Below, in pieces: positions 1-64,000 of a stretch of 64,000 nt of DNA; position 1 is the stretch's first letter, and every line of letters starts with the position of its first letter. Origin of the DNA: Macrostomum lignano (Eukaryota); contig NIVC01000064.1 of assembly GCA_002269645.1 (NCBI GenBank), forward strand, positions 248,001 through 312,000, given 5' to 3'. Position numbers and translations under genes: made by a program. The notes under the pieces are model-generated. The model was given only the letters and a program-made list of their open reading frames with translations, made no database searches and was not told the origin of the DNA.

Positions 1-1138
1 GTTGATTTTTTTGAGAACCATCTAGCCATTTTTTTCAAATTTTAAAAACTTACTTATTTTTCAAGGATCATGCATAACTTTTTGATGAAAAATTCCAATG
101 AGAAGTGTGTCAAATATTTGAAAAAAGATTTTTTATGCTATCAATGGTGCTCTATTTCTTAATTTATTTGCTCAGTTTAACCATTTAGGTCTAACCTTGG
201 ACAATTTATCATGTAGAATGTACAATAAAGTTAAGGAGACATTTTATGACGCTTTACATAGCAGGCTCACAATTTGTAGGATTGTTTAAATTTTATTATT
301 GTTTACCAACCAGTCTAATATAGACAATTGATAAAAGAATGGGTGCATAGGAGAGAGGGAGTTAAAAAGATAGCCTGAAATTTATCAAGCCCCTAAACTG
401 CTCTGATCTTGATTGTCTTGTTTTATGAATACAACACTAGGTGGTATAATTTCAAATGGGGATAATAACAAATGGGCCCAATAAATTTAGAATTATTTGG
501 CAAATTGGTATATAAAATTTATACCAATTGTCAATGGGTCAAAAAAATTACACCAATTGTTATAGAGTCAAATATTTTAAAAACAAAATTTTCATTGTTT
601 GAATTTTTTATTTGAATGCCTATTATCAGGGGCTTGATGTTATAGTATGCTTATATACTTAGTAATATTGAAAAGTCGCCATCATAGAAGATTCTATCTA
701 TGGTTGCCGCTTTTGAGAGTGCAAGTGAAAGTGAGAGTGAAGTGAGAGTGAAGAGTGAAGTGACACAAATTGCTACACCGTGGCAGGCTTAAGTTGAGGA
801 ATAAAGTGGGGCCTACAATGTGCTAGGGTTTTGTTGAATAGATTAAAGCCATCTAATTAGTTTTCTTGTATCTTTTATTTCAGAATAGGCCCTAGTCCAA
901 GATAAAATTGCTCAATGGCGTATAAAGTAGCAATTTTTCAATGTTGCTAAGTATATATAAAATTTTAAACAATGAAAAATAGATTTGGATTTGGAAGTTG
1001 GTTAAATATTCAAAAAAAAAGTTTTTTATGCTATCAATGTTTTGAATTTTAATGCCCCGATGGGGGCTTAATAGAGTATTTTATTCTATATTTATATGTA
1101 AATAGCATTTTAGTTATGTGTTGGAGGCTTGACAAAAG

Positions 1139-1648
1139 CCACACTCCAGATCATGTAGTATATGCCAAAAAATTCGGGCGTGCATTGGCCTTGCACGCCA
1201 AAATTAGGCGTGCATAGTTGGCGTGCATCACTCCTGAGAAAATAGTATGCGTGCACACCTGGCATGCACTTTATAGAATCACGAGTAAAAGTTATTGTAA
1301 AGTAGAAAAAGATGAAAAAAGTTCATTTTCAAGCACAAATTTTAAGCTTTCCAGGTTTTTCCAGCTCGTAAAAGACTATTTAAACAAATCTTTGCATGTA
1401 TAAACTTTCCGCTATTAATAGTATCGCCAAAAAAGCTTTAAAAGCAACAAAATTATCCAATATTAAAGGTCTATTACGCAATTTAAAAAAGGTCTTTTAT
1501 TGTCACAACGTAAAAAAGGTCATAAAATAATTATTGTTGCAACACCGGCATATTTTTGAGAACGGGCATGCACTAAATTTTTTTCGGTGTGCATTTGTAA
1601 TTATTCAATTTTTGTTCAGGCGTGCACCCAGCATGATCCGGACTATGG
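1139..1648. mobile_element. Non-autonomous DNA transposon (MITE), hAT/P-like
   Basis: Imperfect TIRs CCACACTCCAGATCATG / rc CCATAGTCCGGATCATG, perfect 8-bp TSD GACAAAAG (1131-1138, 1649-1656), repeated subterminal GGCGTGCA motifs. Confidence 0.8.
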
Positions 1649-3143
1649 GACAAAAGTAGGACTTGAAATCAAACAAATGGGCCAAATATGTATTTTTATA
1701 TAACACCAACAATAACACAATTTTACACTATAGATGAAGTAAATCATAGTATCCTCAAAACACGCATAGCCCAAGGCTACAACTTATTTCATTTTTTAAA
1801 TTAAAGACATACCTGAATGCTGATTGATGTTTCATTGACAAGTGATAAGCAAAACTGACTTTGGAGTGCCAATTCATTGCTTAAAAGTGGACGAATACGG
1901 CAAACAACCTTAATATTTTCCGCTTTTGCTTCTACCATGATTAGAACAACAGAAATGCAATATTACGTTAATTAATAAAAGAACCTAACTTGCGAAGGAA
2001 AAATACTTACTATGTTCCTATTGAATGTCCTAGACTGCGTGCTTAAAAGTCATTATCTTAAATCACATAAAAACAAAGTTTGAAAGTGTTAAATTACTAT
2101 AACAAGTCTTATGTACTAAAAATAGAAAAAATACAAAATAAATAAAATTTACTTATTTAACTGGTTACTAAATAATATTTAGTACTTTTATGTTTCAATT
2201 TATTATCACGTGTACGAATGGTGATACTCGCAGTTTTTCAAGAAAATCTCTACCTATAAAAATCAAAACTCTGTCTGTCAAATCATAAAAAAATATATTT
2301 CACAATTCACGCAATTCTTTTTTAACTCCTTGCTTTTTCTTTCACTTCGTTAGTCGTCCAAGGTTTCGTCAACAACATTTACGCGTTCTTTCAAATAACC
2401 ATATTGCAAAACTCGTACAATCGTAGTTAAATAACTAGGGCCTAATGTTAAAATATTGCCTTCTGTTCCTGAAGTGATCTTAAATACACAGAAATATATT
2501 GGCCAAACATGCAACAGGCTTCTTGCCTGAGCCAAACTTACTACTACTACTGTTTTTCTACGAAAATATGGTTTTAAGCAGCTAAGTTTGGCCTAGCTGT
2601 CCAAACATACTGAAACACTGGTCATTCAGCTTGTCAAAAGTTCTAAGGCCTACTATTACTAAATATCTGTAACACTTATAAGTCTTTTACCTTTTAGTTT
2701 CTATATGTCAAGAATCTTGTTGTTATGACAATAAGTGCCATTCAAGGTTTAATAGCATCTTTACTATTGATAATATCTATATGAAAGTATATAAACATAT
2801 TCGTGACAAAATAGGCCTAGTCTTTTACTATATCACATATGTATAATTATTTTAGTATATTCTATTATTATATTTCATTTTTTAAGTAAAAATAGCCTGT
2901 AACTGTAATGTTATGGCTATGCTTATATGGAATGAGCCTCATGTTTTATATTTAGGATAGGATTGTTAGACAAAAGTGAGGGAGGTATAGAAGCTTACCA
3001 TCCATAATAAATAAGTTTGTTCTGAACCCTGCAAATCATTGATAAAGGTGTAGTATTTGACATAGACTGGGACTCTGTCTCAACCAAATGAACACAATCA
3101 AACTGCAACTTTGAGACCATACTAGGCCATATTCCATTCAATC

Positions 3144-3728
3144 TAGGTTGTGGATAGTTTACATATATGCCAAAACCTTTCCAGTGTACAAAATGTCAAC
3201 CCTAAGTCCTTGGTGTATATAACCGGTATATACAACCCTTGGCACACTTTGTTGGCATATACTATTGGCATATATAAGTAAGACAACCACATATATATTT
3301 TTGGCATACAAATTTGCTGAATAAATTTATGCCATGCATGAAAATTGTAATGTAAATTAATGTTTTTACTGTAAAATAAAGGAAAATTTGTATAGTCTCG
3401 AAGGTCCATGATAAACTTTTTGCTTCTTTAAAGTAACAATAAATAAATATAAATTATTGCTAAGAGCATCAATTTTGTATCAATATTTCTGTTAGGCCTA
3501 GTATAATTTAAGTTTTTTTAAAAATGAAAATATTCGTAATATTAAAAAAAACTTTTTGTACAAAAGCTTACTTCTTAAAAAACTCTTGTAAAAATTGAAT
3601 GACCTTTTTAGGATGAATTTTTGGCATACATTTTAGGATTTTTTGTTTTAGGCTTACACTGGCATACATTTAGATGAGCTACTAGGATTCTTATTCTGGC
3701 ATTCTTATTCTATACAATCCACAACCTG
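3144..3728. mobile_element. Degenerate MITE
   Basis: TIR pair TAGGTTGTGGAT / ATCCACAACCTG, internal repeated TGGCATA motifs; TSD only degenerate. Confidence 0.5.
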
Positions 3729-4364
3729 GCATTTAATTTTATGATACAATCCCTCTAATACAATTCTACTATTAGTTTGATTATAATTCAAAGCCTATAC
3801 ACTCTTTTTGGTTTCATTTTATGATCACCTACATATTTCACCATTTATGGAAGCTACACTTCCATAACTTTCTATACTAAATTTCAATGCCTTTCAGTAA
3901 TGATTTGAAGGGACTTTGAAAAGTTGGTAAAATGTAACAAATGTGAAATGTTATATTTTGATATACTTGTAGTGGAGTGCCTTTTTGACTCTTTTTAATG
4001 GGGATTGTAAAACCAAACTTGACCTGCTCAGGGATCAGATCTAACAAAAGAATGCCAGAGTTTCAAAAAAATAATTTTTAATACCAACATTACTTTTAGT
4101 TCTATGATTAAAAAGTTAGTTTTTGCTTTCTCTAGAATGTTATAGGAAATTTTAAACAAGCTTTTTTGATTGAATATTTCTTTATCATAGACTAGCCATT
4201 TAACTACAACTACAACTACTACTACTACAACTACTACTAGTGCTACTAATACTACTACAAATAATAATAAAATCAAAAAACGTTACAGCGACCAAACCAT
4301 TCAAACGCAGACCTGCAGCAGTTGCCAGCACAGTAATAACTTTAGTCTCGCTCTATTGCTATAA

Positions 4365-5228
4365 ATGGAGTCCGAATTTGAGAAGCGTCTATTTGGCTCA
4401 CCTCGCAATTCACCAATTAAGGCCTTGACCAGCCCATCAACAACTCCATTAAAAGATGGCTATGGGGACAGATTTGTTTCTATGCGCAGTCCCAGGACAG
4501 CTGTGGCTAGGCGAGGCATCACATTTGGCTGGCAGGATGCCAGCTCCAATGCCGCCGCAGCCGTCTCAACTGCTGCTCAATCTACGGCTAGCAACAAAGA
4601 TGGCTCCGAGAATCCCAGCATGGAAACTTACAAAGCATTGCTCAACCAGGAGCTCAGCGATGCTGCTAATATTGGCACTAATGGAGGTGTTGTTAGAGAA
4701 GCTGCTAGCAACAATCGGGTACTGATGGCCAGGGAAACTAGTAGTATGTTCGCTGTAAGTAGTTTTGCGTGTATATTTTTTAATTAAATCTATTTTAATC
4801 TGTCTATTTTCCAATATTTCTATCGAAAACTAGTTGAACCTGTCGAATATGAACACCAACAAGATTTGTACTTGTAGGTTTGTACTTTTAAAGTACTCGC
4901 GACTCACTTCGACACTTGTCCTCCCTTCCTTCAAACAGTTTCGCTCCCATCGGCAGAGTCCGCACGAGTACAAATCCGCGCCCTACATGCTTTCGCCTAT
5001 TAGCGACGAGTCGCAACGCATTCTGAGTTCGCCTAAGCGGGTAGGCAGTGGATTTTCATTATTTATTTCAGTTCTGCTTGTACCTACCATACTACTTGCA
5101 TCAGAGTAGCTAGCTACATGTAGGCAACACTTTTATTATTTATAAATTTCCGGAACTTTCTCCGGCTTAAAAAATTTAGTCCTCTTAAGGTTGGCCAGTT
5201 AAAAAAACAATTAGATAGATAGATGGAC

Positions 5229-5283
<55 letters not shown>

Positions 5284-5340
5284 GAGATAGACAGATAGAT
5301 AGACAGATGGATAGACAGATGGATGGATAGATAGATGGAC

Positions 5341-5408
<68 letters not shown>

Positions 5409-5412
5409 GGAC

Positions 5413-5444
<32 letters not shown>

Positions 5445-8400
5445 GGACAGATAGATAGATAGATAGATAGACAGATAGATAGACAGATAGATAGACAGAT
5501 AGATAGACAGATAGATAGATGGATAGACGGACAGACATAGATAGATAGATAGACAGACAGATACATAGATAGATAGATAGACATAGATAATTATAGATAA
5601 ATCTAATAAAATCTAATAAATTTTAAATTTAATAAATAAATTTAGATAGATTTGATGAGGTCTGTTTTCAGATGTCGAATTTATGAAAAACTGATAAAGC
5701 TAAACTAAAAGATCAATAACTCAGCTAACTTGCATTCTTATCAATTCAAAACTCGTGATTTCCGCTCCCACAGCAAGTCCGTAAAATCCCCAAGCTGCCC
5801 TACAAAGTGCTGGACGCGCCCGACCTATTGGACGATTTCTATTTGAATTTGGTGGATTGGTCGTCACGTAACACCCTGTCTGTTGGCTTGGGCTGCTGTG
5901 TGTACCTGTGGAATGCCTATACTTGTCAGGTGCGTGACAACTGTTTGTCTTTGTCTTTAGGGTGTAATTACGTGCTACAAAGACATCAGGTGTTATTTTT
6001 GGGGCTAAAGAACACACCAGGTGTGGTTACAGGGGCTAAAAAGACTCCAGGTGTGGTTACAGGGGCTACAAAGACTCCAGGTAAGGTTATATGGGCTACA
6101 AAGACTCCAGGTGTGGTTATATGAGCTACAAAGACACCAGATGTGGTTATAGGGGCTACAAAGAGAGCAGGTGTGTTTATATGGGCTACAAAGACACCAA
6201 GTGTGATTATAGGGGCTACAAAGACGCCTGTAATGAGATAATTTTTAATTAGTAGACAATATGCATTTAGTAGTCAAAATGACTACCGATATGTATCGAA
6301 AAAGTAACAGTTAGCTGCCGCCGCCAATCTCAGGTAACTCGACTCTGCGATCTCAGCGCCGAAAGCGACAGCGTCTCCTCCGTGGCCTGGTCTGAGAAAG
6401 GCGACCTGGTAGCAGTCGGCACTCACCGCTGCCAGGTGCAAATCTGGGACGTCAACACTACTGAGAAGGTTCGCGTGCTTGACGGTCACAGCGGCCGGGT
6501 AGGCGCCCTAGCCTGGAACGGCGACCTGTTGGCTAGCGGCTCTCGGGATCGCACCATCCGCCTGTGGGACTATCGCCGACCCTGTGGCGGCAGCGGCGGC
6601 TCCACTAGCGTCAGCGGCGGCACTTTCACTCGGCCGTCGTCAAATCAGCGACTAACGAACCACAGGCAGGAGGTGTGCGGCCTGAAATGGAGCCCAGATC
6701 GGCAGCATTTGGCTAGCGGCGGCAACGATAACAAACTGTTGGTTTGGTCTACGCATTCTACTCAGCCGCTGCTGACTTATAACGATCACGCCGCCGCTGT
6801 TAAAGCTATCGCTTGGTCGCCGCACCAGCACGGCCTGCTAGCATCTGGCGGCGGCACTGCGGATCGGTGTATCCGCTTCTGGAACACGCTGACCTCCCAG
6901 CCGCTCAGTTGTATTGATACTGGCTCGCAGGTGAGGCTGCTGAAATGAAAAGAGGGGGATTGTGCGCATTTTAAAGCGTTTCGGAATTTCAGGATAGGAA
7001 TTAGTAGCTATGAGATTGGGGTTAGTAGCTATAAGATTCGGATTAGTAACTGTGAGATTGGGGTTAGTAGCTATAAGATTCGGATTAGTAACTGTGAGAT
7101 TGGGGTTAGTAGCTGTGAGATTGGGGTTAGTAGCTATAAGATTCGGATTAGTAACTGTGAGATTGGGGTTAGTAGCTATAAGATTCGGATTAGTAACTGT
7201 GAGATTGGGGTTAGTAGCTGTGAGATTGGGGTTAGTAGCTATAAGATTGGGATTAGTAGCTTTGAGATTGGGGTTAGTAGCTGTGAAATAGGGGTTATTA
7301 GCTATGAGATTGGGGTTAGTAGCTATGTGATTGGGATTAGTAGCTGTGAGATTGGGGTTAGTAGCTGTGAGATTGGGGTTAGTAGCTGTGAGATTGGGGT
7401 TAGTAGCTATAAGATTGGGATTAGTAGCTTTGAGATTGGGGTAAGTAGCTGTGAGATAGGGATTAGTAGCCATCTGATTGTGGTTAGTAGCTATGGGATT
7501 GGGATTCTTAGCTGTGAGATTGGGATTAGTAGCTTTGAGATTGGGGTTAGTAGCTATGTGATTGGGGTTAGTAGCTTTGAGATTGGGGTAAGTAGCTGTG
7601 AGATAGGGATTAGTAGCCATCTGATTGTGGTTAGTAGCTATGGGATTGGGATTCTTAGCTGTGAGATTGGGATTAGTAGCTTTGAGATTGGGGTTAGTAG
7701 CTATGTGATTGGGATTAGTAGCTATGGGATTCGGATTAGTAGCTATGGGATTGGGATTAGTAGCTGTGAGATTGGGATTAGTAGCTGTGAGATTGGGATT
7801 AGTAGCTGTGAGATTGGGATTAGTAACTATACGATTCGGGATTAGTAGCTGTGAGATTGGGATTAGTAGCTTTGAGATTGGGATTAGTAGCTTTGAGATT
7901 GGGATTAGTAGCTATGGGATTCGGATTAGTAGCTATGGAATTGGGATTAGTAGCTGTGAGATTGGGATTAGTAGCTTTGAGATTGGGATTAGTAGCTATG
8001 GGATTCGGATTAGTAGCTATGGGATTGGGATTAGTAGCTGTGAGATTGAGATTAGTAGCTGTGAGATTGGGATTAGTAGCTGTGAGATTGGGATTAGTAA
8101 CTATACGATTCGGGATTAGTAGCTGTGAGATTGGGATTAGTAGCTTTGAGATTGGGATTAGTAGCTTTGAGATTGGGATTAGTAGCTATGGGATTCGGAT
8201 TAGTAGCTATGGAATTGGGATTAGTAGCTGTGAGATTGGGATTAGTAGCTGTGAGATTGGGATTAGTAGCTGTGAGATTGGGATTAGTAACTATAAGATT
8301 CGGGATTAGCAGCTATGAGATTTGCACAGGACTCTTACCGATTTGCAATTTCAATCATACCATCACACTAGGTGTGCAACATCGCCTGGTCAAAGCACTC

Positions 8401-8650
8401 CAACGAGTTGGTGACAACGCATGGCTATTCTCAGAATCAAATCCTGCTGTGGAAGTACCCTGCACTCACTCAGATTGGCAAACTCACCGGCCACAGCTGC
8501 CGGGTTCTCTACCTGTCAGTCAGTCCCGACGGCGAGTCCATTGTCACCGGGGCTGGCGACGAAACCCTGCGATTCTGGCACGTGTTCAGCAAAGCCAAAC
8601 AGGCCAAGACTGCGCATTCTCAGCTGGGCTTGTTTGCTGGCGTGCGCTGA
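4365..8650 (+). CDS. fzr: Fizzy-related / Cdh1 APC/C co-activator (WD40), 5 exons, ~507 aa
   Basis: Exons 4365-4754, 4939-5040, 5774-5929, 6334-6930, 8372-8650, all GT-AG phase 0. Motifs: C-box-like [95 protein letters not shown], terminal VR. Confidence 0.95.
5209..5588. repeat. (GATA/GACA)n microsatellite in fzr intron 2
   Basis: Direct reading of sequence. Confidence 0.97.
5986..6225. repeat. 30-bp minisatellite in fzr intron 3
   Basis: Unit ~GGGGCTACAAAGACTCCAGGTGTGGTTATA, ~8 copies. Confidence 0.9.
6998..8320. repeat. 21-bp minisatellite in fzr intron 4
   Basis: Unit GATTGGG(G/A)TTAGTAGCTGTGA, ~60 copies, internal block duplications (e.g. 147-bp period 7441/7588). Confidence 0.95.
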
Positions 8651-8724
8651 TGGTATCTAACTGAAGCCTAATTCACATTATTATTGTGTTCTTTTACTTT
8701 GCGCTGTGAGCCACTGGGTACTTC

Positions 8725-9285
8725 CTAGATTAGGGATTTGAGATACCTAGATTAGGGATTTGAGATACCTAGATTAGGGATCCTCTGAGATACCCAGATT
8801 AAGGGATTTGAGATACCTAGATTATGGGATTTGAGATACCTAGATTATGGGATCTGTGAGTTTCTAGATTTAGGATCTGTGAATTTCCAGATTAAAGATC
8901 CGTGAATTTCCGGCTTTAAGATCTGTGAATTTTCAGGATTTAAGATCTGTGAATTTCCAGATTTGGGATCTGTGAATTTCCAGATTAGGGATCTGTGAAT
9001 TTCCAGATTTGGGATCTGTGAATTTCCAGATTAGGGATCTGTGAATTTTCAGGATTTAAGATCTATGAATTTTCAGGATTTAAGATCTGTGAATTTCCAG
9101 ATTTGGGATCTGTGAATTTCCAGATTAGGGATCTGTGAATTTCCAGATTTGGGATCTGTGAATTTCCAGATTTGGGATCTGTGAATTTCCGGATTTCGGA
9201 TCTGTGAATTTCCAGATTTGGGATCTGTGAATTTTCAGATTTGGGATCTGTGAATTTTCAGATTTGGGATCTGTGAATTTCTAGA
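8725..9285. repeat. 22/23-bp minisatellite 3' of fzr stop
   Basis: Unit grades from GGGATTTGAGATACCTAGATTA to GGGATCTGTGAATTTCCAGATTT. Confidence 0.9.
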
Positions 9286-9664
9286 TTGCATACATTTAGG
9301 GCAAAGTCGCAAAGTAAAACAAACACCGCGCGCATTTGAAGCCAGCCCCAGCCGCATAAGCCGGCTAGAGATTTCTACCGCTTTATTTGTCTTGCTCCAT
9401 TTTTTCTTGCGTTTTTACGTTTGTAATTTTTTTCTGTTATTAGCGTCTGAAAAATATGCCGCACTTTGCTATTCTTAACATTTTTTTCTCTTTAGCACCA
9501 TGTGGCACCAGTGCATGCCATTGTAATCACTGTACTACTTGTGCGTGTGTGCCATTTTTTTATTTGATTCCACAATGCGACGATACGAGCCTTCTGGGTA
9601 AAACCACAGATACTAAAATAACTGGATGGGCCACTCAGGCATAGGTATTTAGTAAAACTGCTTT

Positions 9665-10004
9665 CTACTTTCAGTTCAGTAGCAAAGAAGAATACTATAG
9701 CTATTTTATAAAAATAAAGGCGGCTGAAACGACTGATAAGTTTAGAAGCCCACAAGCTTGCAGGCGTAAACAACTTGCTAATTGGTTCAGCAATAATGTA
9801 CATTGGCCAGTCCACTGAAATGTACATGGCAGCTTTAGGCTGGAATTCCGAGAAAGGCAATAAAAATTTGGGCGGGGCGGGGGGTAGTGTGGAAAGGCGC
9901 GGTTGAAGGGTTTAAGCGAGGGGGGGTAAGAGCCAATAAATGAGCCGTGGCTTTAAAAATGAATTAAAATGCTTCGGCTTAACTTACTACTGAACTGAAA
10001 GTAG
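9665..10004. mobile_element. Candidate MITE
   Basis: Perfect 18-bp inverted repeat CTACTTTCAGTTCAGTAG (9665-9682) / CTACTGAACTGAAAGTAG (9987-10004); no clear TSD. Confidence 0.5.
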
Positions 10005-10472
10005 CTTACATGCAAATTTGCAGAGTGGCCCATCTAGTTATTCTAGTATCTGTGCGTAAAACAAAAAAAAAGAAATAAGCCACTTGTAAAAGCGAACTTT
10101 CATTCTCTAAATAGATTTGCAATCCGCTGGCCCTCCTAACTCTTCAAAAATATTTGTGCAAATCTTCATTTATCTCCGAAAATTGTCTGATTGGCTAAAA
10201 AACTGTCCAAATCTGTATTTTTTCTTTACATGTATAATCCGCTGCACTACTATTAGTAGCCAGTTTTATTTTTAAGATTATTTATTATATTCAGCGCTTA
10301 GCTGTAAACACAATATATTGCTTCTATATAACTTCTCCTAACCTTACCAAGCGCATTAAAATGCCTGCTTGTGTGTGTATAAATATATCCTGTATATTTT
10401 ACATTAGCCGTGCTAAGTGCTTAATACACAACCATTTCGATTCATGGCTGTCAGGTCACCAAAAATATATTA

Positions 10473-12269
<1,797 letters not shown>

Positions 12270-12562
12270 TTACTAAAGCTTCGTTTCCAAAAATTCTTTT
12301 TTAAAAAATTCAACTCGAAAATTTTCGTTTTACTATTGTCTGACGCATTTGCTGAGTAAACTGTACACAGCTGTCTGCAGTCCGTTTTTTAGTGCGATGC
12401 TTTTTTCGTTACAAAAATGTTGATTGACAGATTTCGGCTTAGGTAGGTTTCAATGCTTCTGCATGCGAGACGGGGAACTAAATTGATGAAAAACTAAATT
12501 TAGCCCTTAGCCTGGTGTCTGGTGTTTTTTTACCTTGCAACAGCTAATCTATGGAGTTAGTT

Positions 12563-12740
12563 GTGCCGTAGTCCAGCGACCCAGTCTTGAACCCAAGTGC
12601 TAATTTGAGGCTAAATTGGAATCTCAGCTTGGCTCTGCTCGTGCAATTGCAGTGTGAGTGTATGCCTGCTCAGGGGAGTCGGCGGAATGGGCAGTAATGC
12701 CTCTATCCGGTTGTGTGATAGTGTCGCTTAAAGTGTCTAA
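12563..12740 (+). mobile_element. tRNA-derived SINE copy, internally deleted (family of 26330-26674)
   Basis: Collinear match to the reverse complement of 26330-26674 (CCAGCGACCCAG, GGGAATCTC.GCTTGGCTCTGCTCGTGCAATT, GTATGCCTGCTCAGG, GGCGGAATGGGCAG, TGTCGCTTAAAGTG). Confidence 0.75.
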
Positions 12741-13839
12741 TAAAGAGACATGCGTGCTAGTGACTCTCCCATGAGATTTCTTAGAATTAGATAGATAATC
12801 CAATTGATTATCCAACTAATCCAATTCACACGGGTGATTTTTTACTACCCGAGTTAATGATGCAGCTGAGAATCGAGACATCATCGCAATGTGATTGGCC
12901 TTACCAGGTGCTTGCGTGTAGCTAATATTCAAATCCTCAGACTTAACGATTGTTGTAAACAAGTTTCTACAGCTCACCCCTGCTAGAGAGAGGCGGGTTA
13001 GTGTAACTATGGCAATGTTTTTTGTTTTCCTCTTCTTAAGCCTCCTCTCCCCGCCATCTGCCAGCGTGACTGCCTGCAGCTGCAGTATTGGCTTCCTATT
13101 GTGTCTTAATTGTCGTATGCAGCTGCGTGGGTTTAAGAGGTGGGGTGGGGGGTTGAGACCGACTCTGCATGCGTAGCACGCTTCAGTGCCCCATGCGTGC
13201 AGCGCTCTGTTTCTGTGAAATTTTCGCGTTTTAAAAAAATTATGGAAGTTGTTTTCAACTCACAGCGTCTCCTGGGGGGGGGAGCAGTGGATTCTGTCTC
13301 GAGACTTACGTGGGTGGAAGGGATGGAAATATGGATTGCCAAGAAGTTTTGGATTGCCATCGCCTGTTTTAAAGACCTGTGTGCTTCTTTTCACCAGCTA
13401 TTTTTTTTCAACAGCCTCTTCGGCGAGAGCGGGTTGGATTCAAATAGAAGGCATTGAGAAAAGAAAATTCCACTATTGAATTATGTATCAACTACTGGCG
13501 CAATTGGGTTCTTTGCATTGCGTTTAGCTATGAAAAATAAATGAGTCATTGTTTAAGGGTCTGTAGCGTATACTGTACCGCAAAATTCTCACTAGAGTAC
13601 AACCTTAAATATGCACCATTTTCCTGTACAATTATTAAGGAATAATAAGTTGTTTATCAGCATTTAGTTTTAATACAATTGTGTGTTTAATATTATTTAC
13701 AAAATTGTAATTAGGCTAGTTCAAGATATTCACGGTTTTCTTTCTCAAAGCTCACTAGAAACCACCAAGATACCAGCTTTGGTATTTTAAATTTATCAAT
13801 TCTGCACCATTATTTTAGAAGTATTTGATTCGACTTTTC

Positions 13840-16800
13840 CCTCTCTGCTCTCACCCTCTCACCTTCTCTGCTCTCAACTCTCTGCTCTCACCTCTCTGCT
13901 CTCACCCTCTCACCTTCTCTGCTCTCAACTCTCTGCTCTGACTCTCTGTGCTCCCACCCTCTGTGCTCTCAACTCTCACCTCTCTGCTCTCACCTGTCTG
14001 CTCTCACCTCTCTGCTCTCACCTCTCTGCTCTCACCTGTCTGCTCTCACCTCTCTGCTCTCACCTCTCTGCTCTCACCTGTCTGCTCTCACCTCTATGCT
14101 CTCACCTCTCTGCTCTCACCTCTCTGCTCTCACCTGTCTGCTCTCACCTCTATGCTCTCACCTCTATGCTCTCACCTCTGCTCTCACGTCTCTGCTCTCA
14201 CCTCTCTGCTCTCACCCTCTCACCTTCTCCATGCTCTCAACTCTCTGCTCTCACCTCTGTGCTCCCACCCTCTGTGCTCCCACCCTCTGTGCTCTCACCT
14301 CTCTCCTCTCACCTCTATGCTCTCACCTCTCTGCTCTTACCTCTATGCTTTCACCCTCTGTGCTCCCACCCTCTGTGCTCTCACCCTCTGTGCTCTCACC
14401 CTCTGTGCTCCCACCCTCTGTGCTCACATCCTCTGTGCTCTCACCCTCTGTGCTCTCACCCTCTGTGCTCTCACCCTCTGTGCTCTCACCTCTCTCCTCT
14501 CACCTCTATGCTCTCACCTCTATGCTCCCACCCTCTGTGCTCCCACCCTCTGTGCTCCCACCCTCTGTGCTCTCACCCTCTATGCTCCCACCCTCTGTGC
14601 TCCCACCCTCTGTGCTCCCACCCTCTGTGCTCTCACCCTCTATGCTCTCACCTCTATGCTCCCACCCTCTGTGCTCCCACCCTCTGTGCTCTCACCCTCT
14701 ATGCTCCCACCCTCTGTGCTCCCACCCTCTGTGCTCTCACCCTCTGTGCTCCCACCCTCTGTGCTCCCACCCTCTGTGCTCTCACCTCTCTCCTCTCACC
14801 TCTATGCTCTCACCTCTCTGCTCTTACCTCTATGCTTTCACCCTCTGTGCTCCCACCCTCTGTGCTCTCACCCTCTGTGCTCTCACCCTCTGTGCTCCCA
14901 CCCTCTGTGCTCACATCCTCTGTGCTCTCACCCTCTGTGCTCTCACCCTCTGTGCTCTCACCCTCTGTGCTCTCACCTCTCTCCTCTCACCTCTATGCTC
15001 TCACCTCTATGCTCCCACCCTCTGTGCTCCCACCCTCTGTGCTCCCACCCTCTGTGCTCTCACCCTCTATGCTCCCACCCTCTGTGCTCCCACCCTCTGT
15101 GCTCCCACCCTCTGTGCTCTCACCCTCTATGCTCTCACCTCTATGCTCCCACCCTCTGTGCTCCCACCCTCTGTGCTCTCACCCTCTATGCTCCCACCCT
15201 CTGTGCTCCCACCCTCTGTGCTCTCACCCTCTGTGCTCCCACCCTCTGTGCTCCCACCCTCTGTGCTCTCACCTCTCTCCTCTCACCTCTATGCTCTCAC
15301 CTCTCTGCTCTTACCTCTATGCTTTCACCCTCTGTGCTCCCACCCTCTGTGCTCTCACCCTCTGTGCTCTCACCCTCTGTGCTCCCACCCTCTGTGCTCA
15401 CATCCTCTGTGCTCTCACCCTCTGTGCTCTCACCCTCTGTGCTCTCACCCTCTGTGCTCTCACCTCTCTCCTCTCACCTCTATGCTCTCACCTCTATGCT
15501 CCCACCCTCTGTGCTCCCACCCTCTGTGCTCCCACCCTCTGTGCTCTCACCCTCTATGCTCCCACCCTCTGTGCTCCCACCCTCTGTGCTCCCACCCTCT
15601 GTGCTCTCACCCTCTATGCTCTCACCTCTATGCTCCCACCCTCTGTGCTCCCACCCTCTGTGCTCTCACCCTCTATGCTCCCACCCTCTGTGCTCCCACC
15701 CTCTGTGCTCTCACCCTCTGTGCTCCCACCCTCTGTGCTCCCACCCTCTGTGCTCTCACCTCTCTCCTCTCACCTCTATGCTCTCACCTCTCTGCTCTTA
15801 CCTCTATGCTTTCACCCTCTGTGCTCCCACCCTCTGTGCTCTCACCCTCTGTGCTCTCACCCTCTGTGCTCCCACCCTCTGTGCTCACATCCTCTGTGCT
15901 CTCACCCTCTGTGCTCTCACCCTCTGTGCTCTCACCCTCTGTGCTCTCACCTCTCTCCTCTCACCTCTATGCTCTCACCTCTATGCTCCCACCCTCTGTG
16001 CTCCCACCCTCTGTGCTCCCACCCTCTGTGCTCTCACCCTCTATGCTCCCACCCTCTATGCTCCCACCCTCTGTGCTCCCACCCTCTATGCTCCCACCCT
16101 CTGTGCTCCCACCCTCTGTGCTCTCACCCTCTGTGCTCTCACCTCTCTCCTCTCACCTCTATGCTCTCACCTCTATGCTCCCACCCTCTGTGCTCCCACC
16201 CTCTATGCTCCCACCCTCTGTGCTCTCACCCTCTGTGCTCTCACCCTCTGTGCTCTCACCTCTCTCCTCTCACCTCTATGCTCTCACCTCTATGCTCCCA
16301 CCCTCTGTGCTCCCACCCTCTGTGCTCCCACCCTCTGTGCTCTCACCCTCTATGCTCCCACCCTCTATGCTCCCACCCTCTGTGCTCCCACCCTCTGTGC
16401 TCTCACCCTCTATGCTCCCACCCTCTATGCTCCCACCCTCTGTGCTCCCACCCTCTATGCTCCCACCCTCTATGCTCCCACCCTCTATGCTCCCACCCTC
16501 TGTGCTCCCACCCTCTGTGCTCTCACCCTCTATGCTCCCACCCTCTATGCTCCCACCCTCTGTGCTCCCACCCTCTATGCTCCCACCCTCTGTGCTCTCA
16601 CCCTCTATGCTCCCACCCTCTATGCTCCCACCCTCTGTGCTCCTACCCTCTGTGCTCTCACCCTCTATGCTCCCACCCTCTATGCTCCCACCCTCTGTGC
16701 TCCCACCCTCTATGCTCCCACCCTCTATGCTCCCACCCTCTATGCTCCCACCCTCTGTGCTCCCACCCTCTGTGCTCTCACCCTCTATGCTCCCACCCTC

Positions 16801-16935
16801 TATGCTCCCACCCTCTGTGCTCCCACCCTCTATGCTCCCACCCTCTATGCTCCCACCCTCTATGCTCCCACCCTCTGTGCTCCCACCCTCTATGCTCCCA
16901 CCCTCTGTGCTCCCACCCTCTGTGCTCACATCCTC
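13840..16935. repeat. 15-bp minisatellite with 487-bp higher-order repeat
   Basis: Unit CTC(C/T)CACCCTCT(G/A)TG; marker variant CTCTTAC ends at 14340, 14827, 15314, 15801. Confidence 0.95.
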
Positions 16936-16972
16936 TCTGTGGGCGCCCCGTAGTCTCAGCCAATTTGTAACA

Positions 16973-17215
16973 CAGGTGGTGTTCACAAACTTTTTACCTC
17001 AAGAGCCAGATGGACAATCTAGCGCATGACTGTGGTCCAGAGGAGAGGAATGGGAGTAGAGTAGAAGAGAGAAGGGAGAGGAGATTAGAGAGAAGAGAGC
17101 TGAGAAGAGACACAAACCTTAAGCGGGCCGGATCGCCACTGTGAAGCTTCAAAAAACCCGAAGGCCGGATAGAGAGGCTTGGCGGGCTGCATGTGACCCG
17201 TGGACCGTCCTCTGA
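16973..17215. mobile_element. Degenerate hAT/Charlie-like MITE remnant
   Basis: Starts CAGGTGGTGTTCACAAACTTTTT, ends CGGGCTGCATGTGACCCGTGGACCG; shares GCCGGATAGAGAGGCTT with ~27220-27270. Confidence 0.35.
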
Positions 17216-17748
17216 CATAACATACTCCCCAATTCCCAGAAATCAAAACTTTTTCCATAAAGTCAATTGTATTGTCGCCTCAAAACGCCTCTATCGGTTG
17301 TGCTTGCGATGGGTTTCTCCGAAAAGCACATATAAACTTGTTACGGCTCCTATAAAGAAAATTGTGTGCCACATGCTACATAGCATGCAAGACTGCAAAA
17401 CATTGCACGCGTTGCGCTATTCTACTGAAGTACAAGCATAGTCAGCGCACCAAACCTGGAATTTCATGATACAAATAGCTCGTAGCTCAAGTTCGCGAAC
17501 TGTTGAGTTGTACCTTTTTGCGTCCTATTTAGCTTTTAGCTATTTACTGGTGCGCAAGGCCGTCAGCAATGGCAGAGATTTTACACAGACAAACCATAAA
17601 AAGCCATAGACAACAAAAGTCAATTTGGTTTCAGTCTGGTGGACAGAGACAGGACATGCAAAGCAAGACGGTAAAGTATACCTTTTTCGCAGTTTTGGCA
17701 AAATTAATTGCAGTTTTCAAGGAGTTGTCCGTGGCTGAAACTCTGGTC

Positions 17749-18443
17749 CAAGGACGACTTAAGTAGAAGGACGGGAAACCTCGTTTCTTAGAAAATTTTT
17801 GAAGGCACTTTTTCCCGAAAAAATACACTGCGGAGATAGGAAATTTTCATTTCTTCAGCACAAAAATTGCTATTACTTCTGATAGGAGGCAGATCCAGTG
17901 TTCATGTTTTGATATGTTGTGCCTTTTTTATTGCTCTATCGATATTTATAAAGCTTTCCGTTCAGAAAATTAGATTTCTATGTTAATTTTTTATTTTACG
18001 TATATTTTCACGCGTCTTGTGCTTGAAATACATTAGACTGCCACGGCTCGGCTCTTTGGTTTCATGAGTCTATTTTGTCATTCTTAACTGACTGTGTAGC
18101 AAATATTCGTAACAGAGATGATAAAATAGATTCATAAAACCAAATATTGGAGCTGTGTCATGCATTATTGTGATTTTCAGGTACAGGAAATATACGTAGA
18201 ATAAAAAATTAACATAGAAAGCTAATTTTCTGAACGAAAAGCCTTATAAATATCGATAGAGCAATAAAAAAGGCACAACATATCAAAAGATGAACACTGG
18301 ATCTGCCTCCTATCAAACGCAATAACAATTTTTGTGCTGAAAAAATGAAAACTTCCTATCTCCGTAGTGTATTTTTTCGGAAAAAAGTGCCTTCAAAAAT
18401 TTTCTAAGAAACGAGGTTTCCCGTCCTACTTAAGTCGTCCTTG
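17749..18443. mobile_element. Foldback MITE with ~260-bp TIRs, P-superfamily-like termini
   Basis: Arms 17749-~18010 and ~18185-18443 are reverse complements starting CAAGGACGACTTAAGTAG; perfect 8-bp TSD CTCTGGTC (17741-17748, 18444-18451). Confidence 0.9.
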
Positions 18444-19293
18444 CTCTGGTCATGACTGAGCAGACTTGGCATAGACAGCAAAATTATAAGTGATATTTTT
18501 CCGCGGGCAAAATTGATAGCAGTTTTGGCAAACTAGATCGCAAAAAGGTACAAAAGCAAATGCAGGATTGAAGCCTAACGAACACCCAAGTAAAGAAGAT
18601 CTGGAGAGTGACAGCGTTGCAGGGAGGAAACGCCGCTAAGTCCGTGTCTATAAGGTTGGGTTAGGCCATAGACATTTGAATGCGAAGACAACACACGAAC
18701 ATTAAAATCTTATGCTTTCATTACATTTGAGTGTCGTGACAAGGGCAATTCAATAAAGTTTTTCTCAGTTTTTGGCACAATAGCTACAGCCGTCCCCCTA
18801 TCCGCCGTGGTCATCATGCAATGTACAGTCAAACTGTTAAACTAATCGATTCCCAACACGGTTTAGCTGCTTTTTAGAGCATTTTTTACTACAGCAGGCA
18901 AATTACAGCCTATCTGTGGCTAATTAGCGTAGACCCAATCCAACTTATAGCCTATTCAATCATTCAACAATGTCCCGCGCGTTTTGAGGTGAGCGACAAT
19001 GGCTCTATCATCGCGTGTGTGTTTTCAACTAAGACGAGTTTTGTATCCGTTGGTAACGCATCTACCTCTATTACCTCCCTGTCTGCCTCAGTAGCCACTC
19101 TCTCACATCCAACGCAGACCAATCCAAATCAATCTATTGGATTTATTATTAATATAAACCTTGCGCTTGAGACCCTACTGCAGTTAACGGCATTTAATAA
19201 CACAGACTAACCCACTGTCCCGATCCCGCAACAGAAAAATTCGATTCCAATTTTGAAATCAATTATAATAAAAGTAAGTGCTTTATTACTATT

Positions 19294-19835
19294 CCTTTTT
19301 ACGTTCTATTTGATAAAAACTGCAACCAATTTGGCCACGGCTCAGCCTGACGCAGCCGCAGCAATTTTCCATAGACAGCCACCGCTAGCGGCAACCAATT
19401 TGGTAAAAACTGCGAGCTATTTTGCCAGCTTGAAGATAGCAGGTCAATAGCATAACAATAACGATAAAGAATGTTAACAATACATGCACGAAGTCAGAAC
19501 ATTATGTCCTCAGCATTCAAGCACCGATTGAAGTACGTCTGGGAATGGTTGATCCAGCGCAGGCACTTGAGAGGCGTGATGCCAAGCTGCCAAGCTCTCC
19601 CCAGTCGTCGCCACTCCTGTACGCTCTCACGATTCGCTCTCGATCCAGCTGACTTATCTTTTGGTACGGCCCACGATTCGCCATCAGAGCAGCTGCTATC
19701 TGGCAAAATAGCTCGCAGTTTTTACCAGATTGGTTGCCGCTAGCGGTGGCTGTCTATGGAAAATTCTATGTCTATGGTCAGGCTGAGCCGTGGCCAAATT
19801 GGTTGCAGTTTTTATCAAATTAGAACGTAAAAAGG
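19294..19835. mobile_element. MITE with long (~140 bp) imperfect TIRs
   Basis: CCTTTTTACGTTCTATTTGATAAAAACTGCAACCAATTTGGCCACGGCTCAGCCTGAC... is mirrored at ~19690-19835; inner CATAGAC/GTCTATG motifs; TSD unclear. Confidence 0.8.
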
Positions 19836-20508
19836 TATAATTTGTTTACATACACTAATTAGCTAGGCTAATACAGCTGGGAAATTTGGTACTTTTCCGT
19901 AGACAATGGAGAGATGACACACACACACGGCTTTTTGAGTGCAGGAACGTTTTTTTGTTGTTACCAACGCCACATAATGTTGCCGTACGCTTCTATGGTA
20001 AAAACAAGCATTAATACTCAGTGAAATCGTTATAGGTAATGAAAAAGCTTTCAGTGAAACTCCAGCATTTGTACAGCCTTTTGCGATCTAGTTTAGACTG
20101 TGGCTTTCAATGTTAACATAAGAGTTTTTTTTCATCAAAGCAGCAAACATACATTCAGGTCACGTATACTTCAACAAACTGTCAATCCAGTATCTCGCCG
20201 CCTGCAGGCTGCACATTCAAGCTACATGTACATGTAGGTTTTAACATTAAAGTTTTAAAAATCAAATTTTGTTTAAGAATAGCAAAACATTCGTCCATTG
20301 CGCTCAATACTTATTGCATTCAATGATAAAAAATTAGACAAAAAATAGAAGCCAGCTAGCAGTCTAAACTACCACCGCAAAATGCTACATAATACTTTTA
20401 GCTGGCTAGATATGCGACGTGAAAAACTGAAGCTCAGTTTATGACCCTGCATCGATTCCATCCGCATGTCCCCCGCCCGCCCGCCCATCCGTGTATTCCA
20501 CAGAGACA

Positions 20509-23500
20509 ATGCGGAATCCACTGCCATCACTCTGGCTATCGATTGCTCTCGCAGCGGTGCTGGGCACATCCGGGGTCCACAGCTACCCCAGCTTCACCTA
20601 TAGCTACGTTGGCTGCTACACCGACAGCGGGTCTAACAGAGACATCACTGGCTTAGGCGGAATCTCCCAGCTGGGCAGTTTTCCAGCAAGTCTCTTTTAC
20701 ACTTTTCATGCTGTTTTGTAGACCAATGCTAAGTAAAATGTGGCCCCCTAATCGACTAACAAAAGCACACGATTTTTAGTGCCGGTGCCCAGAAAGAGAA
20801 ATGAAATGGCGCCACCTCACAAATGAAATGGCGCCACCTCTCAAATCAAACGGCGCCCTCTCAAATGAAATGGCGCCTCTTTTATAATGAAATTGCGCCG
20901 GCGCCCATTTTCAAAAGAAATGGCGCTCCCCACTCAAATAAAATGGCGCCACCTCACAAATGAAATGGCGCTCCCTACTCAAATGAAATGGCGCCCCTCT
21001 CAAATGAAATGGCGCCACCTTACAAATAAAATGGCGCCACCTCACAAATGAAATGGTGCCCCTCTCAAATGAAATGGCGCCACCTTACAAATAAAATGGC
21101 GCCACCTCACAAATGAAATGGCGCCCCCTCTCAAATGAAATGGTGCCCCTCTCAAATCAAACGACGCCCTCTCAAATGAAATGGCGCCTCTTTTCTAATG
21201 AAATTGCGCCGGCGCCCATTTTCAAAAGAAATGGCGCTCCCTACTCAAATGAAATGGCGCCCCTCTCAAATGAAATGGCACCACCTTACAAATAAAATGG
21301 CGCCACCTCAAAAATGAAATGGTGCCCCTCTCAAATGAAATGGCGCCACCTCACAAATGAAATGGCGCCCCCTCTTAAATGAAATGGCGCTCCCTACTCA
21401 AATGAAATAGCGCTCCCTACTCAAATGAAATGGCGCTCCCTACTCAAATGAAATGGCGCTCCCTACTTAAATGAAATGGCGCTCTACTTAAATAAAATGG
21501 CGCTCTACTCAAATGAAATGGCGCTCCCTACTCAAATGAAATGGCGCTCCCTACTCAAATGAAATGGCGCTCACCCTACTCAAATGAAATGGCGCTCCCT
21601 ACTCAAATGAAATGGCGCTCCCCAGTCAAATGAAATGGCGCTCCCTACTCAAATGAAATGGCGCTCCCTACTCAAATGAAATAGCGCTCCCTACTCAAAT
21701 GAAATGGCGCTCCCTACTCAAATGAAATGGCGCTCCCTACTTAAATGAAATGGCGCTCTACTTAAATGAAATGGCGCTCTACTCAAATGAAATGGCGCTC
21801 CCTACTCAAATGAAATGGCGCTCCCTACTCAAATGAAATGGCGCTCACCCTACTCAAATGAAATGGCGCTCCCTACTCAAATGAAATGGCGCTCCCTACT
21901 TAAATGAAATGGCGCTCTACTTAAATGAAATGGCGCTCTACTCAAATGAAATGGCGCTCCCTACTCAAATGAAATGGCGCTCCCTACTCAAATGAAATGG
22001 CGCTCACCCTACTCAAATGAAATGGCGCTCCCTACTCAAATGAAATGGCGCTCCCCAGTCAAATGAAATGGCGCTCCCTACTCAAATGAAATGGCGCTCC
22101 CTACTTAATTGAAATGGCGCTCCCTACTCAAATGAAATGGCGCTCCCTACTAAAATGAAATGGCGCTCCCTACTCAAATGAAACGGCGCTCCCCCCACTA
22201 TTCAAGAAGTCCTTATTTACTTTTGTTTCACTGATGCATTTTCAAACAAAATTGGTCCTTAAATCAATTAACTAACATTGTCCTGAGTAGGTGGACCCTA
22301 ACACTGGAGCGCAGTACATCTTTGACAACTCCGCAATGTCGCTGAGCCTGTGCGCTAGCGCCTGCTCGCTGGGCGGCTTCCCTTACTTCGGCGTGCAAGC
22401 CAGCGCTTTCTGCTTTTGCGGCTGGTCCTACGGATCTCTCGGTCAGGTCAGCGACGCGGATTGCAGCAGTTCCGGTGAAACTTGCAGAGGAAATCCGGCT
22501 GAAGTGTGCGGCGGTCCAAATCTGAATGCAGTCTACGCTATGCACTACGGTACGTGTCTAGAGTTGGGGAGTTGCTGAGATGCCAATTGGCTCAATGGGG
22601 AGTTGCTGAGATGCCAATTGGCTCAACGGGGAGTGGCTGAGATGCCAATTGGCTCAATGGGGAGTTGCTGAGATGCCAATTGGCTCAATGGGGAGTTGCT
22701 GAGATGCCAATTGGCTCAATGAGGAGTTGCTGAGATGCCAATTGGCTCAATGAGGAGTTGCTGAAATGCCAATTGGCTCAATGGGGGGAGTTGCTGAGAT
22801 GCCAATTGGCTCAATGGGGAGTTGCTGAGATGCCAGTTGGCTCAATGGGGGAAGTTGCTGAGATGCCAATTGGCTTAATGGGGAGTTGCTGAGATGCCAA
22901 TTGGCTCAATGGGGAGTTGCTGAGATGCCAATTGGCTCGATGGGGAGTTGCTGAGATGCCAATTGGCTCAATGGGGAGTAGCTAGGATTCCATGGCTCAA
23001 TGGAGAGTAGCTAGGATTCCATGGCTCAATGGAGAGTAGCTAGGATTCCATGGCTCAATGGGGAGTAGCTAGGATTCCATGGCTCAATGGAGAGTAGCTA
23101 GGATTCCATGGCTCAATGGAGAGTAGCTAGGATTCCATGGCTCAATGGAGAGTAGCTAGGATTCCATGGCTCAATGGAGGGTAGCTAGGATTCCATGGCT
23201 CAATGGGGAGTAGCTAGGATTCCATGGCTCAATGGGAAGTAGCTAGGATTCCATGGCTCAATGGGGAGTAGCTACTGGTAGGATTCCATGGCTCAATGGA
23301 GAGTAGCTAGGATTCCATGGCTCAATGGAGAGTAGCTAGGATTCTATGGCTCAATGGGGAGTAGCTAGGATTCCATGGCTCAATGGAGAGTAGCTAGGAT
23401 TCCATGGCTCAATGGAGAGTAGCTAGGATTCCATGGCTCAATGGGGAGTAGCTAGGATTCCATGGCTCAATGGGGAGTAGCTAGGATTCCATGGCTCAAT

Positions 23501-23967
23501 GGGGAGTAGCTAGGATTCCATGGCTCAATGGGGAGTAGCTAGGATTCCATGGCTCAATGGGGAGTAGCTAGGATTCCATGGCTCAATGGGAGTAGCTAGG
23601 ATTCCATGGCTCAATGGGGAGTAGCTAGGATTCCATGGCTCAATGGGGAGTAGCTAGGATTCCATGGCTCAACTGATTGGAGCTTCCAAAGCCCTTTTTG
23701 TCTCCTGTAGGCAGCGGCTGCAAGACATTTCGGCTGGAGGCCAGCCGACCTCAGCTGGTGGTGACCAGCTCCTACTCGAAGACCACCCACTGGACTGAAC
23801 CCGTCACCGAGGCCGCCAACTGCATTCTGAAGTGCCACTCCTCCGCCAGTAGCAACTGTCAGGCTGTGATTTTCCAGCAGCAGGCCCGGCTGTGCCACCT
23901 TCTGAAGTTCGCTCTGGTGCCGCAGGCTCTGAACACCACTGTTGGAGACTTCTACATCAGAGCCTGA
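20509..23967 (+). CDS. Secreted WSC-domain + PAN/apple-like protein, copy A, 3 exons, ~230 aa
   Basis: Exons 20509-20685 (signal peptide, YVGCYTD; GC donor GCAAGT), 22291-22549 (CASACSLGGFPYFGVQ..FCFCG..C..CGG), 23711-23967 (CILKC..CQAVIF..CHLL). Phases 0 and 1 join in frame. Confidence 0.88.
20805..22195. repeat. ~23-bp minisatellite in WSC-A intron 1
   Basis: Unit CAAATGAAATGGCGCTCCCTACT; more diverged in the 5' third. Confidence 0.95.
22562..23672. repeat. Compound 31-bp then 29-bp minisatellite in WSC-A intron 2
   Basis: GGCTCAATGGGGAGTTGCTGAGATGCCAATT to ~22975, then GGCTCAATGGGGAGTAGCTAGGATTCCAT; fills nearly the whole intron. Confidence 0.95.
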
Positions 23968-24347
23968 GAGCGGTCCTCTGCTGAAACATCTACTGAAAAT
24001 ATGCAACAGTGAACTGTCTAATTAATTAATATTTTTTGCTGAGGAAAATTAGTTCACTACATGAAAGCCAACCCCTCTGGGAACAAAGACTGTACATGCC
24101 TGATAGTTAGAAAGTCACCCTGTGCGAGTGTGCAGCGCCTGCGTATGTATCTGTGTACATGTTCAGGAGTCGGTGGAACGGCCTTGATTTGTAATTCTTA
24201 GCCCTCTGCAAACTAACTGATTGCCTTTAGTACCCAATCCCTATTTCCTTTTCGAATTGCTTACTTTAAGTCTACTGATTCATATCGTGTCTTTTCAATT
24301 AGTTTCGTGTTAGCTGCAAATTTTGCAGGATTTCTAAATTGGATAGC

Positions 24348-25230
24348 CATCTGATTGGCTAGAGAGTGGAAGGGGTTAGATTCTCCTTGATCGTCATCTG
24401 ATTGGCTAGAGAGTGGAAGGGGTTAGATTCTCCTTGATCGTCATCTGATTGGCTAGAGAGTGGAAGGGGTTAGATTCTCCTTGATCGTCATCTGATTGGC
24501 TAGAGAGTGGAAGGGGTTAGATTCTCCTTGATCGTCATCTGATTGGCTAGAGAGTGGAAGGGGTTAGATTCTCCTTGATCGTCATCTGATTGGCTAGAGA
24601 GTGGAAGGGGTTAGATTCTCCTTGATCGTCATCTGATTGGCTAGAGAGTGGAAGGGGTTAGATTCTCCTTGATCGTCATCTGATTGGCTAGAGAGTGGAA
24701 GGGGTTAGATTCTCCTTGATCGTCATCTGATTGGCTAGAGAGTGGAAGGGGTTAGATTCTCCTTGATCGTCATCTGATTGGCTAGAGAGTGGAAGGGGTT
24801 AGATTCTCCTTGATCGTCATCTGGTTGGCTAAAGAGTGCAGGAAGGGTTTAGTTTCTTCTTGTCGTCATCTGGTTGGCTAGAGAGTGCAGGAGGAGTTAG
24901 ACTTTCCTTGACCGTCATCTGGTTGGCTAAAGAGTACAGGAAGGGGTTAGACTCTTCTTGACCGTCATCTGATTGGATAGAGAGTACAGGAAGGGGTTAG
25001 ACTTTCCTTGACCGTCATCTGAATGGCTAGAGAGTACAGGAAGGGGTTAGTCTCTCCTTGACCGTCATCTGATTGGCTAGAGAGTACAGGAAGGGGTTAG
25101 TCTCTCCTTGACCGTCATCTGATTGGCTAGAGAGTACAGGAAGGGGTTAGTCTCTCCTTGACCGTCATCTGATTGGCTAGAGAGTACAGGAAGGGGTTAG
25201 TCTCTCTTTGACCGTCATCTGGTTGGTTAA
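24348..25230. repeat. 47/50-bp minisatellite with one CCAAT box per unit
   Basis: Unit CATCTGATTGGCTAGAGAGTGGAAGGGGTTAGATTCTCCTTGATCGT, switching to a 50-bp variant after ~24830. Confidence 0.95.
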
Positions 25231-26329
25231 AGAGAGTGTTAGAAAAGTATATTTTGTGTGTTAGATGTGTCGCTTTTTAAACGCTGAACTTTAACTTTTT
25301 CAATTTAAAAAGCGTCATTCTTTTTTGTGAATATTGCCAATAACTCTATAAAAGTACACTGACAAATTTAATTCCTATAAGCTCGCAGCATCGCAAACTT
25401 ATTCTCATATACTCGTATGCCTATCGATTTCATCAATTGGTTTCTAAATTCTCTTTTAAATATATATACAGTCTATCTTTTAAAGAGCTCTTCAACATAA
25501 AATTCCTTGCCTTTTCAGTCGATGCCTCGCTTCTAAAATTTTTCAATACTTTTTTGCCTTCTATGTTTCCCCTGAATGGGCACGAGAGCCTGCAGATGCT
25601 GGCAAATGTTTCCCTGGCGCTTCTGCTTTTAGACAGAGAAGACGGGAAGACACTGGCAAAGCGTGCGGCTTGCTACTTCTGCAGCGTCTCATCTTCAAGC
25701 TGCAGCCAACCTCACAGCCGTGAGACACTTTAAAAAAGAGCTTAAAAAGCAGATCGTTGCTGCTTGGCTGATTGCCTCGCGAGACAACATAATCAGTTCT
25801 CTGCGCAGTAGAACGACTGGGAAAAGTTTCGTAAGTTTGCCGATATCCTTCCTCCATCCTCCATCATTATACTAAAAATGGTCTGTCGGTAGGTATTAGG
25901 TATCTACTATCTATCTAGGTAGGTATGCGATCGATTAGAGAAAAACAGCTCAACTGATTTTCATTAGACTTGCACTGTTCGATCAGAAATTTTCCCGTGA
26001 CAGTACACGTGTCTTGGCTAAGAAATTGCCTAATGCTAAAGGGATTAAATATTCGAAATAAAAATCTTTTTTGCAAAGGTCAAGCAAACTTTTCGACTTG
26101 AAATGTATTGTAAGAATGCTAAAGAATATACCAATATTGATGATGGGCTGCAGAGGCCTCTGCAGAGGCCTCGCGCGTAAAAGAAGCCTCTCGTATAAGC
26201 ATTGCTGTGACTTCTTGGGGAGAGTTTTGAAGGTCTACGGTGAATAACTGTGATGTAAAGGCTTACGGGGAGATTTCTTAGATGTCAAGGCAAAAGTCAG
26301 AGAGGCCTTTTTTATTAGAGGCAGGGGGT

Positions 26330-26674
26330 TGTGTGCACCCTGGCGCACTTTAAGCGACATAGGCACACCACCGGCGAGAGGCATTGCTGCCCATTCCGCC
26401 GACCGCCGACTCTCCTGAGCAGGCATACAAGCGCGCGGATACGTACGCAGGCACACACTCACACAGGAGTGTACAGCGGCCCTAACTTTATTTTATCGTT
26501 AGGCATGTACACTTCACTGCGCCTTAGGGGGTTGGCTCTCAAGGCCGTTAATTGCACGAGCAGAGCCAAGCCGAGATTCCAATTCAGCCCCAAATTAATG
26601 TGACTGCACTTGGAATCGAGCCTGGGTCGCTGGCACACCAGAGCAGCTGCGCTACCGCTGGGCTACGGCCCCCC
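26330..26674 (-). mobile_element. tRNA-derived SINE
   Basis: Minus strand head GGGGGCCGTAGCCCAGCGGTAG (A box) ... GGCTCGATTCC (B box), no acceptor stem; homologous copies at 12563-12740 and 55850-56200. Confidence 0.75.
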
Positions 26675-27398
26675 AAAGTCAGAAAGTCAGGGGCTACATG
26701 TAGTTTATTTAAATTTTTTACTACATTCTCTTTGGCTCCCCATGGGGGGTGTTGCTGATAGAGAAGAAGCGTCATGTCGAAGTTAACAGATTAATTTGGG
26801 AACCGCTGCGATGTCAAGGCTTTGAGGGAATGGCTATAATGCTGTAATGCTATAATGACTCTTGGGGAGAATTACTGAAATGTCAATGCTTTAAGGTTAG
26901 GGTTAGGGTTAATGTTCACAGATTTTTTAACATTTGAGATGTCAAGGCTTAATAACAAGGGATTGCTGAGGTTATTGCAATGAGACGCCAGTCGTACATA
27001 TAAGTTTATTAAAAAACTTGTACTGCATTTTTTACTATATAGTTTTTACTTTGTTTACAGAGGGGAAATGCGAAAGCAAAAGATGAGATGAGGCGTGGAA
27101 TCGGAAAAGAAATGAGGGATAAGGTAAGAGCAGAGACGAGATGAGAAATGAGATTAGAGAAGAGAGTTGAGAAGAGAACCTTGAGCGTATGAGATTGTTA
27201 TTGTAAAGTCCCAAAGGACCCGAGCGCCGGATAGAGAGGCTTCACGGGCCGCATGTGAAGTTGCCGGTCCTTAGTCCTGATGATGTGAAAGTCATGGCCG
27301 CTGTGTACACCCCGTGTGTGCGTGCCTGCTCAATGCTCACTAATGATGGTGCGAACTTAATTTTTGCGTTTATTCTATAATTTTTAACTTGTAAAACC

Positions 27399-28739
27399 AT
27401 GCTTGACAGGATTATTCTGCAAGGATTCCCTGATCTGATGCTGACTTCCCTACATGTGTCTGCTGCCACCTTGCTGCTGGTAGCCAGTGCTGCTCAGTGC
27501 TACTACAGGAGCTTCAGCTATACATACGTTGGCTGCTTCAAGGACAACACGGGAGGCGTCAGGGATATCGCTGGGCTGACTGGGATCACCCAGATGGACA
27601 CTTTCGATGTAAGTATGAATATCTAGCCTCTAGTGGTTGTAGCCACTAGGAGTTGTAGCCGAGTGGTCAGAGCGTGGGACTCACGACTTGAATGTCGGGA
27701 GTTCGATTCCCGATTTCATTGGAACATTTTGTGTCCTTGAGCAAGACACTTAGCAAGCATTGCTTCAGTTCACCCAGCTGTAAAATGGGTGCCAGCATTA
27801 GCTGGGCTAATTGAGGCTGTGAGTGGCGACCCCGCAGTCCTTGGACTGAACAGCCGTACGCAGCCTTCAGATGCGCCGCGCAATAGCTGCGGCTGAGCTG
27901 TCGGTTGCGAATCCGGCCATTATGGCAGGTGTAATCAATTGTTATTATTATAAATGTCTACAAAAACACATTGCATTGATTTTTGTCGTTCAGCTTCAGG
28001 CTTTAAACCAGATTATTATTTTTTTATAGCCGGGTGTCTACCGCTTTTAGGTGCACCCCGAGCCTGGCGAATCATTTGTGTTCATTACGATGGCGCCCAA
28101 TTTGTGCGCCAGAATCTGCTCTCTGGGCGGCTTCGCCTATTTCGGTTTGCAAGCCGGAAGCTTCTGCTTCTGCGGCTGGTCCTACGGATCGCAGGATTCG
28201 GCCCCAGAGTCTGATTGCTCAGAGGCATGCACTGGAAATGCCTCGACCATCTGCGGTGGTCCCAACCGCAACTCCGTCTACGCAATGCATTTCGGTAATA
28301 AAAGTTCATTAAAACGTCATTAAACGGGAATTGCAAGTACTACTGATCAAGAGAATTTGAGTAATCAGCGGGAATTGAGGTTGGAGATCCTAGCTGCTCT
28401 CATGAACTGCCGCCTTGAACTTTGATTAGCCAACGAACCACTGACAGAACTGAGCTGCTGCTTCTGCTCATTCCAGGCAACAGCTGCAAGAACTTCCACC
28501 TGGAGACCAGCCGACCCCAGCTGAAAGTGGAAGTCGCCACCTTCACCCAAGCCGCCTACTCTGCCGTGGCCGCCACGGAAGCCACCGACTGCATTCTGAA
28601 GTGCCACTCCGCCGGTAGAACCTGCCAGGCTGTGATCTTCAACCAGCAGGCCCGGCTGTGCTACCGGCTGAGGTTCGCTCTGGTGCCGGAGGCTCTGAAT
28701 ACCACTGCCGCTGTGGGAGATTTCTACGTGATCGAGTGA
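27399..28739 (+). CDS. Secreted WSC-domain + PAN/apple-like protein, copy B, 3 exons, ~238 aa
   Basis: Exons 27399-27608 (alternative ATG 27438), 28051-28294, 28477-28739; GT-AG, same intron positions and phases as copy A; YVGCFKD, CARICSLGGFAYFGLQ, CILKC..CQAVIF..C. Confidence 0.9.
27649..27952 (+). mobile_element. tRNA-derived SINE with CORE-like central domain, in WSC-B intron 1
   Basis: A box TAGCCGAGTGG, B box GAGTTCGATTCCC, then GTGTCCTTGAGCAAGACACTTA...CAGTTCACCCAGCTGTAAAATGGGT resembling the MIR/CORE consensus as recalled; (TTA)n tail. Confidence 0.8.
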
Positions 28740-29807
28740 GATATGAGTGACCTTTGTTAACAATCTTAATTGGCCACCTATCTGAAATAGCAAGACTGGG
28801 TCGTTCTCAAAGCTAGGTCACAACTTTTTGTTATTGAAAAAAAGTTTGTACACGGACCAACAACAGTACAAAAAATTTATTTTGACAATTTCAGTAAGAA
28901 GCTGCTACTAAAACCACAAAAAACTTAAGTATGACAATAAATCAATCTATTTGTTATTCTAGACAAAATTGTTAGACAAAGTTGAATTAATTAATTACTA
29001 AAAATCTACTAGCTTAAATAAAATAGCAATTAGTCTAAGAAAAATTCCACTTGTTAATTGAGAAAAATGAGGTTGTGTGAGATGTACAAATGCAAATGAG
29101 CATGCAGGAAACAGAAACAAACAAAAAAGTTAAATGTGTGAAAATTAATATTTCGCATAAAACGAAAAAAGACACTGCACATGCATATTTAATATGATAA
29201 GGAGACATAATGCGCACACGCACACTGAAACACCAGTACTAATGGCGCCCAAGCTTTTGATGATCAAAAGCGAGCTCTCGTCTGCTTCTCGTTGCGTCCC
29301 CAGAACCCATGCAATAATCAAACTTATGATCGAACTACGCATGGTTTCTGTCCCTCGCTTTAAATCTCTCACCTCCCCTAGTTCCATCAACCTTAGCAGC
29401 TCCTATGCAAAAAGTATCCCTCCGCATCTTATACACGCGTGGCTACTTCAGGCTGTAGCCTGACTACACTTTTATAATTGGTTGCACTATTAAGGCATCA
29501 TATTAAGGCTGCTCAAACAAGGCTGGAGCTTTTCTAGTAATTTCAGGTTTGTCCATAGACCAAAGCTCGTGATAGGAATTCTATCAACTACATCAAATAA
29601 TGTATGAACTTATAGTGTCTGTGCTGTGCATATATATGTATATATATAGTCGCACGTCCGACATGTGCTATTTCCAGTAACAAAAATAAATGTTCGGTAA
29701 ATTGTTTAAATTTTCACTCCTCCCAGAATTTGAGAACGACCCGGCTACGCAATGAGAAAATATTAAATGCAACATGTCTACTTTCTTTTATTGTATCTAA
29801 TCTGCGC

Positions 29808-30275
29808 TTATCTGATTGGTCGATAAAGGGGGTGTGGCGGATAGTTGTGAGGTCAGCTGATTGGCCAGAAAAAGGAGGTGGGGTGGATAGTTGTGAGGTC
29901 AGCTGATTGGCCAGAAAAAGGAGGTGGGGAAGAGTTGTGCGGTCAGCTGATTGGCCAGGAAAAGGGGGTGGGGCGGATAGTTGTGCGGTCAGCTGATTGG
30001 CCAGGAAAAGGGGGTGGGGCGGATAGTTGTGCGGTCAGCTGATTGGCCAGGAAAAGGGGGTGGGGCGGATAGTTGTGCGGTCAGCTGATTGGCCAGGAAA
30101 AGGGGGTGGGGCGGATAGTTGTGCGGTCAGCTGATTGGCCAGGAAAAAGGGGTGGGCGGATAGTTGTGCGGTCAGCTGATTGGCCAGGAAAAGGGGGTGG
30201 GGCGGATAGTTGTGCGGTCAGCTGATTGGCCAGGAAAAGGGGTGAGGCGGATTGCTGTGCAGCCATCTGATTAGC
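29808..30275. repeat. 46-bp minisatellite with E-box, CCAAT box and GC box per unit
   Basis: Unit GGTCAGCTGATTGGCCAGGAAAAGGGGGTGGGGCGGATAGTTGTGC, ~10 copies. Confidence 0.95.
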
Positions 30276-30808
30276 TATTAAAATTCTTCATACCTTTTTT
30301 TTTACCCTGAATAACGACTTAAACTTGAAAAGTGCCGAATAGCTTTTCCTCTTTTTTTACACGTAGTCTACAGAAAAAATTGAAAGATTTTGTTTGCAGA
30401 AATTAATCAATAACTGTTTTTACCTTTAGAACTATCGCACATAAATCAATAAAATCAATTTTCCGATCAAAAATCTAAATCATGTGGTTTCTTACTTTGT
30501 TTTATTTTTTCTCTTGTTTTCCTGTTTTTTCAGCAACTGTCTTGTGCAAATATAAAACGCATCATGCCGTTCTTGAAGCCACCGCTGAGCTGCATTCTGA
30601 TAATTGACAATGACAACACGCATCCACTCTTTGTTATTTCCTTCTGACGGCGAATTCGACTGGAGAAAGTTTTTTGCATTTCAAAACTGGCAACTCTGAA
30701 AGTAGAATGTCAGATGGCATTCTGCCTGTTTTGTAGGAGACATTTCCCATGTTTTGAAGAACTGTTATTCTCTTTGAAGTTAATAGGAATCTCTGGCTCC
30801 AAGTCCAA

Positions 30809-31205
<397 letters not shown>

Positions 31206-31454
31206 TTTAATTGGCATCAGAAATAGCCACCGTGCATTTCCCATTCAGTCTGAAACACACTAAAGTTGGTCCCAGCAACGCTACTTCTAAGCATTTTAAA
31301 AAAACTTGTATAAATGATATGATCCTAAATCGTTTTAATCTAGCACACAACTATCAATATTATACTGTAATACTGATCCCGAATAATTAATCCCAAGGAC
31401 GCAAAGTCCTTATCTTGCCCTGTTTGATGGTTTTTTAAACGCATGAACTAACTT

Positions 31455-31745
31455 TCATGCTGCTACTGAAAGTACTGCATACAGCGCCTGGTTTTTTTAA
31501 ACTCCAAGGCTATTTCCAAAAACGTTTACCCTGTACACCTGGGCTGCTACAAAGAAGCGCTCCCAGCGCCAGCCAGTGCCATTCAACTCATTTAACTTGC
31601 CCATTAAAAACTACCAGCATTGTGTTGTTGACCAGGTTATGAATTTGACTGAGGCAAAGGTGCTGAGGCACACGCATGAGACGCATGACTGGGCAGGTAA
31701 TGAGCTATCACCCCATTGCCAAGCCTGCTTGAAGGGTCAGGTGCA
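31455..31745. repeat. Dispersed repeat, unclassified (second copy 35358-35622)
   Basis: Collinear blocks CATG.TGCTACTGAAA, TGCTGAGGCACACGC.TGAGA, GAGCTA.CACCCCATTGCCAA, GGGTCAG shared by both copies. Confidence 0.7.
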
Positions 31746-31747
31746 TA

Positions 31748-32364
<617 letters not shown>

Positions 32365-32368
<4 letters not shown>

Positions 32369-33476
32369 CTAAATTTTCAACCCACAAACTCGGCTCTGCT
32401 ACCTGCTGAAGTTTTCTCTTGTGCAGCACCGTTGGGGAAGAGTCAATGACGATTGTCCCCAACAACATCCCCAACAACATCCCCAACAACTTTGACTTAC
32501 TGATTTTGCTGCAATGTGGTCCGTAGACACCCATTCCGCTAGCCCTGAAGGCCCGCAGACAGGCAGAGGCGTGGGACCCGTCAATGGACGGGTTCGGCCC
32601 GAGGTAGTGTAGCCGGTCTCTGGTAAAGAAAGGGCAGTGACAAACAAAGTGCTGAGCATCTTCATTGTCGTACTCGCAAAAAGGGCAAAGTTCGCTCTCG
32701 AGGTCGCCTCGGAGGAAGCAGTGCCTGGCGAGATAGCCGTGACCGTTAAAGGTCATGACAAGGGCTCAAATATCCTTCCGATTTTGGTTCAGAAGGACGT
32801 TTCTGAGCCTGTGAGAGGGGCACGGATCCGCGGCACGAGATTGCCGGCAGTTCTGGGTTCAGCCCAGTCATCGATCTGACGATTGATGACCCTAGAAAGG
32901 ATAGTGACCAGGGGTTCAGGACCAAGGAAAGAGCCAGAGCCGCTCCCCCTGGCGATGGTGTCTGCCAACTCGTTTCCCAAAAACATCCCTAGCAGCACCC
33001 CCAACAGGATTCCCAACAGCATCCCCAACAGCATCCCCAACAGCATCCACAACAGCTTCCACAGCAGCATCCCCAACAGCATCCCCAACAGCATCCCCAA
33101 CAGCATTCCAAAAGCATCCCCAACAGCATCCCCAACAGCATCCCAACAGCATCCCAAACAGCATCCCCAACAGCATTCCAACAGCATCCCCAACAGCATT
33201 CCAACAGCATCCCCAACAGCATTCCAACAGCATCCCCAACAGCATTCCAACAGCATCCCCAACAGCATTCCAACAGCATCCCCAACAGCATCCCCAACAG
33301 CATCCCCAACAGAATCCCAACAGCATCCCCAACAGCATTCCAACAGCATCCCCGATATGTTTACTATAGTTTGTAGCGGCTCGCCTTCGGCCTGGCGAGC
33401 GAAAAGAAAGTTCGCTTGCCAAGCCTCAAGTTGCGGCCTGGCTTCTCAACTTGAGCGTCTACTTGGGCCATAGACG
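32365..33476 (-). mobile_element. Non-LTR retrotransposon 3' fragment (RNase H end + CCHC knuckle), degenerate
   Basis: GNELADTIARGSGSGSFLGPEP (RNase H C-terminus) followed by GHGYLARH..CPFCEYDNEDAQHFVCHCP; stops and frameshifts present. Confidence 0.8.
32985..33355. repeat. ~12-bp minisatellite inside the LINE RNase H motif
   Basis: Unit CCCCAACAGCAT and variants. Confidence 0.9.
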
Positions 33477-33478
33477 TA

Positions 33479-34771
33479 CGAGAGGAAGTCAAAAAGTAAT
33501 GATAATTTTGTTCTCACGAAGTGTCAAACTTCAAATGGGAATCTACTCTTCTACATGGTACCCCTTCAGGGTCAGGCACTTCTTCATTCAGTGTTGCGGC
33601 TGTTGCCATCTCTCCAGGCCGTTCGCGTAGAACTCAGGAGGCTGTGCAGCAAGCCACTGTACAGTAGCCACTGGACTCCTTTGATTGCTTCCTTCAGCTT
33701 GGGAAACAAAAAAGTCCGGAGGAGCCAAACCAGGGCTATATGGAGGATGCTAGAGGATTTCCAGGCGGAAATCTTGCAGGGCTTCACGGCAGAGCCGAGA
33801 AGTGTGGGCTGGTGCATCGTCGTGGTGAAAGAGAATCCCACAGTGCAGCTTGTCGGGTCGCTTTTTGGCCAGTTCGGTGCGGAGCTAGCTTTCGCAGAAG
33901 CGACTCATATCAGGTGGCACTGATGGTCTTCTGGCTTTCCAAGAAGTCGACCGTCACCACTCCCTAAACATCCCAGAAGATGGTCGCCAAGACCTTCGCT
34001 GCAGACCGTTCTGCACAGAACTTCTTGAGGCCCGCAGAACCTCGTGGCAGCCCCTCCTTGGATTGGACTTTGGATTCGGGATTGTACTGAAATATCCATG
34101 TTTCATCCCCAGTCACTGAGCGCTGGTAAAAGTTTTCTGAATCAGCCTCCAAGCGGTTCAGCAGGTTGATGGCACACTCAGTGCGCTGAACCCGGTGTTC
34201 AGGCCGCAACAGCCGCGGGACTCAGCGGGCACTCAGCTTGCTCAGACCAAGACAGTCCGTCACAATGGAGTGAGCACTGCCATGAGAGATGGCCACTTGG
34301 TCAGCAATATTGTCTATGGTCACGCACCGATCCTGCTCAAGTACCTGCTGCACAGCTGCCACATTTTTCTCTGTGCGCGATGTTTTGGGCCTTCCAGACT
34401 GCTGGGCGTCTTCCACGGACTCTCGGCCTTTCTTGAAAGCCTGAATCCAGCGGTAAATGATTGGATCTGGTGGAGCAGTGGTCCCCGTAGACCTTCTTCA
34501 AAGCGTCAATGATTTCGGCTGGCTTCCAACCAAGTTTTACAAGAAAATTCACGTTAGTGCGAGCTTCGATTTTTTAATTTTCCATTGCTTAAAGGGTATA
34601 CTGTGATTAGAGCGTCACCATGCAGACATCAATCACTTTAGAAGAACAAAAACTCTGTAAAATAAAGAGCCAAAGATTTTTTTTTCAAATGAAACCATGC
34701 AGTTGCAGTTCACTACCTCTTATATTTTAGGCGTTACAACAAAATTATCATTACTTTTTGACTTCCCCTCG
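33479..34771 (-). mobile_element. Full-length defective mariner (1293 bp)
   Basis: ~30-bp TIRs CGAG(A/G)GGAAGTCAAAAAGTAATGATAATTTT, TA TSDs (33477-78, 34772-73); transposase remnants NFLVKLGW, GRP, IVTGDETW, KVLATIFWD, HPPYSPGLAP..FLFPKLK; stop at codon 4 and frameshifts. Confidence 0.93.
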
Positions 34772-35096
34772 TATATGATAATGGCCATTTAATAAGCATT
34801 CTATGGTCAGAGTGTCCGAGGCTGCATTTAATGGTCCCGAGGCGAGCGAAGCGAGTGTGGCCAAGGACATTCTAACCATAGACAGCTTAATTTAATGGCT
34901 ATTATTTTATAATAAATCAGATTGCTTATTTTGGGCCGTATGCAGAAAGCCTAGTCCAGACTAGCTTGTCCGGACTGGCTAGTTCAGTCTATGGTCTATG
35001 GTCTATGGTATAGCTAGAATTGTGGAAGTGTAGCTCGTCTAACAAATAGTAGGAAAATAAACGTCAACAAAAACATAAAAAGTAAACTTTGTTTAA

Positions 35097-35146
35097 TTCT
35101 AGCCAACGCGTTTCGTCAAACACAAGACGTCGTCAGGGCAAATTCA
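35097..35146 (-). ncRNA. Minimal type I hammerhead ribozyme (Penelope-like element terminus)
   Basis: Minus strand: GCC-CTGACGA-C-GTC ttgtgttt GAC-GAAA-CGCGT-T-GGC. Core CUGANGA/GAAA, 3-bp stem II, palindromic ACGCGT stem III, GUU cleavage triplet, stem I GCC/GGC. Confidence 0.75.
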
Positions 35147-35357
35147 ATCAACCTAAGATCACACCACCAATATATTTAAGCAAAAATCACTGTACAGTCC
35201 AGAGGCGGGTCAAAACAGTCCGGTAGAATTTAGAAAGTGCCAAGTACATAACAACGTGAGAGAGAAAAAAAATAATAATAAAATAGGCACGGCTCTGCTC
35301 ACAGTACTCTTAGCTCACGCTTGCTTGGCTTAGCTTGGCCAAAAAAACTGTAAGGCG

Positions 35358-35622
35358 TCATGTTGCTACTGAAACAACTGCTTACAGCGTTTGGTTATTT
35401 TAAACCCCATGCTTGTTTCCAAAAAAAACTTACCATTGCCCATCGAAAAACTGCCGGCATTGTGGTGCCAGCCAGTGAATTTTTATCATTCATTTTAGTC
35501 ATATTGTTGTTATGGCGACGCTGCTCAGCGCTGATGACTGCTGAGGCACACGCGTGAGATCCTTGCGCGGGGGGCACTGAGCTAACACCCCCATTGCCAA
35601 ACCTGCTGCTTGATGGGTCAGC
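35358..35622. repeat. Dispersed repeat, unclassified (copy of 31455-31745)
   Basis: See 31455-31745. Confidence 0.7.
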
Positions 35623-35784
35623 TGCTTCTTTCTCTCTCTCCCTATGCACACGCCTGTGCATGCAGATTAGATTCATATAGAAGCAGCATAGAAGAAGTCA
35701 GCCATTTTTATAAATTTAAATCGTTTGTGATGATGGGGCTCAAGGGCTCGGTCCTTTCGTGCCCCTTTCCCAGACTCGGGTTCG

Positions 35785-36553
35785 TGTACTGACCCTGGCT
35801 ACGGTCCTCCACTGACACGCGTACGACGCGGTGTCCGTCGGGACTAGGCTGCTCGAGCGTACGACGCACGACAGCCTACAGACTCGCGTACGACGCAGAG
35901 CTGCTTGGGGTGGGACCGGCGTACGACGCAGTTAATCCCTCTAAGGTGCCTAGTACAGATGCAGACCCAAATGACGTGCAAATTGGAAGGCTTACCAGCC
36001 GCGATTTCAGTCGTACAAGAAACAGCGCCGTCAGAGCAGTGGTGATCTCGATATTCTTTACTTATATATTTGTCTAGCAATTCTGCGAGGAATAGCAATT
36101 CAGCAACCAACGCTGGCACAATCGCCGAGGAGCCACGAAGACAACGAGAATGGGGTCTCACGGGGCTCTGAATAAATAGGCAGCAAACTGGGGGTTGAGG
36201 GCGCGGGATAAAGGCAGAAAAGGGGGCTTAGACATCAGCCAAGGCAACGCATGAGCTGTACCAGCCAATCGCCGGGGCGCAGCACGGCAGACTGGGACTG
36301 GCAGCCAATCACAAACAGGGGCGGGGCAGCAAAGCTAACAAAATAATGGGGCGGGGTCGCACAGGGGGGGGGGGGGTCGCACGCAGAGCATGGGGGGTTG
36401 ACTCAACAGAAAAGGTCTAGGCAGGGAGGGGAGGGGTACGCACGCGCAGAAGTGCAGGTGGGTGAGTCAGAAAATATCTAAGGAGGGGGGAGGGGGAGAG
36501 GACGGCCCACTGGCCCGGTGCAGCAACTTAGCAAAGAGCACACTGTCATAACA
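35785..36553 (-). mobile_element. Solo-LTR-like segment
   Basis: TG...CA termini with imperfect IR (TGTACTGAC / GTCATAACA), several CCAAT and GC boxes, non-coding; no TSD found. Confidence 0.4.
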
Positions 36554-36876
36554 CATTCATGACACGTTTTTTAGCAATTTTACGCTGCAATTTAATCCCC
36601 CCAGCTCTACTCTGTGCGCAGAGGCTTTCACGTACTAGAAAAAGTGTCCAAAAATGCTTGCTGTGAGTCTTATCGCAGTTCTTGGCGCAGCCTTCGCGCT
36701 GGGCGACACATCCTACTCTTATTCTTACCTGGGCTGCTTTATTGACGATGACGACCGGGACCTCCTCGGCCTGGTTGGCATCACCACGATGGGAGAGTAC
36801 AGCGTAAGTTTATTTATTGTCATTACCTGGATTAATCTGAGGCACCAGATAATCAGGAGCTGTCATATCCGCCGCC

Positions 36877-37590
36877 CTCCCAGATCCTCAGTTGCTGGTT
36901 TCCCACCGCCGCTGCTCTTCCCAGATCCTCAGTTGCTGGGTTCCCACCGCCGCTGCTCTTCCCAGATCCTCAGTTGCTGGGTTCCCACCGCCGCTGCTCT
37001 TCCCAGATCCTCAGTTGCTGGGTTCCCACCGCCGCTGCTCTTCCCAGCTCCTCAGTTGCTGGGCTCCCACCGCCGCTGCTCTTCCCAGCTCCTCAGTTGC
37101 TGGGTTCCCACCGCCGCTGCTCTTCCCAGATCCTCAGTTGCTGGGTTCCCACCGCCACTGCTCTTCCCAGCTCCTCAGTTGCTGGGTTCCCACCGCCGCT
37201 GCTCTTCCCAGATCCTCAGTTGCTGGGTTCCCACCGCCGCTGCTCTTCCCAGATCCTCAGTTGCTGGGTTCCCACCGCCGCTGCTCTTCCCAGATCCTCA
37301 GTTGCTGGGTTCCCACCGCCGCTGCTCTTCCCAGATCCTCAGTTGCTGGTTCCCACCGCCGCTGCTCTTCCCAGATCCTCAGTTGCTGGGTTCCCACCGC
37401 CGCTGCTCTTCCCAGCTCCTCAGTTGCTGGGTTCCCAACGCCGCTGCTCTTCCCAGCTCCTCAGTTGCTGGGTTCCCACCGCCGCTGCTCTTCCCAGATC
37501 CTCAGTTGCTGGGTTCCCACCGCCGCTGCTCTTCCCAGATCCTCAGTTGCTGGGTTCCCACCGCCGCCTTCCCAGATCCTCAGTTGCTGG
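36877..37590. repeat. 41-bp minisatellite in WSC-C intron 1
   Basis: Unit CCCAGATCCTCAGTTGCTGGGTTCCCACCGCCGCTGCTCTT, ~17 copies. Confidence 0.95.
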
Positions 37591-37794
37591 GCCACCACCC
37601 TCTCATAGTTTGTCTTCCATTCTCCCAGAACAACCACTGCAGTAGCAAATACTAGCAAGAGGAGCGATAAACAGCCACTGCCCCGCACCACACAAGAGCG
37701 CTGATGAGCATCCCTAGCTTATAATTTGATGGTCGTAGAACGTATAAAAACCAAATTACCAATAAGAAACAAGAAAATATTAGCATTTATCAAT

Positions 37795-38215
37795 AGGAGT
37801 TATCATATAAGTTATCATTAGAGTTGTCATTAGAGATTATTAGGAGTTATCATTAGGAGTTATCATTAGGAGTTACCATTAGAGTTATCATTAGGAGTTA
37901 TCATTAGGAGTTACCATTAGATTTATCATTAGGAGTTACCATTAGAGTTATCATTAGGAGTTATCATTAGGAGTCATCATTAGGAGTTACCATTAGAGTT
38001 ATCATTAGAAGTTACCATTAGGAGTTATCATTAGGAGTTATCATTAGAGTCATCATTAGCAGTCATCATTAAAGTTATCATTAGGAGTCATCATTAGGAG
38101 TTACCATTAGAGTTATCATTAGGAGTTACCATTAGGAGTTATCATTAGGAGTTATCATTAGAGTCATCATTAGCAGTCATCATTAAAGTTACCATATCAT
38201 TGGGAGTCATCATCA
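37795..38215. repeat. 13-bp minisatellite in WSC-C intron 1
   Basis: Unit GGAGTTATCATTA. Confidence 0.9.
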
Positions 38216-38266
38216 CGAGTCAATAAGAATCACCGCACTTATGTAATTATGGATTTTTGCTAATGA

Positions 38267-40239
38267 TGTAACCGCCCTTGTCGCCTGTCCGCTCCGTAAA
38301 GAGACGAACGCATGACCAGAGGGGGCAATGACCGTAGGCTGCCTATGACCGGGCAATGACCTGACGGACCTCCAGCACCAGACTGTCCCGCCCACATAAT
38401 TGATAGCTTTGGTAGCGCTTCGTGACCAGAGGGCCAAGGACCCACATGGACCCCACCTGTAGCCAAGGTGCAATAGTTGGTCACTCGGTCATAGTATGAC
38501 CGAGTGGCTGCCACCACTCTATGTGACCTGGCGCACCTGGATCTTACTACCAGACCTCTCGAGGCTAGAGCCCCGCCTGGGATGGTTACCAGGAGATTTA
38601 GGCTAACAGGGGAGACACATGCAGCCGAGTACAGGGACTCTGCTTGGGGCATGATCGGGAGCTCTGGTCTCAATCTGGAGGATTTCTCAGCAGGGGATCC
38701 TTTGTGGCTGTGAGCGAGGCTGACTTGCGACTTTGGTTACTAAGAGTAGTATGAGACGAACATGTGCTGTCTATAGTTTAGATTGCTCAGGGCGAAGGGA
38801 CGCGTCAGCATGGGGTTGCAACCTTCCTACTGCCATTCTGTGCCAAGACTCGCTAATCCCTCTACTGCACGCACACACGGCCCCGCAGCACGCACTCACA
38901 GGCAGGCTTTGCACGGGGAGAGGCCATTAGCTTACCCAACTTCCTTATGCTTTGCCACCCCGGGAGAAAGGCTTAGCAAGCCATGGGTGAAATGATGGTG
39001 GAAGAGTGAATAATGATGAGGTTAGTTAATAGTTAATAATTAGGCCCTTAGGCAAATAATCAGGCAAGTAGGCGGCTTCACTATTGAGTAAAATACAGCA
39101 AAAGATACGGTATCACAATTGGCTCAGCTCTCTAATCAAGTAATGGCAAAATAGGCAAACCCCGGATAAGCAAAGGCGATTAGAGCACAAATTAGTAACA
39201 GGAACTTACCGGCAGCTGCACAGAGAGAGAGAGGGGCGGAGTGACCGAGGGCGGCTGTAGGCTGCAGTCAGGCAGACGGTGAAGCGGCGATGCGCTGGAG
39301 CGACGAGGCGCTGATGTAGATCAGGCGATGCTGATGATGCTGGGCGGTATCAGACCGCGGACCGGCAGGGATTCGTCTTATAGACGAATGGGTCAGAACT
39401 CAATCTGACTGCAAGTCCAAAGAAGGACGAGGAGAGGAAGAGAGGTTGAGGATTCTCATGCCGAAATCGCTTCCTTTTATAGACCTCACAGCCGCCGCTC
39501 CAAGGTCGTTTCCATGACTCCCTCTCTCTGATTGGCTGCCGGCAGAATGACGTCAGAATGAGTCAGGATGAGAAGTATGAGAACGGCATAGCAACATGAG
39601 AAATGGGAGAATTGCGCAATCCGGAGGTGGGGTGGGGGATAATTGGCGCAGCGGGAGGTCGAGAAAGTGTTGCGCAAGCAAACATTGAGAACAATGGGGC
39701 TGGGGTCGAGAACAAAGGAATTGGAAATCGGGGATAATTGGGGAGAATCGAGAACAATAGAAAAGCAAACATTGGAGAAAAGGTGATAATTAGGTGCGAA
39801 AACGAGAACAATAGAAAGAGAAAATCGGAGAAAATGTGATAATTGGTGGGGATAAAGAGAACAAAAGAATCAAAAACGAGAACAATAGAAGCGGAGGTGG
39901 GGTGGGTGTCGCATGAGAAATTTGGGGAGAAGAACAATAGCATGAGAAAAGTTTGCGCAAGAGAGGGGGATGAGTCATCGATGAATCATCGAGGGGAAGG
40001 AGGGGTCACACGACTTGCGTCACCGTTTGGGAGTTTGAGAAGGGATGGGGTGACGGTGAGCGCATAAAATACTGTAAGTAGACGCAGAGAAAGGGGGGCA
40101 GTGCAGGAAACTAGTGCAGAAAGAGACAAAAAAGAGGATAGACAGGGAAAGTACACGAAGAATAGGGCGGAAAGCAGAAGAGATAGGGTGGAGGGGGAGG
40201 CACAGAGAGGGGTAGGGAGTGTTTAGGAGATGGCTTACA
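38267..40239 (-). mobile_element. Long solo-LTR-like segment with internal Pol II promoter
   Basis: TGTAA...TTACA termini, minus-strand TATA/CCAAT/CRE/AP-1 cluster, GTAAGT donor at 39209; no TSD and no recognisable ORF. Confidence 0.45.
39475..39565 (-). promoter_or_regulatory. Candidate promoter: TATA, CCAAT, CRE, AP-1
   Basis: Minus-strand TATAAAA 39475-39481, CCAAT 39531-39535, TGACGTCA 39548-39555, TGAGTCA 39559-39565. Confidence 0.55.
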
Positions 40240-41269
40240 TGTACTTTTCATTCACCTGCGCGTAACTTTCATATCAGAGATTTTGGTATACGTACGTTTC
40301 AGCCCCAGCCACCATTATAATGTTCAGCCGCACCCACCCCATTTATTTAAAATTATTGCAATATATAGTTATCAATCTCTCCAGAGAGAGTGCGCATTCT
40401 GGTTTTTGTTCGTTTGGCTAGTAGCCGAAAAATAGTCGCTTACTGCGAAGACTCAATTTATTGCATGAACCATCAAAACAGGGAGCTCCGGAAAGGCAAG
40501 TGTGGCGGCAGGGGAGACGGAGCCAAGGCAGCAGGGGGTGCAGCAGAGCGGGAGTCTCCAGGCCTGGTCGAAGACCTGGCCGAGTCTCAACAGCTCTGTG
40601 TAGGGGGTGCACGGCGACAGGAGGCACTTTCGAAAAAGTTCACCTGCCCTATCCCGCGACCAGAGCGTGGTTACATCACTAATTGGATTTCTGCCCCCAA
40701 TGGAATAATCAGCCGCTAGGAGATATGAAATCGTTTTTTAGATTTACAACCCTCTTCTAATTATACAGAAAGCTAGTAAGTAGTATGTCGTGCACATAGC
40801 ATTTAAAAATATGTTTCTAAATTTACATTTCTTCTTTAACTAAATTGCATTGCTACTTACGACCATTTTCTTCACTAAATTGCAGCCGAACAACCTATGG
40901 GCTATAAGCAGCATCGCAATGACTCCAGACTACTGCGCCAAAGTGTGCTCTCTCGGCGGCTTCCCATACTTCGGAGTGCAGTATTATAGTCATTGCTTCT
41001 GCAGCCGGTCCTAGGGATCCCATGGACAGGCTGTGGACGAACAATGTAACACACCGTGCAAAGGCAATGCTTCGATTAACTGCGGTAGAGCGTGGCGCAA
41101 CTCGGTCTTCGCTATGCGCTACGGCTCCAGTGAGATCTAGTTGTTTTCTAAGAAATTACCTCAGTATAATTTGAATTGGAATTCATTCATTACCGACAGT
41201 TGATTACGGAATTTGAATCGATTGAAAATAAAAATTATCGATTAATCGTTGAGACATTCTACAACCTAG

Positions 41270-41507
41270 CATTCACGTCCTGCAATCCAACATCCACGCC
41301 CTGCAATCCAACATCCACGCCCTGCAATCCAACATCCACATCCTGCAATCAAACATCCACATCCTGTAATCCAACATCCACATCCTGTAATCCAACATCC
41401 ACATCCTGCAATCAAACATCCACATCCTGCATCCAAACATCCACATCCTGTAATCCAACATCCACATCCTGTAATCCAACATCCACATCCTGTAATCCAA
41501 CATCCAC
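41270..41507. repeat. 21-bp minisatellite, left part (split by EnSpm element)
   Basis: Unit CTG(C/T)AATCCAACATCCACATC; resumes at 50911. Confidence 0.93.
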
Positions 41508-41996
41508 CCCAGTGGGACTTTTCCGTCCGCCCCGATGTCCGCCCGCGCCTCCGCCCTTTTTTGGGCGACGGCCGCCCCATGGAGCTACGTGACCTCCGCC
41601 CCGGCGTCCGGGGCGGCGCCGCTGGGCGGAGCCTGATGAAATTTGCTCATAAGCCTACTATTAGTAGTAGAATTAGCACAAATTTTTTTTTTGCTGCATT
41701 CACTCAGCATTTTTTTCACGATTTTTCTGCTTTTTGGATTTTTTGATTTTGGGATATTAGCGATCACTGGCTTCGTAATTAAGGCTATTAGAATGATTCA
41801 AAGACTTGTTCGCTTCGTTTTGTTCCTACTGGTGCAGGCAACTCCGTAATGTATATTTAAGTCATAGGTAGTTCGTGTATTTTAATTATTTGCAAGTATT
41901 TTAAGGCATTAAAACATTTTATAAATAAGCGCAATAATTCTTTAAAAAAGAAATTACAAATGAATATTAGCAAAATCAGGAGTGAAGCGAGTCGGC

Positions 41997-42224
41997 AGGG
42001 GCGGATTGAGGGGGGGGGCATTAGGGCGGCCGCCCCCTATCAAAATAGCTTGATAAAAAATATTTTTTTTACCTAAGTTTAAAAACCTAAGTTTTTTGTG
42101 CATAGCTTCATTTTTTACTTTTAACACACTTTTTGCGCCCCCCTAGCTTAAAAATGGCGCCCCTCATACTCTTGATGGCGCCCCCACACTGGGACCCCCG
42201 AAATGAAATTCCAGATCCGACACT
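41997..42224. mobile_element. Possible Harbinger-like MITE nested in the EnSpm element
   Basis: AGGGGCGGAT start and AGATCCGACACT end (imperfect TIR); no TSD resolved. Confidence 0.35.
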
Positions 42225-42491
42225 TCGAGTCAGTTGTTAACTTTCCTCCACTTCAGCCAGCAACAGTAGCGGCCCGTGCAACGATCAGAAGTTTTTAATC
42301 AAATAGGGGAACAAATGAACAAATGAACGATGTGAGGTCCCCCACCCTATTTTACCGACTTGAAACCCCGGACCTATGCGTATCTATGCATAACTAAGCA
42401 GCAACTCTTCTAAGCTCAGTATCTTACAAAAGCACCTTAATTAGCCTATAGGCTTTCACATTTCTGATACTATTTTAACTATATTACGCAT

Positions 42492-44846
42492 TTAATCGTC
42501 ACTGTAGTCGGAAGGACACCGAAACTCATCGTCACTCGACCCCATCAAATCATCCATTTCTCGAACAGCTCTGTTTACATTCGCACTGCGGCGCTTTGCT
42601 GCCCTCTGCTGCTGAGTAGGAGCTGGCCGCTTCTGGGCCCGCTGCGGCGTAGCAGATGTGGTGGCCTGCGAAAGCCCGCTGGCTTGTGGAGTCGAGGCTG
42701 CGCTTCTTGCGCTGATTGAATTTGATGGCGTCATGGCACCGATTGTGTTGCGGCGATGCGACCGCCCCGAGATTCGGTCAGCTCCGTGCCTCAGGTACTG
42801 CCGCACTTGGCTAGCGACCAGATCCTGAGACGGCCTGCCGTCCTCCGCTCTGGTGCCGTAAATTGCTGAGACGGCATCTGCAATTCCAACAAGGGATGCA
42901 AAATAGGTCGATAACTATACAAGATTGTGGTATAAAATGACTATATCCGTGTAAAATAAGCATTATAATTATAATTGTTTTTATGGGTTACAGATTGCAA
43001 GAAGGGTTAGCTGCATTTAGCTTAATAACAGAATATCGTACCTTGGATGTAGCCCAAAAACTTGGATTGAAACGCGAGCTCCCGATCGGATAGCTCCGTG
43101 GCTGCACCAGACTGGCACACCCTGTTCCGCATGCCCTGTCCATTGAAATTGACAAGTGCTTGCAGTCGGGGCGTCAGGATGACATTGACCATGTCGGTGA
43201 CTGCAGTTGCCCAATCTCCGCGCCGGCATAGACGGAGATGATTAATCTGAGGGAAGTGACAGTAAGTTGGGTTCCAGCTTAATTTCGATTAATATAGAAA
43301 CGAAACTACTTTTACTACTTACTCCTCAGAAGCAGTAGCAAGTAGGGGAATTTTTTAATTAAAATAGGTTAACACTGAAACTTACCAAAGTCAAAACTCG
43401 CTCAGAAGGCAAATCAGCGAGGAAGCGAGCATACTCCTCCAGTGAACTCAGAGGTTCAAACAGCAAGCTGGCTGATTGCCCTGCCCGCTGATCCAGACGG
43501 GCCTGAATTCCAGCCAGTATGTTGATTATCTGCTGCTGGCTTTCCTCCAGTTTCATTGTCCGCTGGACCAGCTCTCGCAGCTGAGATACATGGAGGAATA
43601 CGAGGCCGTCAGCGGAATTTAAGGGCATTGGCGCAATAGACTGAAGCTGTTCTTGCAGCCTCTTGATTGGGCCCGGCCCGAACTGCAAGCGGACTGGCCG
43701 ATCGTCTGTGCCAGCAGCAGGTGTGCCAGCATCAGCAGCAGTGCTCAGTAGAGTTTTTTGAATCGTCGACGCCTCTGCAGCTGCCTTTGCCGCTTCCGCT
43801 TTTGCCACTGCCGCCTTCGCTGCTGCCGCCTTCGCCGCCGCCGCCTGTGCTGCTTTTGCCGCTGCCGCTTCCGCCGCTGCCGCTTCCGCCGCTGCCGCTT
43901 CCGCCGCTATCGCTTCGGCCGCTGCCGCTTCCGCCGCTGCCCTTCGGCCGCTGCCGCTTCCGCCGCTGCCGCTTCCGCCGCTGCCGCTTCCGCCGCTGCC
44001 GCTTCCGCCGCTGCCGCTTCCGCCGCTGCCGCTTCGGGCGCTGCCGCTTCTGCCGCTAAAGCCTCCGCAGCTGCGGCTGTGGAGGCCGCACTTTTAGAGG
44101 CTTCGATCTCTTTCGCTGCCGCAACCGCTGCTGGGGTCTCTGCGTTTCTAGCAGCAGCAAATGCCGGTGGAAGTGGCGGCAATGCAGAGCCTTTCGAAAT
44201 CGTCGAATTCGTCGTGGCAACAAATTCAGCATCAGACTCCGGATCGCTTTGAAAGAAATCATCCGTGTTTGAGGCTGATCCAGTTGCCTCATTCTAAATA
44301 GGAGGATGTGGAAGGCAAACTACTCACTGAACCACTCATCCACTGACTCACCCACATACTGACCCACTAGTTGACTTGGAATAACAGCTTACCCTTATTT
44401 GATAACGGCTGCGGGCCCTTCTCCAATCTTCGCGGGTGAAGACGCGTGGCTGCACTTTCTCTAGTACATCGGCTAGCCGTTTCTTCTTCCTAATTAATTC
44501 TCTTGCGTAGCTGAAGCTGCTGGCCTCCAGACAGTCTTCCATAATAACCTAAAATGATTTGTAGGTTATTTCTTGAATTTTTATGCATCAATTTCATTAG
44601 TTCATTTTTTTTAAAATCACCGAAAATCAGAAAATCAATAAAATATTGTTAAATTCTTACCTGAACAATGTAAGCTTCGTAATACTTTTCGTTGTACAGC
44701 ACTTCACATTTCCATTTTAATGTACAATGGCTCCTATCGAGCCACTCCTGCTCTGTCAGATTTTTTAGATGTGAAGGCAGAATCACATCCTCTTCCATCA
44801 TCTCAACTACTTGTCTGTCAATTGCAAAAACAACTAAAAATTTCAT
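42492..44846 (-). CDS. EnSpm accessory ORF2 (DUF4806-like), 5 exons, one frameshift
   Basis: Exons 44846-44661, 44548-44393, 44293-43386, 43246-43042, 42877-42492, all GT-AG. 1-bp deletion near 43941 in the (EAAAA)n repeat; C-terminal LVNFNGQG and VRQYLRHGADR motifs. Domain name is from recalled motifs, not a search. Confidence 0.75.
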
Positions 44847-45176
44847 TTTTAAACTTAAAAAATGATTTTTTGGATTGACAAAGCACGCAGATCGCACGAC
44901 AATTGCACGGGGGAAGGTAGTAGAGCAGTTGGAAGTTAAGAAGACAAGTCATAGTTTCAAATATCGGGGTGGCAGTGGCACCATTCAGCAAATTAGCCAA
45001 TGGGATCCGATTGCGGTTGGCCCGCCCTTTCGCTGGATTGGCTAAGCGCTCAGTGCGGGCGATGGCAGAGTGTTGGTGTTGTTCATCTTACAATTTTGAT
45101 TAGAAATTCTTGATCATTCAAATTTGATTATTTGTTTAAAATTTTATTGAACGAAACGGAAACGTAATTATACGTC
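44847..45176. promoter_or_regulatory. Candidate bidirectional promoter of the EnSpm element
   Basis: 330 bp between divergent ATGs; CCAAT 44997-45001, GC box CCCGCCC 45021-45027, ATTGG 45037-45041. Confidence 0.55.
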
Positions 45177-47141
45177 ATGGCATCAAGGAGCAAACGAAGA
45201 AGAGCGGATGATTTCCTAATGACTAGGTTTCTCCGGGACGATGTCGGCTATGGCAAAGCAATGCCTGAAGCTAGCCCTGTAGAAGTTGATGTCACGGAGG
45301 AGCCGACAGAAACTGCTGAAGTTGAGGAAGAAGAAGCTGGCTTTGATGAGCTTCGGTCGTTGAGCAGCACTGACGATGAAGAGGAAGAGAAACCCCAGGA
45401 TATTCGCTCAACAGAGAAGAAACTGCTGGACTTGCTGGTCAGTTTCTTCACCATCTTTGGCTATTCCAGACCAGCGGCTATTTTCCTACTGGCCGGACTT
45501 CGTGCGATTGATTTGCCAGCACCTAACTATAAAACAGTCGAGCGAATTCTGAAAGAAGATCAACCCACTGGAAAGACAACTCCAATGGGCAATGGACACT
45601 TCCGGTATGTGTCGATTCTTGATAACCTGCAGTTGCTGCTCAGCCAAGGTCTGCTGCGACTGATGCCCGAGAATGAGCACCGTGATGATCAAAGTTCCAC
45701 TCCTAAAGTGTTTAAGTTCGAAGGAATCGTCAATTGCGATGGTTTACCACTCTACCATTCGAGTGGATTCGGACTGTGGCCTATTTTAATGAAAATTCCT
45801 GGCGCATTCGCAAAGCCTTTTCCGGTGGGAGTTTGGGCCGGCGTTGGAAAACCTCCACTTTTGCCCTACCTTCAAGAATTTTGCCAAGAGGCCACAAAAT
45901 TTCTTTCTGGTCCTGTCACAATTAGTAAAGACGTCTCCATTACTCTATCAACAATTTATTTCGTTTGCGACGCCCCCGCCCGAGCATTTTTAATGGCAAC
46001 CTTGAATCACAACTCCTATCATGGCTGCAGCTATTGCCGAGCGGTAGGGCCTCGTGTTGCAAACCGTGTGACTTATGCACTGACGGCTGGAGAAAGCCGC
46101 TGCGGAAAGATCTATCGCGCAGGGATGGAGAGGAACCAGGAAACAAAAAGCAGGATTCGTTCTCCGCTACTGGATTTGCCGAGCATAGATTTTGTCACGT
46201 CTTTTCCTCTTGATTATCAGCATGCTGTTTGTCTTGGTGTTGTTCGCAAGCTAATGAACTTATACTTTGGCAAAGGACCAGCCGGTGAATGCAAGCTTAA
46301 TCCGACACAGTTGCGCCGAATGTCGGATAAGATCACTTTGGTTGCTTCGTGGACACCGTCAGAGTTTCAGAGACGGCCTCGGCGAATTGATATAAACTTA
46401 CAGTACATGAAAGCAACAGAATTTCGCCAATTTTTACTTTATTTGGGACCGATTCTGTTTCGAGGCTTCGTGCAGGAAAAATATATTAATCATTTCTTGC
46501 TTCTGCACTTTGCTCTATATGTCTACTCTGATAGGCGGCTGATCGACTTGTATGACCACGCTAAAAAATGTATTGAAGAATTCGTATTAAAAACAGCGGA
46601 ACTTTTTGGACAGCAGTCCGTTAGTTATAACATTCATGCTTTGCTTCATTTAGATCAGTTCGTGCGGCAACACGCAGATATTAATTACTTCTCAACGTTT
46701 GCATTTGAAAACTATCTGGGTGCAGTGAAGCGAAGCATTAAAGTCACAAGGCACCTTGCAGCCCATTGCGTCCAACAAGTTTTTAAGGTGAGAAAGCAAA
46801 CGCTGCTTCAAAACCACAGCATTCCGGCACTAAGATACCGGCCGACAGCAAGTGACAACTGCTGTTTTGTCGATGAAACCTGCAATACGTGCGTCTACAT
46901 CGACAGCCTTTCAGCAAGTGGACTAGTTTCTGGCAGGATTCTTCTTCCCGAGAGTGACGTTTACTCGTACCCATACGAATCCCTCACGCTTGGAATTGGG
47001 ATTTACCGCCTTACATCGATTGTCACTAGTGGTGTGCCGCAACGCAAATGCTGGATTTGGCCTTCAAAAAATCTGGATACCGAAGCAACTGACGCAGAAA
47101 GTCGTTTCCACGTTGTGCCTCTAACGGGCGACAGGGATTAG
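45177..47141 (+). CDS. EnSpm/CMC-type DDE transposase, 654 aa, uninterrupted ORF
   Basis: Motifs VNCDGLP, FVCDAPARAFL..HNSYHGCSYC, PLDYQHAVCLGV, KATEFRQFLLY, YNIHALLHL, FAFENYLG. Confidence 0.9.
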   Translation: MASRSKRRRADDFLMTRFLRDDVGYGKAMPEASPVEVDVTEEPTETAEVEEEEAGFDELRSLSSTDDEEEEKPQDIRSTEKKLLDLLVSFFTIFGYSRPAAIFLLAGLRAIDLPAPNYKTVERILKEDQPTGKTTPMGNGHFRYVSILDNLQLLLSQGLLRLMPENEHRDDQSSTPKVFKFEGIVNCDGLPLYHSSGFGLWPILMKIPGAFAKPFPVGVWAGVGKPPLLPYLQEFCQEATKFLSGPVTISKDVSITLSTIYFVCDAPARAFLMATLNHNSYHGCSYCRAVGPRVANRVTYALTAGESRCGKIYRAGMERNQETKSRIRSPLLDLPSIDFVTSFPLDYQHAVCLGVVRKLMNLYFGKGPAGECKLNPTQLRRMSDKITLVASWTPSEFQRRPRRIDINLQYMKATEFRQFLLYLGPILFRGFVQEKYINHFLLLHFALYVYSDRRLIDLYDHAKKCIEEFVLKTAELFGQQSVSYNIHALLHLDQFVRQHADINYFSTFAFENYLGAVKRSIKVTRHLAAHCVQQVFKVRKQTLLQNHSIPALRYRPTASDNCCFVDETCNTCVYIDSLSASGLVSGRILLPESDVYSYPYESLTLGIGIYRLTSIVTSGVPQRKCWIWPSKNLDTEATDAESRFHVVPLTGDRD

Positions 47142-48624
47142 ATTAGATATGAACTGATTCGTAAGTCAATTTTAACCCAACGTTTTTTTTTCAAGGTTTC
47201 TAAACAAGTGTATTGCCTAACTTATTGAAACTCGTATCATTTCCCACAGCTGTTTTGGAATCATCGATCAGCTGCTTTGATTTCTCGACTCCGCCTCGCA
47301 GGGCTCGCATGCATCTACCGAAAAAAACTACTAGCTTATTCGACTGTGAACTGGCAATATCAATACACAAAGACAGACTGAAACATCGAGAACGCTAGAC
47401 TGTTTTTTTCTCTGTTCTGCTTTGCTCTCTTTGTTTTGATTTGTTGAACCAAGATTTATAGCTATATAGCTAATAGAAATCGTGGGACCCATTTTATTCA
47501 TGGTCTGTGAACCCTGCTGGCCTGGACATGCCTGGATCAAACAGAGGCTCGAAATAAGCTTTTTTCTTATGGGGGTGGGGTATAAAGAGACAGAGGCAGC
47601 TGTTGTGGCCATAAAAAATGTCGGCTCGACAGGCTTTGAGTTGCTCCTCTACACGATATATCTCTCTCGCAATTCAGTTCGAAATAAAATTGATACATAC
47701 TTCCCCACCAACACACTGCCCGCTTCTTTGCTATCTATCAAACAGGCCTTTTCTGTTCGAACTCAGTCTCCCATAAAGTAAACAACTATATAACTTAGAA
47801 GCAGGTCTGTGGGCTAGAACTGAGCTAAAATCTATCTGCTTCCATGAATGGCTTCGAAAAGGAACACTTTTGGCGCAGCCAGAAATTTGAATCCACTTGG
47901 AGAGTGGAGGGAGTGGGCCTGTACAATATCGAAAATATACGATTCCCCATTCCCTTGCATTTTCTGTATCCCCTGTCACCCTTTTGCTGCGTTAACACCA
48001 GTACACCAGTGAATAGAGAGGCCAGCTAAATTTCCAAGACACTACAGATCCGAACCGTCAAGAGAGCTTTTTTCTGAAAATAAAGTTCGTTCATTTCTTG
48101 ACACTGAGTTAGGTGTGTCAATAATTTCAGCATTAACGACAGTTAGATTTATCAAATTTGAGTGTTGAGAACTATGTGTTTGAATAATTAAACTAACTTT
48201 TTATCAATATGTTTCATTAACTGGTTACTAACTCTTTTAAGGCTTATTAAGCCGTTAATACCCATGTGAATGTTACAGTAACTATATTTTTTACGTTTTA
48301 ATTACAAAGTTTAGCCTTTCAACAACAACGCTTAATCTGTTTTGCATACTTGTCCTGTCTTACATTTACTACAATGAACAACAGTATCTGCTTGTAACTA
48401 TCTATACTTCGAGATTTGTGTGTCGTCTGAAACGAAAGAGTTGATATTTTTAGCGTGAGTTACAAACGTACAAATATTAAAAACTCAATAAAAATTTACA
48501 ACCGCAACAAATTCACGGGGCGCTTTCATTAGGCAAAAATTTCACTTTGCCGAAAAGCACTCTCTTTCACTAGGCCGAACCTTATGTACCTCGTAAGAGC
48601 GTGCTCGGCAATGTGAAGTTCCTC

Positions 48625-49060
48625 TATCCTCTCTACCCTCTCTCCTTTCTACCCTCTCTTCTCTACCCTCTCTTCTCTACCCTCTCTCTTCTCTACCCTC
48701 TCTCCTCTCTACCCTCTCTTCTCTACCCTCTCTTCTCTACCCTCTCTCTTCTCTACCCTCTCTTTTCTCTACCCTCTCTCTTCTCTACCCTCTCTCTTCT
48801 CTACCATCTCTCCTCTCTACCCTCTCTTCTCTACCCTCTCTCTTCTCTACCCTCTCTCTTCTCTACCCTCTCTCTTCTCTACCCTCTCTCTTCTCTACCC
48901 TCTCTCCTCTCTACCCTCTCCTCTCTACCCTCTCTCTTCTCTACCCTCTCTCTTCTCTACCCTCTCTCCTCTCTACCCTCTCTTCTCTACCCTCTCTCTT
49001 TTCTACCCTCTCTCCTCTCTACCCTTCTCCTCTCTACCCTCTCTCCTCTCTCCCTATTTC
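48625..49060. repeat. CT-rich 16-20-bp minisatellite inside the EnSpm element
   Basis: Core CTCTACCCTCTC; a GA-rich tract follows at ~49560-49850. Confidence 0.85.
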
Positions 49061-50910
49061 TTCTTTCTCTTCCTTCTCTCCTCTCCTCCCTCTCTCCCTT
49101 CTCTCGTCTCTTCCCTCTTTTCTCCTCTTGTCTTCTTTCTTATCTCATCTCTCTCTGTCTCTCATGTCTCATGAGCTTGCACTGGATTTTTCATCTGGCC
49201 CTTGAGGAAAAAAGTTTGCCAGCCTCTGGGTTAAAGCTTTGAGTCAGCTTTGCTTCTCGCAGCGCAGCACAGCGAGCCAATAGGTCGGATTACCTAGCTC
49301 TTACTTCCCTGGCCAATTTAGACTGCCATAACTTTGCCCCAAATAAATATATTTATTTCAAACTTGAGTCGATTGCGCCTTGATATGTTTTCTGTCTAAA
49401 CATGGAGTCTCAGCTTCATAACTCAATCAACAACAACAACAACAACAAAATACTCAATAACTCAATCAGGACAGGACAGAAACTATGAGCATGTGAAGTT
49501 TGCCTGATTTTTATCTATTCTTTCGCCTGTGGAGTAGTAGAGCAGTTAGAGAAAACAGGGAAACATAGAAAGCTATAGAAAACAGAGGGAGAGAGAAGAG
49601 ATGAAAAAGCAGTAGACAAGAAGACAGATAGAGCAGCAGAGAGGACAGATGAAAGGGATGCAGGGCAGATGCAAGAGAGGGAGGATGAAAAAAGGGTACA
49701 GCGGAAGAGAAGACCGGGATAACAGAGTGAGAGTATAGACAGATCGAAGGGGGGAGAACAGTGTGAACAAAGGAGAGAGGAGAGTAGACAGATAGAAGGG
49801 ACTGAGGAATAGGTTGAGAGAGGACAGATGGAGAGAAAAAGAGACAGTAGAATCTTGCTTAAATAAACCGACGGAATCGAAATCGTAGACCTTGTTTGGT
49901 TTTTCCTAACTTCCATTGCACTAGCTATTTAAATATTTTTTGTTAGATTTTAAATCAAAGAAGCAAAAGAGATACAGGGTTCCAAATTCTGTGGGTTTAA
50001 ATTCCAGATGTTAAAGCAGCGTGTTTTCACCAAAACAAATATATAAATAATCAATAGTTAGTTTTGCCTGCAGAGAAATATCCAAGCTGCGCAACGGCAT
50101 CCAGGAATAAAAAATCTGCGATTTTAGTGGACACTACTCAAAGCTGTAACAGCTGCTGCAGCATTTTTCAGATCATTGATTATGGATTTCTGGCCAACAG
50201 GAACAGCATGAAGTCAAGCATTGCAGACACTACTCGTAGTTTCACCCAGTGAGGAGCACTTAATTCTACTTCTAAGGGGCATTTTAAGCCGGCATGTTCG
50301 ATCAGCAGGTTTAGCAGCAATTAAAAATAGATGGCAAAGACAAGCTCACTTTCTAAAAGCGCAAATATTTAATATTTATCGTCTATTTGATGCTTTTAAT
50401 CTTCTTTCGACTGCAAACAAAAATTTGTTCTCGGGGGCCTGCAACTCTACGCTACTAAAAGTAGTCTGATGCGCATTTAAATTTTTATGAAACTCTACAC
50501 ATCTTTCCGGAAAAATAATTTCACAATGTTGGCACTAGGCAACAGCAAATATTTCCCTAACGTTTATTGTAAAGAGTAGTCACCTATTATTGTGATAAAA
50601 AACGGTTCTCCCGCTAAGCTGTAAGGGCAATGCTATTAAATAAAGCTGCCTGGAACATGAAACATGCCAAATTTAGGTTGCCGCCTCATAGGCCGCCGGG
50701 CGATCACCGGGCGGCTTCGATTAGGATTTAAAAAATCGTACTTATTAAGGCGAAATAAAGTATCACGATTACAAAATCACAATTTCTCATTGAAAAATCA
50801 GATCATCCTTCATTGTAAAGTGAAAATAAAAATATTTACTGACTGCCCTCACAGGCGGTCGCGAGGGCGCACACCGCCCACTGTACGCCCCACTTTGTTG
50901 TCCCACTGGG

Positions 50911-51060
50911 ACGTCCTGCAATCCAACATCCATATCCTGCAATCCAACATCCACATCCTGCAATCCAACATCCACATCCTGTAATCCAACATCCACGCCC
51001 TGAAATCCAAAATCTACGTCCTGCAATGCAACATCCACGCCCTGCAATCCAACATCCACC
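50911..51060. repeat. 21-bp minisatellite, right part
   Basis: Same unit as 41270-41507. Confidence 0.93.
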
Positions 51061-52125
51061 TCCCCAAATCAATGTGGCATGTTCATTGCTCGTCCATCTT
51101 CCGCAGACAACGGCTGCCGCTCGTCGTACCGCCCGAACCCGAGCCAACCCCAGCTGGTGGTGAGCAGCTCCTACTCGAAGGCCACCTACTAAACGGAAGC
51201 CATTCCGGATATCGCCGGCTGCATTCAAAGATGCAGCACCGCCGCTAGCAGCTGCCTGGCGGTGCTTTTCAACCGACAGGCCCGGCTCTGCCACCTGCTG
51301 AAGTTCTCTCTGGTGCCGCAGGCTCTGAGCACCGTCGATGGAGAGTTCTATGCTCGTGGATAAAATCCTTTTGTATTCTCGCTGTAAATTAGGATTAATT
51401 TTCGTTCACTTTGATCGGTTCGACAGCTGTCTGCGATGTTCTGGCTCTCTGGAGACTCCGACAGTAAAGGTGTTTTTTAACGATTGAACAAATCAGAAGT
51501 AATCAATTTGCTTTTCCTGAGAGCTTTAAAAATTTTACGTACGGACGTTAGGACTCTCATAAAATACTCTTGACTAACATGTTAAAAATATTCTTGCAAT
51601 ATCCTTGATCCTTTGAAATTTAAGTAAATGTAAGAGAGTCTAGTTATATAGCTAGCCAATCTGCATCCTGGTCCCCCTCTGCGACCCATCCAATTTCTGC
51701 TGCGCTTGTTCTTTAGAGGTGATTGATAAAACAAAAAATTATAAGACAAGTTTTTTTACTGTATATCGATCAAGAATAAAGCGATGGACCTTTTTTATGA
51801 CCCTCTCGACAAAGAAAATGCTACTGCTTATCATTTCATGATCTATCGATATGATTGATATGGCATGCTTCTACTGACACTGGTTCAAAGCAAGCAAATA
51901 CAACCAGCAATTACAGTGTTTGAAGTGTCTGCAGCCTAGCGCGTGACCCAACCAAATTACAAGTACAATGCAGCCTACAACGAAACCTGTCGATTTGTTA
52001 TCCATAACATTTCTAGATGCTAAAGCAAGATAATGTTTGTCGCAAAATAAACTTTCGGTGTAGATATAGAACCGAAACACATCTTGAGGCCTCGACCGGT
52101 TAGCTTTCAATATCTTGTAGCCAAA

Positions 52126-55100
52126 ATGCCAGCCGCCTGTCGACTTTTTCTAACCGTTTCTAGTCTGTTCTGTGCAGCATCATTGCTGACTTCAACAGCC
52201 GATGCAACCGATGCAGCCGCTGCAGCCGCTGCACAGTTCCTAGCCAGAGGCCACGTCAACGGCTGTCCATTCTCGGTGCTGGATCTCGGTCGGGGACGCG
52301 ACTCGGCTGACGAACGACTGCTGATGGAGCCGCTGATGTGCGTGACGACAAGTCCTGACGAATTGGCGCCGCGTTTTGACCCGGTGCTGCGGCGCTCCTA
52401 CCTGAGCGTGCCGGTGCTTTTGAGCGACAGCGAGTTGCTTGCCCATGCGTCTCGTCAAGTCAACCGACCGGACTTGGGGACGCTGAGCCCTGCACGAATT
52501 ACCGAAGTTAATACCGTGGAAGACGGATTGCCAACCAGTGTCATTGTGGCATTGGACTTTGTGTGGACTCCGCCTCAGCCTGTGGGATTTCTATGGCTGG
52601 GATGTCGAAGAGAGGTTGGATGCAACGAAATGTAAGACGCAGCAAGTGGCACGGGCGCAATCAAGGCTAAAGTAGGAGGCATAGCTTGTAGGAGTACACA
52701 CGTAGTCTCTTTTCAAACAAGAACTGTTGGTTGGTTCATTCCTGCTGTTGTAGACAACAAAGACACATTGGTTTATGGCTTTTGCACGAATAGAAAAACG
52801 CAAAAAATTGGTTAAGGCTGTTGTGAAATCTTACTGATGAGTTAACGACAGAGAATACCTAGCTTTATGTAAATTTTACATGGGAGAGCTGTTGTATAAA
52901 CCGAACTTACCTAACTTTATAACCAACTCAGACTCAGAAGCCATCAGTTAGAAGCCATCGAGGGTGTCCTGCTGTCGGCAAAACTCCTGGGGCTCTCCAG
53001 CAATGCCAGCACGACATTCACCTATCGACTGATGGTGCAAAATCAAACCTTGTCGATGTCAAACGGCGGAAGTCGAGACGTTGCGCGTCCGCCGACTTGT
53101 CCTCAACTGCGACCTCTGAAAACTTTAGAGTCGGAAAACTGCGCCATCCAGGTTTACCAGAGGCTGGATAGGAGGGGTCATTATCTAGTTGAACCGTTGT
53201 TATGCTACGATAAAACGATCGCAGAGACGATTCTTCGTAAAGACAAACTCCGAGGCACAAACTACTTGCGTCTGACTCTTATGCTGCACGACGATTTTGT
53301 TCTGAACACAGTGAAAACTCATCTGGAGTACCTCAGACCCATCTCCGTTGAGTTTATGCGACTTTGGCAAGCTAAAGCTGTCGTCGATTCGGAATTTAGT
53401 AATCACTATCAGATTGGAACGTTGTTGATCTCAGAAAACAGCAGCTTAGCTAAAGTGCAAGTGCACTGCAGCAACTGGTCAGACTGTGCAGCCTTGCGGT
53501 GAGACATCTGTCTTGGATTTACCTACCATAGGTTCACAGCTGTCATTTATTCATCTCGGGTTGTTGTAAAAATCGACCGAATTCATTTTTAATAAAGGGG
53601 AAAATACATGTACTTTCACCTGCTCAGGTGCGCCATCACCACGGACCCAATCTATTTTTGGCGTCACGTCAAGTGGACCTACGAGACGACAGTAGATGAC
53701 ACCTGTCTGCACACGCCAGCTACCGGCCCAAAGCACTCTTGGCAGGTGCTACGCGAAGCTAAACCGATTTCAGCTCGATCGAGACGCCAGCTCCAATGCA
53801 ACGGCACACCTTGCAAGTACGTGAAGTACAGAGGCGGCAAAGAGTACACCGTTGTGCTTCAACGAATCCGAGGAAGCGTCAGTTTCCAGCGAAACTGGAC
53901 CGAGTATGAGAACGGTTTCGGGGACGAGACAGATTTTTGGATCGGTTAGTTCAAATTAATATGCGGTTAGTTCAAACCCTTTTTAAAACTGATTTGAGCG
54001 ATCTTTGATCCGCGGAACTACAGCTAGCTACAGGGTCTTTACCTTAATCCGGAACCCGGCCAGAAAATTCTACCAGGAACCCTGGTATTAAAACCCGACC
54101 ACAATCCTGTACTATGCTAATTATCTATCCACTTTGACTCTCTTCCTTCATCCTTCTTTTATCTGTCCACAGTTCTTAGCTGACATGCCATTTCCAACGG
54201 TCTCATTGTTGGCAAAGTTGTCTGACAGATCAAGTAGCTCTGTATGTCTGACTCTCCCCAATATTACGTGTACATGTAAGATATACACTATATGAGTCAC
54301 TTATGGTGAACACGCTGCGCAGTCGAGGGGGTTATAGTGGACGAACTGGCGGAGATTCTCGGGCCTGAAAACGTCGGTAAGATCCGAGTTTATCCTGTGG
54401 TAGGTGAGCCTGTCCTGAGTAAAGGGTTCGATTGCGTGCACATCACAGATGAAGTGTTCTGAATTCTCAACACCATAGCCTGAGAGGGTCGCCAAAATAT
54501 CCGCCCAAATGTCCAAGCGGAGAATGTGAGACTGGCTGCTAGGAAAGGGCAGCGAAGGACTGTCAACAGTCGGGATGGGGGGGGGCGTTAGCCCCCTTTT
54601 TCTGTGCTCTGATCCCACCCAACTGGTTAATCGGAGTGATGACGGCCACGGGCAGGGGGCAATGAAGGATTCAGTCGATAAATCTCTCGTTGCCATAGTG
54701 CCCTACCTATGCTACACGCATATGATGATATTTCAAGCCTTTTACACTCAGGTCTAGAAGCGGTGCACGCGCTGAGCAAGTTTGGAATCACTCTGCGAAT
54801 CGAGCTCAAACTATTCAATGGCACTGAACTGTTTGGAGAATTTAATGAATTTCGAGTTGGAAATTCAAGTACAAATTATCGAATGACGTACTCAGAAATG
54901 GCAACAACTGCTGGCTTCTCAAATATGGGATTCGATCCACTAATCAAGCACCAGGGCATGCAGTTCTCAACTTTGGATCGGGATAACGACGCCAATGAGA
55001 ACTCGTGCTCCAACAACTGGGGCAGAGGTGGCTGGTGGTTCAGCAGCTGCTACGATTTCTACCCAACGGGGCTGTTTCCACTCAGCAAGACGAGTAACTA

Positions 55101-55182
55101 TAGCTACATGATTTTCGGAGACGTTCAACGGCTGGCCTTTCGACAGGTTCGACTAATGTTCGAGGCCGATTTTTGCGGTTAG
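52126..55182 (+). CDS. Secreted fibrinogen-related domain (FReD) protein with two unassigned tandem N-terminal domains, 4 exons, ~606 aa
   Basis: Exons 52126-52631, ~52932-53498 (acceptor 52932 or 52938), 53628-53944, 54752-55182; phases 2,2,1 join in frame. Signal peptide; VVLQRIRGSVSFQRNWTEYENGFG..FWIGLE, FSTLDRDND, GGWWFSSC; AATAAA ~55267. Confidence 0.88.
54300..54520 (-). mobile_element. Short LINE 3' fragment in FReD intron 3
   Basis: ENSEHFICD..FTQDRLTY resembles EDAQHFVCHCPFFTRDRLHY of the 32365-33476 fragment. Confidence 0.5.
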
Positions 55183-55276
55183 AAACCACTAAGAAGATTG
55201 CAGAAGCTCAGAAGTTATTCAATAGAAATTGACCTTTATATAATATAAATTGTTTTACTTCTCTCAATAAAATCTA

Positions 55277-55516
55277 CACTCAGCAACATGTTAAAGTTTC
55301 CACCCAAAGCCAGTGGTCATGAATAATGAATGAATGAATTAATTAATTAATTTTTAATGTTATCATTGACAATACAATAATATCAGTTTATTTTTCTTCT
55401 TATCAGCTTGATTGCGAAATCAGCCCATACGAGCCCGCGAACGTGGTGTGAATTGCGTCATTTGGGGCTGAGATCTGACAAGTTCTGGGGTGGAAACTTT
55501 AACATGTTGCTGAGTG
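55277..55516. mobile_element. MITE with CACT termini and TA TSD (CMC-like)
   Basis: 29-bp TIR CACTCAGCAACATGTTAAAGTTTCCACCC and its reverse complement, flanked by TA on both sides. Confidence 0.85.
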
Positions 55517-55558
55517 TACATGAAGAGTGTGTACTCTTGACATCAAAGTAATTAGCTA

Positions 55559-55820
55559 TACTCAGCAACATTGAAAAGTCGCCATGCACCCTTTGCCCCA
55601 GTGAGCAATGTCTCTCGACCAGCGTCTTTCACCTGGCCAACCATTTTTTTATATTAAAAATTCTCGAAAAACCGGGCGGAAGCCTCCGCTCTTCCCGATC
55701 CCTCCTCACCCAGCCCAACTCTGCGTCGCGTGGCGCAAGTTGCGTCACTCAAAAGTCGATACTAAGCTAGAATTTACTGCGCACTCTCAAAGGTGGCGAC
55801 TTTTTAATGTTGTTGAGGCG
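55559..55820. mobile_element. Second related MITE
   Basis: TACTCAGCAACATTGAAAAGTCGCCA / TGGCGACTTTTTAATGTTGTTGAG; a similar end occurs at ~655-690. Confidence 0.6.
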
Positions 55821-55849
55821 GTAATTACCAATAATAATTGTAGGAGGGC

Positions 55850-56200
55850 TGTGCAGGCACCCTATGGCGCAACGCCTTCGGCGACGCTGGTGATTCTGCC
55901 CTTTTTGCTGACCTCCTGAGCACATATCAAGCGCGCCAACGAAAAGTATGCAGACACGCACTCATACACACGCTCTTACAGGGTGTACAGCGGCCCTTTG
56001 GCTTTCTAATCATCAAAAAAGTGCACTCTCGAGCTCTGCAGTGCCTTGGGGATTGGCCCATATGGCTTTGTGAATCGCACGACCAAACTACGCCCAACAA
56101 TTTTCGTGCACAAGCCCAATACTATGGCTGCGCACGGAATCGAGAACCAGTAGTCGTGGCGCGAGACTCAGGCAAACTTAATAACCATTTTACTGCTCTG
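55850..56200 (-). mobile_element. Diverged tRNA-derived SINE (related to 26330-26674)
   Basis: Collinear blocks CTCCTGAGCA, CAAGCGCGC, GTGTACAGCGGCCCT, GGAATCGAG. Confidence 0.6.
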
Positions 56201-58575
56201 CCTCAAGTGCTACTTGCATTGTATGTCTGTTCTATTTCGTATTTTTAACAATGTTTTAATTATTCTAGAAATTGAATGCGCCGTTTAAAAAAATTATAAG
56301 TTTTTTCTCATCCTGATCAGGATTGTGTGAAGTTTTAAAAGCCGGGGAGGTGTGCGATACTTTTAATTACAACTGCTATTCTACTAAAGACTTTTCAATG
56401 TAGACTTGAGTAGTCCTTCTATTTTACGTACCTGTGTACGTGCACTGATATTAGGCCCGCGTATCTATACTTTAAATGCATGAAACATCTTGTTTTTAAA
56501 AAATGTTTTGTTTACTTTGTAAGTAGCTTTTGTACTAGTAGTTGTAGCACGTACTTAAATCATGCAGTGCGGCATTATTTTTTGGGGTTATTAATTGAAG
56601 AAATTTCGTTTTAGCAGGCTAGCTGTAGTAATTCTAAAAGGCGCTAAGTATACATACTTACTATATGGTACATCGATCTCAGCCGCTATGACGGCTTTGT
56701 GATGCCTAGACGTGCACCGCGTACTCCACCTCAAGTTGACACGTGATAGCTTCGAATGAGACGAAAGGTTTCACAAACACGAAGTTTCCCTACGTCGAAA
56801 AGCACCTTCCTTTACAAGGCTCGAAACTTTTTATAATGAGCTAGGTCGAAATTTGACAAACGCAAAAAAGTACTTCATGGTTCTTGTTGTATTAGCTTCA
56901 AATTAAAAAGCTATTGATACTAAGAAAATAACAATATAATTATCTGATATATTATATAAACATATGGAGGGGCTTTAAGCCGATTTGACGAATCGGTTTA
57001 ATGACAGTTGTGAGCTTCTTAGCTAGTAATAAAATTAATTCTAATATGCATGAAACTAGCAGTTTATTTAAATATACTACACTTAAAAATTATACAACAC
57101 TCATATTATAGATATTAAAGATTTTTATGCTTTAACATTCTGCCAGTTAATTTTTTGTTAAACTATTCAGCTTAAATTTGAGTTTCGTTGTTTTTTTTAA
57201 CAATTCGGTAATTTCTAGGCCTGCCTTCAATTCACAACCTCAATTAAGTTGTATACGAAAGTGGAATGTTCGGCCTTACGTTACATAAACAACAAGCAAT
57301 TGGATTTTTATTGTCTGCGATCTAAGAGTACTCAATTTACTGAAGCTATTTAAGCATCATTCGCCTTAGGCCTTCTTGCATGACTGGGCGACGGGCGTAT
57401 GGCATAGGCATAGGCCTAGCTTCGTATTCCATGGCATAAGCACAAATTGAGTTTGAGCATAATAGGCCTAATTATTATTGATTTTTGATTAGGCCCAGCA
57501 ATTATATCTTACTGATAATACTGACTTTTTACACTTATTTGAGTAGACTCCTACAAGTTCTGGCTTTATAGGACTGTGTTTCACTTAGGCTTTTCATGCA
57601 GATTGGTTCCAGAACCAGAATCGGTAGGAAAATGAAAAACTTCGAACCCATTTTATGTTTGTCAGTCTTTACAATTTAATTTTGTCTTTCCTTGACTGTG
57701 TTTCCTCTTGGATAGGCCTATGACAAAAAACAGAATCATAGCCTAATATAACAATACCGTCAATAGGTCTAGGCCTAATAAAAATTGACAATTTCAAATA
57801 TATATTTACTATTACAGTGTAAACATGACAATGGATAGATTGAGAAAACACAGTTCTAGAACCAATTCTAAAAATGGAATAGACAATATAAAAAGCTTCT
57901 AAGTTCTAACCAATTCTAGATTTTTTTCTAGAATTAGTAATATAAAAAGCCTAACTATGATGAACCTCTTGGCTCTCTATTGATAATTACACTGCTGAGC
58001 TATCAAAATTATTATTGGGGTTGGGGTTACTAACTTTTATTTTATTGTTGACACAAGATTATCATTGGGGATTTTGGGAATTTCTTAGGATTTAGGGAGA
58101 ATTAGGCAAATTCTACTACTAAAAAGAGTAAGGCCTAAGCCTGAGGTTGCTCCTAGTGGCATAATGTCTGAGTCTGAGTGGCAAGACACTGTCTATTAAC
58201 TCTATCAACTAATATTAGTCCAAGGGAGGGCTATGCGATAGATTGGAGTTGCCTAGGAAACAAGGTGCACTAACAGGGAATTACAATAACTTAAATAAAG
58301 AATGCTGACATAGAGGGTAATGCGCTTAATAGGGAAAGAGACAGGTCACAGTAGGGTACGCCTAATAAGGGACTAGAATTAGGAGGGGATTGGGCAGACA
58401 AAGAGTCTGGGTCTGGGCAGGGGAATTGACAGAATATCAATCTGGGCTCAAAGATCTAGAAATAGGGAAAGGCAGAACGCCTATTCAACAAAAGGGAGAA
58501 AAAAAGAGGCTGATTCACCTAGAGAAAGAAGGAAGGGCTATATGCTCTTGGGAAAAAAAGGGAGAGAGCCATGGT

Positions 58576-59125
58576 CAGGAAGATGCAGCGTGTGCGCCGG
58601 AATAACATCCATCAAAATTTTTGTTGTGCGCCGCGTGCGCCGAGAAAAAAAAATTACTTGTGCGCCATGCGCCGAGAAAAATACACTTGAAAAAGCACCA
58701 TCAAGTATTAAGTATCTAAATTGAATCAATATCAATGGAAGTTCAAGCAGTTCAATCATGGCTTCTATTTGCAAAATATAAGCAAAAAGACGCAACAAAA
58801 GCCGCGAAAGGCGCAAATTTGTTAAGTTTGTTAAGTCGATTAATGAAATTTGAAATAGGAACAACATTGGAAATAACGACTATCGTATCGACTATCGTTT
58901 ATTTTATTGATTGATTGACATTTAATATACATTTTTTTATTATTCATTATTATATTGTCACGTACACTGACGTACCTTGTGCGCCATGCGCCGAGCCATG
59001 CACCGATGCACCGAGCCATGCGCCGATGCGCCGAGCCCATGCGCGCGGCGTAGTGAAGTGTGCGCCGTGCGCCGGCAAATTGCTGATTTGCGCCGGAAAA
59101 TTCCGAGGATTCTACCGTCTTCCTG
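58576..59125. mobile_element. hAT-like MITE with TGCGCCG subterminal repeats
   Basis: TIR CAGGAAGATG / CGTCTTCCTG, degenerate 8-bp TSD (GCCATGGT vs GCTGTGGG), about ten TGCGCCG-like motifs. Confidence 0.6.
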
Positions 59126-60245
59126 GCTGTGGGGAGAGAGTGGGCAGAGACGGCATATCTCTAAATGAACAAGGCTGACTCAATGGCTATTTTTAGAACA
59201 AACTGTTCTTTTGGTACTAGGCCTGATAGTAAACCAGTACAAGTTGGTTTTTAATAGAAGCTTTCACACTTACATTTTAAATAGTCGGGTTACTAAAAAT
59301 GGTGGATAGTTTTAAACAAAATGTTTTCATTACAAAAGTTTTATCAAAGATATACACTAAGATTAGTAAATTTCTAATAAAATAATCATTTAATATACAT
59401 ATTATCACTAATGATAATAGTGATGGCAATTTACTTGTTAAAAAAGACAGTAAGTACTAAAGATTCTCTTTATATGCACAGATAATAGTCAATGAGGCAA
59501 AAGTTGATAGAATTTTAATATAAGGCTAGTTTTGAGAATAAAATGCTAATAAAAAGAATTAGGTATTTAATACAACAAATGATTATAAAAGTGATGTAGC
59601 ATGCAATAATAATAGCCTGTTACATAACTAACAATATGACTTATGACTGTATAGTAGGGCATATCTTTGTTGCTTTAAAAGTAATATTCACAATTTTAGT
59701 TCTTAAAAAAGCAAGATTCAAGAAATCAACTTTTAAAGTGATATTTTCTTGTGAAGAAAAAAATTTAAGTACTGAAATAATATTACTATTATTATTACTA
59801 TTTAATTTAACTCAATAATTGGTACTTGTCTTAGTCATGAATTAGGCCTACCCATGGGACTGTAAATTAGATTGTGTGCTTAGTACTTGATAGGCCTACT
59901 TGAAAACAACCAAGCCAATCTTTACAAGTTCATGTCAGTTCAATCTGCCTTGTTTTGGTATAATATTGAACATCTCATTTTTTAGATAGTAGAAAGGTCT
60001 TGGTGACCTACTTTTATTATTTTCAATCATTTTATATTAAAAATTGTTTTATTTTAAATAGTTTAATGAACAAAAAAGAGAACTTGCCTATTAACTATGC
60101 CATAATTGACATTATTAACTATGCCATTAATAGATTTGTTAGTAGGTCTATCTGTTTATATTTACTTAGATAAATATCTCTGTCAAAGTAAATCAAAAAA
60201 TTATACCAAGAGTATAGTTGTTTTCCTATGCATATACTAAGTTTG

Positions 60246-61058
60246 TAAAAGGGTTGTGTCAAAAGTTGGTAGACAAATCCTACTGCAATAAAGGCAAGCA
60301 GCTCTGAGTCTAAAACTTAGAGTTGCACTTTTCCACATAGTTTCCCTTCAGCTGCATACACTTGTCTTATCTCTTTGGCAGCTTGTTGATCCTGTCAGCA
60401 ATGACTTCTGTGTGGGTCCTCAATACCCACTGGTGGATTGCACAACTCAGTTCAGACAAGCTGCTATAGTGCTTGCCACATAATAGTTCTTTCATATTTG
60501 GAAACAATCAGTAGTTGCTAGGTGCTAGCCTCCACAAATGAGACAGATATGGCACCAGTTCAAAGCCAAAGTCTGGCAGCAAGCAGATTGTGGCAAGTGC
60601 ATATGTGCTCCTGCATCTGCATATCTGCCAGCAGCTTTGGCAGCAAGCAAGCAATGAACTGCATGTCATTCCTAACTACTTCAAGATGGTGTGATGAACA
60701 CTTCAATTGAATGCTCTGGATGTCCTCAAGCTATAGCATCGTCACTGTCAATCAGCATCCAGTGCCTGCTTCCAGCTCATGAAGAATGTCAGCCTGCCTC
60801 TTGCCTAAGTTGCCTTGCTTCCACAAAAACCAAATTTGCTCTGCATTTTATGAATTCGATTTTTTCCATAGTGGTCTGGCCACTGGCGGGTAGGTTGCAA
60901 AAGGGGCTGCTGTGAAGCGTATAGTAGATTGTGGTGGCTGAGAATTGTAGAAGTTGCCTATCTACTGTGTCTTTAGGGCCATGAAATTGTGTTTTATTGG
61001 TGCCTTGTGGCATGAGGCTGTATGAGTTTGTTTGCAAACTTTTGTCACAACCCTCATA
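60246..61058 (-). mobile_element. Old, internally deleted mariner-like relic
   Basis: TIR-like pair TA.AAGGGTTGTGTCAAAAGTT / AACTTTTGTCACAACCCTCATA; MEKIEFIKCRANL resembles a mariner N-terminus; many stops. Confidence 0.55.
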
Positions 61059-61227
61059 CGCTCGTAAGCCGTGATTTTCAAGAGCAAACACAGAAGCCGC
61101 ATCTGCAGATCACTCATTTTATACTGTCAGAAAATCTTGTTGTTAACAATGGATTTCTTTATAGATTTTAAATGAATTCTCTAATCTGCTCACTTCAGCT
61201 TAGAACTCAGTTTTGTCCTAACGGGCA

Positions 61228-63449
61228 ATGCCAAGTATGCCATCTGTAGCCATGATGGACAATCAAATTCTTGATGTGTGGAAAAATAATCTCAATATTG
61301 GCATGAAGAGGCTGCGGACTTTGGCCAAGAAGTATCACTATGTGGCTATTGTAAGTAGTATATTTACATTTCTCTAGTTAAGAGGTCGCCCATGGGACTG
61401 ATGGAGCATACAGAATCTATTAATAAGTTCTCTGCTTTCTGCCACTCTAACAGGACACGGAATTTCCAGGCGTTATCGCCCGACCCTATGGCACATTTGA
61501 GAACAACCAGGAGTACCAATACACCAACTTGAAGGCCAATGTAGACATGCTGAAGCCAATACAGATTGGTTTCTCATTTTTCGATGCCAACGGCGAATCG
61601 GCGGATCCTCCATCTACTGTGCAGTTTAACTTCCTATGGAATCAGGACAGCGAAGCGCACGCTCAGGACAGTATCGACTTGCTCAATCTGTCTGGCATCG
61701 ATTTTGAAAAGCTCAAAGTTGAAGGCATCGATTCTGCCGAATTTGCTGAGCTGTTTATTAGCTCAGGGTTGGTGTTGAATGATCAGGTGAGAGCGCACTT
61801 CAATTATTTTCAGGGAAAACGACACATATACTAACAAAATTTGCGTCATATTAACGACACATTACACCGACATACCGACAAGATTAGCGACACATTCACC
61901 GACAAGATTAGCGACACATTTACCAACAGTATTAGCGACACATTCACCGACATACCGACAAGATTAGCGGCACATTCACCGACAAGATTAGCGACACATT
62001 TACCAACAGTATTAGCGACACATTCACCGACAAAATTAGCGACACATTCACCGACAAGATTAGCGACACATTCACCGACAGTATTAGCGACACATTCACC
62101 GACAGTATTAGCGACACATTTACCGACAGTATTAGCGACACATTCACCGACAAGATTAGCGACACATTTACCAACAGTATTAGCGACACATTCACCGACA
62201 AGATTAGCGACACATTTACCGACATCAATAGCAACCTACGATGTCGTAATTTACCGACATCAGCGACAAACAAGATTTACAAGATTAGCGACGCAACAAA
62301 GTTCATTGTAGCTTTAAATTTTGCCATTGTTAAGCAATCAAACCAAAAGGCTCTATAATTGTAACCAGACATCACTTCCATTCTTCCTTCGCTCTCAGAT
62401 CACTTGGCTGTGCTTTCACTCGCCATTCGACTGGGCCTACGTTATGAAGCTGTGCACAGCCCAGCGCTGTATGCCGGCCTCTCTGCAAGAATTCACCGAA
62501 AGTCTCAGCTTATTCTTTCCCAATATTGTCGACATTAAAGTGCTGATGAAACGGTGCAAAAATTTGAAGGGCGGCCTACAAGAGGTGGCCGATCAATTGG
62601 ACGTGCCACGCATTGGTTCTCAGCATCAAGCTGGCTCCGATGCTAAAATCACTGGAGACGCCTACTTTAAAATTATCGACGTAAGTTAGTCAAGCTTTGA
62701 TGTTCTTTGATCTTTGCCGCTATCATTTAATCTTTTTAGATTTTAACAGCCATTTTTTCATCTTACCGCCATTATTTCATCTCGCCGCCATCCTTTGATC
62801 TCGCCGCCATCCTTTGATTTTGCCGTCATCCTTTGATCTTGCCGTCATCCTTTGATCTCACCGCCATCCTTTTGGTCTCACCACCATCCTTTGTTCTCAC
62901 CGCACCGCCATCCTTTAATCTCACCGCCATCATTTTGATCTCACCGCCATCCTTTGATCTCACCGCCATCCTTTGATCTCACCGCCATCCTTTGATCTAA
63001 CCGCCATCATTTTGATCTCACCAACATCCTTTGTTCTCACCGCACCGCCATCTTTTGATCTCACCGCCATTATTTGATCTCACCGCACCGCCATACTTTG
63101 ATCTCACCGCCATCTTTTGTAATTGCCGCTCTACTTTGATCTCAGCGCCACTTTATAATTGATCTCAACCAACCGTCCCTCAATATCAATCCCGCCGCAG
63201 ATGTACTTCGAAGGCAAGGTGGACACCAGTCTGGTTGGCTTAGTCTGGGGCCTGCACGAGAGCGGCAGCTCGACTGGCAACGGCATCAACTCCTGGGTGC
63301 CCACCACCGTTGCTTCGTCAATCGTCAGCGGTTACGACGGCTCCTCGTCCTGTGCGGGCGCCTTGAACGGCTCCGGCGCCGGCAGCGCCGCCTCCAGCCA
63401 GCCGAGCTCCCACCGGGCCAGCCCCGTGCCGGCGCAGGAGTCCAGCTGA
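61228..63449 (+). CDS. CNOT7: CAF1/CNOT7-family DEDD deadenylase, 4 exons, ~328 aa
   Basis: Exons 61228-61350, 61454-61786, 62399-62680, 63201-63449, all GT-AG phase 0. Motifs [56 protein letters not shown]. Confidence 0.92.
61850..62290. repeat. 24-bp minisatellite in CAF1 intron 2
   Basis: Unit GATTAGCGACACATTCACCGACAA. Confidence 0.93.
62745..63150. repeat. ~19-bp minisatellite in CAF1 intron 3
   Basis: Unit CTTTGATCTCACCGCCATC. Confidence 0.9.
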
Positions 63450-64000
63450 ATAATTTAATAGCTTATTGACATAATATTAACAATACTGAAGCCATAATTA
63501 TTTATCTACTAAAGCTTATGTTATTTGCAATGGCGCATGGCACGTGAACAGTTGGCTGAAGTTGCACGAGTAAAATAGTCCCTTTGAAAACGTTACCCAC
63601 TAGTGACTCTATCGACTCTGGGGCGATTCTTGGCCTAGGAACCGTTTTCATTGGGATTATTTAAGTCCCTATATTGGGTGTTGTTCACTTAGATGCTCGT
63701 ATTCTATTATTTTTGTTTGGATTCTAAACAAACACGTTGTACTTTAGTTTCTTCATTAATATACTATCATTAATTATAGTTCCAGCTCTCCTCACCTCTT
63801 ATCACCTCTCCGCAGGTCATAATATTATTTTTAGAATAACTATATCTATTTTATAATAATATTTAAATAAAATCCTAATGATTACTTTAGCTTTAAAATG
63901 GTAGTCTAAAATCACTGTTAAAGTGACTTACCCTAATTGTAAACCGCTTTGTAGAATGCCCTTTAAATCACCTTTTGTTGTTACTGAATCGCCTGTAAGA

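Follow-up and report, generated by a model that had tools for sequence, protein, structure and literature searches.

The window (the whole stretch of DNA that was analysed, 64,000 nucleotides) contains a cluster of three neighbouring paralogous genes, here called copies A, B and C, all on the plus strand and at the coordinates that the first-pass annotation had given. Identical exon structure had been claimed for the three copies, and this is borne out by their coordinates and by intron positions and phases (0, then 1) that are identical across A, B and C. Features of the cluster are as follows.

20509-23967, plus strand: copy A, three exons, 230 aa, intact.
20509..20685, plus strand: copy A exon 1, with the start codon, predicted signal peptide and start of the WSC domain; GC donor CCA/GCAAGT.
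22291..22549, plus strand: copy A exon 2, with the remainder of the WSC domain (WSC 45.1 bits); phase 1 end, TACG/GTACGT.
23711..23967, plus strand: copy A exon 3, with a predicted PAN-core (C-x3-C-x7-C-x11-C), an additional N-terminal Cys and the stop codon; PAN_1 23.3 bits for the module alone.
27399-28739, plus strand: copy B, three exons, 238 aa, intact.
27399..27608, plus strand: copy B exon 1, donor GAT/GTAAGT.
28051..28294, plus strand: copy B exon 2, WSC domain, 49.5 bits.
28477..28739, plus strand: copy B exon 3, predicted PAN-core module and stop codon.
32388..32426, plus strand: possible relic of the PAN exon of a fourth copy, TRLCYLLKFSLVQ; weak match, E 0.008.
36654-51363, plus strand: copy C, exon structure as in A and B, with two in-frame stops and damaged motifs.
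36654..36803, plus strand: copy C exon 1, apparently intact, predicted signal peptide and start of the WSC domain.
40886..41129 (or ending at 41123), plus strand: copy C exon 2, decayed WSC domain, with an alternative GT donor after 41129.
41270..41507, no strand: 5' half of a 21-bp minisatellite in copy C intron 2.
50914..51063, no strand: 3' half of the minisatellite in copy C intron 2, with the unit of the 5' half, rotated.
51107..51363, plus strand: copy C exon 3, predicted PAN-core module with an in-frame TAA.

Intron 1 of A has its GC donor where B and C carry GTAAGT. B probably starts at its second ATG (27438), in agreement with the M. lignano orthologue. M. lignano proteins aligned to the exons of A, B and C by tblastn with E-values down to 1e-36 to 1e-48, a likeness far above chance. 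The claim that exon 3 is spliced to the WSC exons gains indirect support from M. lignano gene models, in which the WSC and PAN parts are joined across an intron of the same position and phase as in the window, and from the minisatellite flanking the insertion in intron 2 of C. A fibrinogen-related gene adjoins the cluster.

Copy C is a pseudogene, as had been proposed for one of the copies: a TAG at 41012-41014 replaces the Tyr of the GWSYG motif, a TAA lies in frame at 51190-51192, the WSC motif CGG reads CGR, and intron 2 has lost its canonical donor. Because one 21-bp minisatellite stands at both flanks of the 9.4-kb segment 41508-50913, this segment was inserted into a single original intron of C. 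A 654-aa ORF within the intron is a putative mobile-element gene, with neither terminal inverted repeats found around it nor a Pfam match.

The proteins of A and B would be secreted. Kyte-Doolittle hydropathy (19-residue windows) reached 1.6-1.9 at the N-terminus and did not exceed 1.32 in any window past residue 30, a profile consistent with the signal peptide and lack of a transmembrane segment that had been noted previously. WSC and PAN_1 were the only Pfam domains found. The single WSC domain (Pfam PF01822) attributed to each protein was recovered at 45.1 bits in A and 49.5 bits in B, above the Pfam cut-off of 27.8 bits, and shows the eight-Cys pattern of the domain, with its C-x3-C helix pair, C-x-C strand pair and CGG motif. 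In A these cysteines are C36, C80, C84, C100, C102, C117, C124 and C132, which together with CGGP are invariant or nearly so; the module also contains a hypervariable loop. The WSC domain itself has the PAN/apple fold (PMC9024836).

On sequence and model evidence, exon 3 encodes a PAN-core domain; profile search, an AlphaFold model and Foldseek agree on the PAN-like module that had been described. Its stated complement of four cysteines holds for the core, in which the pattern C-x3-C-x(4-7)-C-x11-C is invariant in the family, but not for exon 3 as a whole, since A, B and C have a fifth Cys before the core (C149 in A), which is without a C-terminal partner and is missing in one clade. The outer N-C disulfide of the apple subtype (factor XI/prekallikrein) is absent, there being no Cys after the fourth core Cys. 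Against a Pfam cut-off of 21.4 bits, PAN_1 (PF00024) scored 23.3 bits for the A module alone, 20.3 for whole A, 20.0 for the B module and 16.7 for whole B; precomputed PF00024 matches exist in three M. lignano members, and one member is named Apple domain-containing protein in UniProt. An exhaustive search of 1.84 billion proteins with an exon-3 profile returned 93 proteins at E<=1e-3, and the ten non-family matches examined were, without exception, multi-domain PAN_1 proteins (PAN_1 at 1e-12 to 1e-144). Sequence matches of the module in the PDB were weak and all to PAN domains.

The C-terminal module was modelled alone with AlphaFold (pLDDT 85.7, pTM 0.77; strands, one helix, then strands), as a full-length model from a 17-sequence alignment was too poor for use (pLDDT 44.7). 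The order of its elements and the invariant core pattern agree with the beta-alpha-beta fold and the two-disulfide core of PAN domains, where the C-x3-C pair of the helix pairs with two cysteines in strands. Nearly all of the best 40 Foldseek matches to the module model were PAN/apple domains, most at probability 0.8-1.0 and the best at TM 0.45-0.59, and included the HGF N domain, plasminogen PAp, the SML-2 lectin, leech antiplatelet protein and MIC4. This fold match does not stand independently of the sequence evidence, since the alignment used for the module model contained true PAN repeats.

Full-length homologues, from a search of billions of proteins, were all from M. lignano and uncharacterised, and the family is known so far only from Macrostomum. 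Its database members carry automatic names only (e.g. A0A1I8G2U8, Mlig027391.g1, Mlig011376.g1) and a literature search found no paper characterising a WSC-PAN two-domain family, in line with the first-pass view that this architecture is not a characterised family. The M. lignano WSC/Apple domain-containing proteins (OG0000005) share the architecture, length, Cys pattern, WSC/PAN boundary intron and tandem layout of the window copies. They differ in that the counterpart of C is an open reading frame, in that A has no orthologue detected among them, and in that one clade lacks both intron 1 and the fifth cysteine. In a tree of the family, B paired with M. lignano protein P0002 and C with P0001 as orthologues (78% and 75% identity, respectively). 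Tandem arrays of at least 7, 4 and 2 copies were found in M. lignano, the largest within 36 kb; one array copy (L003, about 20.3 kb) is damaged at the start of its PAN module. No synteny with the neighbours of the cluster in the window was found within 10 kb of four M. lignano loci, and the neighbouring FZR1-like exon, taken as a divergence baseline, had no Macrostomum match (best identity 67%).

Strong divergence between the cysteines had been reported and is evident: A, B and C are 43-55% identical overall (mean column identity 47%), and the eight WSC and four PAN cysteines are invariant in all of 18 aligned family sequences. By a crude Nei-Gojobori calculation, B and its orthologue gave dS 0.24, dN 0.12 and dN/dS 0.49, M. 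lignano paralogues gave dN/dS 0.28-0.69, and dS among A, B and C was about 1. Family dN/dS is thus elevated, at about 0.3-0.7; no overall value was above 1 and domain-level values near 1.1 arose only in comparisons with a probably damaged array copy, so positive selection is not claimed. Evolution by tandem duplication, divergence and loss, the birth-and-death mode suggested earlier, is supported by the window copies with dead C, by the M. lignano arrays and by the possible relic, and makes the cluster a clean example of gene birth and death.

Expression context was taken from M. lignano. Three M. lignano family genes belong to orthogroup OG0000005 (Brand et al. 2020). This carries the labels Testis and germline_FACS, the former requiring only that some members be testis-specific. 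Its classes also include Non-Specific and Other, so that Testis and germline is the sole tissue-specific label; none of the members is Tail-class, the proteins of the orthogroup diverge by 0.92 on average, and no in situ record exists for it. Mlig000498.g4, the sole member with visible gene-level counts (9/12/2/8 reads), is classed Non-Specific and is barely expressed.

In characterised proteins, WSC domains bind glycans or, in Kremen, the protein partner Dkk1, and PAN-core modules bind protein or carbohydrate, examples being HGF, plasminogen and two galactose lectins of apicomplexans, SML-2 and MIC4. The explanation that we favour, with moderate confidence, is that A and B encode secreted two-module ligand-binding (lectin-like) proteins of a Macrostomum family leaning towards reproduction. 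Each live gene would yield a secreted protein of ~22 kDa (about 205 mature residues) made of two disulfide-locked PAN-superfold modules, a WSC with eight Cys followed by a minimal PAN-core with four, in which a Cys/Gly/aromatic scaffold is fixed and surface loops change quickly. Ligand binding is suggested by the domain assignments, lectin activity is plausible by analogy with the domains' known members, and the pairing of modules points to two-site (bivalent) binding; such a soluble protein may cover extracellular glycoconjugates or cross-link them, or may connect a glycan with another ligand. The setting would be testis- or sperm-associated, or another component of the ejaculate; with some uncertainty, we lean towards such a reproduction-related role over immunity.

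A more specific form of this explanation, which we offer only tentatively, is that these are secreted bivalent WSC-PAN lectins acting in post-mating sexual selection, for example as a testis-made sperm coat or in the ejaculate, binding glycans of the partner's tract, and that sexual conflict drives their birth, divergence and death. Work on sexual selection and conflict in hermaphrodites uses Macrostomum as a model, and WSC-domain proteins predominate among its seminal-fluid candidates. If the proposal were true, sexual-selection lectins would add a new molecular class to the reproductive proteins of this hermaphrodite model. The WSC-PAN subfamily is in any case a compact, tractable target, with orthologues, arrays and a pseudogene defined; beyond the Macrostomum field it adds one more to the secreted, cysteine-rich, lineage-specific families that are assembled from well-known domains.

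A role in microbial recognition or in mucus/adhesion, proposed in the first-pass annotation, found no support. As pattern-recognition (immune) or mucus-organising lectins, the proteins would be secreted binders of microbial glycans (e.g. beta-glucan via WSC), diversified by pathogens and expressed at a low basal level from inducible genes. The modules are both of types that bind glycans, and the proteins are apparently secreted; tandem birth and death and the hypervariable WSC loop fit, the very low level of Mlig000498.g4 in unchallenged adults is compatible with an inducible gene, and beta-glucan is a ligand of fungal WSC lectins (cited in PMC9024836). The sole tissue-specific label of the relatives' orthogroup is nevertheless Testis and germline, and we regard this alternative as unlikely.

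The proteins might instead be seminal fluid proteins of the prostate gland, passed to the partner in the ejaculate and akin to the prostate-limited WSC transcripts of M. lignano (Mlig-pro; Weber et al. 2018), which likewise are small or medium secreted WSC proteins of the same genus that evolve rapidly, as is typical of seminal proteins. Of the 76 putative seminal-fluid transcripts that are limited to the M. lignano prostate, those for WSC-domain proteins make up the biggest annotated class (~25/76 with WSC-type best matches), Mlig-pro46 and others resemble WSCD2 (PMC6953679), and fibrinogen-related genes, a class to which the neighbour of the cluster belongs, are also on the prostate-limited list. 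Where the gene sets could be checked, however, they differ: the 18 of these 76 transcripts that were RNAi-tested and could be mapped belong to genes that include none of five named family genes, and the Mlig-pro46 forward primer has no match in four M. lignano family loci. The gene lists and this primer gave no link to named seminal-fluid transcripts; family gene IDs were likewise not found in the main text of papers or in the supplements of PMC5816591. Several Mlig-pro proteins have two or more WSC domains, with no PAN reported, and their transcripts are expressed in the prostate (tail), whereas the orthogroup of the WSC-PAN family is labelled testis and is without a Tail-class member. A prostate origin is accordingly more doubtful still than an immune one.

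That A and B are merely the members so far unbroken of a decaying family under relaxed constraint, with many copies silent or dying, would accommodate the dead copy C, the possible relic, the non-canonical GC donor of A, the dN/dS of 0.3-0.7, the almost unexpressed M. lignano member and the damaged array copy L003, but is quite improbable in view of the 12 scaffold cysteines and several Gly, Phe and Leu positions that are invariant in ~18 sequences each 35-59% identical to A, of a dN/dS clearly below 1 over long divergence (dS about 1 among A, B and C), and of the orthologues of B and C retained in the M. lignano set.

The favoured explanation, of secreted two-module binders, was also compared with characterised proteins of other organisms. 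Kremen1/2, WSCD1/2 and polycystin-1 share the WSC domain type; these proteins are membrane-bound and carry kringle/CUB, sulfotransferase or many other domains, and in none does WSC stand directly before PAN in a small soluble protein, whereas A and B have no transmembrane segment and no Pfam domain beyond WSC and PAN_1. Serendipita WSC3 and the Colletotrichum graminicola copper radical oxidase 6RYW resemble the family in using WSC or PAN as secreted glycan-targeting modules, and the PAN domain of 6RYW is a fold match to the C-terminal module; these fungal proteins differ in having repeated WSC or a catalytic domain in place of a single WSC and a single PAN, and show no close sequence kinship. 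Sarcocystis SML-2 and Toxoplasma MIC4 are secreted and bind galactose (binding in the present family being putative) through tandem modules of PAN fold only. They are of protist origin, have no WSC-type module and carry apple domains with extra disulfides; the C-terminal module matches both of them, among others, in sequence and fold.

Copies A, B and C, three neighbouring genes on the + strand, were modelled from the six-frame ORF list and the raw window sequence and share one three-exon plan, in which exons 1 and 2 encode a signal peptide and a WSC domain and exon 3 a C-terminal PAN module. Their exons, and one further short match, are as follows:

20509-20685, 22291-22549 and 23711-23967, + strand: copy A, encoding 230 aa
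27399-27608, 28051-28294 and 28477-28739, + strand: copy B, encoding 238 aa (225 aa if translation begins at the second ATG, 27438, as it does in the M. lignano orthologue)
36654-36803, 40886-41123/41129 and 51107-51363, + strand: copy C, a pseudogene
32388-32426, + strand: short match, a possible relic of another PAN exon, adjoining seemingly transposon-derived sequences

In all three copies intron 1 is in phase 0 and intron 2 in phase 1, at homologous codons. The intron 1 donor of A is GC (CCA|GCAAGT), and B and C have GTAAGT at exactly that position; GC is the most frequent type of non-canonical splice donor, and in A it might be an initial step of decay. Hydropathy analysis placed a signal-type hydrophobic segment at the N terminus of each protein, and since no later segment exceeded 1.32, the A, B and C proteins have no TM segment. 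Mature proteins comprise ~205 residues (22 kDa, pI 5.5-6.0). Both A introns are nearly all minisatellite. Minisatellite arrays with 23-, 29- and 41-bp units fill much of the introns (20799-22193, 22565-23672, 36878-37591 and elsewhere), and intron 1 of the M. lignano orthologue of B is a (GATA)n array (9620-10000 of M. lignano locus L001).

The WSC domain was recognised with Pfam in A (45.1 bits) and B (49.5 bits; cut-off 27.8), with all eight WSC cysteines, the C-x-C pair and the CGG motif present. The exon-3 module was borderline for PAN_1 (A module alone 23.3 bits, B module 20.0; cut-off 21.4) and was therefore examined in four other ways. Exhaustive searching of 1.84 billion representative proteins with a nine-module family profile returned 93 proteins at E<=1e-3; outside the family these were multi-repeat proteins, and all 10 of the 10 checked were PAN_1 (E 1e-12 to 1e-144, up to 20 repeats). 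Sequence matches in the PDB were weak and comprised only the PAN/apple proteins SML-2, HGF N domain and MIC4. An AlphaFold model of the A module (pLDDT 85.7, pTM 0.77) used an alignment of 70 sequences in which family modules were combined with PAN repeats, and is thus not independent of the profile search. Nearly all of its best 40 Foldseek matches in the PDB were PAN/apple domains, including HGF NK1, plasminogen, SML-2, leech antiplatelet protein, MIC4 and the PAN domain of a Colletotrichum copper oxidase, with probabilities mostly of 0.8-1.0 and TM of 0.45-0.59 for the best matches. One M. lignano member is named "Apple domain-containing protein" by UniProt rules. The structural reading of the first-pass annotation, namely three paralogs of one plan with a signal peptide, a WSC domain, a PAN-like module in exon 3 and no TM segment, is borne out. 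The genes belong to the WSC and PAN domain families, PAN membership being predicted from profile and fold evidence rather than from a clear Pfam score.

The pattern C-x3-C-x(4-7)-C-x11-C is invariant in exon-3 modules and is the PAN core, with two predicted disulfides. The modules lack the outer disulfide of apple-type domains and are not of the apple subtype. The earlier description of a 4-Cys module holds for this core and not for the whole of exon 3, which is headed by a fifth cysteine in A (23716-23718), B (28482-28484), C and some M. lignano members; others lack it. An additional cysteine lies at the signal peptide end in B and its orthologue, with which the fifth cysteine of B could pair; the fifth cysteine might instead link separate molecules. 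That of A has no obvious partner. Because the WSC domain itself has the PAN/apple fold, as in the structure of yeast Wsc1 (PMC9024836), the family protein effectively consists of two PAN-fold modules in a row.

Full-length relatives were found in M. lignano only (5.8 billion clustered proteins, plus exhaustive search of 1.84 billion), with organism names confirmed for the clusters checked; matches outside Macrostomum covered the WSC half only. None in these searches was identical to A or B, which was taken to mean that the window derives from a Macrostomum other than M. lignano. The family is not among the Kremen, WSCD or polycystin proteins, and in the databases searched the arrangement of one WSC domain and then one PAN core in a small soluble protein occurs in Macrostomum only. 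Members with this architecture are already in databases under automatic names and are uncharacterised. In a neighbour-joining tree the partner of C was P0001 (75% identity) and that of B was P0002, both public M. lignano proteins, so that the A/B/C duplications would be older than the split from the lineage of the M. lignano orthologues; no orthologue of A was detected. B and its orthologue are 78% identical once the missing exon 1 is added from L001. M. lignano family genes lie in tandem arrays (at least seven copies in 36 kb in locus L003, four in L004, two in L002), with the WSC/PAN boundary intron unchanged in position and phase and intron 1 lacking in one clade. Public M. lignano gene models have some defects: P0002 lacks its first exon (L001 9449-9613), and P0004 is a chimera of a WSC exon and a PAN exon from different array copies 15 kb apart (L003 10001-10390 and 25551-25781).

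The claim that one copy is dead was confirmed for C, where TAG at 41012-41014 interrupts the conserved GWSYG motif and a second stop, TAA, lies at 51190-51192. C also has CGR for the conserved CGG and has lost the canonical intron-2 donor. One 21-bp minisatellite unit occurs at both 41270-41507 and 50914-51063; hence intron 2 was originally a minisatellite into which ~9.4 kb (41508-50913) was inserted, and the distant exon 3 (51107-51363) is part of copy C. The insert holds an intact 654-aa ORF (45177-47141, +) without a Pfam match, no terminal inverted repeats were found around it, and it probably derives from a mobile element.

By Nei-Gojobori, B and its orthologue gave dS 0.24, dN 0.12 and dN/dS 0.49 (WSC 0.60, PAN exon 0.43), A, B and C pairwise 0.39-0.50 with dS near saturation, and six M. 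lignano paralogues 0.28-0.69. These ratios are high for coding genes yet below 1, so fast evolution is claimed and positive selection is not. The most variable stretch is the WSC-module loop around the intron-1 junction.

On balance we favour the reading that A and B are secreted two-module binders, a WSC module plus a PAN module, each of which would bind a ligand through a surface carried by a rigid, disulfide-held scaffold. The proteins would coat extracellular glycoconjugates or cross-link them, or else would connect a glycan with a second ligand; by working principle, the closest characterised analogues would be the tandem PAN-fold lectins SML-2 and MIC4 and the fungal WSC lectins. We lean towards a reproductive setting, in which the proteins would be associated with testis or sperm or be part of the ejaculate. 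Brand et al. 2020 (PMC7336406) assign three of the five family genes that carry public IDs to orthogroup OG0000005. Its 92 sequences come from three species (M. lignano, M. spirale and M. hystrix), with none from M. pusillum, and their mean protein divergence is 0.92. The orthogroup's positional classes (Non-Specific, Other, Testes) gave the final label Testis and its neoblast data set label is germline_FACS; neither a Tail class nor an in situ record is listed for it (PMC7336406). Because the Testis label needs testis specificity in some members only, and the one member with readable counts, Mlig000498.g4 (630 nt; 9/12/2/8 reads), is classed Non-Specific, this evidence is thin and points weakly towards testis or germline.

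The earlier guess of lectins for microbial recognition or mucus/adhesion is unsupported, and immune or mucus lectins are considered unlikely. Somewhat less probable again are prostate seminal-fluid proteins specifically: the M. lignano prostate-limited set contains WSC-domain transcripts (Weber et al. 2018, PMC5816591, Table S1), and knock-down of one, Mlig-pro46, had a suggestive sperm competition effect (PMC6953679); the genes to which the 18 RNAi-tested transcripts were assigned include none of the five ID-bearing family genes, and the WSC-PAN subfamily is not demonstrably within that set. A mostly decaying family is improbable.

Adjoining the possible relic PAN fragment are two ORFs on the - strand which, by eye and with no Pfam match, resemble a retrotransposon reverse transcriptase C-terminal zinc-binding region (32361-32756) and a decayed mariner-type transposase (33964-34552). 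A neighbouring gene (53608-53949, 54709-55182, +) encodes a fibrinogen-related domain, Fibrinogen_C; proteins of this class (angiopoietin- or ficolin-like) occur on the list of M. lignano prostate-limited transcripts too. Housekeeping neighbours are exons of a fizzy-related (FZR1/CDH1) WD40 protein (6382-6948, +), whose search unexpectedly returned no Macrostomum protein among the matches, and of CAF1/CNOT7 ribonuclease (62321-62689, +). Tandem arrays of low complexity and great length, strongly skewed in strand composition (GC skew to -0.64), occupy 10361-17029, and both of their strands yield spurious ORFs of 500-1000 aa.
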